The notes under the pieces are model-generated. The model ran no database searches. It worked only from the letters and a program-made list of their open reading frames with translations, and was not told where the DNA came from. The position numbers and the translations under genes were made by a program. Positions 1 to 64,000 of a DNA stretch of 64,000 bases are shown here, piece by piece (the stretch's first letter is position 1; every line of letters starts with the position of its first letter). The stretch spans positions 27,244 through 91,243 of the IMG/VR virus record IMGVR_UViG_3300028831_000232; one strand, 5' to 3'. The stretch is from a virus.

Positions 1-870
1 GTTGCCGTTGCCCGTCGTCACGCCCGACGTGGTGGTGTCGGTGGTGTAGCCGGTGCCGGCGCCGTTGGTGACGGCCCGAACCTGGGTCGTCTCGATGAAG
101 ACCACGTCGAACAGTCGGCCGATCTCGCCCAACATGAAGTTGCCGGGGGCGGCGTACTTGGTGACCTCGATGAACTCGGGGTTGTCACGCAGCCGGCGGC
201 TCTGGTGGGGGTGAACGAAGCAGACGTACGTCTCACCGAGGCGAGGCACGTTCTTGGTGGAGAGCGTCTCGACGCCGTCCTTGATGGCGGCCATCGAGAG
301 GTAGTAGGCCCCGGTCATGTTGGCGCGGGCGGTGGCGCCCGAGCCGGCCGGCAGCACGCCCTGGTCGTAGGGCGACAGGCTGGTGATGGCACCGGCCGGG
401 TCGCGGTAGTAGCCGTAGATGGCGCTGGGCGCACCGAGGAGCGTGTCCCGAGCGGACTCGTCCAGGTACAGCGCCATGTTGCGGCCGAGCAGACGGGAGG
501 CCGAGGCCATCACGTCATCGAAGGAGGCGTTGAGCAGCAGCTCGGTGACGGCCACGCCGTAGCCGTGCTCGGTCACGGTGATCGGGAACTGGCTGGCCGA
601 CAGAGCGCGGGTTTCCATCCGCACGCCTTCAACCAGAGGACCCGCTTTTCCGAGGTTGTCGTACCGCATGAAGTTGACCGTGAGGCCCGGCATGACGCCC
701 AGCTCGGTCTTCTTCACTGCGAACTGCTCGAAGCGCAGAATGGGCATGGCCTGGAACAGGATTTCCTTGCTCCAGATGGTCTGAATTGCCTGCGTCAGGG
801 CCACGTTCGTGCCGGGGTATGAGGTCCCCGTAGTGGCGACAGACGTGGTTCCGGTGATACCGGAGGCCAA
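1..870 (-). CDS. Major capsid protein, N4-gp56 family (3' end beyond window)
   Basis: Hand translation from TTG at 870 (GGAGG RBS upstream): MASGITGTT...QAIQTIWSKEILFQAMPILRFEQFAVKKTELGVMPGLTVNFMRYDNL; open to base 1; follows scaffold and portal. Confidence 0.9.
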   Translation of the reverse strand, partial: MASGITGTTSVATTGTSYPGTNVALTQAIQTIWSKEILFQAMPILRFEQFAVKKTELGVMPGLTVNFMRYDNLGKAGPLVEGVRMETRALSASQFPITVTEHGYGVAVTELLLNASFDDVMASASRLLGRNMALYLDESARDTLLGAPSAIYGYYRDPAGAITSLSPYDQGVLPAGSGATARANMTGAYYLSMAAIKDGVETLSTKNVPRLGETYVCFVHPHQSRRLRDNPEFIEVTKYAAPGNFMLGEIGRLFDVVFIETTQVRAVTNGAGTGYTTDTTTSGVTTGNGN

Positions 871-1011
871 TTCTCTTCCTCCTCGGACAGGTGGTCAGGA
901 AAAAACCACAGGGTGGAAATCCAAGCCCCCGAGTGCTCCACCGAATAGTCCGACGAATTTGGATCCCGAGAAGTGCGCCTATTAAATCACCGGTACAGCT
1001 GAAAATGGATC

Positions 1012-1842
1012 CTAGCGTCCGTACAGACCCTGGGACCGGACCTGCTGTGAAACCGCCCCCAACAGCCGCTCCCGATTCTTGGCGTAGGTGGCGAAATCCA
1101 TGTTCTTCAGGTCGTCGGGCGTCAGGTTCTGGAATTCCTGCTGGCTCTCCAGGGCGCCGACCGGAGGAGCGGTGACCGTGGTCCCCCGCTGGCCCATGCG
1201 GGCCGCCTGCTGGGCGGCGGTGAGCTGCTGGAGGATGGCGGCCGTGCGGGCCTGCACGTTCTGGATGGACGCCTCGATGGTGGCCTCGTCCGGCCCCACG
1301 GCCACGAAGTCACGCAGCTCGGGCATGATCGTCTCGGCCTCGGCCTCGATGCGCTGGAGCCGGTACTGCTGCAGCTCGGTGAAGCGACGCTCCTTGGCGA
1401 GCAGCTCCCGCTCCATGGCCCGCTCGGACTCGATGGTCTGGAAGCGCTGCTCCCACTCCTGCTCCTTGGCGGCGAGCAGCTCTTTCAGGCCCATCTCCTC
1501 CTCGGCCTTCTTCTTGGCCGCCGCCTCCAGCTGGGCGGCCTTCTCGGCCTCGGCCTTGGCCTGCGCCTCGAACGCCTCGTTGGCCTTCTGGCGCTCGGTC
1601 TTGATGGACTTCAGCTCCTCCTTCAGGCCGCCGATCTCGGCGTAGAGCTTGTCCTTCTCCTCCCGGCGCGCCCGCTCGATGTCGTCGGCGGTGAAGGTCT
1701 TCGGCTCGTTGCCGTTGGTGGCCGGCGGCGGTGCCGGCGGGTCGGCCGGCAGGAGGCCGCCCTCGACGGGCAGACCGGCGGGCGGGTCGGTGACCACCGG
1801 GTCGGCCGGCGGGTTGTTCAGGTCAGCGGGCGTCTTCGCCAT
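1012..1842 (-). CDS. Capsid scaffolding protein
   Basis: Pro-rich N-terminus, long Glu/Lys/Ala coiled coil, C-terminal MDFATYAKNRERLL helix; between portal and capsid. Confidence 0.75.
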   Translation of the reverse strand: MAKTPADLNNPPADPVVTDPPAGLPVEGGLLPADPPAPPPATNGNEPKTFTADDIERARREEKDKLYAEIGGLKEELKSIKTERQKANEAFEAQAKAEAEKAAQLEAAAKKKAEEEMGLKELLAAKEQEWEQRFQTIESERAMERELLAKERRFTELQQYRLQRIEAEAETIMPELRDFVAVGPDEATIEASIQNVQARTAAILQQLTAAQQAARMGQRGTTVTAPPVGALESQQEFQNLTPDDLKNMDFATYAKNRERLLGAVSQQVRSQGLYGR

Positions 1843-1871
1843 CTGGTTCTCCTTGTTGGTTTTCCGAGTAA

Positions 1872-3602
1872 CTACTGGCCGGCGTCGGACTCAGGTGAGC
1901 GCCGCTGCGCCAGCTTGGTGCCGTACGCCTTGGTCACCAATTCCTGCAGGAGCTTCTGAGAGCCGATGTCCCCGAGCTGACCACCAGCTCCGACTCCCCC
2001 ACCGCCGCCGGCAGCGCCCGGCCCCGGCTGGCCGGCAGGATTCACGTCCGGGCCTCCCGCTGAATTGACCGCAGGACCCCCTGCTTCGCCGCCGACGGGC
2101 TGCGGCATCATCCCGGTCTGCTCCATGACCAGGGCGGCGATGGTCGTCTTGAGCATGTCCAGGGCGCCCTGCTCGATGGCGTCCTCGATCAGCTCCTGGG
2201 CGATCTCGGCCATCTTCTCGTCGGGGAATTCGAAGCCCAGGTCCCGCAGGGCGCCCCGCTTGGACTCCAGCCCGAGGCCCATCTTGAGCTGGATCTCGTT
2301 CAGGATGATGAGCACGTCGGTGGGCAACGGTGGCGGCCAGTGGCAGGTGCTCTGGTAGGTGAGCGGATCGTTGGGATCGAGTACGTCGAGCTGGCCCTCC
2401 TTCAGCTCCTCGTCCTGGGTGGGGTCCCACATCAGGGCACCCGGCTCCTTGAGAGCCAGCGTCAGCATGACCAGCTCGTTGACCCGCACGAACCCCTTGC
2501 CGTACTGGGTCTTCTTCTGGGCGTACTTCATCATCATCGACTGGTACTGGATGGCGAGCGCCACGCCGCTGGTGTTGCTGATCGGCACCAGCTGGCCCAG
2601 CGCCGCTTCGGGCACGCCGCTCATCTCGTGCATGGTCCGCTTGAGCAGCGAGAGGTACTCCATCGGCCCGGCCAGGTTGGCCCCCAGCTCCAGGTTGAAG
2701 ACGTTCGCCTCTTTCGGCAGGCCGCCCCAGACCTTCTTCGGCCCCTTTTCCAGCTGCGACGCCTTGGCCCCGGTGATCACCGTGACCGGCGCAGCGTGGT
2801 AGTTGATGATGTCGCTGATGTCCGTCGCTTTTTCGTTGTATTCCCGGTTCAACGTGGTCAGGTCATTGAGGTCCGACAGCCCCCAGGGCGAGCCGCTCAC
2901 CGGCAGGTTGACGATCTGGACGATGGGGATGACGCCGAGCGGGTTCGGCCGGGTGTCGATCAGCTCGTCGTTGACGAATTCCTCGATGCCCTGGTCGGTG
3001 ATCAGCTCGGTGTAGGTGAAGACCTGGCGCGTCCCCTCCATGCTCGTGCCCCAGAACCGGTACTTGAGCTTGAAGCGCAGCAGCCGGTTGCGGTCATGGG
3101 GGTGGAATTCGGGGAAGCAGTGGGCGGGGTTGAGCGGGATGATCCGCACCCGGCCGGGATGCATCCGACCGGAAGGGTCCTGCCAGGGGTCCTCGTAGGC
3201 CACCTTGATGAACACGTCGCCGCTGACGCTGCCCAGCTGGCCGATCTCCCACAGCAGGGAGTCCTTGTCGTTGTCCACCTCCCACACCCGGCGCAGGCGG
3301 GCAGGCACGATGCCCTCCGTCTCGTCCGGGGTGCGGAACGTGACGCCGCGGCCGAAGGTGAAGTTGGTGGTGAAGTCCGACATGGCCCGGCAGTAGTTGA
3401 AGGTGAGCTGCGGCTCACCGACTTCCCGCCGGAACCCCCAGTGGTGCCCCAGGTACCAGGCCCAGTTGTGGCTGTAGCGGTTGAGCCTCTGGCCGTGAAC
3501 TTCGAATTCCTCGTCGGCCAGTTCCACCAGTCCCAACGGCGAAATAGCGACCGTAAGGTCGCTCTGCGCCGCTCGAAAGGAGGGACTGTGGAAATCGATC
3601 AC
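1872..3602 (-). CDS. Portal protein (SPP1-like)
   Basis: 576 aa; SVSGDVFIKV, NPLGVIPIVQI, GSPWGLSDL, SNTSGVAL motifs; position in head module. Confidence 0.85.
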   Translation of the reverse strand: MIDFHSPSFRAAQSDLTVAISPLGLVELADEEFEVHGQRLNRYSHNWAWYLGHHWGFRREVGEPQLTFNYCRAMSDFTTNFTFGRGVTFRTPDETEGIVPARLRRVWEVDNDKDSLLWEIGQLGSVSGDVFIKVAYEDPWQDPSGRMHPGRVRIIPLNPAHCFPEFHPHDRNRLLRFKLKYRFWGTSMEGTRQVFTYTELITDQGIEEFVNDELIDTRPNPLGVIPIVQIVNLPVSGSPWGLSDLNDLTTLNREYNEKATDISDIINYHAAPVTVITGAKASQLEKGPKKVWGGLPKEANVFNLELGANLAGPMEYLSLLKRTMHEMSGVPEAALGQLVPISNTSGVALAIQYQSMMMKYAQKKTQYGKGFVRVNELVMLTLALKEPGALMWDPTQDEELKEGQLDVLDPNDPLTYQSTCHWPPPLPTDVLIILNEIQLKMGLGLESKRGALRDLGFEFPDEKMAEIAQELIEDAIEQGALDMLKTTIAALVMEQTGMMPQPVGGEAGGPAVNSAGGPDVNPAGQPGPGAAGGGGGVGAGGQLGDIGSQKLLQELVTKAYGTKLAQRRSPESDAGQ

Positions 3603-3796
3603 GGCGCGGGGTTCTCCAGGGCGTAAACGCGCCCGACCAGCTCAGCCAGGGCCGCCTGCACGGTGTCGGTGGTGGTGAGGTGGGACACAGGCGTGATGCC
3701 GATCACGCCGGCCGGGAAGTTGCTCGTGGTCGAAGGGGCCGGCACCGGAGGCACGTACGTCCCTCCCTGCTGACACGTCCAGTCTGCCGCTGACAT
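3599..3796 (-). CDS. Hypothetical protein
   Basis: 65 aa; start and stop overlap both neighbours. Confidence 0.5.
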   Translation of the reverse strand: MSAADWTCQQGGTYVPPVPAPSTTSNFPAGVIGITPVSHLTTTDTVQAALAELVGRVYALENPAP

Positions 3797-3957
3797 CAGA
3801 TCTCCTTCCTGAGGCCCGGTACGTCAGTGGGCTGGCAGTGCTCGTGGCGCCACCCCCGATTCCGGTCCCACTTCGAGCGCTGGTTGTAACCGATTCGCCG
3901 GCCGCATGCCGAGCATGTCGGCGCCGGCAGGTTCCTGGTCTTGATCATGCCCGTCAT
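3796..3957 (-). CDS. Small Cys/His protein (CxxC...HxxC)
   Basis: Hand translation MTGMIKTRNLPAPTCSACGRRIGY...WRHEHCQP; ATGA and TGATG overlaps. Confidence 0.55.
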   Translation of the reverse strand: MTGMIKTRNLPAPTCSACGRRIGYNQRSKWDRNRGWRHEHCQPTDVPGLRKEI

Positions 3958-4262
3958 TCGGCCGGGGGCGCCTTGGGCTTCGTCGGCCTGGGCTGGAGGC
4001 TCTGGCGGTTGAAGACGACCTGCTCATTGCCGTCCCGGTCCACCACCCGGTCGAAGGCCGCCGGCCCGGTGCCGATCCGGCCCAGGTGCTTTACCGGGGT
4101 GCCGGGGGCGATGGGCTGGCCGTTGAGGACCCGCGGATCCTTCTCGTCCAGGCCGGCCGGCTGGAGGATGTGGGTCGAGCGGAAGGGTGGCCGGCGCGGC
4201 GGCGGCTCCGGTTCCGGCTCGGGTTCCGGCTGGGGCCGGCGGTCGCGGAAGATGTCGGTCAT
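3954..4262 (-). CDS. Hypothetical protein
   Basis: 102 aa, coupled to neighbours. Confidence 0.55.
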   Translation of the reverse strand: MTDIFRDRRPQPEPEPEPEPPPRRPPFRSTHILQPAGLDEKDPRVLNGQPIAPGTPVKHLGRIGTGPAAFDRVVDRDGNEQVVFNRQSLQPRPTKPKAPPAE

Positions 4263-4627
4263 GTCGCCGGGGGCCGACCGGCCGGCTTGCGCGGCGGCGG
4301 GGGGTTACGCCGGTCGTTGTAGACCTGATTCGACTGCAGCCGGGCCATCGCCAGCATGTGCTCGCGGGCCTCGTCCTCGGGGCCGTAGGGGATGTGGTGG
4401 TGCTCCTTGCCCCGCACGCTGCGGTTCACGCCGTCGCCGTAGCCCCCGGAGTGGCCGCCCTCGTGCAGGGCCGACAGGTTGCCGGTCTGCTGGTCGATCA
4501 GCGTGCCGGGGTCATAGCCGTGGTGCTTCGCCAGGTGGTTGAGTAGCTGCCGGCGGGTCGTCTGCGGCCCCCAGCGGGCGGCCTGGCCCGAGCGCGCCCA
4601 CAACCTGGCCCGCTGGTACTCGTCCAT
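4259..4627 (-). CDS. His-rich hypothetical protein
   Basis: GAGGAG RBS before ATG 4627; HLAKHHGYDP motif. Confidence 0.6.
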   Translation of the reverse strand: MDEYQRARLWARSGQAARWGPQTTRRQLLNHLAKHHGYDPGTLIDQQTGNLSALHEGGHSGGYGDGVNRSVRGKEHHHIPYGPEDEAREHMLAMARLQSNQVYNDRRNPPPPRKPAGRPPAT

Positions 4628-4636
4628 CGCCACTCC

Positions 4637-4792
4637 TCACTTCCCGTACGACCGGCCCTTGCCCTTGCGCTCAGCCCGCAGCGTGTTCAGCTCGCCCTGG
4701 GCCTTCTGGGTCAGCCGGCCCTTGGCCCGCTTGGACGACAGCTCGGCGTAGCGCTTCTCCGTCTTGGGGACGATCTTCTTGTAGGCCGCCAT
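4637..4792 (-). CDS. Small basic protein
   Basis: Hand translation MAAYKKIVPKTEKRYAELSSKRAKGR...; TGATG coupling. Confidence 0.6.
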   Translation of the reverse strand: MAAYKKIVPKTEKRYAELSSKRAKGRLTQKAQGELNTLRAERKGKGRSYGK

Positions 4793-5193
4793 CAGTCATC
4801 CACTTCGGCCGGCGACAGCCGCTGCTGGCGGCTGCCCGAGCGGATGACCGACTCGAACTCGACGGCGGCGTAGTCGCTGAAGCTGCCGTGGGCGAACTCA
4901 CCGAGGAAGGTGGGGGCCTCCACCCAGGCCGCCGACCCGACGTGAGCGCGCTCGCGCATCGTCTCGTCGGCGTGCTTGAAGAAGCTCTCCCGGTTGACGT
5001 GGTTCGGCCGGCCCGGCGCCGACATGTAGCCGTCGGCCATGCCCCGCTGGAAGTCGTCGGGCACGTCGGTGTCGGTGGCGACGCCCTCCTCGAAGCGCAG
5101 CGGGCCGCGGCCGCCGGGGGCGTTGGGCGCCACCTTGACCTCGTACTGGTAATTCGGCTTCTCCGGGTACTGCGGAACAGGTGCGAGTCCCAT
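4792..5193 (-). CDS. Conserved phage hypothetical protein, possibly virion-associated
   Basis: GPLRFEEGVATDTDVP and HVGSAAWVEAP motifs, recalled from Bxz1-like head regions. Confidence 0.65.
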   Translation of the reverse strand: MGLAPVPQYPEKPNYQYEVKVAPNAPGGRGPLRFEEGVATDTDVPDDFQRGMADGYMSAPGRPNHVNRESFFKHADETMRERAHVGSAAWVEAPTFLGEFAHGSFSDYAAVEFESVIRSGSRQQRLSPAEVDD

Positions 5194-5207
5194 GGGAAAG
5201 ACCTCCT

Positions 5208-5951
5208 TTAGCGGCGGATCCTACTTCTCGTGGCCCAGGACGGGGCGATGACCGCTTTCTGCTCGGGGAATACACCGGGTCGGCGGCCGTAATTCAGGGC
5301 TGAATTTTGCATCCTGGTTTCGGCAGCCAGGGCCGGAACAGCCTTGTGGGAGAACATCTGGGCGTGGGAATGGTATGCGGCCTCCTCCCCATGCCGCGAG
5401 AAGGAGCGGCCAATGGCCGCATGCCCAAACGCATCATGCACCGCCCGGAATTTGTCGTTGGTTTCGGGGTCGAGGAACGGGTGACCAACTGCCTGGTCGG
5501 CCGGCGAGCTGCCGGTCTTGTTCACCCGCAGCCGACGATTCTGCTGCAGGTCGTTGATCAGGTGCTCGTGCGTCGGGTAGATGTTGGTCCCCTCCAGCTC
5601 TGGCTCGAACTCCACCTTGACCCCCAGGCCGCCGTGCTCCTGGGGCCGGGTCAGGTAGTCGAACTGCTGGTGGACTTCGCCGGCCAGGGCGGCGTAGGCG
5701 CTCTTGACCCGGTGCTCGTGCTCGGCCCCCTGGGCGGCCTCGTAGTGGGTCGCCACCCGGTGCTGGAAGATCGGGTCGGCCTGCATCTCCGAGAGGCCCT
5801 CGTGGCTGTAGGTGCGGCCCTGGGACTCGGCGTAGGCCCGCGCACCGTGGCGCAGGTAGGGCACGCCCTGCTCGGGCTGGGGGCCGAAGTCCAGGCCCAG
5901 CTGCTCGGGCTTGCCCTCGAAGGTGCCCAGGTTGAAGAGGCCGTCCCGCAT
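5208..5951 (-). CDS. HDxxGH-motif protein (possible metal-dependent hydrolase)
   Basis: NDKFRAVHDAFGH, GEEAAY, ETRMQNS motifs; TGATG start. Confidence 0.55.
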   Translation of the reverse strand: MRDGLFNLGTFEGKPEQLGLDFGPQPEQGVPYLRHGARAYAESQGRTYSHEGLSEMQADPIFQHRVATHYEAAQGAEHEHRVKSAYAALAGEVHQQFDYLTRPQEHGGLGVKVEFEPELEGTNIYPTHEHLINDLQQNRRLRVNKTGSSPADQAVGHPFLDPETNDKFRAVHDAFGHAAIGRSFSRHGEEAAYHSHAQMFSHKAVPALAAETRMQNSALNYGRRPGVFPEQKAVIAPSWATRSRIRR

Positions 5952-6412
5952 CAGTGCTGGTGGCCGTCGGGGTTGTACTCGCCCATGGTGTGCCACTTCC
6001 GGTGGAAGTAGGCCGGGCGCTCCATCTCCTTGGCGTCGTCGGGATCCATCTCGTGCTTCTCGGCCAGGTGCCGGCGCAGCGCCCGGTTGCCGCCCAGGCC
6101 GTAGGGCGACGCCTTGGCCTTGTCCTGCTGGTCGGACTCCCGCGCGGCCTGCCCACTGGCTTCCCGGCGCTCGGTCTTGGTGTCTTCCACCATCCGCTGC
6201 ATGGCGGCGTAGCCCTCCCTGGTCGGCGGGAGGTGGATGCTGGAGTGCTCGCCCCGGCCGGCGCCGCAGTGCAGGCAGGTGGGACTCATCGGCTGGTCCG
6301 GCTCGTGGAACGGGCCGCTCTGGCCGTAGAAGGGGTGGTCACTGACCTTGGTCGAGAGGTTGATCTCCCGGCCGTAATCAGCGCCGCTTCCGAATTCCGC
6401 CGAGCGCCCCAT
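5951..6412 (-). CDS. Cys/His hypothetical protein
   Basis: CLHCG..EH finger and RHLAEKHEMDP; starts MGRSAEFGSG. Confidence 0.6.
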   Translation of the reverse strand: MGRSAEFGSGADYGREINLSTKVSDHPFYGQSGPFHEPDQPMSPTCLHCGAGRGEHSSIHLPPTREGYAAMQRMVEDTKTERREASGQAARESDQQDKAKASPYGLGGNRALRRHLAEKHEMDPDDAKEMERPAYFHRKWHTMGEYNPDGHQH

Positions 6413-7080
6413 CAGTTCCGCCTCTCCTGTCGCCAGGGATCGGGGTCTTCGTACATCGACTGCTTGTATGCCTGGATGCCGAATTCCTTGGCGACAGCGC
6501 GGCGGTCAGGTGTGCCGAAATCCTTCGGGTATTCCCCGCCTGTCCGCTGACTCAGCTGGGCGTCGGCGGCCAACGGGTGCTCGCCCAGCGCCTGACCCAC
6601 CGCCTGCGCCAGGCTGTGGCCCTCGGGCACCTGCTCCAGCTTGGAGTAGTGGCCGGTGGTGCCGTCGTCGTTCCGGTAACTCCGCATGGTGACCCGCAGC
6701 TCATCAGCCGGATGGGTGCTCATGGCCCCACCGCCATTGGGAATTCCGAATTGGACGTGGTGCAGCGCTCGCTCGTTGTAGGGCTTCTGCTCCCACGGCG
6801 TCAGCTCGACCCGGTGCTCCCGGTGGATCGGGTGCTGCTCGTTCCACTCGTTGTTCAGCCGGCGGATGCGGCCGTAGTGCGTCTCGCCCTCGATCTCTCC
6901 AGCTCGGACGGCGGCGTCGCGTGCCAGCTCCTCGTGGGCGGCCAGCGGGACGTTGCCCTGCTTGTCCTTCTCCTTCAGCGTGTCGGAGAGCCGGGGCATG
7001 TCCTTCACCGCCGGGTGCTGGAAGTAGACCCGCTCCCGCTTCCAGTAGCGCTCCGGGTTCTTCGGCTTCTCGTCAGCCAT
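6412..7080 (-). CDS. Hypothetical protein
   Basis: 222 aa coupled to terminase. Confidence 0.65.
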   Translation of the reverse strand: MADEKPKNPERYWKRERVYFQHPAVKDMPRLSDTLKEKDKQGNVPLAAHEELARDAAVRAGEIEGETHYGRIRRLNNEWNEQHPIHREHRVELTPWEQKPYNERALHHVQFGIPNGGGAMSTHPADELRVTMRSYRNDDGTTGHYSKLEQVPEGHSLAQAVGQALGEHPLAADAQLSQRTGGEYPKDFGTPDRRAVAKEFGIQAYKQSMYEDPDPWRQERRN

Positions 7081-8671
7081 ACCGGCGCCGCCTCTCCTCG
7101 TAGAACGGTGCGGTGCTCACCTCGACGGTGGGCATGATCATCTCCTTGGTCAGACTGCAGGCCAGGGCCAGCGAGTCAGGGTAGTCATCGTGGGCCTCGG
7201 CCTCCTCGGGGGCGCGGGCCAGCAGGTGCGGCCCCTCGTAGTGCTTCTCCAGCTCCTCCATCTGGTGGATGAAGCGCTGATGCACCTTGGTCCGACGGGC
7301 GCGGGCCGACCCCGGCCACACCACCATCCGCCGGCCGATCAATTCCATGAGGTGGGTCCAGCGGTCGGACTGCTGCGGCCGGTTGGAGCCGAGCGAATGC
7401 ACCTCGCAGCGCGGCAGCAGGATGCCGAGCCGCTGCGCCACTGCGTCGCCCACGCCCTGGCTGTCCACGCCCACCGCCAGCACGTTGTAGTACTGCAGGA
7501 AATCGCAGATGCGGAAGTACTGCTGCTCCCAGTCGTCGCCGTGCAGCTCCAGCCAATTCAGGATTCGGTGGTCGTAATAGCCGAATTCATCGGGTCGGTC
7601 CCAGTCCACGTAGACGACGGTCACCACGGTGGAGTCGATCTTCCGGGCCGGGTCGATGCCGACCAGGACCGGCGTCTTGAACCAGCTCTTCACGATGTCC
7701 ATCGAGCGGTCGGACAGCTCCTCCATGACCTGGCTGGTGACGAACATGCCTCGCTCCAGCAGCCACTCCAGGGCGTAGCTGAGGCGGAATTCGTCGCTGT
7801 CCTCGCCCAGTCGGCGCATTTCCTGCTGGACGTACTTCCGGTAATTCGGGTTGTACTTGGCGCAGACCTTCCAGTCATATTCGAAGTGGTTCTGCTTGCG
7901 GCCCCGGCGGGTCTGGGTCCGCTTGTTGAGCTGGATTGCCTTGTAGAAGTCGCCCTTCTTCACGTCCGGCGTGCCCAGCTTGACGCGGGAGGCGTTGTAG
8001 TAGGCGCCCATCGGGCCGATGGATTTGCGGACAACGTGCTCGTCGGCGTGCTGGGCCTCGTCCACGATCAGCAGGTGGTAGGACTTCGACTCGATTTTCG
8101 CTCGGGGGTGGGCGGTCTGCATCCGGCAGAAGCTGCCCGACTTCTTGAGCTTCACGATCTTGCCCCGGCCATCGGGCATGTCATCGATGTCGGGGTCCAG
8201 CATGATGTCCATGGCGTGGTCGGACGTGAGCCGGCTGACGATGCGCGAGAAGATGGTGTCGGCCTGCTCGTCAGTGGGGGCGAAAATGCCGACCCACAGA
8301 CCCCGCTTGAATTTGTCGAGCAGCGGGACGCCGTCCTCGTCCACGAAATTCTCGAAGATGGGCAGCTTCGCCAGCTGGGGCAGGAGCACGAGCAGGGCGG
8401 CCACCACGTCGGCCACCGTCTCGCTCTTGCCAGACTGCCGGCTCATGAGGATGGTCAGCTCGGCGCCGTCGTTGATCAGCACCGACTCGATCATCCGCCG
8501 GGCCGGCACCAGCTGGTAGGGGTGCAGCTCGTGGCCCACCAGCTCGTGCATGAAGATGACGACCTTCTCCACGAGGTCGTCAACGAATGCCTGCGATTTA
8601 GGGTCGAGAGGGGTGACCTCCTCGATTAAATCGTCGGCTTCTAATTCGTCCTGCTCATCGACGGCCGTCAT
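7073..8671 (-). CDS. terL: Terminase large subunit
   Basis: Walker A MSRQSGKS, Walker B LLIVDEAQ, RuvC-like VGIDPA and HDDYPDSLALA. Confidence 0.93.
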   Translation of the reverse strand: MTAVDEQDELEADDLIEEVTPLDPKSQAFVDDLVEKVVIFMHELVGHELHPYQLVPARRMIESVLINDGAELTILMSRQSGKSETVADVVAALLVLLPQLAKLPIFENFVDEDGVPLLDKFKRGLWVGIFAPTDEQADTIFSRIVSRLTSDHAMDIMLDPDIDDMPDGRGKIVKLKKSGSFCRMQTAHPRAKIESKSYHLLIVDEAQHADEHVVRKSIGPMGAYYNASRVKLGTPDVKKGDFYKAIQLNKRTQTRRGRKQNHFEYDWKVCAKYNPNYRKYVQQEMRRLGEDSDEFRLSYALEWLLERGMFVTSQVMEELSDRSMDIVKSWFKTPVLVGIDPARKIDSTVVTVVYVDWDRPDEFGYYDHRILNWLELHGDDWEQQYFRICDFLQYYNVLAVGVDSQGVGDAVAQRLGILLPRCEVHSLGSNRPQQSDRWTHLMELIGRRMVVWPGSARARRTKVHQRFIHQMEELEKHYEGPHLLARAPEEAEAHDDYPDSLALACSLTKEMIMPTVEVSTAPFYEERRRRYG

Positions 8672-8722
8672 GGATCGCCAGAGTACTCTTCGCCTCAAGC
8701 CATCTCAGCGAAGGAGCACGTC

Positions 8723-8830
8723 ATGGAGAACGATCAGGAGCCTCCGGTCGAAGACCCCACCGAGGAAAATGCCGAGCCGGAAGCTGTGCATTCCCCGCCC
8801 CCCGAAATTCAGGAAGGTGCCGATGCCTGA
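8723..8830 (+). CDS. Small acidic peptide ahead of endolysin
   Basis: AAGGAG RBS; MENDQEPPVEDPTEENAEPEAVHSPPPEIQEGADA; stop overlaps endolysin start. Confidence 0.4.
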   Translation: MENDQEPPVEDPTEENAEPEAVHSPPPEIQEGADA

Positions 8831-9728
8831 GGTCGTCAGCAGAGCTTCGTGGGTGGCTCGGGCGCCGCGCTCCCGAGTCTCGCTGCCCGGCAGCCAGGGC
8901 AACACCATCCACTACGAGGGTGGCGCACTGGGGAATTACGACCACTCGAAGTGCCCCGGCATGGTGCGCTCGATCCAGAACTACCACATGGACACGATGG
9001 GGTGGGCCGACATCGCCTACTCCACCATCACCTGCCGGCACGGCACGATCTACGACTGCCGGGGCTACGGGATCCGCACCGCCGCCCAGGGAACCCAGAC
9101 CGGCAACGACATCAGCCACGCCCACTGCGCCATGATCGGCAACGGCGACAGCGTTCCCGAGGAGCTGAAGGACGCTCTGCGCTGGATCGTGGAGCAGTAC
9201 CGCCAGAAGGGTTCGGGCGACAAGCTCTGGGCGCACTGCGACTGGCACTCCACCGGCTGCTGCGGGCCGGTGCTCATTCCCTGGACCCACAACGGCATGC
9301 CGGACGAGATTCCGCCCATGCCCTCGCCCGAGGAGATCATCGTCAAGTTGAACGCACCCCAGGTCACCATCCTCAACCACCTGGACTGGGACGGCTACCT
9401 CCAGGTCTGCGCCGACGGCGGCGTCTTCCAGCAGGGCAACCCGCCCTTCTACGGCTCGCTGGGCAACCTGAAGCTGAACTCCCCCATCGTGGACGCCGAC
9501 GTGATGCCCGACGGCAAGGGCTACATCCTCGTCGGGGCCGACGGCGGCATCTTCAACTTCGGCTCTGCGCCGTTCGAGGGAAGCCTGGGCGGCACGCACC
9601 TCAACAAGCCCATCGTGTCGATCTCCATCACGAAGACCGGCCAGGGCTACCTCATCGGTGCCCAGGACGGTGGCGTCTTCGCTGAAGGCGACGCCGTGTT
9701 CAAGGGTGCCGGGCAGTACCAGGGGTGA
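8823..9728 (+). CDS. Endolysin: Amidase_2 (PGRP-like) plus C-terminal ADGG[VI]F repeats
   Basis: VVSRASWVAR, TIHY, HMDTMGWADIAYS, AHCDWHSTGCCG; three DGG[VI]F repeats. Confidence 0.9.
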   Translation: MPEVVSRASWVARAPRSRVSLPGSQGNTIHYEGGALGNYDHSKCPGMVRSIQNYHMDTMGWADIAYSTITCRHGTIYDCRGYGIRTAAQGTQTGNDISHAHCAMIGNGDSVPEELKDALRWIVEQYRQKGSGDKLWAHCDWHSTGCCGPVLIPWTHNGMPDEIPPMPSPEEIIVKLNAPQVTILNHLDWDGYLQVCADGGVFQQGNPPFYGSLGNLKLNSPIVDADVMPDGKGYILVGADGGIFNFGSAPFEGSLGGTHLNKPIVSISITKTGQGYLIGAQDGGVFAEGDAVFKGAGQYQG

Positions 9729-9731
9729 TCC

Positions 9732-10010
9732 TTGCTGTTGGCTGCGACCGATCCCAGTAGCGCCATCAATTTTGCCCAGTACGGCGTACTGGGCCTCATC
9801 GTTCTGGGGTTCATCTTCGGCAAGATCGCCCCCGGCTACCTACTCGACCGTGCCGAGCAACGGATCGCTGAAAAAGACGCCATCATCGAGAAGATGAGGC
9901 TGGCGATGGAGGACAAGACGGTGCCGGCACTGATCCGCTCCACCGAGGCATTGGCCGAAGCCACCGACATCCTGAGCCGGCGCCGGCCGCCGGGAGCTGC
10001 AAGCCGATGA
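9732..10010 (+). CDS. Membrane protein of lysis cassette (holin-like)
   Basis: One TM segment (YGVLGLIVLGFIFG) then coiled coil. Confidence 0.65.
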   Translation: MLLAATDPSSAINFAQYGVLGLIVLGFIFGKIAPGYLLDRAEQRIAEKDAIIEKMRLAMEDKTVPALIRSTEALAEATDILSRRRPPGAASR

Positions 10011-10196
10011 TCTACTTCCTGCTGGCGGTCTTCGGTGGCAAGGCCAAGAAGGCGGCCGAAGAAAAACAGCGTCCTGTCGAACTGGCCGCCTCGGAGACTA
10101 TTCGGCGTCTTGAGCTGCTCACCGACCGCCTCGAAGCCTCTGTGGTGGTACTGGAGCACATCATCGAAACCATGCGACGAGAAGAGGAGGAAGTAC

Positions 10197-10207
<11 letters not shown>
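10007..10207 (+). CDS. Small membrane/coiled-coil protein
   Basis: Hydrophobic N-terminus; ATGA coupling. Confidence 0.55.
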
Positions 10208-11559
<1,352 letters not shown>

Positions 11560-11564
11560 AGGCT

Positions 11565-11882
11565 CTAGACGGCCTTCTGCTCCTTCGCCTCGGGGTAGAG
11601 CATCTGGTTGACCCGCTGCCGGCTGATGCCGAAGTGCATGGCGGCCTTGGTGGCCGTCCAGCCGTAGCAGCGGTGGGCGTTGCGGATGTGGTCGTTCCGG
11701 CGCTCGTTCCGGCGCTCGTTGACCCCCAGCGGGCCGTCCCAGGCGCAGGCCGTGGAGCAGTACAGGCTGATGCCGGGGGAGGGCGCCGTCCCCCAGCCCA
11801 TCTCCTGGCCGCAGCCGCGACAGCGGACGGGGAAGACCAGCTGGCCCTCCCGATCCTCGAAGATCTCGATGTCGGTCGTCAT
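11565..11882 (-). CDS. Zn-finger plus HTH DNA-binding protein
   Basis: CRGC...CSTAC and [16 protein letters not shown]. Confidence 0.7.
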
Positions 11883-12163
11883 GTGCCCATCCCTGGGAAG
11901 GCCAGCTGGCCCTCGCCGGGTCGGGCGCCGGCCGTGGAGTTGTACCGGTCCATCTCGGCCAGGACTTCGAGCACCTCGGTCAGCATCCGGCTGGGGAAGA
12001 GGTAGCCCTTGCCGTACTCGTCCTGGCTGGGGATGTAGTCCCGCAGCTCCACGAATTCGAGGCCCTCGATCCTGGTGAACGAGATGTGCATCTCCAGGTC
12101 CCGGCCCTTGCGGAACCGGCGCTGAAGCTTCGTGCTGATCATGTCGTTGTCGGTCACGGCCAT
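11879..12163 (-). CDS. PC4/YdbC-like ssDNA-binding protein
   Basis: [18 protein letters not shown]...GKGYLFP; AAGGAG RBS. Confidence 0.7.
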
Positions 12164-12191
12164 GGCGGTTGTCTCCTTGTCGGTCAACATC

Positions 12192-12497
12192 TTACCGGGT
12201 GGGGGTTGCGGGCTGGGCGAACGCCTGGGCGTCCTCCTGGGCCTTGAACCGGTGGTAGGTGAACATGTCGCCGGCTCGGGTGATCACCGTCCAGGGGCCG
12301 CCGTAGGCCGGCGCCTGGGGGTCGTAGAACGGCCCGGCGGTGACCACCGGGCGCGCCGGCTCCGGGGCCGCAGGTGGCTTTGTAGCGGCCTTACGGCCCC
12401 TCTTAGGTGCCGACGGCTCGGAAAGGTCGCGGGGTTTCTCGGATTTCTTGCCCTTGGCCTCGAAGGCCGGCGGGGTGGGCTTGAGCTTGGAGGCCAT
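12192..12497 (-). CDS. Hypothetical protein
   Basis: 101 aa, coupled. Confidence 0.6.
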   Translation of the reverse strand: MASKLKPTPPAFEAKGKKSEKPRDLSEPSAPKRGRKAATKPPAAPEPARPVVTAGPFYDPQAPAYGGPWTVITRAGDMFTYHRFKAQEDAQAFAQPATPTR

Positions 12498-12655
12498 CAG
12501 CCCCGCTCCAGGTCGGCCTGGATCGCCTGCACCCAGTTTTGGCAGTGCGAGGCGATCCGCCGGTACATCTCGATGCTCTCCTCCTGGCTGAAGGCGTCGG
12601 GGTCGCCGGCCACCTCATCGATGTGGTTGAGTAGCTCTTCGAGAACCTCCTCCAT
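12497..12655 (-). CDS. Hypothetical protein
   Basis: Hand translation MEEVLEELLNHIDEVAGD...; TGATG at both ends. Confidence 0.6.
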   Translation of the reverse strand: MEEVLEELLNHIDEVAGDPDAFSQEESIEMYRRIASHCQNWVQAIQADLERG

Positions 12656-12822
12656 CACAGGTCACGTTCCAGCACATGGGTCAGGGCCTCTTCCCGCTCC
12701 CGGCGGAAGAAGTCCTCCCGGTACCGCTCCATGGCCCGGAAGAGGGCCTCCCGGTTCTCCTCGGTGGGATCCTCCCGGTAGGCCACCACGGCGGCGTCCA
12801 GGGCGGTGAGGAGCGGGTTCAT
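12655..12822 (-). CDS. Hypothetical protein
   Basis: MNPLLTALDAAVVAYREDP...; coupled. Confidence 0.6.
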   Translation of the reverse strand: MNPLLTALDAAVVAYREDPTEENREALFRAMERYREDFFRREREEALTHVLERDL

Positions 12823-12977
12823 CGGGCGTACTCCAGATCGCGAATCCGACCCTCCAGCCGGTACACGTCGTCCTTGGCGTTGCGGGCGTCGCGCTCGGTC
12901 TGGTCGAGCCGGGCCTCCAGGTCGCGGACCCGGCGCTCCAGCCGGCCCAGCTCGGTGTAGATGATGTCGATGTCCAT
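12819..12977 (-). CDS. Coiled-coil hypothetical protein
   Basis: MDIDIIYTELGRLERRVRDLEARL...; AAGGAG RBS. Confidence 0.6.
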   Translation of the reverse strand: MDIDIIYTELGRLERRVRDLEARLDQTERDARNAKDDVYRLEGRIRDLEYAR

Positions 12978-12992
12978 GGGCGGGGTCGCTCC

Positions 12993-14399
12993 TTACTTGC
13001 TGTACTTGTTGCGGAGGTAGTTGATGACGGCCTGGTTGATCTCGGCCTCGCCGCTGTCGATCACGCCGCCGTCCATGACGGCCTTGATGACGGCCCGCTT
13101 GCTCTCGATCAGCTCGTAGACCATCTCGTCCACCGTGTCCTCGGCCAGGAGGCTGGTGGCGAAGCACTGGGCCGCCTCCTGCCCGATCCGGTTGATCCGG
13201 TCCTCGGCCTGCTGCTGGGTGCCGGGGTTCCAGGGCTGCTCCACGAAAAGCACGTCGCTGGCGGCGGTGAGGGTGTGGCCCTCCTTGGCGGCCAGGATGC
13301 TGAGCACGATCACCCGGCTGGAGCGGTTCTGGAACAGCTCCTTGGCCGCCTCCACCTTCTCGGGCGACTGGCCGGCCAGAATGCTCGGGCAGCCGAAGTG
13401 GGCCACCAGCGCCTCCTGCACGGCGATGTGCCAGGCGAAGACCACGATGCTCTGGCCCTCGTTGCTGTCCAGCCAGTTCTCGATCCACTCGATGGTGGTC
13501 CGCACCTTGGCGAGGCCGGCGAGCTTCCGCAGCTCGGTCAGCTGGCGGATGGCCTGGGCGTCACCGCTGTCGGCCTTGCCGTTGTCGTTGAGGTAGCCGC
13601 CGAAGTCGGCCTCGGCCCGGCGGTAGGTGTCGAGGTCGCCGTTGAGGCTCAGCGTGGTGGGGATCCGCACGGTGTCGTTCATGCCCAGGGCCTCCTTGCG
13701 GAGCCGGCGCACGAAGCAGGCCGACCGCAGGCGGGTCTGCAGCTCGGCCTCGTTGCTGTGGCCGAGGAAGGTGGTCACGGTCTGGCCGCGGCCGATGTGC
13801 TTGCGCTCGGGGCCGCAGTACCGGAACTTGAACTTGCCCACCGGGTTCTTGGCCGGGCCGGTGACCTCTTCGAGCTTGCCGAGGATCTGGAGCTGGGCCA
13901 GCAGCTCGACCGGCCGGTTCAGCAGGGCGGTCCCGGTCAGGAGGAGCACGGCGCCGTCGGCGGGGACCTTGGCGGCCAACTTGGTGGCGGCCTTGGTGCG
14001 GAGCGAGTCGCCGTTCTTGCAGTAGTGGGACTCGTCCAGCACCAGGCCGGCGGGGGTGAGCTTCGGCTCCCAGGCGCCGAGGATGTCGTAGTTGATGACC
14101 AGGATGTCGGCCGTCTGGGGCTGGGCCTTCACGCCCTTGGCGATTTCGACCGACCGGCCGGGGAGCGCCCGGCGGATCTCCTTGGCCCAGTTCCCCTTGA
14201 GGCTGGCCGGGCAGACCACCACGGCCGGGAAGGCGCCCCGCAGCTGGAGGGTGACGAGGGCCTGGATCGTCTTCCCGAGGCCCATCTCGTCACCGATGAT
14301 CGTCCGACCGTCCGTCGCCAGGGCGTAGGCCACGCCCACCGTCTGGAAGTCGTAGAGGGACATGCCCTCGGGGAGAACGGAGTCGAAGTTCAGTGCCAT
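12993..14399 (-). CDS. SNF2/SWI2-family helicase ATPase core
   Basis: GDEMGLGKT, LDESH, LLTGT, QQAEDRINRIGQ; starts MALNFDSVLP. Confidence 0.9.
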   Translation of the reverse strand: MALNFDSVLPEGMSLYDFQTVGVAYALATDGRTIIGDEMGLGKTIQALVTLQLRGAFPAVVVCPASLKGNWAKEIRRALPGRSVEIAKGVKAQPQTADILVINYDILGAWEPKLTPAGLVLDESHYCKNGDSLRTKAATKLAAKVPADGAVLLLTGTALLNRPVELLAQLQILGKLEEVTGPAKNPVGKFKFRYCGPERKHIGRGQTVTTFLGHSNEAELQTRLRSACFVRRLRKEALGMNDTVRIPTTLSLNGDLDTYRRAEADFGGYLNDNGKADSGDAQAIRQLTELRKLAGLAKVRTTIEWIENWLDSNEGQSIVVFAWHIAVQEALVAHFGCPSILAGQSPEKVEAAKELFQNRSSRVIVLSILAAKEGHTLTAASDVLFVEQPWNPGTQQQAEDRINRIGQEAAQCFATSLLAEDTVDEMVYELIESKRAVIKAVMDGGVIDSGEAEINQAVINYLRNKYSK

Positions 14400-14456
14400 G
14401 TACCCAATATCGGCCGTCAGGCGGCCTAACGCAAGAGGACAGGCCCAAAATCTTGC
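14400..14456 (-). promoter_or_regulatory. Dyad site A (GCAAG-N16-CTTGC, 14431-14456) with possible leaderless promoter
   Basis: Minus strand TTGCGT-17 nt-GATATT-6 nt-ATG; 23/27 identical to the site at 18785. Confidence 0.55.
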
Positions 14457-14461
14457 GGGAA

Positions 14462-14620
14462 TTAGGACAATTCGGTACGGATCTTCCGCTCCGGGTGGGG
14501 GTGCTTCGTGGTCACGCGCCGAGCGACCATGAGGTTGTACCAACCGGCTCCGCTCACGCAGAGCTGGCCGGCATCGACCCCGCAGTAAGGGCAGGGGCCG
14601 TAGTCGTCGGGATAGGTCAC
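14462..14620 (-). CDS. Small zinc-finger protein
   Basis: GTG start overlapping TAG; CPYCGV...C...H. Confidence 0.6.
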   Translation of the reverse strand: MTYPDDYGPCPYCGVDAGQLCVSGAGWYNLMVARRVTTKHPHPERKIRTELS

Positions 14621-15129
14621 TATTCGGGTACCCAGGTCCCCGAGCCGGTGGGCGTGGCCTCCGTCTCGAACCACTCCTCCAGGTCGTCCCAGAGGATCTC
14701 CTCGAAGCGCTTGCGCTCGGCCTGCGTCGGCTGCAGCATCCGCATGGTGCCCTTCCCGTTCGCATCCAGCTCGTCCACGCCCTGCCAGAACGGACTGTCG
14801 GGCATCGGCTCACAGATCTCGAAGTCGAGCGGATCCCCGAAGTCATCCTGGGCCAGGCGGGCGTGGTCCCATTCGGGTGTGGCCTCCACGATCCGCCCCA
14901 CGCCGCTGGTGTCCACAACGACGTGCATCGGCACCATGATCCAGGCGCTGACGCCACGGCCGCCGTCCTGGTAGCGCTCGGGCGAGCTGATCTTCCAGCC
15001 CTGGCCCTCCAGGGAGCGGGCGTGGATGCCACACACCCACTTCTCGTCGCCATCGCCATTGGTCGCCACCGACTTCGCCGGATGGCTGCAGCCGTTGTGC
15101 TGGCAGATGGTTTTAGCGTGCGGCGCCAC
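14620..15129 (-). CDS. Hypothetical protein with N-terminal Cys/His finger
   Basis: CQHNGC...CGIH. Confidence 0.6.
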   Translation of the reverse strand: MAPHAKTICQHNGCSHPAKSVATNGDGDEKWVCGIHARSLEGQGWKISSPERYQDGGRGVSAWIMVPMHVVVDTSGVGRIVEATPEWDHARLAQDDFGDPLDFEICEPMPDSPFWQGVDELDANGKGTMRMLQPTQAERKRFEEILWDDLEEWFETEATPTGSGTWVPE

Positions 15130-15613
15130 TGAGTTTCTCCTTCAGCTTCTGCTGGTATTCCCGCCAGCTCTTGAGGCACTTCGGATGGATGGAGGCGTAG
15201 ACGTTGCGGTTGTTCTTGAAGCCGGCGTGGTACCGCTCGGTGGGACCGCGCCCACCGAAGCCGTCCTTGCGGCACCACTCGCAGACCTTGAACTGGTTCT
15301 TGACCGCCTTCAGCTGCGCCTCGATGCGGGCGTAGGCGTCCTCTCGGCGCATGTACGCCTGGGCGTCCTCACCCAGCCAACTGGCGAACCGGGCGAGGGA
15401 GTCGAGCACGTCGCGCTCCAGCCGTTCCTTCTTCTTGTACTGGCGCAGGTACTTGTTCGGCTCGTCGTTGTCGGGATCGAGGTCGTCTTGGGTCAAGCCG
15501 TATTTGGCGATGAGCTTGTCGGCCAACGCCTTGGCCGTGACCGCCTCGTCGCCGGTACCGGTTGAATGGCGAAGCAGGCCCCGCACCTTGCGGGCGGCGT
15601 CATCCCTCTCCAT
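15113..15613 (-). CDS. DUF2786-like N-terminal domain protein
   Basis: KVRGLLR...EAVTAKALADKLIAKYGL; C-terminal CEWC..HPKC. Confidence 0.6.
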   Translation of the reverse strand: MERDDAARKVRGLLRHSTGTGDEAVTAKALADKLIAKYGLTQDDLDPDNDEPNKYLRQYKKKERLERDVLDSLARFASWLGEDAQAYMRREDAYARIEAQLKAVKNQFKVCEWCRKDGFGGRGPTERYHAGFKNNRNVYASIHPKCLKSWREYQQKLKEKLSGAAR

Positions 15614-15788
15614 CGTCCGGCTCCCGGTCTACGAGGTGCTCGATCACGAGATCGGACAGCTTGTTGGGCGTGGCCGCCCGCAGCATGGCCGTGCAGCTGC
15701 AGACGCAGAAGTAGCGCCCCTGGTCGTCCTTCTGGAGGGGGGTCATCTTGTGACCCTCCCGAAGGCGTGGCGCCGGCTTGTCAGCCAT
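15600..15788 (-). CDS. Small Cys/His protein
   Basis: H...CVCSC...H; GGAGG RBS. Confidence 0.6.
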   Translation of the reverse strand: MADKPAPRLREGHKMTPLQKDDQGRYFCVCSCTAMLRAATPNKLSDLVIEHLVDREPDDGEG

Positions 15789-16017
15789 GCTGCGTTCCTC
15801 CATCGACCGGGGTGGCCTTCTGCATGACGAAGGCGCCCGTCTCGACCATGAGTTTGAACGCCTTCTCCAGGCTGATCTTCTTGCGGGCCGCCAGCAAACG
15901 CAGGTCCCTGATCAACTTCGGGTCCTCGATCTCGCCGTTCATGTAGACGGCGGGATTGCCGTCCGGGTCCTCGCCCAGCGTGACGTGGAAGTTCTCGTAG
16001 CCCTTCTTAGGCGCCAT
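15781..16017 (-). CDS. Hypothetical protein, C-terminal VDGGTQ tag
   Basis: MAPKKGYENF...PVDGGTQHG. Confidence 0.65.
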   Translation of the reverse strand: MAPKKGYENFHVTLGEDPDGNPAVYMNGEIEDPKLIRDLRLLAARKKISLEKAFKLMVETGAFVMQKATPVDGGTQHG

Positions 16018-16237
16018 TGGAGGACACCATCGAGTCGGTGTAGACGCGCACCACGATGGTGTCGTAGGCCCCGCCCTTCTCGGACTTCCGAGCGGTGCGC
16101 TTGGCGCCGGCCGCCGCCATCTGATGGGCCAGCTTGGCCGGGATCTTGAATGTGGTGACCGTCGGTGCGCTGCCATCTCGTGGCTGGTGGCGGATCTCCA
16201 GCTGCGCCAGCTTGAAGGACTCGATGTTCTGTGCCAT
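16007..16237 (-). CDS. Hypothetical protein
   Basis: AAGGAG RBS; MAQNIESFK... Confidence 0.6.
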   Translation of the reverse strand: MAQNIESFKLAQLEIRHQPRDGSAPTVTTFKIPAKLAHQMAAAGAKRTARKSEKGGAYDTIVVRVYTDSMVSSNGA

Positions 16238-16277
16238 GCCTATCCTCTCCTTGCCCAATTGACGTTCATGTACATGC

Positions 16278-16466
16278 TCATGGCTTCCTCAGTGTCCTCT
16301 TGACGACCCGCTCGGGCTGCTGCTCTTCGTAGTGGTGCGGACATTCGCAGACGTAGGTCTGACCGTGCTGACCGGTGTAGGTGTGACGACACAGGTGGTG
16401 CAGGGCCGGCGGGTGGCCGGGCTGATCGTTGCACCAGCCGGTAATGAAGGGTGGCTTGTCAGACAT
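16278..16466 (-). CDS. Cys/His hypothetical protein
   Basis: GWC...HHLC...CECPHH. Confidence 0.6.
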   Translation of the reverse strand: MSDKPPFITGWCNDQPGHPPALHHLCRHTYTGQHGQTYVCECPHHYEEQQPERVVKRTLRKP

Positions 16467-16514
16467 TGCCTCGCCCCAGATTTCGCTGAGCATGCTTCTG
16501 GAGATCCGGCTGGC

Positions 16515-16721
16515 TCATCCGATCAGCTCCTGCAATGCGGTTAGCCGCTCCTTGTAGCGGCCCACCAACTGCAGCGCATGCGCTCGTTCAGCATCCGACA
16601 AGGTGCCGACATCGACGTATCCGTCGTACGCCTTCTGGGTCAGGGTCACGGCCTTCTCCAGATGACGGTGGGCCTCGGCCGTCCGCTCTGCCGGTGTGCG
16701 GTCCTTCGGTGAGCGGGGCAT
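16515..16721 (-). CDS. Hypothetical protein
   Basis: TGATG-coupled, MPRSPKDR... Confidence 0.55.
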   Translation of the reverse strand: MPRSPKDRTPAERTAEAHRHLEKAVTLTQKAYDGYVDVGTLSDAERAHALQLVGRYKERLTALQELIG

Positions 16722-16918
16722 CACCCGATCATCCCCAGCACCTGCCACGGCTCCACGAGGGCGATGACCTCTTCGTCGTTGAGCATCCCGTTCATCAGCT
16801 CCTGGGCCGGCCGGTGGTCAACAGCGAAGGTGACGGTGCGACCGTCCTCCAGGGACGTGCCCCGGAATACCATCACGCTGCCCTCGTTCCGCACGATGGA
16901 GACAACTTCGATTTCCAT
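16721..16918 (-). CDS. Hypothetical protein
   Basis: AGGAG RBS; MEIEVVSIVRNEG... Confidence 0.6.
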   Translation of the reverse strand: MEIEVVSIVRNEGSVMVFRGTSLEDGRTVTFAVDHRPAQELMNGMLNDEEVIALVEPWQVLGMIG

Positions 16919-16919
16919 T

Positions 16920-17324
16920 TCAGCTCCTCTGGGTGTCGCCATCGATGGCCGAGGCGAACAGATAGGGGGCGCCGGTCCTGGCCGCCCAGAATTGCGTGAT
17001 GAGGGACTCGACCCGATCCTGCACCATGCGCCGGCCGGCCTTCGGCAGACGGTGTCGGCGCACGAAGCCGTTGACGATGTAGGTGACCAGGCTCTCCCGG
17101 TCGCCGGCCTTGATGTACTGGACGCAGCGGTCGCAGGCCGCCCAGTCGCCGTCGGAGCCGATGGTGGGGTCGTCGCTGAAGACGAACGTCTCGGCCGGGC
17201 AGCTCCAGGGCGCCGACAGCGTCTGGCAGAAGTCGCAGGACCGGATGCGGTCCTTCCGGCGGCGCATGTTCCGGCCGTCGGCGCCCTGGTAGATCTCGTA
17301 GTCGTTGGCGTCCGGGCGGCTCAT
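16920..17324 (-). CDS. CxxC...CxxC protein, C-terminal IDGDTQ tag; paralog of 18861-19223
   Basis: CDFC...DGDWAACDRC...AGDRESL. Confidence 0.7.
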   Translation of the reverse strand: MSRPDANDYEIYQGADGRNMRRRKDRIRSCDFCQTLSAPWSCPAETFVFSDDPTIGSDGDWAACDRCVQYIKAGDRESLVTYIVNGFVRRHRLPKAGRRMVQDRVESLITQFWAARTGAPYLFASAIDGDTQRS

Positions 17325-17584
17325 GACGGCGGCCCGTACGGGTCGAAGGTTTCGCCCATGCACTCCTCGCACCACTCCTCGGGGCAGCTGGCGAAGGCGC
17401 GGGCCAGGGCCAGCGTCTGGTGGGAGCAGACGCCGCCGTGCTCGTCGCAGACGGTGTTCCAGCGCCCGCCCTCGGGGTCCAGGCCGGCCGGCTCGGCGTC
17501 GAGCACGAGGACGAGCGTGCCGGTGGAGCGGGCGCGGGTGGCGTAGCGGCAGCCGGCGTACTGGGCGGCAACCTTGGCGCTCAT
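17321..17584 (-). CDS. Cys/His hypothetical protein
   Basis: RWNTVCDEHGGVCSH...CEEC. Confidence 0.65.
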   Translation of the reverse strand: MSAKVAAQYAGCRYATRARSTGTLVLVLDAEPAGLDPEGGRWNTVCDEHGGVCSHQTLALARAFASCPEEWCEECMGETFDPYGPPS

Positions 17585-18558
17585 CGGAGCTGCCCCTCCA
17601 CCAGGGCCACGAACTCGGCCGGCAGCTCCTCGGGCCGGCTGATGGCACTGACCCGCAGGAGCATCTCGGCCTTCGTCAGGGCGGCCGTAGCGGCCTGCTG
17701 AGCGCCGCCCAGGGCCACCATGACCTCCTGGGCCACCCGGAGGCCCACCCGGCCTGCAGCGGCCACCACAGCGGCTGCAGCGGGGTTGGAGAGCTTGACC
17801 CGCCAGCTCTTGTCGCTCGGCTCGAACCGGGCGCCGGCCTCCTTGATGGCGCTCTTGGCCTCGCCCCAGTTGCTGACCCCGCCGATGTTGAAGACGACCT
17901 CATCGTTGATGACGATGCCGTGGACCCGCTTGGCGGGATCGGCCGCCTTGGCCGGCTCGACCGTCAGGGCCTTCTCCAGCCAGGCGTCGGCCTCGGCGTC
18001 TTCGACCCGGAAGCCGTAGGTGGTGACCACGGCGGCGTGCTGGGCGTTGAGGCGCTCGGGAGCGACCCACCAGACCTTCGGCCACACCTGGCCGTCGAAG
18101 GTGGCGCCGGCCGCCTTGAGGGCGGTGCGGATGGCGTCGCCGCCCTGGTAGGGGTACTCGAACTCGACCCGGCCGGCGGGGCACTCCTGGCGGCCGGTGA
18201 CGAAGCGCACGAAGCGGCGGCTGGCCGCCTTACGCTCCCGCTCGAACCGGCGGGCGTCATCGCGGGCGTCCCGGTTGGTGGGCAGGCCCCTGGCCTCCCG
18301 CACGATGTCCAGCTCGGCCATGTCCACCCCGGTGTAGGCGAGGATCTGGCGCTTGTAGGTGAGGGCGATCCGGGCGGCCTCGGCGTGAACGGCCTCGGTC
18401 CAGCTCTCGAACGGCTCGGCGGCGATCCGGCGGCCGAACATGGTGTCCTGGCCGTTGAAGCCGACCCCGTCCTCGGTGACGGCCCCGTCGCAGTTGGAGG
18501 CCACGGCGCAGATGCCGTGGTAAACGGCCAGGCGCTGGGCTTCGATGGAGAGGGTCAC
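17581..18558 (-). CDS. Stand-alone helicase N-terminal module with two HARP-like repeats
   Basis: CDGA..EDGVGFNGQD..FG motif; LKAAGATFDG..KVWWV and IKEAGARFEPSDKSWRV repeats. Confidence 0.6.
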   Translation of the reverse strand: MTLSIEAQRLAVYHGICAVASNCDGAVTEDGVGFNGQDTMFGRRIAAEPFESWTEAVHAEAARIALTYKRQILAYTGVDMAELDIVREARGLPTNRDARDDARRFERERKAASRRFVRFVTGRQECPAGRVEFEYPYQGGDAIRTALKAAGATFDGQVWPKVWWVAPERLNAQHAAVVTTYGFRVEDAEADAWLEKALTVEPAKAADPAKRVHGIVINDEVVFNIGGVSNWGEAKSAIKEAGARFEPSDKSWRVKLSNPAAAAVVAAAGRVGLRVAQEVMVALGGAQQAATAALTKAEMLLRVSAISRPEELPAEFVALVEGQLR

Positions 18559-18752
18559 AGCGCCCACCCGGCCTTGACCTCGGCCCTGGGGGTGACCAGG
18601 GTGACCTTGGCGGCCGTGACCACCATGCGGATGCCGTCGGCGTCGTAGGAGACGAGGAAGGCGGGGTCCGAGCGCAGGGCGCCCCAGACGATGGCCTTCC
18701 GGCCCTCGAACTCGATGAGGTCGCCCTCGTGGATGGCGGGTGCTGTTGTCAT
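18555..18752 (-). CDS. Small beta-barrel-like hypothetical protein
   Basis: IHEGDLIEFEGRKAIV; directly after dyad site B. Confidence 0.6.
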   Translation of the reverse strand: MTTAPAIHEGDLIEFEGRKAIVWGALRSDPAFLVSYDADGIRMVVTAAKVTLVTPRAEVKAGWAL

Positions 18753-18784
18753 GTTCTCTTTATCGCCCATCCGGGGGTCCGACT

Positions 18785-18810
18785 GCAATAGTCCAGGCCC
18801 AAAACCTTGC
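18785..18810. promoter_or_regulatory. Dyad site B (GCAAT-N16-CTTGC)
   Basis: gcaatagtccaggcccaaaaccttgcg versus gcaagaggacaggcccaaaatcttgcg at 14431. Confidence 0.55.
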
Positions 18811-18860
18811 GTTTTCGTGGGGCGAATCGGGCATTCCTACCGCCCTGGAGCGGTAGGCGG

Positions 18861-19223
18861 TCAGTTCCATCGGGCCTGGGTGGAGCCGTCCACCGGAAAG
18901 GCCGGCTCGCCCCGGTAGGGCCGGCCCCGGCGCTTGGCGTTCCAGAAGCCCTGCCACATCAGCCGGCGCCACTCCTTTTCCGGCCCCGGCTCGACCGGGT
19001 CCATGAGGTCGGCGCGGGCCAGGAGGCCCTGGCGGTCGCCGGCCTCCACCAGCTTGAAGCAGTCGTCGCAGAAGGCCCAGTACCCGTCGTCCTGGTAGCT
19101 GCTCATCCGGGGGTCCGGGGAATTCGGCAGATCGAAGCCGAACGGCTCGATCTCGACCGTCCACATGATGGCCGGCCAGCCCCGGACGTAGCAGGCGTCG
19201 CACTTCACCACCCGGCGGATCAC
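18861..19223 (-). CDS. CxxC...CxxC protein, C-terminal VDGSTQ tag; paralog of 16920-17324
   Basis: CDAC...DDGYWAFCDDC...AGDRQGL. Confidence 0.7.
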   Translation of the reverse strand: MIRRVVKCDACYVRGWPAIMWTVEIEPFGFDLPNSPDPRMSSYQDDGYWAFCDDCFKLVEAGDRQGLLARADLMDPVEPGPEKEWRRLMWQGFWNAKRRGRPYRGEPAFPVDGSTQARWN

Positions 19224-19615
19224 CGCTGCGTCTCCCCGTCGATGGTGGTGATCCGCAGGGCGGGAGCGGTGGCCGGCGCCGGCTCCAGGGCGGCGGCCTC
19301 GGCCACTGTGAGGGTGATCCACTGCCGGGTGGGTTCCTTCCGGCCGGCCAGCTTGAACAGGCCCTCGAAGTGGAGGTGGTCGCCCAGGGTCATCTGGCCG
19401 GACCAGGCCGGATGATCCTCGGCCAGCTCGACACTGCCCGGCAGGCCCTCGGGCCGCGTGCAGAGGACGTGGAAGCCATCGGGATCCAGCCGGCGGATAA
19501 ATTCCCAGCCCGGCATGTGGTCCCGGTCCTGGCCCTCGCTGTCGTCCTCCCGCTTGACCCTCTGGATGTCGGCGGTGGTCGCTACGAGCGCCCCGGCGAT
19601 GGTCACTCCTTGCAT
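19220..19615 (-). CDS. Hypothetical protein, C-terminal IDGETQ tag
   Basis: AGGAG RBS; first gene of leftward unit. Confidence 0.6.
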   Translation of the reverse strand: MQGVTIAGALVATTADIQRVKREDDSEGQDRDHMPGWEFIRRLDPDGFHVLCTRPEGLPGSVELAEDHPAWSGQMTLGDHLHFEGLFKLAGRKEPTRQWITLTVAEAAALEPAPATAPALRITTIDGETQR

Positions 19616-19687
19616 GGCCCGGCTCCTATGTCCCAACGGCGTGGTATTTCTGTCTGGGCGCCAGCATACCGCCTCGCCAGGGTCGCA

Positions 19688-19771
19688 GGGAAGAGTCTTC
19701 CCCGCAAGGCTCGAGCGCTAAAGTCTTGACAGCCATCGTACGATGTGGTCGGTGGGCAGAGGTCTGCCCAC
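19688..19771. promoter_or_regulatory. Divergent control region: dyad site C plus three palindromes
   Basis: GGGAAGA-G-TCTTCCC 19688-19702; GCAAG-N16-CTTGA 19704-19729; TTGACA; CATCGTACGATG 19734-19745; GTGGGCAGA-GG-TCTGCCCAC 19752-19771. Confidence 0.6.
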
Positions 19772-19789
19772 GTTCCCGAGAGGAGACTC

Positions 19790-21247
19790 GTGGTCACGAA
19801 GAAGCAGGCGGCCCAGGACAACTGGCTCGCCATCAACCGAAAGGGCTTCGCCCAGGTGCTGGCCCAGAAGGGCCGTGCCCGCATCCTGGCCGAGCTGGTG
19901 AGCAACGCCCTCGACACCGAGGCCGGTACGGTCACCATCACCTTCAGCCAGTTCAGCGGCCGGGCCGACATCACCGTCGAGGACGACGACCCCCAGGGCT
20001 TCGCCAACCTGGCCGACGCCTACACGCTCTACGCCCCCAGCACCCGCGCCCATGACCCGAAGAAGCGGGGCCGCAACGGCGCAGGCGACAAGGAAGTCCT
20101 CGCCCTGTGCGAGTGGGCGCAGGTCCGCTCCACCACCGGGGCCGTCGAATTCAACGCCGACGGCAGCCGGGTGGTCACCAAGGACACCAGGGTCGCCGGC
20201 TCGCAGTTCTCGGCCAACCTCAAGATGAACCAGGGCGAGGCCAACGAATTCATCCAGCTCATGCACGAGCTGCTGGTGCCGGCCGGCGTGGCCGTCTGGT
20301 TCAACGATGAGGCCATCGTCTCCCGCCAGCCGCTGCGGGAATTCCAGGCCACGCTGGGCACCGTGCTCCGAGACGCCGAGGGCAACATCTCGCCCACCCG
20401 GCGGAAGACCACCATCGGCCTCTACGAGGTGGCCCCTGGCGAGACGGCCCACATCTACGAGCTGGGTCTACCGGTGGTCGAGCACGATTCCCGGTGGCAC
20501 GTCAACATCGAGCAGAAGGTGCCGCTCGGGCGGGACCGCAACAACGTCACGCCGGCCTACCTGAAGGAGCTGCGGGAGCACGTCCTCAACAACAGCTACG
20601 ACCTGCTGACCGAGGAGGACTCGAAGAGCCGCTGGGTGCGCGACGCCTACGAGGGCGCCACCGACGAGGCCGTGGCCGCCGTGGTGAAGAAGACCTACGG
20701 CGACAAGGTGGTCATGGCCGACCCCTCCGACCGGGAGGCCGTGACCCGCTGCCAGGAGGCCGGCTACACCGTCATCCCGAGCCGAAACCCGTTCCCCGCC
20801 GGCTTCGGTGAGCGCCTGCGGGCGGTGGGCGTCCAGCCGGCCGGTCAGGTCATGCCCACCTTCGTCGTCTCCTCCCCGGACGGCAAGCCGCCCATCCCCG
20901 AGGAGCAGTGGACCGACGGCATGCGCCGGGTGGTCGAGTACTCCCGCCGGCTGCACATGGAGCTGTTCGGCATGAAGCTGCGGGTCGCCATCTTCGACAT
21001 CAAGCACCCCGACAAGCGCTGGCTGGCAAAGACGAACGGCCGGGGCAGCCTGGACTTCAACATCGGGCTGCTGGGCAAGAGCTGGTTCGAGAAGCCGGAC
21101 CAGGCCAAGGTGGACACCATCCTCGTCCACGAGTTCGCCCACCGGAAGGCCGAGTTCCACACCGACGAGCGCTTCTACGAGGAGTGCTGCCGGCTGGGTG
21201 CCATCCTGCGGGAGGTCCCCCTGCGGCTGTCGGACGTGGAGATCTGA
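19790..21247 (+). CDS. GHKL (HATPase_c) ATPase fused to C-terminal HExxH zincin
   Basis: ELVSNALD, VEDDDPQGF, KRGRNGAG boxes; ILVHEFAH; GAGGAG RBS before GTG. Confidence 0.75.
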   Translation: MVTKKQAAQDNWLAINRKGFAQVLAQKGRARILAELVSNALDTEAGTVTITFSQFSGRADITVEDDDPQGFANLADAYTLYAPSTRAHDPKKRGRNGAGDKEVLALCEWAQVRSTTGAVEFNADGSRVVTKDTRVAGSQFSANLKMNQGEANEFIQLMHELLVPAGVAVWFNDEAIVSRQPLREFQATLGTVLRDAEGNISPTRRKTTIGLYEVAPGETAHIYELGLPVVEHDSRWHVNIEQKVPLGRDRNNVTPAYLKELREHVLNNSYDLLTEEDSKSRWVRDAYEGATDEAVAAVVKKTYGDKVVMADPSDREAVTRCQEAGYTVIPSRNPFPAGFGERLRAVGVQPAGQVMPTFVVSSPDGKPPIPEEQWTDGMRRVVEYSRRLHMELFGMKLRVAIFDIKHPDKRWLAKTNGRGSLDFNIGLLGKSWFEKPDQAKVDTILVHEFAHRKAEFHTDERFYEECCRLGAILREVPLRLSDVEI

Positions 21248-21945
21248 TGTACCCCGACACCGCTGACGGCCGCCCCCGCGACCGGATCGAAGCGGCGCTG
21301 TGGCTGCACTCCTTCCTCGACATGGAGGAAGGAGTGCCGGCCACCGAGGCCGAGCGGGCCGACATCGAGCGTGTCCGGCCACTGCACGCCCTCCTGGTCA
21401 ACGGCTTCAAGAGTGAGGGCGCCGTCATGGGCTTCTTCGAGGAGCCGGCCGTAGACCTCCTGCAGCACCACGTCGATCAGCTGGGCTTCGTCAAGCAGCC
21501 CACCGAATTGAAGGGACCGGTGTACGTGGTCTTCGCCAAGCCGGTGGTGGTGGCGACAGACGAGACGGAGCCGGTCTACCTCCACGCCTTCGGCTTCTCC
21601 GACGGCGCTGTGAGCCTCCACAGCATGCGGACGGCCACCACGCCTCCGTCCCTCGACTACTTCTACTGGAAGTCGGGAGAGACGCTTGTGGAGGCCGTAG
21701 AACGGGAGCAGCGACCGTGGGCGCCGACGCTGCAGGTGGCGGTGGCGGCCACTGCCGCCTACCTCATGGATCCCCGCCAGGGCCACATGGCCGTCTCCGG
21801 TCGGTTCAGCGCCGCCCAGCTGCAGCCGATGCAGCGCCAGCTCGGCAAGGCCGGCATCAAGACGTTCATCCCGTACAAGGGCCTGGCCTGCCTCACGGCC
21901 AACCCCGTCTTCATCGACGGCCAGACGCAGAGGAGCGGACGATGA
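21247..21945 (+). CDS. Hypothetical protein, C-terminal IDGQTQ tag
   Basis: TGATG-coupled, 232 aa. Confidence 0.65.
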   Translation: MYPDTADGRPRDRIEAALWLHSFLDMEEGVPATEAERADIERVRPLHALLVNGFKSEGAVMGFFEEPAVDLLQHHVDQLGFVKQPTELKGPVYVVFAKPVVVATDETEPVYLHAFGFSDGAVSLHSMRTATTPPSLDYFYWKSGETLVEAVEREQRPWAPTLQVAVAATAAYLMDPRQGHMAVSGRFSAAQLQPMQRQLGKAGIKTFIPYKGLACLTANPVFIDGQTQRSGR

Positions 21946-23180
21946 GCAACTACCGCTACATCCCGATGCAGTTCTACGACTCGCTGGCCGATGCCAAGCG
22001 AACGCTGAAGGAGAACAGCCTCACGGCACTCCAGCTGCAGCTGTCCCTGCTCGAATGGCTGGAACGCCAGGCATCGATCCCGGCCTACCAGAGCTTCATC
22101 ACCACCCACGGCCACCGGCCGGTGGAGGACGACGCCACCCGCCAGATGCTGGGCGAATTCCTCCACCGCCAGGTGCGGGACATGGCCGGCACCGCCTCCA
22201 CCCACTGGATCAACGACGACATGAGCGCCATCGTCAATATGGCCGCCCTCGACATGAAGCCCTCGGGACTGCGCGCCCCGGACCTGCCGACCGACACCGG
22301 CTGGATGGTCTTCGAGCGACCGGTGCCCCTCTTCTTCGGAGGGGCGGGTGGTGATCCCACCGAGGTCCGTATCGCCGCCATCGGGTGGCAGGTGGGCACC
22401 GTACGGCGGGCGCCGCTGTCGGACGCCGCAGACGGCGCTACAGACCCCTCTGCCGGCCAGCTGGTGCCGGGGGTCAGCTACTACCTCTTCCAGACGGCCC
22501 ATGACGCCGCCGTGCTCCAGAACACCATGGCCGAGCGCCGGGGTGACGAGGTGCGGGTGACCGAGGACGAGATCGTCCGCTCCCAGGGGCCGCTGCCCAT
22601 CTTCGACTTCAGCGGGTGGGCGTACGACACGCCCTGGAACACCGTGTCGGTGGTCAACGAGGAGCAGGCCGGCTACAGCGACGAGCAGGGCGCCCAGTAC
22701 TGCCACGCCGTCGTAGACCAGGCCCGCCGGCTGCTGCTGGCCGCCTGGCGGATCTTCCGGCAGAAGAACATCGTCCAGCGGGACGTGACCGCCCAGCCGA
22801 ACCACCAGCTGCGGAAGCGGGCCGCCCGCGTCAGCTTCACGCCCGAGATCAACGACATCGTCATCATCTCCATGCGGACGACGGTCTACCGGGGCCTGCA
22901 GAAGAAGGCCGCCGAGGCCGCCGCCGAAGACGGCGAAGAGGAACCCACCAGCTGGTACCGGTGCAAGTTCTTCGTCCGGGGCCACTGGCACCCGTACTGG
23001 ACCGGTCCCCGCGTCGATGAGCCGTGCGAGCACAACCTCGTGGAGATCCCCGACTCCGACGACCTGCTCTGCACGCTGTGCGGCCGGACGCTGATCGAGA
23101 AGTACGTGCTGCCCTATCCGAAGGGCAACCCCAACGGGCCGCTGCTGCTGCACAAGCACATCCTCTCCCTGGAGCAGTGA
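21942..23180 (+). CDS. Phage hypothetical protein of the VRGHW family
   Basis: FFVRGHWHPYWTGP...YVLPYPKG motif; small Zn-ribbon insert. Confidence 0.7.
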   Translation: MSNYRYIPMQFYDSLADAKRTLKENSLTALQLQLSLLEWLERQASIPAYQSFITTHGHRPVEDDATRQMLGEFLHRQVRDMAGTASTHWINDDMSAIVNMAALDMKPSGLRAPDLPTDTGWMVFERPVPLFFGGAGGDPTEVRIAAIGWQVGTVRRAPLSDAADGATDPSAGQLVPGVSYYLFQTAHDAAVLQNTMAERRGDEVRVTEDEIVRSQGPLPIFDFSGWAYDTPWNTVSVVNEEQAGYSDEQGAQYCHAVVDQARRLLLAAWRIFRQKNIVQRDVTAQPNHQLRKRAARVSFTPEINDIVIISMRTTVYRGLQKKAAEAAAEDGEEEPTSWYRCKFFVRGHWHPYWTGPRVDEPCEHNLVEIPDSDDLLCTLCGRTLIEKYVLPYPKGNPNGPLLLHKHILSLEQ

Positions 23181-23431
23181 TGACAGAGTACGAAGGTCTT
23201 CCCTTCGAGTTCTACGAGGCGCTGATGCCGGCCCTCACCGACGACATGACCAACGAGGACAAGCAGGCGCTCATCCACCGGGTCCTGGCCGACTGGGACA
23301 AGTCCAAGGACGCCCGTTTCCCGCCCGGCGTGGCGGTGACGAGGGAGCTGGCCGAGCTGCGGCTCGTGGCCTTCACCCGCCGCTGGGCACTGGCCCAGGC
23401 GGCCACCGACGGCGAGACGCAGCATGGGTAA
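23180..23431 (+). CDS. Hypothetical protein, C-terminal TDGETQ tag
   Basis: TGATG-coupled, MTEYEGLPFE... Confidence 0.65.
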   Translation: MTEYEGLPFEFYEALMPALTDDMTNEDKQALIHRVLADWDKSKDARFPPGVAVTRELAELRLVAFTRRWALAQAATDGETQHG

Positions 23432-23687
23432 GGCGAGCCGGCGGAAGCGGGAACGGCGCAACGAGCCGTCGCCCTACTGGAACGAGCCGATCAAGGTCAT
23501 CGGTCAGCCGTCCGGTGAGGTCATTGCCGAATTCACCGATCCCGATCTGGCCCGCCGGTTCAGCCAGGAGATCATGAGCGGCGCGACCAAGGAGGAGGTC
23601 ACCGAATTCGTCAGCAAGGCCATCAGTGAAGAGATCGCCCGGCAACAGGCGGCCAAGGCCGTAGATGGGGACACGCAAAATGGATGA
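23424..23687 (+). CDS. Hypothetical protein, C-terminal VDGDTQ tag
   Basis: MGKASRRKRER... Confidence 0.65.
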   Translation: MGKASRRKRERRNEPSPYWNEPIKVIGQPSGEVIAEFTDPDLARRFSQEIMSGATKEEVTEFVSKAISEEIARQQAAKAVDGDTQNG

Positions 23688-24057
23688 CTACGTGGCCCTC
23701 ATCAAGGAAGCACAGAAGGCCGGCGCCGTCGTCCGGCAGGGACGACGCCATCTCAAGATCACCACGCCGGACGGCCGCCTGATCGTGGCGTCGCTCAGCC
23801 CGTCCGACCGCAAAGCCCACCACAACCTCCGGGCCGAGCTGCGCCGGGCGGGACTGTTGCCCCGTAACGGGTTCCAGCCGACCGAGGAGGAGCAGGTGGT
23901 GCTCGACCAGCTGGTCGATGGCGGCCAGCGCATGACCGAGCTGCCGCCGAAACGCCTACTGGACAAGGGACTCGTCCGGGCCAGCAAGCGGTCCAAGGGC
24001 TGGATGGTCTGGCTCACTGAGAAGGGGAAGAGTACGCAGCCCCCACCCGGCGCTTGA
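23680..24057 (+). CDS. HicA-like (dsRBD-fold) domain protein with C-terminal extension
   Basis: EAQKAGAVVRQGRRHLKITTPDG...SPSD...NLRAELRRAG. Confidence 0.55.
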   Translation: MDDYVALIKEAQKAGAVVRQGRRHLKITTPDGRLIVASLSPSDRKAHHNLRAELRRAGLLPRNGFQPTEEEQVVLDQLVDGGQRMTELPPKRLLDKGLVRASKRSKGWMVWLTEKGKSTQPPPGA

Positions 24058-24271
24058 ATTCCCGCAGCAGCTCCAGCGCCGCTTCGCCGGCCATCACCGC
24101 CTCATCGATGTGGGTGATGTCGCGGTCATGCTCGAAGTCATAGAGCGCCCGGCCGATCTGGTAGAGGCACTGCTCGATGTGAGGCGGAAATTGTCCATCC
24201 GGCAATAGCGCAATCCGCTTCGCCAGCGCCGTTGCCTCCACCTTCGTCTGTGCCTTCTTGAGGAAGCCCAT
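24014..24271 (-). CDS. Hypothetical helical protein
   Basis: MGFLKKAQTKVE...; converges on the rightward operon. Confidence 0.6.
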   Translation of the reverse strand: MGFLKKAQTKVEATALAKRIALLPDGQFPPHIEQCLYQIGRALYDFEHDRDITHIDEAVMAGEAALELLREFKRRVGAAYSSPSQ

Positions 24272-24569
24272 TGTCCCAGTCCTTGATGTCACCGACGGCG
24301 GCGTCGAGGTAGCGGACACCAGCGGCTGCGAGCGCCGCCTCCTCGTCGGGCGCCGCTCCCGTCCACACTCCGACCGCCAGTGACCAGTGGCGGCTGATAC
24401 GGATGCCTACGCCGCTGCCGATTCGGCACCGCTCCTCAATTTCCCGCGCCCAGGTCCGGGTGACGAACCTCGGGGGCCACGGCCACCTTTGGAGGTGCCA
24501 GTAGATCGGGAGCCGGCCGCCTTTGATGTCGGGCACGATGCGAGAACCTCGTCTGCTCTTTCCAGCCAC
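24138..24569 (-). CDS. Hypothetical protein
   Basis: 143 aa; 3' end overlaps next gene by 134 nt. Confidence 0.5.
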   Translation of the reverse strand: MAGKSRRGSRIVPDIKGGRLPIYWHLQRWPWPPRFVTRTWAREIEERCRIGSGVGIRISRHWSLAVGVWTGAAPDEEAALAAAGVRYLDAAVGDIKDWDNGLPQEGTDEGGGNGAGEADCAIAGWTISASHRAVPLPDRPGAL

Positions 24570-24604
24570 TCATCAATTTCAGGGTGAGCGTGCATCCCAG
24601 CCTC

Positions 24605-24964
24605 CTACACGTCAGCCGGCCACTCCTCACCATATTCGAAGAACGGGTCGAGCCGGCGGTTGATGAAGCGCCCCGTACTGGCTACGCCTTTGAGGTCCCT
24701 CCACACATTCGGCGGCACGTCGTAATAGCCGTAGACCCGCCCGTTGCGGAACTGAATTCGCAGCGTGCGCTCCTGGGGGTTGTAGCTCACCCGGTGGGAG
24801 CGCGGCCGGGGGGGATTGATCGTGGCCGACGGGTCCTTGACCTTGGTGCCCGCATACGTGAACCGCCCCAGCTCATCGCGGGGCGGTTCCTCGTATTGCT
24901 CCGTCTCGTCGCCGTAGAAATACGGCGGCGACTCGTAGTACTTCGGGCTGACCCGCTTCGGCAT
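24605..24964 (-). CDS. KTSC domain protein
   Basis: VSYNPQERTLRIQFRNG.VYGYYDVPPNVW..L...STGRFIN. Confidence 0.8.
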   Translation of the reverse strand: MPKRVSPKYYESPPYFYGDETEQYEEPPRDELGRFTYAGTKVKDPSATINPPRPRSHRVSYNPQERTLRIQFRNGRVYGYYDVPPNVWRDLKGVASTGRFINRRLDPFFEYGEEWPADV

Positions 24965-25393
24965 TTAGCCGCCGGCTTCCTCGATGGCGGCCAGCATCTC
25001 GTCCTTGGACAGGCTCGTGGTGATGCCCTCGTAGCCGCGGCCCTCGGCGTATTCCTGCAGCTCGGCCTTGGTCATCTCGTCCAGGGTCTTCCCCTCGTAG
25101 TCCTCGGTGGCCTCGGGGTGGTCGGCCGGCGTCGGCGCCTCCATGCCGGCATAGCCGGTGAGGTGGGGCGACTCGGCATCGATCTCCCGGTTCAGCGCAA
25201 TGCCGCCGGGCGGGTCCACCGCCGCCTTGTCGTCGGTGAGGTAGTTCTCCTCGATGATCCGGCGCGGCTCCTCGGGCATGTCCTCGGGCAGCTGGTCCGG
25301 GTGGTAGCGCTGCGGGTCGGTCTGCCCTGGCGGTTCCGGCATCGTCTCGTCCTGGGCTGACCATTCGGTCAGGTGATCGGCATTGGCTTCCAT
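24965..25393 (-). CDS. Acidic protein with C-terminal HeH/Rho-N-like domain
   Basis: LDEMTKAELQEYA...LSKDEMLAAIE. Confidence 0.6.
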   Translation of the reverse strand: MEANADHLTEWSAQDETMPEPPGQTDPQRYHPDQLPEDMPEEPRRIIEENYLTDDKAAVDPPGGIALNREIDAESPHLTGYAGMEAPTPADHPEATEDYEGKTLDEMTKAELQEYAEGRGYEGITTSLSKDEMLAAIEEAGG

Positions 25394-25426
25394 CGGGCCT
25401 CCTGGGTGAAAGAGTTGGCGGGGATG

Positions 25427-25759
25427 TTACTCCGAGACAATTTCTGCGTCCTCTACCCCGTCCGGCAGGGGGGCACCCTCCATAGTCGGCGGTGGCGTCG
25501 GAGTGGCAGCGGCCGGGTCGGCCGAGAACACCCGAATGATGAGGCCGGCGGCGTAATGCTCGCCCCGCATCCCGTCGAGCAGCTCCCCGACGACGGTGGG
25601 CACGTCGGCCGCCTTGATCGTATTGGTGGTGATCTCCTTGCCGCCCACCGTCACGCTCAACAGCACATAGCCGTCGAGCCGGAATCCCTCGTTGACACCT
25701 TCGACAAAAGCTGCCCCCAGGCCGGCATCCTTGACCGTGGCCTTGTTCTCACGCCGCAT
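25427..25759 (-). CDS. Hypothetical protein
   Basis: 110 aa ORF in operon. Confidence 0.55.
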   Translation of the reverse strand: MRRENKATVKDAGLGAAFVEGVNEGFRLDGYVLLSVTVGGKEITTNTIKAADVPTVVGELLDGMRGEHYAAGLIIRVFSADPAAATPTPPPTMEGAPLPDGVEDAEIVSE

Positions 25760-26021
25760 TGATCGGCTCCAGCGGGTCACCGGGGTCGGTATCGAGATGC
25801 TTCACCGGCCAGGGCTTCGGATAAATGAGATCGGCGCAGCTGTCGCAGTAGTAGTCCACGTTGGCGCCGGGGTTGGTCGTCTGCTGGGTGGCCGGCTGGC
25901 CGCAATTGGAGCAAGGGGCGGCGGCCCCTTGCTCCTCGGCCGTCTCGGGGGCCGGGGCCACTGTCTCCTCGGCCGGCGCCGGGGCCTCTTCGGTGGGTGT
26001 GGTGGTCTTCCTGGCCGGCAT
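25749..26021 (-). CDS. Small Zn-finger protein
   Basis: CSNCG...YCDSC; AAGGAG RBS. Confidence 0.6.
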   Translation of the reverse strand: MPARKTTTPTEEAPAPAEETVAPAPETAEEQGAAAPCSNCGQPATQQTTNPGANVDYYCDSCADLIYPKPWPVKHLDTDPGDPLEPINAA

Positions 26022-26078
26022 GGCCCCTCCTTGGCTTCCAGAGGCCCCTGGAGGGCCTTCTCCCGCCCTCCAACCTAC

Positions 26079-26360
26079 TCAGCCGTACATGTGCCCGTAG
26101 CGGTAGGGCGGCTCGAAATCGATGGGGTGGGCCGGTACCCGGCGGGTGTCCAACTCGACGGCCAGCGCCCGCAGCTCGCCGTACATCGCCCCGCCGCCCA
26201 TGTAGGCCGCCCAGACGACCTCGGTGTAGATGTTGGCGGCCGTGTCGGGGTCCCCCAAAGCGAGCGCCCGGCGGGCCTCGATGATGCGAGGCCCCCACCG
26301 GGCGTCGTCCACGGCTATGGCCGCCGCATCCAGGGCGGCGATCAGCTCGGCGTCGGTCAC
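26079..26360 (-). CDS. Hypothetical protein
   Basis: 93 aa, GTGA coupled. Confidence 0.55.
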   Translation of the reverse strand: MTDAELIAALDAAAIAVDDARWGPRIIEARRALALGDPDTAANIYTEVVWAAYMGGGAMYGELRALAVELDTRRVPAHPIDFEPPYRYGHMYG

Positions 26361-26878
26361 ATGTTGAGCATCTCACGCAGCTTGGCGATCTGGGCCGATG
26401 CCTCGTTCTTGGCGGCGGCGTCGCGCTGGGCCTGCTCCAACTGGCGGTGGGCGGCGCTGATCTCCAACTGCTTCTGATCCAGCTCGGCCCGGAGCTTCGT
26501 GATGATCTTCTGGTCGTCCTCGTGCGCCTTCTGCAGCTGGGCGTTCTCGGCCACCACGATGTCCAGCTCCTGTGTCAGGCGCTCGTTGTCGGCCTTGAGC
26601 TTGCCCACGGCGTTGATGATGCCCTCGATGATGTCGCCGCTGGCCGGCTGGTGGCCGTTGGCGCTCGGCGTCAGCCAGATGGCGTAGGTGCCGGTGCGGT
26701 CGGCCTGGCGCTCGATGATGCCGGCCTTCGCCATGGCGGTGAGCGTGGAGGACACCGTGGCCGTACTGGCCCCCGTCTTGGCGGCGATGGTCTGGGCCAG
26801 CCGGCCATTCTGATCGGTCAGCCGGCCCTTCTCCAGCAGCTTGGTGATCTTGGCCCGGACGCTCGACTGTGCTGGCAT
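26357..26878 (-). CDS. Winged-helix (MarR-like) DNA-binding protein with coiled coil
   Basis: IAAKTGASTATVSSTLTAMAKAGIIER; long heptad C-terminus. Confidence 0.7.
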   Translation of the reverse strand: MPAQSSVRAKITKLLEKGRLTDQNGRLAQTIAAKTGASTATVSSTLTAMAKAGIIERQADRTGTYAIWLTPSANGHQPASGDIIEGIINAVGKLKADNERLTQELDIVVAENAQLQKAHEDDQKIITKLRAELDQKQLEISAAHRQLEQAQRDAAAKNEASAQIAKLREMLNM

Positions 26879-26888
26879 GGCATGCTCC

Positions 26889-26922
26889 TAATGCAAGGTC
26901 GCAGAGTGTGACCCTTGCATTA
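26889..26922. promoter_or_regulatory. Dyad site D (GCAAG-N16-CTTGC within a 10-bp inverted repeat)
   Basis: TAATGCAAGG...CCTTGCATTA; lies between an extended -10-like TGGCATAAT and the RBS of the wHTH gene. Confidence 0.65.
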
Positions 26923-26939
26923 TGCCATGAGGGGTGCTA

Positions 26940-27143
26940 TCAGCAGCCCGGCCCCCGGACAATTCGGTAGATGCGCCGCCGGCTCTTGATCTGGTTGGTC
27001 ATCTCGTAGACGACCTTCCGGCCGGCGACGGTCGGATCGGGCAGGAGCAGCCGGCGCCAGTCCTCGCCCTCCTGCTCGGCACCGACCTGATCGATGTCCA
27101 CGTCCTGGCCGTCATGCGGCCCGCCCCAGAGTCTCGCCTTCAC
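26940..27143 (-). CDS. Hypothetical protein
   Basis: VKARLWGGPHDGQ...; GTGA coupled. Confidence 0.6.
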   Translation of the reverse strand: MKARLWGGPHDGQDVDIDQVGAEQEGEDWRRLLLPDPTVAGRKVVYEMTNQIKSRRRIYRIVRGPGC

Positions 27144-27484
27144 AGCTGGGCGCGCACCTTCCGGTAGAACTCGGTGGACTCGGCCTCGGCCAGCACCTCG
27201 GTGGCCGTCGCCGGCATGAACTGGCAGTGGCAGCGGTCGCAGTACTCGGGCTGGCCCTCGCTGTGGTTGAGCACGCTGCGGATCAGGTCCCATACGTCGT
27301 TGAGCCGGCGGTGGAGCACGCCCCCGCCGCCGGCCACGCCACGCCCGGTGTTGCCCCGGTAGCGGAAGCGGTAGGGGTACTCGCCGTACTCGTCGTTGGG
27401 CCGCAGCTTCTCCTCCCGCAGGATCTCCATCCAGGCGATCAGGTCGCCACCCCTGCTCGTCTTGACCTCGACGTAGATGCCCAT
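27140..27484 (-). CDS. Hypothetical protein
   Basis: 114 aa; CDRC. Confidence 0.6.
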   Translation of the reverse strand: MGIYVEVKTSRGGDLIAWMEILREEKLRPNDEYGEYPYRFRYRGNTGRGVAGGGGVLHRRLNDVWDLIRSVLNHSEGQPEYCDRCHCQFMPATATEVLAEAESTEFYRKVRAQL

Positions 27485-27897
27485 CAGGCCGTCACCTCGA
27501 TGTCGGTGGAGGAAGGCTCGGGGACCTTGGCCTTCGAGAACGGGACGGTGGGCGCCGGGTGCTCGGCCTCCCAGGTTGCCAGAGCCTTGAACGCCTTCGA
27601 CATCCTGCGGATCTCCTCCCGCCGGATCCGCAGCGCCGATGACACCTGATCCCAGACCAGGATCAGCTGCTCGATGCCGACCTTCGACGGAATGAGCCGG
27701 CCGTCACGCCGAACACCGTCAACGTCGTCCAGACCGTGGATCGGGACGTTGGTGGCGATGACCACCCGCAGGGCCTCGATCAACGGCGCCAGCTGGGACT
27801 GCCACTCATCGATCCAGGCGATGTGCCGGCGCTGGCGGTCCCAGAGGAAGACCATAACGGCCAGGAGCACGGCCTGGATCACCGCAACGACGATCAC
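27484..27897 (-). CDS. Membrane-anchored hypothetical protein
   Basis: N-terminal TM IVVAVIQAVLLAVMVFLW. Confidence 0.6.
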   Translation of the reverse strand: MIVVAVIQAVLLAVMVFLWDRQRRHIAWIDEWQSQLAPLIEALRVVIATNVPIHGLDDVDGVRRDGRLIPSKVGIEQLILVWDQVSSALRIRREEIRRMSKAFKALATWEAEHPAPTVPFSKAKVPEPSSTDIEVTA

Positions 27898-28082
27898 TGC
27901 TCTTCCCCGCACGCTAAGCCGTCGTTATGCGCGCCCTGGCGGGGTCGCTTGTCCCCGATCTGGTGAACGAGGATGAGCGCCCACTTCTTGCGTCCGAACA
28001 GGATGCGGAAGCGGTTGTTGAACCCCGCCTCGTCTATCGCCCGGAGCGTCTGGTCGATGGTCAGCTTCCTACTCAGACGCAT
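27894..28082 (-). CDS. Hypothetical protein
   Basis: MRLSRKLTIDQ...; coupled. Confidence 0.5.
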   Translation of the reverse strand: MRLSRKLTIDQTLRAIDEAGFNNRFRILFGRKKWALILVHQIGDKRPRQGAHNDGLACGEEQ

Positions 28083-28506
28083 GGTCGGTCCCGTCGATAT
28101 GTTCGGGGCAGGGTCGGCGGTTCTGACAGGTCTTGAACAGGCCCGCCCCGACGAATCGCTCCTGCCCGATGACGGCGCCGCAGAGGTCGGAGCCGTCGGA
28201 GTGTTCGGCCCAGCACTTGCGGCAGGTACGGGGGTACTGGCCTCGGGAATGCCACTGGTGGCGGGCCACGCTCTGGCTGAACGGCACGTCATCGAACGGA
28301 ATCCAGGCGTTGCCCTTCGTGTCGCAGGGGCCGCTGTGGGCGTACTGGAGACAGCAGTCTTGGTTCGAGCAGGGTGCGGGGTCGTAGCAGTCGTTAGGCG
28401 GGGTGGACGGCCACCAACCGAAGCAGCGACGACAGCGGAATCCCGTCTCTTCACGACGGCCGCACGGTTCAAGATCGTGCACTAACTCGGCGTGCTGGTC
28501 GGTCAT
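28069..28506 (-). CDS. Cys/His-rich multi-zinc-finger protein
   Basis: Many CxxC and HxxxC motifs. Confidence 0.6.
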   Translation of the reverse strand: MTDQHAELVHDLEPCGRREETGFRCRRCFGWWPSTPPNDCYDPAPCSNQDCCLQYAHSGPCDTKGNAWIPFDDVPFSQSVARHQWHSRGQYPRTCRKCWAEHSDGSDLCGAVIGQERFVGAGLFKTCQNRRPCPEHIDGTDHASE

Positions 28507-28643
28507 TCCGCACCGTCCACGAGGCCATAGACATCGCCTCGGTACTCGGTCCCATCGGGCAGCTTGTAGACGGTCCAGGTATCCTCACCGTCGCTACGGG
28601 TCCAGATCTGGAGCTTCACGTACCGTCCCGGGGGCGAGTACAC
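28503..28643 (-). CDS. Hypothetical protein (start uncertain, possible frameshift)
   Basis: VYSPPGRYVKLQIWTRSDGEDTW...; GC-rich third positions; no clear RBS. Confidence 0.35.
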   Translation of the reverse strand: MYSPPGRYVKLQIWTRSDGEDTWTVYKLPDGTEYRGDVYGLVDGAE

Positions 28644-28670
28644 AATCGGCGTGCTGGGCGTCGATATCGC

Positions 28671-28865
28671 TCATGACAACTCCCATCCCAGGAACCTGCG
28701 GGCCTCGGCGTCGGAGCACGAACAGTCGTCCGGGTGGTCGCATTTTCCCCAGTCGATGACGTGGCGACGGAGTAGCTCCTCGGCCTTCTCTAAGCGAGGC
28801 TCGAACTCGTCCAACTGGGCTTGTGGAACCCGAACAGTATCGGCGGGACGTACGGGGTCGGCCAT
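28671..28865 (-). CDS. Small Cys/His protein
   Basis: H...CDHPDDCSC. Confidence 0.55.
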   Translation of the reverse strand: MADPVRPADTVRVPQAQLDEFEPRLEKAEELLRRHVIDWGKCDHPDDCSCSDAEARRFLGWELS

Positions 28866-29356
28866 CACATCTTCCCGGCCACGATGTCCATCAGGAACTC
28901 CCACGCCTGCTTCGTCCACCGGGCATCGTTGAGGGCGTGGTGCTCGTCGGCCTCGGCCTGCTCGGGCAGCTTGGGATTACCCAGCATCCAGGCCAGCTGC
29001 TTCACGTCGAGGCAGAACATCGGCCAGGTCTTGGGCAAGTCCATCATGGAGCCGAAGAGCTGGCACATCACCACCCAGTCGTAGTCGGCGTAGTAGGCCC
29101 AGAACTCCGGGTGGGCGCCGACGAAGTCCTCCACCTCTTCAGCGATCTCCCCCCGGTGGCGGTAGAACTTCTCCTCGCTGGACGGCTCCAGGGCGGGAAT
29201 CACGTTGGCCTGGACCCAGACGTTGGCGTTGAGCCAGTCGGCGTCGCGGTTGATGGCGTAGTACGCCTCGTTGTTCTCGCTCACGATGCCGATGGAGAGC
29301 AGGTCGATGGTCCGACCGTCCTCCATGAATTCGGTGTCGAACCAGAACCGGGTCAC
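28865..29356 (-). CDS. DEDDh 3'-5' exoribonuclease (Rv2179c-like)
   Basis: WFDTEF, YYADYDWV, HHALNDA. Confidence 0.85.
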   Translation of the reverse strand: MTRFWFDTEFMEDGRTIDLLSIGIVSENNEAYYAINRDADWLNANVWVQANVIPALEPSSEEKFYRHRGEIAEEVEDFVGAHPEFWAYYADYDWVVMCQLFGSMMDLPKTWPMFCLDVKQLAWMLGNPKLPEQAEADEHHALNDARWTKQAWEFLMDIVAGKM

Positions 29357-29703
29357 GCCGGCACCTCCATCGGGACGCCGGTCACGGTGAACGCCCCGAT
29401 CCGCCAGCCGATGCCGAGGAGGCGGTGGAGCACGAGATCGAGGTCGTCAATCCCGAGCACCACCGTGCCCCCAAGGCCCCGGAGAACCCCGCTCCAGGCT
29501 TCTGGGGTGACTTCCTCGATGCCGACGAAGTGCCAGCTCTCCAGGCCGTCCTCCCGGTCATACTCCGCACGCAACAGCTCCATGGCCCTCGCTGATGTGT
29601 GGCAAACGATGATGCGGTGCTCGCCCTCGGGCGCCGACCTGGCCCACTCCAGCAGCGCCGTCGTCTTGCCGCGCTGGCGGTCAGCCACGTAGACCTCGAT
29701 CAC
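29353..29703 (-). CDS. Small P-loop-like protein
   Basis: RQRGKTT and IDD motifs. Confidence 0.5.
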   Translation of the reverse strand: MIEVYVADRQRGKTTALLEWARSAPEGEHRIIVCHTSARAMELLRAEYDREDGLESWHFVGIEEVTPEAWSGVLRGLGGTVVLGIDDLDLVLHRLLGIGWRIGAFTVTGVPMEVPA

Positions 29704-29960
29704 TGCGCCACTTCACTGAAGAGCTTGTTCAGCGCTTGCTGGAAGGCCGAGATGAGCACCTTGGGATCGGTGCCGCCGGCCTTCGACCACTTCACCCAGA
29801 AGGTCACCGCCGAGCGGTCATCGTCGTCGCTGTTGTAGTGCAGCACGTCGGGCGACTGGAGGAAGAACCGGATGCCGTAGAAGGTCTGGCCGCTGTCCAC
29901 CACCTTCTTCACCAGCTCGACCTCGTCGGTCAGCTCCTCGGCGTAGAGGTTCAGTCTCAT
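29700..29960 (-). CDS. Hypothetical protein
   Basis: 86 aa, coupled. Confidence 0.6.
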   Translation of the reverse strand: MRLNLYAEELTDEVELVKKVVDSGQTFYGIRFFLQSPDVLHYNSDDDDRSAVTFWVKWSKAGGTDPKVLISAFQQALNKLFSEVAQ

Positions 29961-30145
29961 TCGCTGGCCCCGTTCTTCAGGTAGGCGAAGAAGACGGCCG
30001 CCGTGGCGATGACCGTCTCGGGGGTACCTTCACGGCGCTGGTGGTACTCGATGGCCCGGTCGAGGGCCAGGACCCGACCCTCGACATCACTCGGCTCATA
30101 GCCGGGGCCGGCGGCCACTGCCTTGCCGGCGTACTCGTCATCCAT
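29957..30145 (-). CDS. Hypothetical protein
   Basis: AAGGAG RBS; RVLALDRAI. Confidence 0.6.
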   Translation of the reverse strand: MDDEYAGKAVAAGPGYEPSDVEGRVLALDRAIEYHQRREGTPETVIATAAVFFAYLKNGASE

Positions 30146-30157
30146 TCTGATTCTCCT

Positions 30158-30412
30158 TCATGGGTTCACGTACTCCTGTGTCGGGTCACCGTCCGGCCGG
30201 CGCCGGCCACTGCGTGGATGACGCATCCAGCCGGTGGGTTCTCCGGTGCCGTCCCAGCTGTAGAGGGCCGCGACCGCAGCCACCTGGCTGTCGTATCACC
30301 AAACGTCGTCCCACACCGGCACGGTCTTCGGCCCGATGCCGAGCCGGGCGCGCCCGAAGGTGATGGGGAAGACGGCGGCCATGCGGCCGTCCGGCATGTC
30401 CCTGGTGATCAC
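30158..30412 (-). CDS. 84-codon ORF interrupted by in-frame TGA at 30296-30298 (candidate selenoprotein or pseudogene)
   Basis: ...PVWDDVW[TGA]YDSQVAAVAALYSWDGTGEPTGWMRHPRSGRRRPDGDPTQEYVNP; frame stays open for 45 codons after the TGA. Confidence 0.6.
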
Positions 30413-30663
30413 GTAGCCTGCCGCGCCCGCGCCGCCATCAACGTGGCGATGAACACCCGGATGTCCTGCAGGCACTCGATGTTCCAGATGGTGTCGGCCT
30501 TCGGGTAGAAGCAGTACTGGCGCCAGGCGCCGTACCACCGGATCTCACCCAGGATGTCACCGTGATTGACCGAGCGCACCCAGATGATCTTCGTCTTGCG
30601 GTTCTTGGCGGTGGTGTCGATGAAGTCGAGGTACCGGGTCTTGGCGAGCGACTCTCCGATCAT
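30409..30663 (-). CDS. Phage hypothetical protein
   Basis: LGEIRWYGAWRQYCFYP...WNIECLQDI. Confidence 0.7.
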   Translation of the reverse strand: MIGESLAKTRYLDFIDTTAKNRKTKIIWVRSVNHGDILGEIRWYGAWRQYCFYPKADTIWNIECLQDIRVFIATLMAARARQAT

Positions 30664-30926
30664 GCCCGGCTCAGCGCCTTCGAGAGGACCGCAGCGTCGA
30701 GCTGGAGCAATGTCCCCCGTACGGCCGCCCGGTGGGCGTGGGCGGCCGTACGGAAGCTCTGACGGGCCACTGCGCTCATCGGGAAGCGGGCGGCCACTAT
30801 CCGGGGGTAGCAGCTGTTTCCCCCCACGTCGGGGTGCTCGGCTTCGAGCAGGTGGCAGACATCACAGACCCGCCGCCGGCCGAAGGGCAGGGTGGTCCGG
30901 CCCTGAATGTTCACCCGGTCGTTCAC
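30660..30926 (-). CDS. Hypothetical protein
   Basis: CDVC..H..C; coupled. Confidence 0.45.
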   Translation of the reverse strand: MNDRVNIQGRTTLPFGRRRVCDVCHLLEAEHPDVGGNSCYPRIVAARFPMSAVARQSFRTAAHAHRAAVRGTLLQLDAAVLSKALSRA

Positions 30927-31240
30927 CGATGAATCTCCCGCTGGCGCGCCGCTAAGGTCCGCTTGGCGATCTCGTCAGCGCTGACCACTGCCTCGGTCAT
31001 CGGCTCCAGCTCGGTGGCCGGCTTCCAGCTGACCATCTCGATCCCAGGCCGGCCCTCGGCCTGGGTGGCGGTGCCCCAGTACACCTGCACCTGGCCCCGG
31101 CGTACCGAGCGCACGATCCCGCCCTGGCCCTTCCAGACCACTCTCTGGCCCTTCCGGTACCGGGGCGGGATCTCGTCAGGCGTGCGGATGTCCACGATCT
31201 TCGGGACATGCCCGTTCCCCTTGCCGTTCTTGGCGGCCAC
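30923..31240 (-). CDS. SH3/KOW-like hypothetical protein
   Basis: YRKGQRVVWKG..GIV...V.VYWG. Confidence 0.6.
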   Translation of the reverse strand: MAAKNGKGNGHVPKIVDIRTPDEIPPRYRKGQRVVWKGQGGIVRSVRRGQVQVYWGTATQAEGRPGIEMVSWKPATELEPMTEAVVSADEIAKRTLAARQREIHR

Positions 31241-31241
31241 C

Positions 31242-31847
31242 TCAGTCGAGCTTGTCGAAGAGGGACTTGAGCCACAGCCGCACGTCCTCGTACGTGGTTT
31301 CCGAGGAGTCGTTGAAGCTCGGCATGGAATTGAAGCCCTTGTCCTCGGCCACGGCCATGTCGAGGAACGCCTGGACGGCCTCCCCCACCCGACGCCGGGC
31401 GGCGTCCAGCTCGGTGTGGCCCTTGACGGCCAGGCCCAGCTCCTGCGTGGCCCGCGCCAGGGCGCCGATGAGGCAGTACTGCTCGACGTGCGCCTCGCTG
31501 TTCCAGGCCGTGGACTGGCCCTTGACCCAGTTCGCCTCGGTCGCCATGAGGGCCAGCATCCGCTCGATGACGAGCCGGATGAACGGCTTGACCTCCTCGA
31601 TCTGCTCCGGGGTCACCAGCTTCGGAGCCGGCGCTCCGTAGTGGTAGTCCGGCCACCCCTCCTGCACCACGCTGTGGTTGTGCGAGCTGTTTCCGCCCAC
31701 GCTGATGTAGGCGCCGTGGTTAGCCGGGTCCGGCACCGCCTGCACGTAGTGGCTGTGGGCGGCGGCGTAGCCGTCAAACGCCTGCTGGATCGAGTGCATG
31801 TGGTTGGCCCACTGCTCCTTGATGCCGAGGCCGCTCTTGTTCGCCAT
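31242..31847 (-). CDS. DUF6197-like protein
   Basis: WVKG...YCLIGAL...FNDSSETTYEDV. Confidence 0.6.
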   Translation of the reverse strand: MANKSGLGIKEQWANHMHSIQQAFDGYAAAHSHYVQAVPDPANHGAYISVGGNSSHNHSVVQEGWPDYHYGAPAPKLVTPEQIEEVKPFIRLVIERMLALMATEANWVKGQSTAWNSEAHVEQYCLIGALARATQELGLAVKGHTELDAARRRVGEAVQAFLDMAVAEDKGFNSMPSFNDSSETTYEDVRLWLKSLFDKLD

Positions 31848-31857
31848 TCTGGTTCTC

Positions 31858-32625
31858 CTAATCGCTGTCGAACGTCATCGTGTAGGTCGCTTCCCAGCTG
31901 TCGCCGTTCTTCAGGGTGACGTTGTGGCCGAAGACGCCGGGATACTTCTTCTTGGCCTCCTCCGTTGCCAGGCCCATCTCCTCGGCCATCTGTTCCTGCT
32001 CCAGCCGCCGGGCGTTGTCCTGGGCCAGCTTGAGCAGCTCGGCCATGACCTTGTCGGGCGGGACCTCGGGACTCGGCTCCTTCACCGAATACCGGCCCGT
32101 CTTGGTGCCGGCCAGGCCGCTGGCCGGGGCGGCCTTGATCTGCTCGGCCGCCTTCTCGATGTCGGCCCAGGTGACCGGCTTGGACTCCTTGATCTTGGAG
32201 GAGTTGAGCCAGGACTGCTGCAGCTCGGCGGCCATCTCCGGGCCGATCTCCTGGGGGATCTTCACGCCCTCGTCCAGCCATTTGGCGAACACCGCCTGGC
32301 CCTGGAGCTTCGGCTTGGCGATGCCCATGAGCTTCTCGAAATCGGAGGCCAGGACGGACGGCTCGACTCCGGTGGGCAGGTCCCCGAAGGCGGCGGCCAC
32401 CACGATGTTGACGAAGAGGTCGATGGCGTGGCGGTACTCGGCGTCGAAGTGGTAGCGCTTCTGGGCGCTCATGCCGTTGACCAGGGCCTCGGTGGCCCGA
32501 CGCCGCGCCCGCTTCTGGAGGCACTGCACAACGATATCGACCAGCTGGCGCTCGCCCTTGTCGAGGGCGTCCCCGAACCCCTTCTCCACGTCCTTGATCA
32601 GCTGGTAGAAGAACTGGCCGTACAC
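31858..32625 (-). CDS. Hypothetical protein
   Basis: GGAGG RBS before GTG; 255 aa. Confidence 0.65.
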   Translation of the reverse strand: MYGQFFYQLIKDVEKGFGDALDKGERQLVDIVVQCLQKRARRRATEALVNGMSAQKRYHFDAEYRHAIDLFVNIVVAAAFGDLPTGVEPSVLASDFEKLMGIAKPKLQGQAVFAKWLDEGVKIPQEIGPEMAAELQQSWLNSSKIKESKPVTWADIEKAAEQIKAAPASGLAGTKTGRYSVKEPSPEVPPDKVMAELLKLAQDNARRLEQEQMAEEMGLATEEAKKKYPGVFGHNVTLKNGDSWEATYTMTFDSD

Positions 32626-32688
32626 GAGATGCCTCCCGATTGGCAAGGCGCCAAGGGTAAACCCTGCCGTCGTCCGGCGCCACCCAAT

Positions 32689-33087
32689 TCAGCTCTTGAT
32701 GACGTAGGCGAAATTGAGGGCCGGCTGGCCCATCCTGGCATCCAGCCGGCGGGCGGCTTCGGGCCGGGAACTGGCCCGCAGGTCCGGCACCCGGAACCGC
32801 CGGAAGCGCCACCGCCGCCTGGATGGCCCGAAAGCGTCCCCGATGGCGCTGTAGAGCTTCGGGTAGAGCGCCTGGGGCACTTCCTGGCCGGCGCACATCA
32901 AAAAGCCTGGAGGGGCCTCTGAGCCGCTCCAGGGGAGGACGGTGCCCGACGGGACGAGGGCGCTGTAGGGGGTCTGGCCTCGGGCCGCTGCCTGGGCCGG
33001 CGTGGGGGCCGCCCAGTCCATCCCCTTGAGCAGCATCGGCATGAAGGGGGTAAGGGCCAGCCCCTTGAGGAAGGTGCGCCTCTCCAT
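32689..33087 (-). CDS. Phage tail collar domain protein with twin-arginine-type N-terminus
   Basis: ERRTFLKG; PSGTVLPWSG..APPGFLMCAGQ..YPKLYSAIG..FG...FRVPDLR. Confidence 0.75.
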   Translation of the reverse strand: MERRTFLKGLALTPFMPMLLKGMDWAAPTPAQAAARGQTPYSALVPSGTVLPWSGSEAPPGFLMCAGQEVPQALYPKLYSAIGDAFGPSRRRWRFRRFRVPDLRASSRPEAARRLDARMGQPALNFAYVIKS

Positions 33088-33096
33088 GGGGCGACG

Positions 33097-33567
33097 TTAA
33101 TCGATGCGCCGGACCCGGTGGAGCGGGATTTTCGCCTTGGTGGCGGCGTAGCCCTCGGCGCTGGCCCGCCATTTGTCGTCGGGGTGGTAGTCGATCTCCA
33201 GGGTGTGGCCCCGCGGCGCCCGAGCGCCCAGGGTGTCGCCGGCCCGGCCCTGGTGGCGCCACCGCTCGTCGGGCGACGCCGAGGCCCTGGTGTAGCCGCC
33301 CCCGCCCGAGGTGGCCTGGAGGTAGCCCTGCTCCTGGGCCGATTTCCACTCCTCGGGGTGGACGACCCGGTAGAGCTTGCTGACCGGCGTGCTCACGGTG
33401 GCGCCGTGCATGCGGACCCGCAGTCCGTCCCGGTGCTCGAAGATCGTGCCGCCGTAGTGCTCGGCCGGGTCGTAGCTGATCGGGTTGGACATCGGCCGGT
33501 GGCCGGCCTCGGAGAGGGTCTTGCCCAGCTCGGCCAGAGCGTCCTCGAATTCCTCGGAGCGGCTCAT
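33097..33567 (-). CDS. DUF952/ADP-ribosyltransferase-like protein
   Basis: KLYRVVHPEEWKSAQEQGYL...TLEIDY. Confidence 0.45.
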   Translation of the reverse strand: MSRSEEFEDALAELGKTLSEAGHRPMSNPISYDPAEHYGGTIFEHRDGLRVRMHGATVSTPVSKLYRVVHPEEWKSAQEQGYLQATSGGGGYTRASASPDERWRHQGRAGDTLGARAPRGHTLEIDYHPDDKWRASAEGYAATKAKIPLHRVRRID

Positions 33568-33571
33568 GGCC

Positions 33572-33781
33572 CTAGCTTTTCACTTTTCCCGACTCGAAAT
33601 TCAGCCAGTCGTTGTGGAGGGCGACGACATGCTCGGCCAATCGACTGCTGTCCACGAGGCCGATCACGATCCCTTCCTCCTCCAACATGGCGTAGATGTT
33701 GCGAAGCCCTTTGCTGCCCAGACGCCAATGGGCGGCGATGATGGCCTTGGAGTCGGCGTCGTTGCGGGCATCGCCTTTCAT
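33572..33781 (-). CDS. Hypothetical protein
   Basis: WRLGSK..RNIY...V..HN. Confidence 0.55.
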   Translation of the reverse strand: MKGDARNDADSKAIIAAHWRLGSKGLRNIYAMLEEEGIVIGLVDSSRLAEHVVALHNDWLNFESGKVKS

Positions 33782-34005
33782 GGGCCGACGTAGGGCTTGC
33801 CCCGGTTGGGATTCGCCATGGCCTCCATGCGGACCTCGGGGGGCCGGGTGTCACCCCAGTTGCGGATCATGCTGCCCTGGCCCAGGCCGGCCCGCTTGCC
33901 GTAGACCTTCTCGGGCTTCTCGGGGGGCTGGTCCGGCCCCGCCCGGTAGTCCTCGCCGGGGAAGAGGGACTGGGTGAACTGGTCTTCGTTCAGGTTGGGG
34001 TTCAT
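33778..34005 (-). CDS. Hypothetical protein
   Basis: MNPNLNEDQF... Confidence 0.55.
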   Translation of the reverse strand: MNPNLNEDQFTQSLFPGEDYRAGPDQPPEKPEKVYGKRAGLGQGSMIRNWGDTRPPEVRMEAMANPNRGKPYVGP

Positions 34006-34016
34006 GGCTGCGTCCT

Positions 34017-34832
34017 TCATCCGGTCCCGCCGTGACTGGGCATGAACGCCCGGTTGAAGAGCATGTCTGCCCGCTCCCGGCTGCCCTGGTTGTACGGCGC
34101 CGTGGAGAAGAGCTGACCCTGGTCGAGAGCGCTGCTCTGCGTGGCCCGGAACGCCTTGAGACGGCTCTCCCCCGGATCCACCCGCTCGGGGTCGTACTCC
34201 CGCCGACCCAACTGCTTCTGCTCCCAGCGGATCAGGGGATGGGCCTTGGCCCCCGCCGCCTTCACCGCTTCGCCGTGGGTCTGGAGAAACTGGCGCGACG
34301 GGGCCAGAGCGGAAATCGAGCCGCTGTCCTCGACGGCGTTGCGGTAGTAGTGGACGCCCTCTTTGGGACTCCAGCGGTTGCCTTCGTCGGGCGCCGGGTT
34401 GGCCGGCGAGCCACCCGGACCCTGCCAGTTCGGCGTCGTTTCGCCTTTGAGCCGCACCGGAAACGAGCGCCAGGGCTGCGGCCCCTCGTCGTAGGTGCCG
34501 GGGAATTTATGGCTGGGACCGAGGTCGCGCCGTCGCTTGTCGGCCGCCCCGAAAGAGCCGACGTGGATACCGGCATTTTTGGCCCCGCCCGTCCGGGGAA
34601 GCTGTTCGCCGTAACGACCGTGCCACCACGTCCTCGGGTCGGCGGCAAACTGGCTGCGGGTCTGCTGGTGCGGCTCCAACATGAATTCGCTGCCCTCGAC
34701 GGAAAAGAGCTGCGGGTTGCGGTGGCGGTGCTCCCGGCCCATGTCGTTCAGGTACTGGCTACGAGCGGGATCCATGAGCTTGGCCTCGGCCGGCCCCACC
34801 TGGGACGGGTCGAATTGCCGGCCGAGCTTCAC
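34017..34832 (-). CDS. Putative ADP-ribosyltransferase-fold protein
   Basis: WWHG...GIHVGS..AA..R...Y.N.VED.GS pattern. Confidence 0.5.
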   Translation of the reverse strand: MKLGRQFDPSQVGPAEAKLMDPARSQYLNDMGREHRHRNPQLFSVEGSEFMLEPHQQTRSQFAADPRTWWHGRYGEQLPRTGGAKNAGIHVGSFGAADKRRRDLGPSHKFPGTYDEGPQPWRSFPVRLKGETTPNWQGPGGSPANPAPDEGNRWSPKEGVHYYRNAVEDSGSISALAPSRQFLQTHGEAVKAAGAKAHPLIRWEQKQLGRREYDPERVDPGESRLKAFRATQSSALDQGQLFSTAPYNQGSRERADMLFNRAFMPSHGGTG

Positions 34833-35173
34833 TGCGCCTGCGCCAATCGCCGGCAGGCCGGGCAGTCGGGACCGGGCGGGGCGTCGGTGGCGTGGGCCTT
34901 CCAGTGCTCGAAGCGGGCCTTGGCGTCGGGGCCGACCTCGATCTGGTGGCCGCTCTCGATGCGACGGCGGGTCTTGGCCCCGATATTCAGTCCCAGGGCG
35001 TTGGTCTGCCAGTGCCGGGCCAGGGTGCCGTACCAGCGCCGAGGGCCTTCGATGAGCGTGGCCTTCTCGCCCTCGTGGCGCTCCAGCTCGGGGTCGTCAG
35101 CGGAGAAGCGCACCACGGCCCGGCCGGACCCCTCGGCAAAGGCCCGCTGCCGGCCGTCGGTGATCCGGGTCAC
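34829..35173 (-). CDS. Hypothetical protein
   Basis: GTGA coupled; C-terminal H...CPAC. Confidence 0.55.
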   Translation of the reverse strand: MTRITDGRQRAFAEGSGRAVVRFSADDPELERHEGEKATLIEGPRRWYGTLARHWQTNALGLNIGAKTRRRIESGHQIEVGPDAKARFEHWKAHATDAPPGPDCPACRRLAQAQ

Positions 35174-35454
35174 CGATCCTCCATGCCGGGCAGCTTCTGC
35201 CAGACGGGCTGGGGCCGGGTCTGGAAATGGTGCTGGAAGATGGGCGTCCTCCACGGTGCGTCGGGGTTGGCCTCGCCGGCCACCCGCCGCCGCCCGGCCT
35301 CTTTCACGTCGGGGTCGAAGAGCGACTGCCTTCCCCCGCCACCGAGGAACAGCCGGCCCTGGGGATGACTCTCGGTGCCGGGCCAGTAGTGCCGCCCGGC
35401 AGCGGCGTCGCGGGCGTGGGCGACGAATTGACGGCCCAGCGCTCGCAGGCTCAT
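35170..35454 (-). CDS. Hypothetical protein
   Basis: MSLRALGRQF... Confidence 0.5.
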   Translation of the reverse strand: MSLRALGRQFVAHARDAAAGRHYWPGTESHPQGRLFLGGGGRQSLFDPDVKEAGRRRVAGEANPDAPWRTPIFQHHFQTRPQPVWQKLPGMEDR

Positions 35455-35489
35455 GAGCGGGAGTCTACGCGACCCCCACCCACGGCCTT

Positions 35490-35702
35490 CTACACGTCGA
35501 AGGTGATGAGCATCTCCTGGCCCGGCTTGAACCGCTCGGCGGCCGTCTCGTTCTTGATGGTCATCTCGATGGAGCCTGAAGGCGTGGCGGCCCAGAACTC
35601 CTTGTTCTCCTCCGACCCCTTGGTGACGGGCTGCATCTTCACCTTGGTGGCCCAGCCGAACAGCTCGATGCTGGTGACGTAGAACTTGGCGACGACGGCC
35701 AT
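35490..35702 (-). CDS. Conserved phage hypothetical protein
   Basis: AKFYV...ENKEFWAATPSGSIEMTI.N..A...FKPGQE..ITF. Confidence 0.75.
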   Translation of the reverse strand: MAVVAKFYVTSIELFGWATKVKMQPVTKGSEENKEFWAATPSGSIEMTIKNETAAERFKPGQEMLITFDV

Positions 35703-35791
35703 GACAGCTCCCTTCGGTGGTGTGGAATTCACGAAGGGGCTGCGACTGGATTGGCTCGCCCACGCCGACCCCGCTCGATCCTACCTCGTGC

Positions 35792-36283
35792 TCACCGACC
35801 CATCCCACGCAGCCCGAATTCACGCCGCCGGCCGATCCGCACGTTGTCGGAAAAGGCCAGAGGCCCGATGGGCGGGGTCTTCCCGCCGACCTTCACCGGA
35901 GCGGTCCCCTTGGCCGTGGTCACGGCCGACTGCTTCGACGGGACCTTCGGCGGCTTGGCCGGGTTGTTCTTGCTGGCCCTCGTGACCTGCGCCCGCCCGA
36001 TCCAGAAATCATGCGGTTCGGGCTTGATGCCGGCATCAAAATTCAGCAGGCCGACCTGGCCGGCTCGGGGCATGAAGTAGGTGTACCGCTTTCCGGCGGG
36101 CCGGTCGGTGAACCGGATCGTCTGAAGATCGACCGAGACATAGGCGCAGTCGATCCCCTTCTCGGCACAGGCAACCCGCACCGCATCGGCGTACATGCAG
36201 TGCCCGGAATCCTTCGGAATAGCGGCATCTCTGATTTCCTCGGTGACAACGAGGTGCAGGCGCGGTGAGCTGTGGACGGCCAT
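35792..36283 (-). CDS. Hypothetical protein
   Basis: AAGGAG RBS; DSGHCMYADA, SVDLQTIRFTD. Confidence 0.7.
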   Translation of the reverse strand: MAVHSSPRLHLVVTEEIRDAAIPKDSGHCMYADAVRVACAEKGIDCAYVSVDLQTIRFTDRPAGKRYTYFMPRAGQVGLLNFDAGIKPEPHDFWIGRAQVTRASKNNPAKPPKVPSKQSAVTTAKGTAPVKVGGKTPPIGPLAFSDNVRIGRRREFGLRGMGR

Positions 36284-36315
36284 CCGTTCTCCTTGTTCGT
36301 GACCCGATGACCGGC

Positions 36316-36344
36316 ATTCTGAGGACCCGCTTCCGGGTCGTCAA
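36316..36344 (-). promoter_or_regulatory. Sigma70-type promoter
   Basis: TTGACG-17 nt-CAGAAT upstream of 36283; spacer contains ACCCG/CGGGT inverted repeat. Confidence 0.55.
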
Positions 36345-36491
36345 CCAGCTCCGCACAGAAGTGGAAGGCATGAAATTCAACCCTCGGTGGCAAGGGTCAC
36401 CGACAAGGATCCCGCACTGATCGTCCTGAGACTTCCCTGGACATCTGGAGTTTTTCGTCGGCTGCGGAGCGTGAAAAGTGTAAGGCCCAGA

Positions 36492-36665
36492 TTATTTTTG
36501 GGCACAGAGATGCCCCGCCCACACCGCCTCGACTTCGCTCTCGGGGGCGTCGCCTGACCATTTCCAGCCGCAGCTGCACCACAGTTTGACCGACTTCCCG
36601 ATCCGGCCCCAGCCCCGGCGGTGATGAATTCGGGGTCGCTCGGGCTTCAGCCGGCGCACGGTCAT
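36492..36665 (-). CDS. Small zinc-finger protein
   Basis: Hand translation MTVRRLKPER...H...WCSCGW...WAGHL; ATGA coupled. Confidence 0.6.
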   Translation of the reverse strand: MTVRRLKPERPRIHHRRGWGRIGKSVKLWCSCGWKWSGDAPESEVEAVWAGHLCAQK

Positions 36666-36934
36666 GTCTGGGTCTGCCCGTCCACGTTGGGGCTGTTATT
36701 CGTTATGAGGTAAGTCGCCGCCAGGAACTCACCGACCTCCCGGCATTTCTGGGCCTGCTGACGCAGATCGCTGCCGAGGTGGTCCCAGTCCTTCTCGGCA
36801 TCCTTCACGAACTCGTCAAGGATTACGGCGGCCAGCAGCAGGCTTCGGGCGTCGTTTTCCAGGCCCACCTTCTGCAAGAACGCCCGGCAGGCGCCGTATT
36901 CGTCCGGCGGCACCTTCTCGTGGAGCACACTCAT
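36662..36934 (-). CDS. Hypothetical protein, C-terminal VDGQTQ tag
   Basis: GGGAGG RBS; ends NVDGQTQT. Confidence 0.65.
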   Translation of the reverse strand: MSVLHEKVPPDEYGACRAFLQKVGLENDARSLLLAAVILDEFVKDAEKDWDHLGSDLRQQAQKCREVGEFLAATYLITNNSPNVDGQTQT

Positions 36935-36965
36935 CTATTCCTCCCACCACGGCGAAAAGTCTTGG

Positions 36966-37322
36966 TCACAGGTAATCCTCCAGAGCCGCTTCGACAATGG
37001 CGGAAATCGTCACCCGGTCATCCACGCTCCGGTAGCGCAATTTCCGGTCCAGCTCGGTGGGGAGGTACACGCTGACCTTCACCCGCCGCCCGTCCTTTTC
37101 CGCCGGCCCAGCTGCCGAATTCTTTTTCGGCAGGGCGGGTTCCTCGTCCTCATCCCCTAAATAGCCGATGGCTCCCCGACGTTTATTCGCTCCACTGTCC
37201 TCGGGGGGTGCCTCTTTTTCTCCCCCGTCTGCCGGCCAACCCTCCTTCACGATCCTCTTGACCACTGTCTGTCTCCTCGTCTCCTTGTCTCCCATATCAT
37301 TCGTCACCATATCACCGGCCAC
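36966..37322 (-). CDS. Ribbon-helix-helix (CopG/ParG-like) DNA-binding protein
   Basis: Disordered N-terminus; KVSVYLPTELDRKLRY...TISAIVEAALEDYL; start uncertain. Confidence 0.7.
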   Translation of the reverse strand: MAGDMVTNDMGDKETRRQTVVKRIVKEGWPADGGEKEAPPEDSGANKRRGAIGYLGDEDEEPALPKKNSAAGPAEKDGRRVKVSVYLPTELDRKLRYRSVDDRVTISAIVEAALEDYL

Positions 37323-37450
37323 TGTGGCCCGCTGATGCCGTCAAATCACCCGGCTGGACAGGCCCACCCACCCGGCCAGGGGGCACTTAAGGGTGCCCGG
37401 CCTCGGCCTCCAGCGTTATTCTCTCGGCTGCTGCGCTGCCGCTCGATGGA

Positions 37451-37565
37451 GGCCCAGAACCCTTATGGCACAAGGGGTTTGGGCCTGCGTTGCAGCGCTC
37501 ATCGTTGCACAGCAGCGTTCATCGCCGCATGCGTGGCCCAGAACCCTTATGGGACAAGGGTTCTG
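37451..37565. repeat. Two direct repeats, each a hairpin
   Basis: GGCCCAGAACCCTTATGG at 37451 and 37535; second copy has perfect CAGAACCCTT/AAGGGTTCTG arms. Confidence 0.8.
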
Positions 37566-37740
37566 AGGCTGCGAGGGGCAGCAATGCAGCACGCAGTGCA
37601 GCAGCGCAGCGAATTACCGACCACGAGGGCGTAGCCCGAGGCAGGCGGCTGGCTGGGGGGCCTGGTGGAGCGGAGAATGTGGGATGGGCTGAGTTGATCA
37701 CGCCTATATGGCAGAGGTAGTGGAGGAGCATACGCACGTC

Positions 37741-37820
37741 CCTCACCCCGAATTTCCTCGTGCGGGGTGTTCCATAGACCATGGTTCATGGACAATGACG
37801 TACGTCCTCACCCCGAATTT
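37741..37820. repeat. 15-bp direct repeat pair
   Basis: CCTCACCCCGAATTT at 37741 and 37806. Confidence 0.75.
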
Positions 37821-37868
37821 TGCCGTATGGGCGGCTGTTGCAGGGCCGAATTGGCGTACGGTGGGGGG

Positions 37869-38402
37869 ATGAACCGTGTCGTTGTCGCTCTGCTCCTTGG
37901 CCTTTTATTCATTCCGCCGGCCCAGGCTGGTACGGTGCCCGTCCATTGGCGCCGGGGTAATCATCCGTTGGTCATCACCGTCTACGACCAGACGGCCGAC
38001 TCCTTGTGGGACCACGCCCTCCGTAAATTGACCGGGGAGTGGAACGCCGGTATCCACCACATCGCCTTCGTCATCTCCCTCGCCCCCGCCGATTGCGGTA
38101 CCGGAGCTGGCGCCTTCTCGGTGGTGGTCTGCATACGCCAGAACCGCGATCCCAACCACGTCGGGGAGACGGCGCTGTACTCCGACGGGGAGCACATCAC
38201 CTACGCCCTCATCTGGATGGACCCCCGGCCCCACCCCGCCATGGCGCACCTCGCCTGCCACGAATTGGGCCATGCGCTGGGCGTGGCCCATCGGCCGGCG
38301 GGGGCCAAGAGCTGCATGGTGGACGGCTACGTAGAGAAGGTCGAGCACCCCGATCAGGCCGACTTCGACGGGGTCAGCTTGGCCTACAGCCACGTCCATT
38401 AG
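37869..38402 (+). CDS. Secreted matrixin-like zinc metalloprotease
   Basis: Signal peptide MNRVVVALLLGLLFIPPAQA; HELGHALGVAH; Met-turn SCM. Confidence 0.8.
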   Translation: MNRVVVALLLGLLFIPPAQAGTVPVHWRRGNHPLVITVYDQTADSLWDHALRKLTGEWNAGIHHIAFVISLAPADCGTGAGAFSVVVCIRQNRDPNHVGETALYSDGEHITYALIWMDPRPHPAMAHLACHELGHALGVAHRPAGAKSCMVDGYVEKVEHPDQADFDGVSLAYSHVH

Positions 38403-38455
38403 CCCTATCCTTGGCCCGAAATAGCCGCCACTCGGGAGGGGGCGACGCCAGCACT

Positions 38456-38656
38456 ATGCGGTGCATGCGTTGTGGGGCCAAGGGAATTGGCGATGTCGTC
38501 GTCGGTGAATTGGAGCTGGGCGACGGTAAGCTGGGGACCCGAATTCGAGAGCTGTGCGAGAGGTGCGTGGAGGATGAGGGATCTCTGGATGTCCTGGTGC
38601 GACATCTTGGGCGGTTGCCTCTGGGCCGCAATTTCATTGATGCGAAGCTGGGTTGA
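38456..38656 (+). CDS. Small zinc-finger protein
   Basis: CMRC...CERC. Confidence 0.5.
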   Translation: MRCMRCGAKGIGDVVVGELELGDGKLGTRIRELCERCVEDEGSLDVLVRHLGRLPLGRNFIDAKLG

Positions 38657-38659
38657 GTC

Positions 38660-38860
38660 ATGGACATAGAGCTGGAGCACGTCCAGGTCATCAGGCCCCT
38701 GCCCGGTGACGTGATCGTCTACAACACCGAGGCCCGGTTATCCGCCGGCCGGGTGGCCCAGATCACACAGCAGCTGCGTCAGCTCTTCCCCGACAACCTG
38801 ATCGGCATCCTCGATGCCGGCGCCCGGCTGGTGATCGTGAGGGCCGATGAGGAGGGCTGA
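38660..38860 (+). CDS. Hypothetical protein
   Basis: 66 aa in operon. Confidence 0.6.
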   Translation: MDIELEHVQVIRPLPGDVIVYNTEARLSAGRVAQITQQLRQLFPDNLIGILDAGARLVIVRADEEG

Positions 38861-39227
38861 ATTCGCCGCCGGCCATCACCAGCTGGTGGCGAAGGACTAC
38901 GAGGGCGAGGTCGGTAATCCACAACACATCACCCGCCGGGAAGAAGGCCATGTACCGACCGCCGCCATCGCCGGCCTGGGTGGAGTGCGAGGTGAAGCGC
39001 CCGGCGCACACCGCAATAGGCAGGGGCCGGCCTGGGAGAAATTCAAGGACGACATCGCCGCACGCGGCATCCAGAACCCGATCTTCATCACCGTCGATCA
39101 CGGCGACGAGCCGAAGATCAGCGAGGGCAACCACCGCCGGGATGCGGCCGTGGAATTGGGCATGAGCCACGTCCCGGTGGAGATCCGCTACTTCGGGCAC
39201 GCCGAACGCGACAGACTGGTGCGGTGA
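38847..39227 (+). CDS. ParB/Srx-like N-terminal domain protein
   Basis: DIAARGIQNPI...EGNHRRDAA..LG..HVPV. Confidence 0.75.
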   Translation: MRRAEFAAGHHQLVAKDYEGEVGNPQHITRREEGHVPTAAIAGLGGVRGEAPGAHRNRQGPAWEKFKDDIAARGIQNPIFITVDHGDEPKISEGNHRRDAAVELGMSHVPVEIRYFGHAERDRLVR

Positions 39228-39403
39228 TCCCCGGCTCGATGACCGACCGCATGACCAAGGCCGACGCCGACGCCCTCACCGAGGACATCGCCCGCGGCGC
39301 TTTCCTGGCCTGGGAATTCCGGGCCATGATGCGGAAGTACTCGTGGTGGACGGCCATCCGCAAAGCCGACCGGCGCCGGCCGGGCGTACGGAGGATCGAT
39401 TGA
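39224..39403 (+). CDS. Hypothetical protein
   Basis: Hand translation; GTGA coupled. Confidence 0.45.
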   Translation: MIPGSMTDRMTKADADALTEDIARGAFLAWEFRAMMRKYSWWTAIRKADRRRPGVRRID

Positions 39404-39606
39404 AGCTCCCTGACCCCGAACCGACATTCATGATCCGGTTCCACGCCACCATGATGGCCGTCTGGGCGCTGCTCCTCGTGCCCACCCTGGTGTGGTGGAA
39501 GGAATCGATCCTCTGGGTGGCAGCCATGTCGCTCTACGCCAACTTCGCCGCTCACTTCGCCGCCTACGACGCAGCGCGGGCCGAGCGCTCCAACGGGGAG
39601 GGATAG
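39400..39606 (+). CDS. Small membrane protein
   Basis: VWALLLVPTLVWWKESILWVAAMSLYAN. Confidence 0.65.
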   Translation: MKLPDPEPTFMIRFHATMMAVWALLLVPTLVWWKESILWVAAMSLYANFAAHFAAYDAARAERSNGEG

Positions 39607-39717
39607 ATGGCCGGCATCAACCTCGTGGCCCTGTCTGTGGTAGTTGTCATCGGCCTCATCCTGCTGGCCCTGTTCGAGGAGCTGTCGGCCCGGTGGACGA
39701 AGAAGATGAAGAGGTAG
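39607..39717 (+). CDS. Small membrane protein
   Basis: GGAGGG RBS; single TM. Confidence 0.5.
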   Translation: MAGINLVALSVVVVIGLILLALFEELSARWTKKMKR

Positions 39718-39859
39718 AGCTGGGCTGCACCTCCCTCGTCATCCTGGCCCTGCTTATGGCCGCTCTGCTGGGATTCTGCCTGTGGCGCACCCTCGACGCC
39801 CTCACCACCAGCCCGGACTACACCACCACCTCCACCCGGCCCCGGTAGGATCGACGGCC

Positions 39860-40504
39860 ATGGAGATGACTCTCGGACGCCACCAGGAGCACGATCCCGC
39901 CTCCCGCAACTACCCGGCCGCCATGGCGACGCACCTCCATGACGTGAGCTGGACGTACCACGGTGCCGTGCTCGACCAGGGCGAGGTCGGCAGCTGCACC
40001 GGTAACGCCGCCGTCGAGGTGCTGATGACCGGGCCGTACTACGACCACCTCCAGCACGTCTACACCGAGGACGACGCTCTCAAGGTCTACGAGCGCGCCA
40101 CGCAGATCGACCGGATCCCCGGCCGTTACCCGCCCACCGACACCGGCAGCTCGGGTCTGGCGGTGATGAAGGCGTGCCGGGAATTCGCCTGGATCACCGC
40201 CTACCACCATTGCTTCAGCCTGGATGCGGCCCTGCGGGCGCTCATGCTCGGCCCCGTCATCACCGGGGTGGTGTGGTACGAGTCCATGTTCAAGCCCGAC
40301 TCCGACGGCACCGTCCATATCGCCGGCTCCATTGCCGGCGGGCACGAATTCACGGTGCTGGGCTATGACTCCAAGCGCGAGGCCGTGCGCTGCCTCAACC
40401 ACTGGACGCCCCAGTGGGGGGACGGCGGCTATTTCTGGCTCAAGGCGGCCGACTGGAACACGCTGCTCCACCAGCACGGCGATGTCACCGTCCCGGTGAC
40501 CTAA
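39860..40504 (+). CDS. Papain-like (C1) cysteine peptidase
   Basis: LDQGEVGSCTG, GGHEF..LGYD, CLNHW...WG..GY. Confidence 0.85.
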   Translation: MEMTLGRHQEHDPASRNYPAAMATHLHDVSWTYHGAVLDQGEVGSCTGNAAVEVLMTGPYYDHLQHVYTEDDALKVYERATQIDRIPGRYPPTDTGSSGLAVMKACREFAWITAYHHCFSLDAALRALMLGPVITGVVWYESMFKPDSDGTVHIAGSIAGGHEFTVLGYDSKREAVRCLNHWTPQWGDGGYFWLKAADWNTLLHQHGDVTVPVT

Positions 40505-40513
40505 GATCGGGCC

Positions 40514-40723
40514 ATGGCCGACGAGGATCGCAACGCCGCTCAGTCCAGTGAGGCCCGGCAATTCACGCCGCTGCCCCAGGGTCCCCAGGGTCGGCCCCAG
40601 CCGGTACGGCCCTTCGCTCGTCACCGCATCATCTCCAACGACCAGTTCGGCCAGGTGACCATCCCTGACCCGGTACGGCGTTCCACCCCCGAGATGGGCG
40701 AGGTCTGGCAGGGCCAGCAATAG
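40514..40723 (+). CDS. Hypothetical protein
   Basis: 69 aa, Pro/Gln-rich. Confidence 0.5.
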   Translation: MADEDRNAAQSSEARQFTPLPQGPQGRPQPVRPFARHRIISNDQFGQVTIPDPVRRSTPEMGEVWQGQQ

Positions 40724-40784
40724 CCGGACTCAGCGCGGCGGTGGATCGCAGTGGTAGGGCAGGCTCTTGATCACGCAGAGCAGG

Positions 40785-40886
40785 TCAGGCGGCGTCGCAG
40801 CAATGGTGCTTACGGCCGCAACGAGGGCACAGCCAGCGAGTAGCAATCGGATCGAACGCATAGCCGCACTCCTCGCAGCAGATCAT
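40785..40886 (-). CDS. Small zinc-ribbon protein
   Basis: MICCEECGY...WLCPRCG..HCCD; TGATG coupled. Confidence 0.6.
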   Translation of the reverse strand: MICCEECGYAFDPIATRWLCPRCGRKHHCCDAA

Positions 40887-41086
40887 CAGCCGGCCTGCTT
40901 TCGCTTGTACTTCTTCAGCCAGTCGTTGTGCGCGACGCAGGCGGCCTCGGCCAGCTGGGCCGTGTCCATGATCCCGATCACCACATCGAACTCGTCGTCG
41001 CGGGCATGCTCGGCACCACCCTTGCCCAGCACGGCGTAGACGGTCCTGCCCACGCTGCCACCCGAGCGCCAAGGATGGAGCAACAT
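40886..41086 (-). CDS. Actinophage hypothetical protein
   Basis: WRSGGSVGRTVYA...IGIMDT..LA....AHN. Confidence 0.65.
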   Translation of the reverse strand: MLLHPWRSGGSVGRTVYAVLGKGGAEHARDDEFDVVIGIMDTAQLAEAACVAHNDWLKKYKRKQAG

Positions 41087-41124
41087 GCGGAGGCTGGCCT
41101 GGGCGTCGCGGGAATCATGCTGAT

Positions 41125-41403
41125 TCACGCCCTGATCGTACGCTTCACCTTGCGCTCGGGCCGTGGACCCACATCGCCGCCGTAGGCCGCAGCATGGGCG
41201 TCCTCGACCTCGGCCGGCTTGGGCTGGGAGACGCCACCCTTCAGGCCGTGGGTGCGCGTCCATTCAGCCCAGATCTCGTTGACGGTGTTCTGGAGCTGGT
41301 TGATCTTGTAGAGCGTCTGGGTGGCGGCCAGCTTGGCCTCCACGATGTAGCTCTCGATGGTGCCCATCAGCTCCAGCATTTCCTGCTCGCGCTCGTCAGC
41401 CAT
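41125..41403 (-). CDS. Coiled-coil hypothetical protein
   Basis: MADEREQEML... Confidence 0.6.
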   Translation of the reverse strand: MADEREQEMLELMGTIESYIVEAKLAATQTLYKINQLQNTVNEIWAEWTRTHGLKGGVSQPKPAEVEDAHAAAYGGDVGPRPERKVKRTIRA

Positions 41404-41446
41404 CGTCAACCTCTTCCCGTCGAGCAGTCCAGTGGCCCACTCCACA

Positions 41447-41605
41447 TCAATTCCGCCCGGCCATGCCGGCCATGCGGTTCTTCGCCAGCCGGCTGTTCTC
41501 GCAGGAGATATGGACGACGACCTGGACCCAGCCCTCCCCGTCGAAGAGCCAGCCCACCACCGTCCGGCCCGCCCGCCCGCAGATCTCGCACCGGTCGTCC
41601 ATCAC
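41447..41605 (-). CDS. Small Cys/His protein
   Basis: CEICG...HISC; GTGA coupled to the MTase. Confidence 0.5.
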   Translation of the reverse strand: MMDDRCEICGRAGRTVVGWLFDGEGWVQVVVHISCENSRLAKNRMAGMAGRN

Positions 41606-42270
41606 GCGCTCCCCTTCTCCAGCTGGAGGATGACCTCCACATCGACTCGCACTTTGCCATTTTCGCCGTAGCCGTTGCGAGGGGTTTTCACCTCGTGGGT
41701 GTCGGCCAGGATGAAGCCGATGGACTCACAGATCGAGGCGTGGGTGTCCACCACGTCGATGCGGCGGTGGTCATGGATGCAGTCGGAGATGTCGAGGAAG
41801 AAAACGGCGCCGGCCTTGAGCACCCTGTGCAGCTCCCGCCATGCCTTGTGGTGGAACCGCCAATAGGCCGGCTGCCAGGCATACAGGGTGCCGGCATTGT
41901 CGGGATCCAGCCTACGTTCAGGATTTCCGGTCAGCCGGCGCAGGTCATGGGTGTAGGAGCGCCTGAGCGACCCGTCCTTGGCCTTGTGGCTGTCGCTCAT
42001 GCGATTTCCGAAGACCGGTGAGGTCACGGCCCCGTCGAAGCTCTCCGGGCCAAAGGGCAGGGCCAGGGCATTTCCCAAAATTGTTTCGGGGTGCATGGCC
42101 GCCCACTCTGGTTCGATTTCCACTCCCACCGTGCGCCGGCCGGTGCAGGCCAGCTGGTGGACTTTTCCGGTCCCAGCAAAGGGATCGAGGATCACGCCCA
42201 TGGGCAGGAGGTCGCTGTTGCCGAGGTACCGGAGGATCGCATCTGAAAACACAGCCGGGTGATTCCTCAC
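41602..42270 (-). CDS. Amino (N4C/N6A) DNA methyltransferase
   Basis: SAM motif ILDPFAGTG; catalytic-like VTSPVF; ELHRVLK. Confidence 0.8.
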   Translation of the reverse strand: MRNHPAVFSDAILRYLGNSDLLPMGVILDPFAGTGKVHQLACTGRRTVGVEIEPEWAAMHPETILGNALALPFGPESFDGAVTSPVFGNRMSDSHKAKDGSLRRSYTHDLRRLTGNPERRLDPDNAGTLYAWQPAYWRFHHKAWRELHRVLKAGAVFFLDISDCIHDHRRIDVVDTHASICESIGFILADTHEVKTPRNGYGENGKVRVDVEVILQLEKGSA

Positions 42271-42479
42271 TTCGCACGCCCCGAAAAATTGGTTTACCCG
42301 AGGTTTTTAGGGTAGCAATGGTGCTGCCTCCTGCAAAACGACCGGGAAGCCGAGAAGCCACCGGGCAGGTGTGGGAGGGTACGTCGGGCGGCGGGCAGTC
42401 GAGCTGATGGGTCCCGAGCCTCGGCTCCTGCCCGCCCCCAACGTTTACTGCCCCCCAAGCCTATTCCCCAAGCGGTCCT

Positions 42480-42578
42480 CCCTGTATGAGTGCGGGGACA
42501 TGCGCTTGGAAAGGCTGGAAAGTGGCTGGTCAGCATGCTTTTTTCGCGCCCAGCGCATGTCCCCGCACTCATACAGGG
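42480..42578. repeat. 27-bp perfect inverted repeat around a 45-bp spacer
   Basis: CCCTGTATGAGTGCGGGGACATGCGCT (42480-42506) and its reverse complement (42552-42578). Confidence 0.9.
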
Positions 42579-42728
42579 CCTCAAGAAGAGTCGTTTTCAG
42601 AAACCTCCGGGGTGGTGTTCTGATGCCATTCGGAATGGATCGCCATGTAGCTGAACCACACCGCCGCCCCACAGCGCGTGCAGGCCAGCCAATTCCCGTC
42701 GAGCACGTCGTACTCCGACGGAATTTCC

Positions 42729-43061
42729 TCAGCCACGCTTGCCGCCGAAATAGGGCACGGCGTGGCCGGCCTCGATCATGAGCACGTTGAGGTTCTCGCT
42801 GCCCAGCCACAGCGTGGCGAGGTAGCGGCCGTATTTCTCCCGCCGGTCCTTCGTGGTGGCGACGATGATCTCGTCATGACCGGCCAGCTGCTCGGTCAGC
42901 CAGGCGGTGGCCGCATCACCCTCGGGCGTGCCGTGCTCGGGAGCGTCAAGGCCGGCCAGGCGGAAGCTGTCCTGGCGTCGCACGTCGAAGCCCAGATCCA
43001 CGTCGAGGTGGAGCGTGTCCCCATCCACGATCCGAATTACCTTGGCCCGGTACTCGTACAC
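42729..43061 (-). CDS. Thermonuclease (SNase-like)
   Basis: VDGDT, RLAGLDAPE, EKYGRYLA. Confidence 0.88.
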   Translation of the reverse strand: MYEYRAKVIRIVDGDTLHLDVDLGFDVRRQDSFRLAGLDAPEHGTPEGDAATAWLTEQLAGHDEIIVATTKDRREKYGRYLATLWLGSENLNVLMIEAGHAVPYFGGKRG

Positions 43062-43103
43062 GCATTCCCCCTTGTCGGTGGCTGAGATGGAAGCGTAGGC
43101 TGC

Positions 43104-43132
43104 GACCCGAATGTGATGCGCCCATTCGGGTC
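43104..43132. repeat. 10-bp perfect inverted repeat
   Basis: GACCCGAATG-9 nt-CATTCGGGTC upstream of the nuclease. Confidence 0.7.
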
Positions 43133-43365
43133 ATGCCGGACTTGGGACCGGTTTTCTCGAAGGTTCACTGCCAGCACTGGTGGGCGCAGGTGATCTGGCC
43201 GGGAGCCGCTCCCTAGATTCCGCGTGGCGTGTCAGCCGTCACCGCAGAGCGGCCCAGCTGACAATCGAGGCCCTGGTGGGCTGATGGGGGAGGAAACCGG
43301 CAGAGCTGGCGCCCTTCCCCGAAAATTCCACCAGGGCCTCTCCAATTCGGCTTTACCCTGGGGGC

Positions 43366-43587
43366 GTGGACGACGAATACGATGCCCTCATGGCTGAAGC
43401 GCTGAACCAGAACCAGTTCAGGCCGGGCGAGGGCTACACGCCGTCGCTGCCGGCCAAGGGCATCTCCCACTTCACCTGCACGAGCTGCGGCTCGCGCTAC
43501 GTGGCGCCGGTCAAGATTGACCCGGCCATCACCATGATCTCGAACTGCCGCAACCGAGGGTGTCCCGGCCCGGTGGTGCGGACGTAG
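43366..43587 (+). CDS. Small zinc-ribbon protein
   Basis: CTSCG...CRNRGC. Confidence 0.55.
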   Translation: MDDEYDALMAEALNQNQFRPGEGYTPSLPAKGISHFTCTSCGSRYVAPVKIDPAITMISNCRNRGCPGPVVRT

Positions 43588-43590
43588 GCT

Positions 43591-43649
43591 GTCACCGAGC
43601 GAGGGGGACCGGGAGTCACACACCGGCAGTCCCCCTCACTCGCCGTGAC
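43591..43649. terminator. Long imperfect hairpin between convergent genes
   Basis: GTCAC-CGAG..AGGGGGA pairs with TCCCCCT..CTCG..GTGAC. Confidence 0.45.
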
Positions 43650-43694
43650 GCTCAGAAGCGTTTTCCCAGCTGACACCAGTGTCAAGCCCTCAAG

Positions 43695-45122
43695 TCAGTC
43701 GTTGAGTTGGTCACCGACCTCGTCGGCGGCCTCCACGTCGAGCACCGTGGCGATGGCGGTGTCTGTCTCGCCGGCCGTCAGCGCCCGCGACAGCGGCTCG
43801 GCCGGCGGCTGGGAGCCGAAGATGCGGCTGATCATGCCGGCGCCGGCTCGGGCCTCGACGTTGATCTTGAGCGAGTCCCGGTTGTCGCTGATCTCGCGCA
43901 GCTCCTTGACCAGGCGCATGAGCCGGTCGATCTCCCCGCTGAGGTTGACATCGGGGTAGCCGCCCTCCAGCTCCTCCACGAAGCGGCCGAACATCACCCG
44001 CTGGCTCTGCAGCTCGATGATGCCGTGGAGGAACGTGAGCATGTCGTCGCGGGTCTGCATGCTGATCGGCAGCCGGTAGGCGCACTCAGCCTCGGGCTGG
44101 TAGGCCGGGCAGGACGACGCTACGTAGCAGTTCGAACACACTCTGATGCTTTTCTCGGGGGCCGGCCGGACGGCGCCCTGCTGGTGGCTCAGGACGGGCA
44201 GCAGGGCCACGTCCTCGCGCATCACCGGCAACCGGCGATCAACAGGGGCCAGCCCGTTCGGCGCGAACGCCCGGTCCAGCGGATTCGATTGGTGAGTAAC
44301 TCCCCGACGGTGGACGAGGAACTCCTCCCAGCGCCGCCAGCTCCAGATCGTGAAGCGGAGCACCTCCTGGCGGTCATCGTGGAGGATCTTCATGGCGTCG
44401 AAGCCGGCCTTCTCGAAGAGCATCTTGTGCCGGCGCCGGGCCTGGGTCTTGCGGTCCTTGGGGTACCGGCGCAGCCGCTGGCCGTCGAAGACCTGGGTGT
44501 CCCCGAACTGGATGGGGGACAGCCAGCTGGTGGAGGCGGCCGTGGCGAAGGCCACGTCCCCGAGCACGGCCGGCTTGGTCAGCGCCATGCCGTGGAACTG
44601 GGTCCCCCACTGGCGGGCCAGGCTGTTGATGCGGGGGCCGACCCAGCTGGTGGCGAGGGCCGGCCCCGGCACGCCCACCCGGTGGTAGCGCTGGGCCAGC
44701 TTCTCCAGCTCCTCCTGGCCGTGCTCGGGGTGCCAGACGGGCATGAACTTCGACTCGTAGCGGGACCAGAACTGCTCCCGCATCTCCTGGGTGTGCTCCA
44801 GGCCCAGCGCCAGCAGGTCAAATTCGGTGACGAGGTCGATGGCGCCGATGTTGCGCTCCACGAAGTCGAAGTAGTCCTCCTCGTAGCGCAGCCAGTCGTC
44901 GTTGGCCTGGGGGTCCTTGTTGGCCCCGAAGCCGCCGCTGTCGAGGAGCACGCTGGTGCCGGCGTCGAACTCGGGCAGCTGCCAGTTCTTCTTCGACACC
45001 TTCCTGGCGTAGTAGGTGAAGCTGATCCCGAGGTTGGACACCCCCTCGGCCTGGAGGAGGCGCTGCCAGCCTTTTTGCTCCGCACCGGAGAAGTACAAGG
45101 CGAAGGGGTCAGAGGTCGTCAC
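43695..45122 (-). CDS. TGT/DpdA-like TIM barrel fused to a Cys-cluster helical domain
   Basis: LLDSGGF, FMPVWH, FHGMA, ASTSW motifs; CSNC....CP......C. Confidence 0.6.
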   Translation of the reverse strand: MTTSDPFALYFSGAEQKGWQRLLQAEGVSNLGISFTYYARKVSKKNWQLPEFDAGTSVLLDSGGFGANKDPQANDDWLRYEEDYFDFVERNIGAIDLVTEFDLLALGLEHTQEMREQFWSRYESKFMPVWHPEHGQEELEKLAQRYHRVGVPGPALATSWVGPRINSLARQWGTQFHGMALTKPAVLGDVAFATAASTSWLSPIQFGDTQVFDGQRLRRYPKDRKTQARRRHKMLFEKAGFDAMKILHDDRQEVLRFTIWSWRRWEEFLVHRRGVTHQSNPLDRAFAPNGLAPVDRRLPVMREDVALLPVLSHQQGAVRPAPEKSIRVCSNCYVASSCPAYQPEAECAYRLPISMQTRDDMLTFLHGIIELQSQRVMFGRFVEELEGGYPDVNLSGEIDRLMRLVKELREISDNRDSLKINVEARAGAGMISRIFGSQPPAEPLSRALTAGETDTAIATVLDVEAADEVGDQLND

Positions 45123-45141
45123 AGGGCCTTCCAGGGGGTCC

Positions 45142-45636
45142 TCAGGAGCTTGTGGCCCCTGCGTCGGTCTGGGCTACGCGGGAGAGGGTCACGGCCTGCT
45201 CGATCTCGGCCCACGCCCGCACCCGCCGGCCGGGCCGGAAACTGGGTGGGGCCGTGGCCGGGTTGCCCACCATCATGGCCGTCACGCCCCGCTGCATGGC
45301 GCGGGCCGCCCTGGTCGGTGAGGCTGTAACCACCAGCTCGACCGTGCAGTCAGAGCGCACGGTGTCGAGGTGGGCCGAGAAGAGGTCGTCGTCGCTCAGG
45401 TGGGCCTCGGTCACCCCCCGCAGCACCGTGTAGGTGAAGAAGTCGGTGGGGAAGCCCTGGACCCGCAGCCGGTACTGGAGCAGCTCCTTGTTCGTCTCCC
45501 GCGACGACAGCGCCAGGCGGAAGCCGCCCTTGAGGCAGCGCACGATGGAGCAGCCCAGCGTGATGGGGGTGTGGTCGGCTCGCTCCATCACGTCTTCCAC
45601 CTCGATGAAGGCGAACGTCCGGCTCAAGGCACCCAC
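45142..45636 (-). CDS. Hypothetical protein, possibly degenerate HAD-like
   Basis: Rossmann-like alternation; adjacent to TGT-like gene. Confidence 0.45.
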   Translation of the reverse strand: MGALSRTFAFIEVEDVMERADHTPITLGCSIVRCLKGGFRLALSSRETNKELLQYRLRVQGFPTDFFTYTVLRGVTEAHLSDDDLFSAHLDTVRSDCTVELVVTASPTRAARAMQRGVTAMMVGNPATAPPSFRPGRRVRAWAEIEQAVTLSRVAQTDAGATSS

Positions 45637-45947
45637 TCGGTGCGGGTCGGCTCCAGGCCCCGGCCGGCAACCATCTGCTCGGCCGCCATCCTGGCCCGGA
45701 TGTTGCCCTCCAGCGAGCGGGCACCGAGGATGGTGACGTTGCTCACGCCCTGCTCCACCCGGCCCTGCTTCAGGTCGTCCTTGGACTTGCTCCAGTGGAC
45801 GTTGAACTGGTGGGCCTGGAGCAGCGAGAGCGGGGCACCCTTCTCATCGAAGCGCCGGGCCAGCTCAGGCTCCCGCTGCGCCCACTGCTTGAAGCGGTGC
45901 TCGTAGGCCGCCTGCTCCTCGGCCTTGGACGAGGGGACGAGGGCCAT
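45624..45947 (-). CDS. Hypothetical protein
   Basis: 107 aa, TGATG coupled. Confidence 0.6.
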   Translation of the reverse strand: MALVPSSKAEEQAAYEHRFKQWAQREPELARRFDEKGAPLSLLQAHQFNVHWSKSKDDLKQGRVEQGVSNVTILGARSLEGNIRARMAAEQMVAGRGLEPTRTEWVP

Positions 45948-46972
45948 CAGTGGCCGTACTTCGTGGCGACGAGCGAGCTGTGCAAAACAGCCTCCTCAGT
46001 CGAGAGCGTGGCGTCGCCGTACATGGCCTTGTGGGCCTCACGCTGAGCCGCATCGTGGCTGCCCTTGATGGTCCGCAGAGCGTCGATCACGCCCGTCTTC
46101 TTCCCGTACTGCCAGATGAAATTGGTGGGGTCGTAGTAGCCCTTGCCGCCGGCACTGAACGCCTGGTGGCGGTTGCCGTGGATCTCCTCGAAGAGGTTCA
46201 CCGCCGCCTCGGTGGCGTGCTTCAGGTTGGTGGTGGCGTTGACCCAGTGGGGTGAGCCAGGGGCCGTCACCGCCACCGTGCCGGCCGCCTGGCGGTAGCG
46301 CTCCACCAGCTGGCGGCCCTGGCTGATCTTGTCCTCGGCCAGGGCCTTGGTCTGGTCATCGAAATAGGTGAGCGGGTCCCAGTCCTCGGGCAGCTCGGGC
46401 GGGCGCACCGTCCAGCGGTCATGGGTCAGGTCGTAGGCGGCGTAGGGATTGATGTTGCGGATGTCGGTGGCCCCCGGATTGACGTAGAACGTGATCTCGA
46501 AGGGGTCCTGGGTGGGCGTGAAGCGGTACTCGGCCGTGGTCGGCTGCAGCTCGCCGTAGAACTCCTTGTTGAAGCGCTGGTCGATCAGGGCCTCGGGAAT
46601 TCCACCGAAGTCCCGGTTGTAGCGCAGGAACTTGTCATGCTCGACGCCGATGAGCACGTCGAGATCGCCCACCCCGCCGCGCTCGGCGCCGTACTGGTGG
46701 CTGATGCCCGAGCCGGCGATCCACACCGTGCTCCAGCTGCGCGGAGCGGTGTAGCGCTTGTTCCAAAAGCCGTACAAAATCTCGAGGATCGCCCGGCGCA
46801 CGGTGGGCTTGATGTGGTCGGTGCCCGGCTCGAAAAGCCTTGTGTCGTAACCGGGTGTGGGCTTGGAGAAGTAGCCGCTGTGACCGATCAATTCATCACC
46901 GGGGTCCTCAGCCAGGGCGTGGGCCGAGAGCGTGTCCTCGTACCTCGTCCCCATCCGGCCCCGGATGTCCAT
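45947..46972 (-). CDS. Pol-beta superfamily nucleotidyltransferase
   Basis: IAGSG...GDLDVLIGV...ITFYVN. Confidence 0.75.
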   Translation of the reverse strand: MDIRGRMGTRYEDTLSAHALAEDPGDELIGHSGYFSKPTPGYDTRLFEPGTDHIKPTVRRAILEILYGFWNKRYTAPRSWSTVWIAGSGISHQYGAERGGVGDLDVLIGVEHDKFLRYNRDFGGIPEALIDQRFNKEFYGELQPTTAEYRFTPTQDPFEITFYVNPGATDIRNINPYAAYDLTHDRWTVRPPELPEDWDPLTYFDDQTKALAEDKISQGRQLVERYRQAAGTVAVTAPGSPHWVNATTNLKHATEAAVNLFEEIHGNRHQAFSAGGKGYYDPTNFIWQYGKKTGVIDALRTIKGSHDAAQREAHKAMYGDATLSTEEAVLHSSLVATKYGH

Positions 46973-47373
46973 CAGTGCTGCCGGCGCTGCGTGCGGTTGG
47001 GCATCATGATCTGCTGGGCCAGCTTCTGATCCTGCATGGCCTGCTGGGCCTGGGCAGCGATCTGCATCTGGCCCTGGAGCACGGCATTGGCCGTCATCTG
47101 GGCGCCCTGCATGATCGCCACGTCCTTCATCACCTGCGCCGCTGCCCCGTACATGTCGTTGAGCGTGGCCTGGCGCTGGGGCCTGACCGGGGTGTTGATG
47201 TCCCCGATGCCCGTCGCCGTGCCGTCGGGGCGGATGATCACGAGGAAGGCCACCTCGCAGTCCATCGGCTCACCGGGGGCCGGGATGTCGTACTGGCCGT
47301 TCTCGACCGGCGGATGGGCGTGGATTTCCCCGTCATCGTGGACGTGAGGGACTTCGGGGTCCATGGGTTCCAT
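46972..47373 (-). CDS. Hypothetical protein
   Basis: 133 aa; Gln-rich tail. Confidence 0.65.
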   Translation of the reverse strand: MEPMDPEVPHVHDDGEIHAHPPVENGQYDIPAPGEPMDCEVAFLVIIRPDGTATGIGDINTPVRPQRQATLNDMYGAAAQVMKDVAIMQGAQMTANAVLQGQMQIAAQAQQAMQDQKLAQQIMMPNRTQRRQH

Positions 47374-47844
47374 CTAGTTCTCCTTGTAGAGGCCGCGAGC
47401 GTGGCGCTTGGCGGTGGTCACCGTGGTGGTGTAGGGACAGAAATCGCAGAGCCAGACCTTCCGCATCATCTGGCCGTACTTCGTCGGGTTACCGATGCGC
47501 TTGCGGTCGGATCGGTAGTCGTTGCACCCACCACCCTCCAGCGTGGGCCGGCGGTGGGCGGTGTAGCACTTCAGGGCGTCTTCGGTGTACGTGCTCTTGG
47601 TGGCGTAGAACTCCGACTCCATGCCGGTGGTGCGCTTGGCGATCTGGCGCACGATCTGCTCCCGCATGTAGGGGTCGGACCACTCGTGGTCGGCCACCGT
47701 GGCGAGATCACCGAAATGACGCTCGCCGTTGGGGTACTGATGCTGCTCGGTCAGATTGTCGAGCAGCACGTCGTAGTCCGGCGGGCCGTCGTAGTCCGGC
47801 AGCTCGTCAATGGTGCGGCAGTCCCGGCAGATCAGCAGCCTCAC
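47374..47844 (-). CDS. Zinc-binding hypothetical protein
   Basis: CRDC...H; C..H...C...CDFC. Confidence 0.7.
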   Translation of the reverse strand: MRLLICRDCRTIDELPDYDGPPDYDVLLDNLTEQHQYPNGERHFGDLATVADHEWSDPYMREQIVRQIAKRTTGMESEFYATKSTYTEDALKCYTAHRRPTLEGGGCNDYRSDRKRIGNPTKYGQMMRKVWLCDFCPYTTTVTTAKRHARGLYKEN

Positions 47845-48056
47845 CGCGCCGACCAGTCGTCAGCCAGGAGGTCGGTCTGCGAGGCCAGCCAGGGCACGAG
47901 ATCGCCGCTGGACGTAGACATGAAGATGTAGGGCAGGGTCATCTTCGAGTGCTCGTCGGGGATCTGGAGGGCCAGCCACATGCCCTGGCCGTTCCAGCCT
48001 TCACGATGGACCCTCGCCCCGCTCTTCAGCTCTTCGAGGGCTGCCGAGAAATTCAC
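47841..48056 (-). CDS. DUF2829 family protein
   Basis: MNFSAALEELKSG..V.REGWNG...PWLASQTDLLADDW. Confidence 0.88.
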   Translation of the reverse strand: MNFSAALEELKSGARVHREGWNGQGMWLALQIPDEHSKMTLPYIFMSTSSGDLVPWLASQTDLLADDWSAR

Positions 48057-48071
48057 CGAATGCTCCTCCCA

Positions 48072-48296
48072 CTATCGACGGCGGATGCCGGCGGTCACGA
48101 TGGTGTTCTCGCCCTCGCCGTAGGGCATGGCGTACGAGGATGGACCCATACCCATTTCGACAGCCCGGTCATGGGCGGCATCCGACGTGGCTTCCACCAC
48201 GCCGCCGCGGTCCCCGGTGTGGCGCTTGCGGATCGTGCCATCAGTGGCCCCCTCGGCCAGCTCGGCGTTCATGCTGCGGTCGTTGGCGACAGCCAT
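48072..48296 (-). CDS. Hypothetical protein
   Basis: MAVANDRSMN..L.EGATDG. Confidence 0.6.
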   Translation of the reverse strand: MAVANDRSMNAELAEGATDGTIRKRHTGDRGGVVEATSDAAHDRAVEMGMGPSSYAMPYGEGENTIVTAGIRRR

Positions 48297-48461
48297 CAGC
48301 CTCTCCTGTGATCGTGCCGGTGGGTCTTCTTGACGTTGAGCTGCTTCCAGCTCGTCCGCATGGTGAGGTTCTTGCGGCTCGGCTGGCCGGCATTGGTCAG
48401 CTTCGAGATGGACTGCTTGGCTCCACCCTTTTTCGGTGTCATGGCGCCATCCTAAGTCTGG

Positions 48462-48659
48462 TCAATGGACAGAGACGCGGCCGCCCGTCGTAATGATGAT
48501 CTGCACCATCCAGGCCACGGTGAGGAAAGCCAGCCCGAGCCAGCCGAGATGCCAGCGGGCAGCCGGTCCACCACTGGTCGGTGTGCCGTACCCGTAGTAC
48601 GCCGCTCCCAGGAAACAGAACACGGCAATGAGGGCGAGAATGAAGGCGATGATCTGCAT
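48462..48659 (-). CDS. Two-TM membrane protein
   Basis: Two hydrophobic segments; AGGAG RBS. Confidence 0.65.
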   Translation of the reverse strand: MQIIAFILALIAVFCFLGAAYYGYGTPTSGGPAARWHLGWLGLAFLTVAWMVQIIITTGGRVSVH

Positions 48660-48668
48660 TGCCGCTCC

Positions 48669-48758
48669 TTAGATCGCCACGCCGAGCGCACGCAGCACGA
48701 GGATCAACAGGATGATCCCGAGAATGAAGTAGAGGAGACTCCACGGCCCGTAGCGCAT
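48669..48758 (-). CDS. Small membrane protein
   Basis: MRYGPWSLLYFILGIILLILVLRALGVAI. Confidence 0.55.
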   Translation of the reverse strand: MRYGPWSLLYFILGIILLILVLRALGVAI

Positions 48759-49141
48759 CAATCCTCCGCGAGGTCGATGTGGGTCCCACCCCGTTGCTCG
48801 GCGGCCAGGTGGTCGAACTGCCGACTGAGATGGCGCTTGATGTGAACCTTGAGCTGATCCATGTGGGCCTGCTTCGCCAGAGCGACGCTCGGGCCATGCA
48901 TGTCGGCCGGCGGCACCGGATAATGAAAATCGGGGTCGGTCTTCATCATGCTGTACTTGCCAGTGCCGGGGATGTCGTTGCCCTGGGCATCGGTCTTGTG
49001 CGGCCAGGCGAGGTGGTGCCATCCACCACCCGGCACCGGCCCGGCCGTTGCGCCTTTGATCTTCTCCCAGGTCGCCTGCGCCTTGGGGTTGAAGTCGATG
49101 GGGTCCCCGCAGGACAGGCAGCGCGGCGGGTCGTAGGCCAT
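48758..49141 (-). CDS. Hypothetical protein
   Basis: CLSCG...WHH...H. Confidence 0.6.
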   Translation of the reverse strand: MAYDPPRCLSCGDPIDFNPKAQATWEKIKGATAGPVPGGGWHHLAWPHKTDAQGNDIPGTGKYSMMKTDPDFHYPVPPADMHGPSVALAKQAHMDQLKVHIKRHLSRQFDHLAAEQRGGTHIDLAED

Positions 49142-49452
49142 CAGAACCAGTTTTCCGTCATGCGGGCCGACGCCTGGAAATCATGAGGGCCTCCTGAGGT
49201 GTCCCACCGACGGTCGCGGTACAGCCGGTTCACGGCCAGCACTTCAGTGACGCTGAGGGCACGCTGGTTGTAGCCCATCCTGGGCCGCCACAGCTCGATC
49301 TGTGGCAATGGGGGTGGCTGGGCGGCCAGGACAGGCCCAGGCACGTCGGCGGCGGCCAGGGCGGCGTCTACGAGCCTCTCCTCGTTGACGTTGCCGAAGG
49401 TCGGAGCGTCGGTGCTCGGCCGGCGAGCGGTGCGGGGGACTCGCCGGATCAT
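49141..49452 (-). CDS. Phage hypothetical protein
   Basis: TGATG coupled at both ends. Confidence 0.65.
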   Translation of the reverse strand: MIRRVPRTARRPSTDAPTFGNVNEERLVDAALAAADVPGPVLAAQPPPLPQIELWRPRMGYNQRALSVTEVLAVNRLYRDRRWDTSGGPHDFQASARMTENWF

Positions 49453-51356
49453 CAGAACAGATCCTCATCGAGGTTCTCGAACTTCTTGCGCTTCACCTCG
49501 GGGTTGGTCTTGTGAAATTCCTCGGTGCGCGTCGCCGCCTCCTGGGCCTGCTCGGTGTAGTAGCCGGCGGCACTGCCCCGGATGGTGCGGGACCCGCCGG
49601 CCTTCTTCGCCGCTCGGGCCTTCGCCACATCAGCCATGTTCTCGGCGGCAAAAAGTCCCCAGGGATTCTCCTGGGCGTAGCGAGGCGTGACGGCTTCGCC
49701 GCTGACACCGGGCTTGAAGTTCTTGGCCGTCATCTGCAGCGCCGAGCGCGACCCCAGCATCGCCATGTAGTTGTAGGCCGGCTGGGCCTGCTTGCCCGGC
49801 TGGTGGGGGATCTCCTGCTTGGCTGAGACGTGCATGCCCGGCCCGGTGCCGAGTACGTCGTTGTAGTCGAGATCCAGCTCCTTGGCCCGGTGGGTGTCCA
49901 CCGTCATGGCCTGGGCGCTCTGCCGGCGCACCGACTGGTTGGGGTGGGCGGCGGCCAGCGCCAAGGCGAAGGTCGGCCGCTTGTCCGAGTCGGTGCGGGT
50001 CCAGACATCCGACATCTCCTCGGGCGTCTTGGCGCTCAGCAGACGGGCCATGTCCCGGCCGTGCGTCTCGGCCAGGCCCATCAATGGCGCCGGGGCTTTG
50101 TAGGTCGAGGCGACGTGCTGGGCCACGGTGTCAGCGACGTGGTTCTCGATCTGGGCCGGCGTGACCTCGGTCTTGTACGGCTTGGGTCCGTTCGACGGTC
50201 GGCCGGCGGCCACCGCCAGCTCGTGCTCATGCTCCGAGGACTTCTGGCGCATCGCCAGGATGTCCTGAGGGGCCGTCTGGCGGGCAGCGTGCTCAACTTC
50301 GGCCAGCTTGCCGCTCGACGCCAGCGCCTGATGGTGGGCGGCGAACGTCTCGGCCAGGATCAGGTTGGGGTGGGTAACGATGCCGGTGTCCTCATCCTTG
50401 TTCCGCCACCGCCGCTGGGCGCTACCCATGGCCGTGGCGTTGGTGGCCTGGGTCTTGCTGACGCCGCCGCCCTCGGCCACCATGCCCAGCTGCTCCTGGG
50501 AGGCGTGGGGGTAGAACTCCTCCTTCACCGTCGGGTCGAAATACCGCTTGTGCTCTTCGAGGCCCTGAGCGCCGAAGGCGGCCGTCTCGGGCAGGTGCGA
50601 GGCGCCCTTCACCAGCTTGATGGCCGCCACCTTGTTCTGGACGATCTGGTCGGCCGTCTTGTTGTGGTGCTCGATCAGCTTCTGGATCGGCGCCACCACC
50701 TCGCTCTGGTGCGTCTTGATCTGACCGGCCAGCGCCTTGACCGTGGCGCCGTGCTCCTTGGCCGCCACCTTGTCGCCCCGATCCAGCGCCGCCTTCTGCC
50801 GGCGCGACGCCAGCTTGTGCTGACCCGTCAAATCGTTGAGCGTGTCCAGCTCAGGGGCCAGGCGGGCCTCGTGGGCGCGGGCCTCCTGCTTGTGCATGGC
50901 GACGGACCCGAGGCCGGGCATGAAACCGGCCCGGCTGGTGGAGCGCAGCGGCGGCAGGCCGGCGGCCCGCACCTCCATGTCCTCGATGTGCTCGGGGTGG
51001 TCGAGCATCTTCATGCCAGGGGCCACATCGTGGGGCCGGTACGTCTCGGGGTTGTCGGACAGCATCTGCGCCCGCATCGAGGGCCGCACGTCCTGGGGCC
51101 GGTCGCGCAGGACGTGCCCGACGCGCCCGGTCGCCAGGCCGGCGCCGACGGTATGGCTCTGGCCTGACGCCTCCAACATGGCGCCCACGGTCTTGTGGAC
51201 CGTCTTGCCGGTCATGCCGTGGCGAGGCTGCATCTGCATGTTCACGAACGGCACGCCCCGCTCGGTGGCGCTCTTGAGCTTGGCGGCGCCGGCCCCCTCC
51301 CACGGCTCGGCCAAGGCCGAGTGGAAGGCGGCGTTGCGATCCTCACGAGTCGCCAT
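49452..51356 (-). CDS. Large protein with coiled coil and a possible helical glycosylase-like (DUF7178-type) C-terminal domain
   Basis: GSAQRRW..N, KRPTFALAL, MTVDTH resemble that family; the family call is weak. Confidence 0.5.
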   Translation of the reverse strand: MATREDRNAAFHSALAEPWEGAGAAKLKSATERGVPFVNMQMQPRHGMTGKTVHKTVGAMLEASGQSHTVGAGLATGRVGHVLRDRPQDVRPSMRAQMLSDNPETYRPHDVAPGMKMLDHPEHIEDMEVRAAGLPPLRSTSRAGFMPGLGSVAMHKQEARAHEARLAPELDTLNDLTGQHKLASRRQKAALDRGDKVAAKEHGATVKALAGQIKTHQSEVVAPIQKLIEHHNKTADQIVQNKVAAIKLVKGASHLPETAAFGAQGLEEHKRYFDPTVKEEFYPHASQEQLGMVAEGGGVSKTQATNATAMGSAQRRWRNKDEDTGIVTHPNLILAETFAAHHQALASSGKLAEVEHAARQTAPQDILAMRQKSSEHEHELAVAAGRPSNGPKPYKTEVTPAQIENHVADTVAQHVASTYKAPAPLMGLAETHGRDMARLLSAKTPEEMSDVWTRTDSDKRPTFALALAAAHPNQSVRRQSAQAMTVDTHRAKELDLDYNDVLGTGPGMHVSAKQEIPHQPGKQAQPAYNYMAMLGSRSALQMTAKNFKPGVSGEAVTPRYAQENPWGLFAAENMADVAKARAAKKAGGSRTIRGSAAGYYTEQAQEAATRTEEFHKTNPEVKRKKFENLDEDLF

Positions 51357-51359
51357 GGA

Positions 51360-51857
51360 TCACCTCCAGCTGGGCATGAGCCGCTGGCGCTGCAGCTGCG
51401 CCACCCGCTCGGGGTCGATCATGGCCGGGCCGTTGGCCGCTGCCCCCAGCGTGCCGAAGCCGCGGGGGTACAGCTGGATGCCGGCCGGCGCCATGCGGTC
51501 AGCAATGATCCCGATGGGCGCCTGGCGCACGCCGGCCGCCTCGGCCCGCAGTCCCCGGTCGGGCTGGAATTGCGCCGGCCAGAGGTAGTCGGCGGGATCA
51601 ATGCGCTCGCCCTTGTGGACGCCCCGCTGATACGAGCGTTGCGTGACCCGGTTCTTCAGGCTGTCGAGGAGCCGGTCGTCACGCCGGGTGCGGATGGTCC
51701 CGAGGTAGCCGTCGGGGTATTCGGCCTCGGGCGTGCGACGGAACATCGAGCGCCGGAAATCGAGCTGGTCGCGCCACCATGGCTCGGGCGGATCACCGCC
51801 TCCACCGGAGGTATTTCCGTAAGGCGAGAGGAAATTCGACTCGGCCCAGTTCTGCAT
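51360..51857 (-). CDS. Conserved phage hypothetical protein
   Basis: RTPEAEYPDGYLGTI..RR.DRLL...YQRGVHKGERID. Confidence 0.7.
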   Translation of the reverse strand: MQNWAESNFLSPYGNTSGGGGDPPEPWWRDQLDFRRSMFRRTPEAEYPDGYLGTIRTRRDDRLLDSLKNRVTQRSYQRGVHKGERIDPADYLWPAQFQPDRGLRAEAAGVRQAPIGIIADRMAPAGIQLYPRGFGTLGAAANGPAMIDPERVAQLQRQRLMPSWR

Positions 51858-51867
51858 GGGCCAGAGC

Positions 51868-52146
51868 TTAGACCGCCGTGATGCTGTTCTTCTTCACCTC
51901 ACGATTGAGAAAGTCTCGCACCGGGAATTGCCGAGCTGACCCGCTCATATCGAAGATTGTTCGAGCTGTACGCCGCAAGTCATCGTGACTGGTGTCGGAC
52001 GGCTTCCAACCCAATTCCCTGGCGCTGTCGAGATGAGACTCCAACTGCTTCACGGCCTGCTGGCTGCCGGTACGCAGCTCGTCCACCGCACAGACCAGCG
52101 CCTTCCGCAGTTCTCCCACCCAGGGAGGCTCCAAATAGGTGTCCAA
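51868..52146 (-). CDS. Hypothetical protein
   Basis: TTG start with AGGAG RBS; lower GC. Confidence 0.4.
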   Translation of the reverse strand: MDTYLEPPWVGELRKALVCAVDELRTGSQQAVKQLESHLDSARELGWKPSDTSHDDLRRTARTIFDMSGSARQFPVRDFLNREVKKNSITAV

Positions 52147-52155
52147 TTTCAGCTC

Positions 52156-52674
52156 CTAGCTCAGTGCGTCCATGATCCGGCGATAATTCGCCGGATGGTG
52201 CGGGTTGTAGATCAACGGGTCTTGACCCTCGGGCGTGCCGGGTCGATAGCCGCTCTTCTGCTCTGTCTCTACTCCTGCCATTTCGCCACCCGCCGTCCGG
52301 CCCCTCTTTCTCATGGCCTTGAAGGCGGCGCGTGGGTCGGTGTAGTGCCGACTGACATCAGTATCGACCGTGTCCTCGTCCACGAACACCCCCAACCGGC
52401 CCTGACCGTGCGGTTCCAGCAGCAAATGCTGGCGCGCAGTAACGAAAGGCCCCAAATCAGCCGGATTGTACTGGGCGTGGGGGACATGAGTTCCGCCGGG
52501 ATCCGAAACGATGTAGCCACTCGTCGGGTTGAAATTCTGACCCGTCCGCAGATCGCGGGTGATGCCCCGATACGGCTCCAGGTTGCCCTGTGGATCACGC
52601 AGCGCCGCATCCACGGCAGCGAACTGCCCGGTGACATGACTGGGCAGCCCGCCGCTCAGATTGGGATTGACCAC
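52156..52674 (-). CDS. Hypothetical protein
   Basis: 172 aa, MVNPNLSG...GQF. Confidence 0.6.
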   Translation of the reverse strand: MVNPNLSGGLPSHVTGQFAAVDAALRDPQGNLEPYRGITRDLRTGQNFNPTSGYIVSDPGGTHVPHAQYNPADLGPFVTARQHLLLEPHGQGRLGVFVDEDTVDTDVSRHYTDPRAAFKAMRKRGRTAGGEMAGVETEQKSGYRPGTPEGQDPLIYNPHHPANYRRIMDALS

Positions 52675-52677
52675 GCC

Positions 52678-53046
52678 TCAGCCGCCGCGGCTGGCGTCCC
52701 AGAACTGACCGCCGCCCCAGGTGTCGCGCATCTTGGGGTAGCTCTTGATGACCCGGCCGTTGGCCTGGGTTGGGACGGCTTCGGGCACCGTCGGCAGCCG
52801 CAGCGGGATCTCGATGCGCTGGCGGGCGCCCTGGCGCTCATAGCTGCCGATCCGCTGACGCTTGACGCCCTGCCCGCCCGGCTCGCCGGCCTGGACGTTG
52901 CCCTTGCGCCGCAGCGTGCCCCGCTCAGGGCTGGCCGAGGGAGAACCGCCGACCACGCCCTGGGGCATCCCGCCGGCCATCGTCGGCGCCATCGGGGACC
53001 GCCGCTCCTTGGCCTTGCCGAACCCGGTCTTCATGGTCTTGCCCAT
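52678..53046 (-). CDS. Basic Gly-rich hypothetical protein
   Basis: 122 aa, coupled. Confidence 0.6.
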   Translation of the reverse strand: MGKTMKTGFGKAKERRSPMAPTMAGGMPQGVVGGSPSASPERGTLRRKGNVQAGEPGGQGVKRQRIGSYERQGARQRIEIPLRLPTVPEAVPTQANGRVIKSYPKMRDTWGGGQFWDASRGG

Positions 53047-53246
53047 CAGTACGCTCCTGTGCTCGTGTCGCTGGCCCGAATTCCCTCGGCCACGAACTGG
53101 CCCCAGGAATTCCCCTGGTCCCCGAGTGCCTTCTCGATGGCCGCCTTGGGGTAGAGCTGCTCGTGGTACATCGAGGTCCGGCCGCCCTGCCGGCGCCGGA
53201 TGGCGTGACCGTGCTGACGGTCGTCCAGGGGGTGGTGTTCGCTCAT
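53046..53246 (-). CDS. Hypothetical protein
   Basis: GAGGA RBS; 66 aa. Confidence 0.55.
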   Translation of the reverse strand: MSEHHPLDDRQHGHAIRRRQGGRTSMYHEQLYPKAAIEKALGDQGNSWGQFVAEGIRASDTSTGAY

Positions 53247-53259
53247 GGACGAAATCCTC

Positions 53260-53562
53260 TCATGTGGGGATGACCAGGAGAGTGATGGCCGAGATCATGC
53301 CGTTCTCGCCGTCGCCGGGGACCTCGGCAAAGCCGGGCCGGAACACGAGATCGATGCCTCGGGTGGCGACGTAGCCTCGGGCGATCACGCACGCCTTGAT
53401 GGCCTGGTTCACGGCCCCGGCGCCGATGGCCCGCAGGACGGGCCGGTTGCCGTCGTAGATGGCATGGCTCACCACCGCCGCCAATTCCTTGGCGTTGGCC
53501 GAGGCCGTTACGCGGAGGACTTCCTCGCCCGGCTTGAGGGCCGTAACTTCGGGACTTCCCAT
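53260..53562 (-). CDS. spoVS: SpoVS-like (Alba-fold) protein
   Basis: LRV...ELAAVVS...RAIGAGAVNQAIKA...ARG. Confidence 0.85.
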   Translation of the reverse strand: MGSPEVTALKPGEEVLRVTASANAKELAAVVSHAIYDGNRPVLRAIGAGAVNQAIKACVIARGYVATRGIDLVFRPGFAEVPGDGENGMISAITLLVIPT

Positions 53563-54080
53563 TCGGCATGCACCTTTAGTTTCGCCAGTACGGCCTTCTC
53601 ATACTCGAATCGTGCTCCGAGCATGAGGCTAGCCGACATCTGGGCAAGCCCATAGGCATCCGCCTGGTTGTCGTCGTTGAAGTCCATCCCCCATTTCTTC
53701 AATACGGCCTTGAGCATCAAATTCTTCTGGGCATTTCCCGGCAGGCCGCAGAACATCTTCAATTGCTGGGTGGTGGGGATGGTGGGATAGGCCAGCTGGT
53801 TCTCGACGCCGTAGAGGTCGAGCAGCGCCAGCTTCACCATTCCCCCGCACTCCCCCAGGACGTGACCCATCTGCCGGCTGTAGGCGTAGCCCTCCATCAC
53901 GATGTGAGCCGGCTCGGTCATGTTCTCCAGCCAGGCCGACAGCGCCTCTCGCAGCTCCCACAGTCGGCGGGGGCCGTGCGTCTTGGGCTTCACCGTCAGC
54001 AGGAGCGGGTCCTGATCGTCCGGGCCTTTGATGGCCGCAGCGGCGAAATTGGTTAACGACTGGTCGATGCCGACGTACAT
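53508..54080 (-). CDS. ruvC: RuvC-like Holliday junction resolvase
   Basis: VGIDQSL, VMEGY, LGECGG, DNQADA. Confidence 0.85.
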   Translation of the reverse strand: MYVGIDQSLTNFAAAAIKGPDDQDPLLLTVKPKTHGPRRLWELREALSAWLENMTEPAHIVMEGYAYSRQMGHVLGECGGMVKLALLDLYGVENQLAYPTIPTTQQLKMFCGLPGNAQKNLMLKAVLKKWGMDFNDDNQADAYGLAQMSASLMLGARFEYEKAVLAKLKVHAEWEVPKLRPSSRARKSSA

Positions 54081-54205
54081 CGGTACCTCTCTTGGAACCG
54101 CTGATGTGCTTTGGAGCCGGTACGGCTCAGCTTGGTGAGCCGGGGCCAGTCCACCCACAGCGAGCGCAGGTAATTGTCGGTCCACAGCGTGAGCTTGAAC
54201 CCCAT
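54053..54205 (-). CDS. Hypothetical protein
   Basis: 50 aa basic ORF. Confidence 0.4.
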   Translation of the reverse strand: MGFKLTLWTDNYLRSLWVDWPRLTKLSRTGSKAHQRFQERYRCTSASTSR

Positions 54206-54230
54206 GCCACCACGCTTGTCGAGCGTGAGC

Positions 54231-54827
54231 CTAAACACGGCCCAGCTCCGACAGTGCCTTCGCCACCTTGGCCGGCAGATCGGCCAGCGTCCCGTCGTTG
54301 ATAATGAAGCCGTCGTAGAGGCCATCGCCGTCATCGGTGAGCTGGTTCTCACTGATGTGCTTCGCCTCGGCCTCCGACAACGGTTCGAGGTCCGGCCGGA
54401 TCACCCGGAACACGAACCCGCCCCGCTTCTGGATGGCCCGCAATTCATTGACGAAGCGCACGTCGGTGATGACGATGTTCTTCTGCCGGGCAACGGCGAA
54501 GAGCTGCTTGATCCACAGCTCCTCGTCCAGCGTCTCCCGGCCCATCTCGGTGCCGATGCGCTGGTAGAGGCGGCGCACCTCGGGATGCTTCTTCGCCTGC
54601 TCCGGGCCGACCTCGCTGATGAGGTCGGAGAGCCGGACGTACACGAAGGCCGTCGAACCTTCCTGACAATTCAGGTGTCGCACGTCCACAATGGGGTCGA
54701 TGGCGAGGGCGCACTGCTTCATCTTGGTGGCGAGGGCGTGCCGGCGGCAGCGATAGGGGTCGGCCATGAAGACCTCACCGACTGCGTCCTTGCCGGCGCC
54801 GGCTCGGCCACTGATCCCGACGAGCAT
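54231..54827 (-). CDS. Deoxynucleoside monophosphate kinase
   Basis: GISGRAGAGKD, RRLYQRIGTE.GR, ITDVRF.NE, HISE. Confidence 0.9.
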   Translation of the reverse strand: MLVGISGRAGAGKDAVGEVFMADPYRCRRHALATKMKQCALAIDPIVDVRHLNCQEGSTAFVYVRLSDLISEVGPEQAKKHPEVRRLYQRIGTEMGRETLDEELWIKQLFAVARQKNIVITDVRFVNELRAIQKRGGFVFRVIRPDLEPLSEAEAKHISENQLTDDGDGLYDGFIINDGTLADLPAKVAKALSELGRV

Positions 54828-54985
54828 CAGACCCCCTCGCATTGGTCGCAGACGTAGGCATCGTGGTACTCGCTGTAGTGGATGGTGTCGCCTTCGAGGA
54901 TGTCGTCACTGCACTCCGGGCACACCGAGTCGTACTGGGCCTTGATCGACGGCCGCTCGGCCGGCCAGCCGCTCTTCACGCTCAT
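54827..54985 (-). CDS. Small zinc-finger protein
   Basis: AQYDSVCPEC...GDTI...CDQC. Confidence 0.65.
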   Translation of the reverse strand: MSVKSGWPAERPSIKAQYDSVCPECSDDILEGDTIHYSEYHDAYVCDQCEGV

Positions 54986-55347
54986 TGCTGCCACTCCTTG
55001 ACCGGGACCGGATCCGACTGCAGCTCGAACAACGGTGTCGGTGGGCGAATCAGGGCCTGGATGAGTATGTCCACCCGAGTCTGCTCCCGCTCCAGCGTCT
55101 TCGCCACGATGTCGAGTGCATCGACGCGCAGGTGGGTGTTCTCCAACAGTGCATCCCTGAACGCCTCCCAGATAGGCCGGCTCATCTCCAGCGCCGGGCG
55201 GATGGTGTCGGGTATCGCCATGTTGTGGCCGACGATCTCCTGGCGCCACGTCATGTACTTGTCGTCGCCCTCGTAGCCGGTGGGCCACATGAACACCCGG
55301 CCGCCTGGCTCGTCGTTGAAGAGCCAGACCTTGACGCTGTTGCTCAT
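54982..55347 (-). CDS. Hypothetical protein
   Basis: MSNSVKVWL... Confidence 0.6.
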   Translation of the reverse strand: MSNSVKVWLFNDEPGGRVFMWPTGYEGDDKYMTWRQEIVGHNMAIPDTIRPALEMSRPIWEAFRDALLENTHLRVDALDIVAKTLEREQTRVDILIQALIRPPTPLFELQSDPVPVKEWQQ

Positions 55348-55370
55348 CGGGTCGGACTCGATGTGCGCCT

Positions 55371-55829
55371 TCACAGGTACGGCTCGATGTCGTATTCCCA
55401 CACCAGCCGGCCCCAGGGCGTCATGGCCCAGGCCATCCCGCTGGCGTTCTCGGTGGGACGATGTACGTCGGGCAGCGCCTTCACCCAGCCCCGTTCCTCC
55501 AGCTCCTTGCGCCGGCTCGCCACGTCGTTCTTGTGGATCCCGGTGCGGCGATGCACCTCGTAGTCAAGCCGGCCCTTCTTGTCATTGGCCGAAGCGATGC
55601 AGGCCAGCACCCGCCACCGCTGACCCTCCGAGAACTGAGCGATGAAATTGGCTGCCTCGGCCTCGGTGGCCCAGGGCCGGCGCCGTAACCAGGCATCATT
55701 CCCAGCTGGTGTCTCGACCATCTTGCGAGCCAGCGGCAGCGTGAGGGTGGCGTCAGGGTGCAGGCGCTTCACCCGGCGCTCGGTGACCGGACACCGGCAG
55801 TCCGGGCAGCTGTGCTTGTAGCGCTTCAT
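55371..55829 (-). CDS. Winged-helix DNA-binding protein
   Basis: DYEV...GIHKNDVASRRKELEERGWV. Confidence 0.65.
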   Translation of the reverse strand: MKRYKHSCPDCRCPVTERRVKRLHPDATLTLPLARKMVETPAGNDAWLRRRPWATEAEAANFIAQFSEGQRWRVLACIASANDKKGRLDYEVHRRTGIHKNDVASRRKELEERGWVKALPDVHRPTENASGMAWAMTPWGRLVWEYDIEPYL

Positions 55830-56338
55830 GGCGTCCAGCGGCTCGCCCGACGGTCATGATCCTCACGCCGGCCGACACGGCGGGTCAGCTCCCGGCTCAC
55901 CACGGCGGCGTCGCGCTCGGTGGAGGCATAGAGCGTGGCGATCATCTTCCGGTAGGCCACGGCGGTGTGGTAGATGTCCTGGCGCTCTTCGACTTCGGGG
56001 TCGATGTCGCGCTGAGCCTTCGCCACCGTGATGCGGTCGTCCCTGGTCCCGCCCCAGTCCCGCAGCAGCACCAGGCTCTGGGCCTTGCTGAGCACCGCCT
56101 CGGCGCAGCGCTCCTCGACTTCGGCCATCGCCACCGACACGCCCAGGTGGTCGGTCCAGCGGGTCAGGGCCACGAACAGGCCCATGAGCCGGTCGTCGGT
56201 CAGATCGGTGAGCTTAAGAGGCAGCTTGGGAATTTCGAAGGCCGGACGCGGCGGTAACCGGAATCCTTCGCTTTCGACTCGGGCCTTGGCCCGAGCTGCT
56301 TTCTCGGCCATTTCGAGAGCGAGATTGGAGGTCTTCAT
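55826..56338 (-). CDS. Coiled-coil replication/recombination accessory protein
   Basis: LTDLTDDRLM.LF...VSRELTRR; follows the exonuclease. Confidence 0.55.
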   Translation of the reverse strand: MKTSNLALEMAEKAARAKARVESEGFRLPPRPAFEIPKLPLKLTDLTDDRLMGLFVALTRWTDHLGVSVAMAEVEERCAEAVLSKAQSLVLLRDWGGTRDDRITVAKAQRDIDPEVEERQDIYHTAVAYRKMIATLYASTERDAAVVSRELTRRVGRREDHDRRASRWTP

Positions 56339-57566
56339 CAGCCGCCTCGTTCGCGTAGGGGTCCCAACAGGTTTCCGAATAAGAGCACGATTTGCAGGTG
56401 GGGCTGTCGATGCCCTCGGCCCATTCCGGCCGGCGGGGCGGCTTGCCCGAGTCCAGGGCGTACCGGATGTCGAGGCAGGCGTCGAGGAGATCCGCCACCA
56501 GCTCGGGCTGGTACCGCACCCGGAATTCCTTCACCTGCTGGTTCCATTTCGATTCGTAGACGAACACCATGACCTTGCGACCGGAGATGGCGAGGTAGAT
56601 CATCCCCTGGCGCATGTGGGTGGGGAAGGGCCGCTTGATGTCCCGCCAGATGCCCTCGTAGTCCACCACCGCCTTCTCGGACCCGTCGTCCTCCTTCACC
56701 TTGTAGGTGTGCTTGCCGAGGAGCTTGGGCGCCTCGAAGCGCAGCGTGCCGATGCCGATGCTCTTGACCTCCAGCAGCGGGCAGAGCGCTTCGTCGTCCT
56801 CGTCAGCGATGTCGCCGTCGGCGTGGCCGGCGATCAGGTGCTTGTCGGAGCGGACGGGCACCTCCCGGTACGACAGGCAGCCCCGCTGGGCCTTGCACTT
56901 CGGGCAGCTGGCCGGGGCCGTGGCCCGCCAGCCGTGGCCGCAGGCGTTGCAGTGAAACCGGCCCCGGAGCAGGCCCATCTCCCACAGCCAGGTCTGCCAT
57001 TTGTTGTGGATCTCGTGGCCCTCTTGGAAGACGTTCTCCAGGGTGAAGCTGTGCCCGTCGCCCTCGGCGGCCGGCGCCCCGATGAGCCGGAAGAAGGTGT
57101 TGCGGGGGCACCAGTCGGTCTTGCACATCTCCGACGGGTGGATCACGTCGGTGGGCCGGTCCTCGGGCGGGCGGATCATCAGGTGGCGCTGAATGGCCCC
57201 CAGGATGCGTGTCTCGACCTTGGTGGTGTTGAGCACCTTGGCGAGGGGCGACTTCTTCACCGTGCGGATGACCCTCACCAGTGCCTCCTCCTTGCGCCGC
57301 AACCGCCGGATGGCGTTCCGGTCACGTTCCGAGCGCCCGCCCCATACCCCGAATTTCTCGTGATGCCTCAGTGCGTATTCCAGACAGTCCTGTTTGACAG
57401 GGCACGGCGGCCGACCATCGAGGCCATTGCAGATGGCCTTGGCCGCCTGCACTTCGGCTGTGGTGTCGCGGCCCTTGGCCTTGATGGGGAAGAAGAAATC
57501 GGGTCCAGCATTCCAGCTGTGGCACTTGGCCTGATCGCTCCATTCAGGACGGCCCCATTCGATCAC
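56214..57566 (-). CDS. whiB: WhiB domain fused in frame to a Cas4-like PD-(D/E)xK exonuclease
   Basis: W...AKC, FFFP, AKAIC...CPVKQDCLEYAL, GVWGG; then IHPSE..WCPR, GHADG, LEVKS, CKSC; no stop between; internal AAGGAGG-GTG at 57278. Confidence 0.8.
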   Translation of the reverse strand: MIEWGRPEWSDQAKCHSWNAGPDFFFPIKAKGRDTTAEVQAAKAICNGLDGRPPCPVKQDCLEYALRHHEKFGVWGGRSERDRNAIRRLRRKEEALVRVIRTVKKSPLAKVLNTTKVETRILGAIQRHLMIRPPEDRPTDVIHPSEMCKTDWCPRNTFFRLIGAPAAEGDGHSFTLENVFQEGHEIHNKWQTWLWEMGLLRGRFHCNACGHGWRATAPASCPKCKAQRGCLSYREVPVRSDKHLIAGHADGDIADEDDEALCPLLEVKSIGIGTLRFEAPKLLGKHTYKVKEDDGSEKAVVDYEGIWRDIKRPFPTHMRQGMIYLAISGRKVMVFVYESKWNQQVKEFRVRYQPELVADLLDACLDIRYALDSGKPPRRPEWAEGIDSPTCKSCSYSETCWDPYANEAADEDLQSRSRNGRESSSGQGPSRKRRIPVTAASGLRNSQAAS

Positions 57567-57864
57567 CGAATAGCTCCAAAAAGTCGCCCCTTGGCAGGAC
57601 GACGTAATGATCTCCCGAGAGTTCCAGACAGAGGGCGGGGACTCGACCCTCAGCCACAGCTTCGTCGGTGATTTTCCGCAGGTCAACCTTCTTCATGGTG
57701 ATCTGCTCACCGCCTGTGTACTTGTTCTCGATCAGGAGGACCGGCGTCTTCACGTCGCCCTTGGCGAACCACTGGTTACCGCTTCCAGTTGTGACCCGGC
57801 CGCCGAAGCGCTTCGCCGTGTCCTTCTCCTGGCGCCGGCTGCGCTTCTGGCCCTCGGACCTCAC
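57544..57864 (-). CDS. Hjc-like PD-(D/E)xK nuclease
   Basis: RQEK..AKRFGG...GSG...KGDV...IENKYT. Confidence 0.75.
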   Translation of the reverse strand: MRSEGQKRSRRQEKDTAKRFGGRVTTGSGNQWFAKGDVKTPVLLIENKYTGGEQITMKKVDLRKITDEAVAEGRVPALCLELSGDHYVVLPRGDFLELFGDRMGPS

Positions 57865-58943
57865 TTCTTCGAGCGCGGCCGGCGCACCGTCCGCTTCACG
57901 CCGGGCGGCTCATGGTGGAAGAGCAGCTGCCGGACCTCGGCCTCCAGCTGGGCGATCAGCTCGGGGCGCTCCCGCAGGGCGGCCACCAGCGAGTCCACGC
58001 CCCGCCACTTCTCGTCGCCGTACTCGTACCAGCTCGACCTCCCCGAGTCGCCCCGGCGGATGAGCTGGTGGGCCTTGCCGACGGCCACGATCTCCTTGAC
58101 CCGGTCGAACTCGCCGGCCTTGAAGTGGCCGTCCTCGGAGTCGCAGAAGTAGAAGTCCACCACCGCCGAACGCTGCGGCGGCGCCGTCTTGTTCTTGATC
58201 GTGGTCATCTTGATCGTCTGGCCGATGCGGAGGTCCCCCTCCTCGATCCAGTCGTCGCGCTTGACCTCGACGCGGATGGAGTAGAAGAAGTTCTTGCCCC
58301 GGCCGCCCGGCGTGGTGCGGGGGTCGCCCCGGATGACGCCAATGCGGTCGCGCCACTGGTTCACCATCAGGCCGAGCACCGGTCGCTGGTGCTCGGTCAT
58401 CGACCGCTTGCTGGCCGGCTGCTGCTTGCGGAAGAACTGGCCGGTGAGCAGAGCGCCCAGGCCCACGGCGATCTCGCCCATGTCGTTCTCGTCCTCGCGC
58501 TCGGGCACCAGCGCCGGCAGCGAGTCGATGACGATGCAGTCCACGCTGCGGGTGTCGAGGAATTCGATGCAGCTGCCGTAGACCGACTCCATGCCGTTGT
58601 CCTTCATGACCAGGACCCGGCTGTCGTCCACGCCCAGCTGGCGCGCCCAGCGCTTGTCCCAGCACTGCTCGGCGTCGAACCAGACGGCGCTCCACTCGGG
58701 GTCGCGGGCCTGGTTGATGGCGATGGTCTTCAGCGCCAGCAGCGTCTTGCCGGCGCTCTCGTAGCCGATGACCTCCACCCAGCGGTTGAGGGGCCAGCCG
58801 CCGCCCAGGGCGATGTCCACGGCCAGCGAGCCGCTCGGGCAGCGGGGGACCAGCTCCTGCTCGATCTCCGAGCCGAGGATGATCGTGCCCTCGCCCAGCT
58901 TCTTGTTGATCCGGGCGGCAATGGCGAGCAGGGACTTATCCAT
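57861..58943 (-). CDS. recA: RecA/UvsX-like recombinase
   Basis: GYESAGKT, VIDSLPAL, NQWR, TTPGGRGKNF, KNKTAPP. Confidence 0.95.
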   Translation of the reverse strand: MDKSLLAIAARINKKLGEGTIILGSEIEQELVPRCPSGSLAVDIALGGGWPLNRWVEVIGYESAGKTLLALKTIAINQARDPEWSAVWFDAEQCWDKRWARQLGVDDSRVLVMKDNGMESVYGSCIEFLDTRSVDCIVIDSLPALVPEREDENDMGEIAVGLGALLTGQFFRKQQPASKRSMTEHQRPVLGLMVNQWRDRIGVIRGDPRTTPGGRGKNFFYSIRVEVKRDDWIEEGDLRIGQTIKMTTIKNKTAPPQRSAVVDFYFCDSEDGHFKAGEFDRVKEIVAVGKAHQLIRRGDSGRSSWYEYGDEKWRGVDSLVAALRERPELIAQLEAEVRQLLFHHEPPGVKRTVRRPRSKK

Positions 58944-59037
58944 TGCTGCTCCGATACCAGTCGATGTAGCACTCGACGCATTTAACGTTGAGCGGGTGGC
59001 CGCTCTCGTCGGTGACGTGACCGCAGCCCCAAGTCAT
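58936..59037 (-). CDS. Small Cys/His peptide
   Basis: MTWGCGH...CVECY; ATGA coupled. Confidence 0.5.
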   Translation of the reverse strand: MTWGCGHVTDESGHPLNVKCVECYIDWYRSSNG

Positions 59038-59234
59038 CGCTTCTCGATCTTCTTGACGTGCCAGGCCATCTTGGAATTGGCCTTGTTGTTGGCCGCTGCC
59101 GCCTTCCATGCCGCCTCCTCGTTCTCGTACGTCTCGAACGGCACGGCCTTGCCGTGGAGCGGGTGGACGCCCATCAGGATGTACAGGTGCTCCTTCTCCT
59201 CGGGCGCCTTGGCCGGCTTACGCGGCGCAACCAC
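59034..59234 (-). CDS. Hypothetical protein
   Basis: VVAPRKPAK...FETYENEEAA. Confidence 0.55.
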   Translation of the reverse strand: MVAPRKPAKAPEEKEHLYILMGVHPLHGKAVPFETYENEEAAWKAAAANNKANSKMAWHVKKIEKR

Positions 59235-59463
59235 GGCCGGCCTCGTCCAGCTTGAAGGCGATCCAGTCCTCGTCCCCGACATCGAGCATGCGGAGCACCT
59301 CGGCCGCCAGCTCCCAGCTGCCGGGCGCCAGGAGGGCGCTGTGGCCGCTCAGGATGGCCGTGTAGGCGTCCGGGGCGTTGTCCACCGGGATGAGGCCAGA
59401 ACGCGCTCCAGCGGCCTCTGGCGGCCCCATGTAGAGCGTCGGCGTGATGGTGATCATGGTCAT
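59218..59463 (-). CDS. Hypothetical protein
   Basis: AGAGG RBS; 81 aa. Confidence 0.55.
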   Translation of the reverse strand: MTMITITPTLYMGPPEAAGARSGLIPVDNAPDAYTAILSGHSALLAPGSWELAAEVLRMLDVGDEDWIAFKLDEAGRGCAA

Positions 59464-60005
59464 TCCTCTGGCTCGACCCACCGGGCGGCGAACTGCTGGC
59501 CCATCAGCGCCGCCCGCAGAGCACGATGATGCCCGCTCCGCAGCCGGTGGGTGTACGGGGGAAGGTTCGGGCTGGTGTTCTTCACCGTCTCCACCAGCGG
59601 CAGCGTGTTGCTCCGCTCGTGGGTGTCAGCGAAGGTCGGACCACCCCGGTCGTAGGCCCGGCCGCCCTCGCCCATGTAGAAGGCCAGGCCCTGGTGGGTG
59701 ACGCTGGACTGCGTCGAGCTGACGATCCGGGGATCGACCATGACCGTGCGCTGACGGCCCAGTTCCGCCTGGACCCGCTCGATCTGCTCGGGCGGGTCGC
59801 CCTGGCGCGACCGGGGAGCGCTCGGCCAGGGGGCGACGGCCGTCGGCGCCGACCCCTCGGGGAAGACAGCGTGGATGTCCTTGGACCCGAACAGGCTGCG
59901 GATGCGGGAGCGGCCCTCGGCCTCCCAGCTCGTCTCGTGCTCGCCACCGGCAGCGCCCGCGTTGAAGTGGTCAATCCGGCTCTGGCGCTGCTCGTCCTCG
60001 GTCAC
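59460..60005 (-). CDS. ParB/Srx-like domain protein
   Basis: VDPRIVSSTQSSV, LPLV...SGHHR..A.L. Confidence 0.6.
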   Translation of the reverse strand: MTEDEQRQSRIDHFNAGAAGGEHETSWEAEGRSRIRSLFGSKDIHAVFPEGSAPTAVAPWPSAPRSRQGDPPEQIERVQAELGRQRTVMVDPRIVSSTQSSVTHQGLAFYMGEGGRAYDRGGPTFADTHERSNTLPLVETVKNTSPNLPPYTHRLRSGHHRALRAALMGQQFAARWVEPEE

Positions 60006-60244
60006 TTCTTCTTCGTGTCCTTGCCGATGTCGGGGTACTTGGCCTTGACCGCCGCCCGGACCCTGGCCTTCTCGGCCGAGGAGCCGTGCTGGGCGACGCG
60101 GGCCAGGGCGTTGCGGGCGTGCTTCTTGTCGGGGATCGGGTAATTCCCGCTCTCCTTCTTCTGGTCGGCCGTCTTGGCCTTGGACTTGATGGCGAATTCG
60201 CTCTTCGGCAGCTTGGCCCGCTTTTTCGGGGTGAGGTCAGCCAT
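60002..60244 (-). CDS. Small basic phage protein
   Basis: LT..KR.KLP.S.FA...YPIPDKKHARNALARV. Confidence 0.75.
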   Translation of the reverse strand: MADLTPKKRAKLPKSEFAIKSKAKTADQKKESGNYPIPDKKHARNALARVAQHGSSAEKARVRAAVKAKYPDIGKDTKKK

Positions 60245-60342
60245 TACTTCCTCCCGAGGGCATAGCCGATCAGCAACCCGATCAGGATGAGGATGACCAC
60301 GATGATGCCGATGGTCTTGGCGACGGCCCCGGCGATGATCAT
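60244..60342 (-). CDS. Small membrane protein
   Basis: MIIAGAVAKTIGIIVVILILIGLLIGYALGRK. Confidence 0.55.
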   Translation of the reverse strand: MIIAGAVAKTIGIIVVILILIGLLIGYALGRK

Positions 60343-60572
60343 CGCTTCACATATCCTTTGGCCGTGGACTGAGCGAGGCCCTTCTTATGAAGTTCGCCCA
60401 TGGCAGCACCCGCTCGCCGGATCTGCTGAGCATGAAGGATGACATCGCCGTGGAGTTTCTCAGCCATCGTCCGGCTGGTATGTGGCGTGTCGGAGAGATG
60501 GCCTAACACCTTGGTCTGGTAGGGAGTGAGCTTCGGCCGGCGATCATGGAAAACCTCAGTCTCCTCGGTCAC
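60339..60572 (-). CDS. Winged-helix-like protein
   Basis: LTPYQ..VL..L...AAMGELHKKGL. Confidence 0.5.
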   Translation of the reverse strand: MTEETEVFHDRRPKLTPYQTKVLGHLSDTPHTSRTMAEKLHGDVILHAQQIRRAGAAMGELHKKGLAQSTAKGYVKR

Positions 60573-60733
60573 CGCTTCTTCGCCGCCTTCTTCGCCATGG
60601 CCGACCGCTTGGCATGCGACGTGCCGGCGTTGGAGATCTTCGCCGCCTTCTCCTTGCTCATGCCCTTCTCCTTCAATTTCTCATAGACCTTCGGGCGAAG
60701 GATCGACGGGCCAGGGTCTTTTCCTTGCGGCAT
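60569..60733 (-). CDS. Small basic protein
   Basis: PSI..PKVYEKLKEKGMSKEKAAKISNA. Confidence 0.65.
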   Translation of the reverse strand: MPQGKDPGPSILRPKVYEKLKEKGMSKEKAAKISNAGTSHAKRSAMAKKAAKKR

Positions 60734-60982
60734 TTACGCCTCCCCTATCGGGATCTCACGAGCGTCGGGGTCGTAGAGGCAGATGGCCTTCACGCCCCAC
60801 ATCACCGTCTCCTCCAGGTGGGTACAGGCCAGGCTGCGCTCCCGGCTCTCGGGGATCAGCTCGAAGACGAGATCGACCAGCTCCTTGGCCTTCTCCCGCA
60901 CGATCTCGATCCGCCCGATGGCCTCGGGGCTGGGCCGGACGTTGGTCAGGCTGCGCTTCACGTCATCGGCCGTCGGCCCCAT
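60734..60982 (-). CDS. Acb2/Tad1-family cyclic-nucleotide sponge candidate
   Basis: REKAKEL...IPESRERSLACTHLEETVMW..KAI. Confidence 0.7.
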   Translation of the reverse strand: MGPTADDVKRSLTNVRPSPEAIGRIEIVREKAKELVDLVFELIPESRERSLACTHLEETVMWGVKAICLYDPDAREIPIGEA

Positions 60983-61390
60983 TTAATTGCCTCCGAAGAT
61001 GGTGAACAGGCCCCCGTTGTAGGAGCAGTTGAAGCACTGCGGTGCCGGCGGCACATGGCCGTTCTGCGTCACCTTGGAATTCTGGCGCAGGCTGAAGTAA
61101 TTCGTGCTGTTGCACTGCGGGCAGCGTTGCGTCTCTTCCCGATTTCCCTGGCCGCCCTTCAGGAAGCCGGGCGAGCGCCAATTCAGACGTTTGCCGCCCG
61201 GCACGGTGGGGTCCTCGATGAACGGCGCCTCGTTGACCTCCGGGCCGGCCCAGGCTGGCTGGGGAACAACCTGGGCCGGCGCCGGAACGTAGCCCGGCGC
61301 ATAGCCGGTGGGGGCGTAGGAGTGCTGCCCCACCGGCACCTCGGGCGCCTGGCCCAATTTCCTGGCCCACCAGCTGCTGGCGTCGCTCAT
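60983..61390 (-). CDS. Pro-rich protein with C-terminal zinc ribbon
   Basis: WWA.KL; CPQC.S.NY...CFNC. Confidence 0.7.
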   Translation of the reverse strand: MSDASSWWARKLGQAPEVPVGQHSYAPTGYAPGYVPAPAQVVPQPAWAGPEVNEAPFIEDPTVPGGKRLNWRSPGFLKGGQGNREETQRCPQCNSTNYFSLRQNSKVTQNGHVPPAPQCFNCSYNGGLFTIFGGN

Positions 61391-63459
61391 CCCTTCCCCT
61401 CGCTCCACCGCTCGCAGACCGTGATGTCGGCCAGCAGCGGTACCCGTAGCTTAAGCGGTAGATCCTCCATCGACTCGCGAAGCATTTCCGAGGCCCACGC
61501 CACCAGCTCGTCGGGGGCCTGCACCACCAGTTCGTCATGGACCGTCAGCATGAGCAGGCAGGGGCTGTCGCGCAGGCGCTCGTGGAGCCGGACCATCGCC
61601 AATTTGATCAGGTCGCCGGCCGACCCCTGGATGACGGTGTTGACCGCCTGGCGCTCGGCCGCTTTCCGCCGGCCGAATTCGTAGCTGGTGATGTCGGGCA
61701 GCCGGCGCTTGCGGCCCAGGATGGTGGTGACGTACGGCGCCGAGGGCCGGCACTTCTTGGCCTTGGCCTCGGCCCTGGTGATCCGGGTGGCAACGCATTT
61801 CCGCACCACCGAGCGCCGCCAGGGGTCCACCCTGGTGTAGGTGCCGAAGAAAGCGTTGATCAGGTCTTCGGCCTCGCCCAAGTTCGGCACGCCGTACTTC
61901 TCCACCAGCGTGCTGGCCTGGGCGCCGTACGCCATCGAGAAATTGCAGTTCTTCGCCCGGCTGTATTGCTCCTTGGTCAGCTCCTCTTCGCTGACGTGGT
62001 ACGCCTTGCACCCGGTGATCTTGTGCAGGTTCAGGCCGTCCTGGTATGCCTTGATGAGCAGCGGGTCGCGGCTGTAGTGGGCCAGCAGGCGCAGCTCGAT
62101 CTGGCTGTAGTCGGCCACGATGAGCTTGTGGCCGGGCGGGGCGATGAACAGCTCCCGCACCTCGTTCGAGCGCCGCGTCGGGATGTTCTGCAGGTTCGGC
62201 GTCCGGCAGCTGAACCGGCCGGTGCGGGCGCCGCGCTGGTCGAAGTCGGCGTGGCAGCGCCCGTTGTGGAGCCGGCCCTTGATGTTGAGCAGGTACGTGC
62301 TGTGGAGCTTCGACAGCTCCAACCAGTGGAGGATGTCCTTCACCACCGGGTTCTTCCGCAGGCTGGCCGTGGACTGCAGCGCTGCCGCCGATGTCTGGGG
62401 GTCGCGCCGCACCTTGGTGACGTAGTCCGGGTGGGGCTGGTGCGGGCCGGTCCAGCGCCCCCGCCGGCCGGTACGGGGGTTCACGAGGTCGCGGTCGTAG
62501 TGGCCGAAGAGCAGCTCGATGATCTGGGCGTCGGCGTTCAAGTTGATCGGGTGGCCGGCGGCCTTCGCGACTCGGGCGTAGGTGGCGGCCATCTCGGCCT
62601 CGACGCGGGCGATGAGCGTGTCCAGGCCGGCCACGTCGATCATGACGCCGGCCTCCTCCATCCAGACCACGCACTCCAGCACCCGCATCTCCAGGTCGAA
62701 CAGCTCAGTGAGGTTCTCGGCCTCGATCTGATCGACGTACGTCTGCTTCAGCAGCCAGGCGTACTTGGAGTCGAGCCGGCCGTAGCGGGCCGCCTCATCG
62801 AAGGGGAACTTGTCCACGCCGATGCGGCCCAGGCTCTTGTCGTACTCGAATTTGAATTCCCGCTTCACGCAGCTGCCGAGGCTGTAGGGGTAGCCGCCGA
62901 GGTGCGTCTCATCGATGAGGAACGCAGCGATCATGGTGTCGAAGTACGGCGGTGGCGGGACGACGCCGTAGTACCGGGCCGCCACCTCCAGGTCGAATTT
63001 CAGGCCGTGGCCCGTCTTCTCGGCCGGCCCCAGCAGGATCGGCTCCAGGGCCTCGAACACTGTCTCGGTGGAGAGCTGGGCGGGGGCAGGACCGACCACC
63101 GGCAGCTGCTTGGCGTTGGCGTACGGCTCGCCGTTCTTCTTCAGCTTGCTCCACTCGAAGCCCACCACCCGGCCCAGCGGGTGGCCGAAGGGAATCACGT
63201 CGGCCCGGCCCGGCCCCGCCAGCGAGATCCAGAACGGGATGGCGTGGCGAGGGTCGTTGCGCCGCTCGCCCCTCGTCTCAAAGTCGTAGGCGAAGGACTC
63301 CATGTCGGCGTAGGCGGCGGCCACCTCCTTGAGCTGGCGGGGGGTGGTGATGACGGACGCGCTGCGACGGAAGGACCCACCAGGACCGACGCTCGTCAGC
63401 GCCAGCCTGCCCGGTAACCGCCCACCGGGTGCCCCTCCTTCCGCCGCAGCGACCGTCAC
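61387..63459 (-). CDS. polA: DNA polymerase family A (3'-5' exo plus polymerase, no 5' nuclease)
   Basis: YDFET; TGRFSC..PNLQNIP; ADYSQIELR; R..AKNCNF..AYG; TVHDEL; true start probably near 63350. Confidence 0.95.
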   Translation of the reverse strand: MTVAAAEGGAPGGRLPGRLALTSVGPGGSFRRSASVITTPRQLKEVAAAYADMESFAYDFETRGERRNDPRHAIPFWISLAGPGRADVIPFGHPLGRVVGFEWSKLKKNGEPYANAKQLPVVGPAPAQLSTETVFEALEPILLGPAEKTGHGLKFDLEVAARYYGVVPPPPYFDTMIAAFLIDETHLGGYPYSLGSCVKREFKFEYDKSLGRIGVDKFPFDEAARYGRLDSKYAWLLKQTYVDQIEAENLTELFDLEMRVLECVVWMEEAGVMIDVAGLDTLIARVEAEMAATYARVAKAAGHPINLNADAQIIELLFGHYDRDLVNPRTGRRGRWTGPHQPHPDYVTKVRRDPQTSAAALQSTASLRKNPVVKDILHWLELSKLHSTYLLNIKGRLHNGRCHADFDQRGARTGRFSCRTPNLQNIPTRRSNEVRELFIAPPGHKLIVADYSQIELRLLAHYSRDPLLIKAYQDGLNLHKITGCKAYHVSEEELTKEQYSRAKNCNFSMAYGAQASTLVEKYGVPNLGEAEDLINAFFGTYTRVDPWRRSVVRKCVATRITRAEAKAKKCRPSAPYVTTILGRKRRLPDITSYEFGRRKAAERQAVNTVIQGSAGDLIKLAMVRLHERLRDSPCLLMLTVHDELVVQAPDELVAWASEMLRESMEDLPLKLRVPLLADITVCERWSEGKG

Positions 63460-63465
63460 GCTACG

Positions 63466-64000
63466 TCACTCCTCGTCATCGTCGTCGTAGTCGCCGCTGA
63501 CCTCTTCGGCCAGCTCCAGCAGCTGCTTGCGAGTCGGCACCTTGATGATCTTCTTGTCGTAGACCTTGGCCCGGTACTTCGCCAGCTCCTCCTCGTCCAG
63601 GGGCTTGATGTCCCAGTCCTCTTCGAGGTCGCGCTCCTTGACGTAGTCGAGGGCGTAGCGGGTCTGCTGCTTCTTGCCGGTGCGGGACGCCGCCCAGTAC
63701 ACGTCGTCACGGTCGATGGGCGCCGTGCGCTTGTCCTTCATCTTGGACTTCACCTGCTCGGCCACGGCCCCGCCCATCTCCCACACCCGGTTGATGGGCT
63801 TGTCATCGGAGAGCACGAGGACGTTGAACATGACCCGGAAGGCCGGGTCGTCGCCCAGGTTGCACAACGGGCAGTCGTCCTCGATGCACACCCAGCTGCG
63901 CTTCCCCTGCCGGCGGTCGATCCAGTGCTGGCGGAAGTTGGCGAACGGCGCCGGCTGAAGGAACTTGATGAGCGTCGGCTCCTCCTCCAGCTTGAGGAAT
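63466..64000 (-). CDS. gp32-like Zn-binding ssDNA-binding protein (5' end beyond window)
   Basis: QHW...C...CPLC; acidic C-terminal tail DYDDDDEE; upstream of polA. Confidence 0.7.
   Translation of the reverse strand, partial: FLKLEEEPTLIKFLQPAPFANFRQHWIDRRQGKRSWVCIEDDCPLCNLGDDPAFRVMFNVLVLSDDKPINRVWEMGGAVAEQVKSKMKDKRTAPIDRDDVYWAASRTGKKQQTRYALDYVKERDLEEDWDIKPLDEEELAKYRAKVYDKKIIKVPTRKQLLELAEEVSGDYDDDDEE

What the first reader, a model, noticed from the sequence alone, without database searches (positions are those of the whole stretch)
15781..36934. Eight unrelated accessory proteins share a C-terminal [VIT]-D-G-x-T-Q tag
Seen, each 1-4 residues from the stop: PVDGGTQHG (15781-16017), AIDGDTQRS (16920-17324), PVDGSTQARWN (18861-19223), TIDGETQR (19220-19615), FIDGQTQRSGR (21247-21945), ATDGETQHG (23180-23431), AVDGDTQNG (23424-23687), NVDGQTQT (36662-36934). 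The DNA varies at synonymous positions (GAT/GAC, GGA/GGC/GGG, ACG/ACC, CAG/CAA). The motif is in frame in all eight genes, on both strands. The distance to the next start varies (1, 2, 10 or 11 nt, or no adjacent gene). So selection appears to act on the peptide, not on an RBS-like DNA element. Apart from one paralog pair the proteins share nothing else, and no structural or replication gene in the window has the tag. Inference: a phage-specific address label, such as a degron, a docking motif for one hub protein, a packaging/injection signal, or a Gln-directed cleavage or conjugation site (compare the C-terminal Gln of Pup). I know of no described system with this motif.
Basis: partly seen in the sequence, partly recalled or inferred. 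Interest (0 to 1): 0.88.

Follow-up and report, generated by a model that had tools for sequence, protein, structure and literature searches.

The report
Shared C-terminal tag beside AcrVA2-like gene
A small lineage of large high-GC phages ends about fifteen unrelated small accessory proteins with the same short peptide (hydrophobic-Asp-Gly/Ala-x-Thr/Ser-Gln), and these genes always sit around a gene of the AcrVA2 anti-CRISPR family, whose founder binds short peptides, so the peptide looks like an undescribed handle whose reader is still unproven.

Summary
GAYGGNNNNACNCAR occurs exactly 8 times in the whole 105.6-kb phage, always at the reported sites, in frame, 1-4 residues before a stop.

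Selection acts on the peptide. Third codon positions vary exactly as the genetic code allows. G->A and T->S variants occur. Three tagged genes are followed by terminator-like hairpins rather than a closely following start.

I found 41 tags in 12 contigs of one phage lineage, on about 15 unrelated protein families. About 160 other related loci gave only 3 singletons. Orthologues 35-70% identical keep the tag. Of the 150 best relatives of the T2/T3 family, 144 end about 10 residues earlier, so the tag is an add-on.

New: every contig with the 412-aa AcrVA2-like protein (window 21942-23180; 100 to 36% identity, 10 of 10) has tagged genes beside it. The next gene downstream is tagged in 8 of 8. 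Tagged T5 itself has the AcrVA2 fold (7CI1, Z 7.2).

Best reading: a docking or handling tag of an AcrVA2-like module. A Pup-like conjugation reading is not supported.

The scan has met shared C-terminal tags with other motifs in other phages.

The parts
15781..16017 (-). T1, 78 aa, tag PVDGGTQHG* (tag codons 15790-15804)
   Evidence: Orthologues in L079 (IDGSTQRA) and L081 (VDGQHAG, tag decayed).
16920..17324 (-). T2, 134 aa, CxxC...CxxC small protein, tag AIDGDTQRS* (16929-16943)
   Evidence: It belongs to a family of 2110 representative clusters, mostly without the tag. The Atlas model matches part of a 434-aa actinobacterial cluster that is 49% AcrVA2-like (TM 0.67).
18861..19223 (-). T3, 120 aa, paralogue of T2, tag PVDGSTQARWN* (18876-18890), followed by a hairpin
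19220..19615 (-). T4, 131 aa, tag TIDGETQR* (19226-19240); its stop overlaps the GTG start of T3
19745..21247 (+). GHKL (sacsin/Hsp90-like) ATPase fused to an HExxHx5H zincin; first gene of the rightward unit; a neighbour that is not specific to the tag
   Evidence: Homologues occur in 83 tag-less loci.
21247..21945 (+). T5, 232 aa, tag FIDGQTQRSGR* (21916-21930); AcrVA2 fold without the RGHWH motif
   Evidence: AF2 model has pLDDT 68 overall and below 50 at the tag. Best of 48,161 PDB chains is 7ci1_A AcrVA2, Z 7.2, 168 residues aligned, next best Z 3.7. Atlas search gives TM 0.61-0.65 to AcrVA2-like clusters.
21942..23180 (+). D5, 412 aa, AcrVA2-like protein (untagged); best candidate partner of the tag
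   Evidence: Atlas feature score 0.98 and TM 0.59/0.69 to PF26125 clusters. Its only PDB sequence hit is AcrVA2 7ci1, at the RGHWHxYW motif (E 0.32). Homologues P0239, P0248 and P0249 carry PF26125. Tagged genes flank it in 10 of 10 contigs.
23180..23431 (+). T6, 83 aa, tag ATDGETQHG* (23408-23422), directly downstream of D5
23424..23687 (+). T7, 87 aa, tag AVDGDTQNG* (23664-23678)
   Evidence: Homologues in L213 (48%) and L215 (42%) are also tagged.
23680..24057 (+). D7, 125 aa, untagged conserved end of the rightward unit
36662..36934 (-). T8, 90 aa, tag NVDGQTQT* (36668-36682); an isolated copy 13 kb away, with no orthologue found
17581..18567 (-). 328-aa lineage-specific protein near the tagged genes; an alternative candidate partner
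   Evidence: Present in L004, L079-L081, L211, L212 and L214-L216, and in only 1 of the other loci.

Best explanation
The motif [hydrophobic]-D-[G/A]-x-[T/S]-Q, placed 1-6 residues before the stop, is a peptide tag under selection. One lineage of high-GC myoviruses has added it to about 15 unrelated small accessory proteins. SHOWN: selection is at the amino-acid level. SHOWN: the tag is an extension of roughly 10 residues that relatives outside the lineage lack. SHOWN: it is better conserved than the protein bodies. SHOWN: in the one model made (T5) it lies in a low-confidence, probably flexible tail. SHOWN: the tagged genes cluster tightly around an AcrVA2-like gene (D5), across D5 divergence down to 36% identity. 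INFERRED: the tag is a docking or handling peptide read by one common partner. The best candidate is D5, because the AcrVA2 family binds short linear peptides in a groove (PDB 7CI2; the LSKT motif of Cas12a). A plausible form of this is a split system. Exchangeable small proteins would plug into the one protein that carries the conserved RGHWHxYW effector motif. These include T5, an AcrVA2-fold protein lacking that motif, and the T2/T3 zinc-ribbon domain, which in other Actinomycetota appears, by fold match only, to be joined to AcrVA2-like domains. The residues after Gln are mostly set by the next gene's ribosome-binding site and start codon. The free-standing form appears to be ...TQ-x-[R/H]-W-N.
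For: Peptide-level selection: a frame-blind DNA search finds only in-frame copies, 8 of 8 in the genome and 11 of 11 in L079-L081. Over 41 tags the information per base is about 0.1-0.3 bit at the four-fold third positions of the Gly, x and Thr codons. The third positions of Asp and Gln are limited to C/T and G/A, as the code requires. First and second positions carry 1.1-2.6 bits. All four Thr codons and GGC/GGG/GGA/GGT are used. GGN->GCN (Ala, 5 times) and ACN->TCN/AGY (Ser) occur. Three tagged genes are followed by terminator-like hairpins rather than a closely following start, and they keep the tag. Add-on: 144 of the 150 best T2/T3 relatives stop after FWxxRTGxP without the tag. Conservation: T5 orthologues are 36-37% identical overall but keep [IV]D[GA]xTQ. 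Lineage restriction: 29,345 six-frame ORFs in 164 loci gave only 3 singletons outside the lineage. IMG/VR-wide and genome-wide DNA scans gave chance-level hits only. Link to D5: all 10 contigs with a D5 homologue (G000, L079, L080, L081, L210, L212-L216) have tagged genes abutting it. The gene just downstream is tagged in 8 of 8 cases and comes from at least 5 different families. L216 has no GHKL gene on its 11.6 kb. None of 83 GHKL loci lacking D5 shows a tag cluster. Family property: AcrVA2 binds short peptides (bioRxiv 10.1101/2022.11.29.518452; PMC13131331). T5 has the AcrVA2 fold and T2 matches a domain in an AcrVA2-like cluster.
Against: No binding has been shown. The D5-tag link comes from one syntenic phage lineage, so it is not a set of independent events. 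Other lineage-specific genes co-occur too, for example the 328-aa protein at 17581-18567, the SNF2 helicase and the KTSC protein. AcrVA2's known action is on nascent N-terminal peptides. A tag 1-6 residues from the stop is still inside the ribosome at termination, so any reading must happen after release, which differs from the founder's mechanism. D5's own AF2 model was too poor to use (pLDDT 46), and its sequence match to AcrVA2 is weak (E 0.32). The equivalents of AcrVA2 H286 and R288 do not align with conserved D5 residues. T8 lies 13 kb from D5. Similar 'one reader' proposals for other phage tags in this scan were later given low odds.
Confidence: 0.4

Rival explanations
1. The tag is read by a host machine. 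It would be a docking motif for a host hub, or a modification site, for example a Thr/Ser-Gln phospho-acceptor for an actinobacterial Ser/Thr kinase. Clustering around D5 would then only reflect a common accessory-gene island.
For: No reader domain (FHA, kinase, PDZ, WD40, ligase) was found in Pfam scans of 132 ORFs of 55 aa or more. T->S is tolerated, which fits a need for a hydroxyl. The tagged proteins are small, fast-evolving accessory proteins of the kind that act on host targets. The [ST]Q preference of PknB-type kinases is from my memory only; a literature search for it found nothing.
Against: It does not explain why the tagged genes abut D5 in every contig, including rearranged L216. 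It does not explain why T5 and T2/T3 resemble AcrVA2-like parts. No actinobacterial protein family ends in DGxTQxxWN. The host is unknown.
Confidence: 0.2
2. The tag is a degron or processing site. A protease would recognise or cut at it, either the neighbouring GHKL-zincin fusion or a host protease, to time or mature the accessory proteins. The variable 1-6-residue tail after a fixed motif would resemble ubiquitin-like precursors.
For: The GHKL-zincin gene (HExxHx5H invariant) heads the rightward unit and sits next to D5 or tagged genes in G000, L079-L081, L212, L214 and L215. The fixed core with a variable short tail fits a cleavage site.
Against: GHKL-zincin homologues occur in 83 loci without any tag. 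L216 has D5 and a tag but no GHKL gene on 11.6 kb. The variable tails are explained by the next gene's ribosome-binding site and start codon.
Confidence: 0.15
3. The tag acts during translation. The nascent DGxTQ peptide, or its codons, would act in the ribosome near termination to promote re-initiation on the overlapping downstream gene.
For: In 31 of 41 cases the next start lies 1-2 nt or 10-11 nt after the Gln codon. The 8-nt overlap xATGGxTGA is frequent at tagged junctions: 17 of 41 have the start 1 nt after Gln (some with longer overlaps), including 3 of the window's 8. It is rare elsewhere in the genome, 2 of about 130 adjacent gene pairs. GGNGAN (Gly followed by Asp or Glu) resembles a ribosome-binding site at a suitable spacing.
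Against: The distance from motif to stop varies from 1 to 6 codons, unlike arrest peptides. Six to eight tagged genes have no nearby downstream start, and three of them end before hairpins. Copies with their own AGGAG after the tag keep the full motif.
Confidence: 0.07
4. The element is nucleotide-level. It would be a conserved gene-junction or start-associated cassette (ribosome-binding site, spacer, ATG and TGA), spread by recombination between accessory genes, with the peptide as a by-product.
For: A cassette that includes the stop codon would fix the reading frame by itself. TDGETQHG* plus an overlapping ATG is nearly uniform in the more distant relatives, and two adjacent copies in L214 are identical over GATGGAGAGACACAGCATGG. 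Cluster K mycobacteriophage start-associated sequences are a precedent (from my own knowledge).
Against: The best-conserved bases (ACN CAR) lie in the spacer, which needs no sequence. The ribosome-binding-site-like GGAG is not conserved (GGC GAG, GGC CAG, GGC TCC, GCC GAC). Variation follows the degeneracy of each amino acid exactly. No out-of-frame or intergenic copy exists. Copies before hairpin terminators keep the motif.
Confidence: 0.05
5. The tag is a virion-packaging signal. It would act as a capsid-targeting peptide that loads the accessory proteins into the head for co-injection, like T4's capsid-targeting sequence or encapsulin cargo peptides.
For: Only by analogy. Unrelated cargo proteins sharing one terminal peptide is the hallmark of such systems, and pre-packaged anti-defence proteins are known (from my own knowledge).
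Against: The genes lie in the DNA-metabolism and accessory region next to SNF2, GHKL and AcrVA2-like genes, not in the structural module. Nothing links the tag to head genes. This was not tested.
Confidence: 0.05

Closest known systems
AcrVA2 / FinQ family (Pfam PF26125; PDB 7CI1, 7CI2; Marino et al., bioRxiv 10.1101/2022.11.29.518452)
   Same: D5 is a distant member. It shares the RGHWHxYW motif, scores 0.98 in the Atlas feature search, and its homologues carry PF26125. T5 has the AcrVA2 fold (Z 7.2). The family recognises short linear peptides and is found on mobile elements, with targets mostly unknown.
   Different: AcrVA2 reads an N-terminal motif (LSKT) on a nascent host protein and triggers loss of that protein's mRNA. 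Here the motif is C-terminal, lies on the phage's own proteins, and is repeated on about 15 families. No accessory tagged proteins have been described for AcrVA2.
Shared terminal docking peptides: sliding-clamp-binding motifs, SSB acidic tails, acidic C-tails of T7 gp2.5 and gp4, ssrA/SspB degron
   Same: A short peptide on a flexible terminus, shared by otherwise unrelated proteins, lets one partner handle them as a group.
   Different: The sequence is different (no QL[SD]LF, no acidic-aromatic tip, no LAA). The tag does not need to be the very end of the chain (1-6 further residues).
Pup (prokaryotic ubiquitin-like protein) and ubiquitin-like precursors
   Same: A conserved Gln near the C-terminus; a fixed motif followed by a short variable tail, as in ubiquitin-like precursors.
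   Different: There is no Gly-Gly and the Gln is never terminal. The carriers are folded proteins of 65-232 aa rather than one small disordered modifier. No PafA/Dop-like ligase was found in the phage.
Start-associated sequences of Cluster K mycobacteriophages
   Same: A repeated short element lying just upstream of many start codons in an actinobacteriophage.
   Different: Those are DNA/RNA elements that contain the ribosome-binding site and are independent of the upstream reading frame. This motif is locked to the frame, varies at synonymous sites, and also occurs where no start follows.
Other shared C-terminal tags noted by this scan in unrelated phages (e1-831089, e1-4772764, e1-173140, e1-3433680, e1-153673)
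   Same: Many unrelated small early proteins of one phage lineage end in one lineage-specific peptide.
   Different: The motif is different. Here a specific neighbouring gene family with known peptide-binding activity gives a concrete candidate reader.

Membership tests
AcrVA2-like (PF26125), for D5 (21942-23180) | Match to the family's profile HMM | tested here: inconclusive
   The local Pfam and NCBIfam copies gave no hit for D5; the local Pfam copy may lack PF26125. Precomputed PF26125 hits exist on D5 homologues P0239 (46% identity), P0248 and P0249 (marked weak or faint). The Atlas feature search scored 0.98, with 85 of 100 nearest clusters AcrVA2-like.
AcrVA2-like (PF26125), for D5 | Conserved C-terminal His/Arg motif needed for mRNA down-regulation (AcrVA2 H286, R288, H291) | tested here: inconclusive
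   The D5 profile's only PDB hit is AcrVA2 7ci1 (E 0.32), aligning VRGHWHPYW with RRGHWHGYW. The equivalents of R289, H291 and H293 are invariant in D5 homologues. H286 and R288 align to F and V.
AcrVA2-like (PF26125), for D5 | Three-domain AcrVA2 fold | tested here: inconclusive
   My AF2 model of D5 was too poor to search with (pLDDT 46). The Atlas's own model (pTM 0.72) matches PF26125-bearing clusters at TM 0.59/0.69.
AcrVA2 fold, for tagged protein T5 (21247-21945) | Structural similarity to the solved AcrVA2 structure (7CI1) | tested here: met
   7ci1_A is the top hit of 48,161 chains: Z 7.2, 168 residues aligned, rmsd 5.0, next best Z 3.7. The tool warns that Z below 8 may mean only a common arrangement; the gap to the next row and the Atlas match (TM 0.61-0.65 to AcrVA2-like clusters) argue it is real. 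T5 lacks the RGHWH motif.
AcrVA2-like | Peptide-dependent loss of the target's mRNA | not testable with these tools
   Needs expression assays.
Pup / pupylation | C-terminal Gly-Gly-Gln/Glu as the last residues of a roughly 64-aa disordered protein, with a PafA/Dop ligase | tested here: not met
   The Gln is followed by 1-6 residues and no Gly-Gly precedes it. The carriers are 65-232 aa and unrelated. No Pup-ligase family appeared in the Pfam scans of 132 ORFs of 55 aa or more.
Start-associated sequence / TIR cassette (nucleotide element) | Conservation at the nucleotide level regardless of the upstream reading frame, always upstream of a start | tested here: not met
   All copies are in frame, variation follows codon degeneracy, and some copies precede terminators.
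Clamp-binding, SSB-tail or ssrA-type known tags | Their consensus sequences (QL[SD]LF; acidic run ending in an aromatic residue; ...LAA) | tested here: not met
   The tag sequences match none of them.

The most novel reading that the evidence does not exclude
The tag is the plug of a modular, split AcrVA2 system. Exchangeable small recognition proteins would each bind a different host (defence) target. They include an AcrVA2-fold protein that has lost the effector motif. Each would dock by its DGxTQ tail onto one AcrVA2-like effector, which then removes the targets' mRNA or protein. One effector would thus serve many adaptors that turn over quickly between related phages.
Probability: 0.15. 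Interest if true: 0.9.

Novelty: new variant of a known kind. Interest (0 to 1): 0.72.

Why it matters
Shared terminal handles are how cells and viruses let one machine deal with many clients, but no such proteome-level tag has been described for actinobacteriophage accessory proteins. AcrVA2-like proteins are widespread on mobile elements, and outside Cas12a their targets and partners are unknown. A conserved array of tagged small proteins around an AcrVA2-like gene gives that family its first candidate set of partners. The resulting test is simple: does D5 bind the tag? If the handle is portable, it could also mark which of a phage's many orphan genes belong to one functional system.

Tried and rejected
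1. Co-folding of GHKL-zincin + D5 + T6 gave no verdict (score 0.01). It counts neither for nor against binding.

2. The AF2 model of D5 (pLDDT 46) was unusable, so I ran no fold search with it.

3. A Foldseek PDB search with the T5 model found nothing. Only the exhaustive VIA search found 7ci1.

4. Pfam and PHROGs gave no family for any of the eight tagged proteins. NCBIfam, tried on T5 and T2 only, gave none.

5. GHKL-zincin as a tag-specific reader is rejected as specific. 83 homologous loci lack tags and L216 has a tag without GHKL on its 11.6 kb.

6. Terminase relatives at 52-54% identity (five 72-97-kb genomes) show no enrichment of the DNA pattern.

7. IMG/VR-wide scans for the DNA of DGxTQxxWN* and DGxTQHG* gave chance hits only, plus one possible stray, L182.

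8. A scan of 185,579 species genomes for DGxTQxxWN* gave 27 scattered hits, none actinobacterial, so I found no host protein being mimicked.

9. Profile comparisons were not significant: T2/T3 against D5, and T5 against D5 (hhalign probability 6.5%, with a local WMVFxxPV resemblance).

10. Literature searches for such a motif, or for a 'TQ motif' of PknB, found nothing.

11. A word-based homologue search with T5 found only T5 itself.

12. I looked for FHA, kinase, PDZ, WD40, transglutaminase or sortase-type readers. None appeared in Pfam scans of 132 ORFs of 55 aa or more. The one papain-family hit is at window 40223-40450, in a separate plus-strand cluster.

Full report
**What the window is.** The window is bases 27244-91243 of a 105,637-bp IMG/VR phage record that CheckV rates complete. 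GC content is about 0.66. Pfam scans of 132 ORFs of 55 aa or more show a contractile-tailed phage (sheath, baseplate, tube) with PolA, RecA, DnaB, primase, two SNF2 helicases, WhiB, an Rv2179c-like exoribonuclease, Tad2-like and Acb2/Tad1-like anti-defence genes. This points to an actinobacterial host.

**The observation.** All eight C-termini read as reported. A search that ignores reading frame, GAYGGNNNNACNCAR on both strands, hits exactly these eight places in the window and in the whole genome. The reversed control pattern hits none. In the six-frame translation the strict peptide occurs eight times, always within six residues of a stop. In 200 Markov-3 copies of the genome the looser core near a stop averages 0.66, with a maximum of 3. 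With the tail removed, only T2 and T3 are related to each other.

**Peptide or nucleotide?** I first suspected a start-associated DNA/RNA element, because each tag lies just before the next gene's start and Gly followed by Asp or Glu (GGN GAN) looks like a ribosome-binding site. The data argue against that.
- The frame-blind pattern finds only in-frame copies: 8 of 8 here and 11 of 11 in three related contigs.
- Over 41 tags, information per base is near zero at the four-fold third positions of the Gly, x and Thr codons.
- The third positions of Asp and Gln are limited to C/T and G/A, exactly as the code requires. First and second positions are nearly invariant.
- Conservative replacements that need non-synonymous changes occur: Gly to Ala five times, and Thr to Ser.
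- The best-kept bases (ACN CAR) lie where a ribosome-binding-site spacer needs no sequence, while GGAG itself is not kept.
- Three tagged genes are followed by terminator-like hairpins rather than a closely following start, and still carry the tag.

What the downstream gene does explain is the tail after Gln. HG, NG and RG arise from an overlapping xATGGxTGA or xGTGGxTGA. RS is AGGAGC. T* and R* are ATGA and GTGA. Where nothing follows, three different families use x-[RH]-W-N. The next start lies 1-2 nt after the Gln codon in 21 of 41 cases and 10-11 nt after it in 10. So the tag and the next start region are fitted to each other.

**Distribution.** The neighbouring GHKL-zincin protein led to related contigs. 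L079, L080 and L081 (73-84% identity) carry 6, 8 and 3 tags. Some sit on orthologues of T1-T6 and some on proteins absent from the window. Orthologues only 35-70% identical keep the tag. In the T5 family the ten residues before the tag are not conserved, but [IV]D[GA]xTQ is. Outside this lineage the tag is absent.
- 29,345 six-frame ORFs in 164 loci gave three singletons. These loci include 83 with a GHKL-zincin homologue at 34-50% identity.
- Five large terminase relatives show no enrichment.
- IMG/VR-wide and genome-wide scans for the extended tag gave chance-level hits.
- A profile of the T2/T3 family found 2110 representative clusters. Of the best 150, only six carry the tag, and the rest end about ten residues earlier.

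The tag is therefore an add-on specific to one lineage.

**The link to an AcrVA2-like gene.** The 412-aa protein D5 (21942-23180) lies between T5 and T6. Four lines of evidence place it in the AcrVA2-like family.
- The Atlas feature search scored 0.98, with 85 of the 100 nearest clusters in that family.
- The Atlas's own model gave TM 0.59/0.69 to clusters carrying PF26125.
- Its profile hits only AcrVA2 (7ci1) in the PDB, at the RGHWHxYW motif, although weakly (E 0.32).
- Its homologues at 34-46% identity carry PF26125.

The new tagged T2/T3 relatives and the D5 homologues led to seven more contigs. All ten contigs that contain a D5 homologue, from 100% down to 36% identity, have tagged genes beside it. 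The gene immediately downstream is tagged in eight of eight cases where it is visible, and it comes from at least five different families. L216 has D5 and a tag in a different gene order and has no GHKL gene on its 11.6 kb. None of the 83 GHKL loci without D5 has a tag cluster.

Two tagged families are themselves related to AcrVA2-like proteins. The AF2 model of T5 has 7ci1 as its best match among 48,161 PDB chains (Z 7.2, 168 residues aligned, next best 3.7), and it matches AcrVA2-like Atlas clusters. The fold of T2 matches part of a 434-aa actinobacterial cluster that is 49% AcrVA2-like.

AcrVA2 is known to bind short linear peptides. It was crystallised with a Cas12a peptide, and it recognises the LSKT motif of nascent Cas12a and then causes loss of that mRNA.

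**Interpretation.** What is shown: a peptide tag under selection, added to about 15 unrelated small proteins, confined to one lineage, and genomically tied to an AcrVA2-like gene. What is inferred: the tag is a handle read by one partner, with D5 the best candidate. This may be a split system in which exchangeable small proteins plug into the one protein that keeps the effector motif.

The caveats are substantial.
- No binding is shown, and the single co-folding job gave no verdict.
- All D5-tag co-occurrences come from one syntenic lineage, where other genes co-occur too.
- A tag this close to the stop cannot be read on the nascent chain, so the mechanism must differ from AcrVA2's.
- D5's family membership rests on indirect evidence.

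The rivals remain open: a host reader or modification site, a degron or processing site for the GHKL-zincin, and an effect during translation on re-initiation. The pure nucleotide-cassette reading is largely excluded. The Pup analogy is not supported.

**Novelty.** I found no description of this motif or of tagged partners of AcrVA2-like proteins. The scan has met shared C-terminal tags with other motifs in other phages, and proposals there of a single reader were later given low odds. I keep the mechanistic confidence modest for that reason. What is distinctive here is a concrete, testable candidate reader.

Noticed in passing
L082:12598-12789 (-): A tag-less relative (GHKL protein 50% identical) encodes a 63-aa protein with a Pfam Pup hit that ends ...YIQKGGQ*, next to the KTSC gene. 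This looks like a phage-borne Pup. The window has no counterpart in the matching gap (24320-24604).
   Followed up: partly
window 19745-21247 (+): A sacsin/Hsp90-like GHKL ATPase is fused to an HExxHx5H (YgjP-like) zincin. 222 relatives were confirmed in IMG/VR, many on phage contigs of 100-460 kb. The family appears widespread and I know of no assigned function.
   Followed up: partly
window 16920-17324 and 18861-19223 (-): T2 and T3 belong to a large, Pfam-less family of roughly 100-aa CxxC...CxxC proteins (2110 representative clusters at E<=0.001). They end in a conserved FWxxRTGxP motif, and a few occur as domains of 326-798-aa proteins.
   Followed up: partly
window 14431-14456, 18785-18810, 19704-19729, 26893-26918: The GCAAG-N16-CTTGC dyad noted by another reader has 4 matches allowing one mismatch. 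Shuffles give a mean of 2.4, and 24 of 100 reach 4, so the count is not significant. The copies at 14431 and 18785 are nearly the same 26-mer and lie before gene starts.
   Followed up: partly
window 18820-18860; L079 after 12374; L080 after 3836: GC-rich hairpins directly follow the ...WN* stop codons. They are probably terminators closing the tagged operons.
   Followed up: no
window 37767-38402 (+) and 39782-40504 (+): A plus-strand cluster encodes a matrixin/snapalysin-like HELGHALGVAH protease that appears to have a signal peptide, and a protein with a papain-family hit (PF00112, E 3e-6).
   Followed up: no
L081:528-761, L211:1344-1583, L214:9768-10004: T1-family orthologues end in shortened variants (VDGQHAG, KDGQHRAGD, VDGQSRSTP) that lack x-Thr. 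This is either recurrent decay or a second form of the tag.
   Followed up: no
L214:16190-17833, L083:20160-21461: Relatives encode a TROVE (Ro60-like) protein.
   Followed up: no
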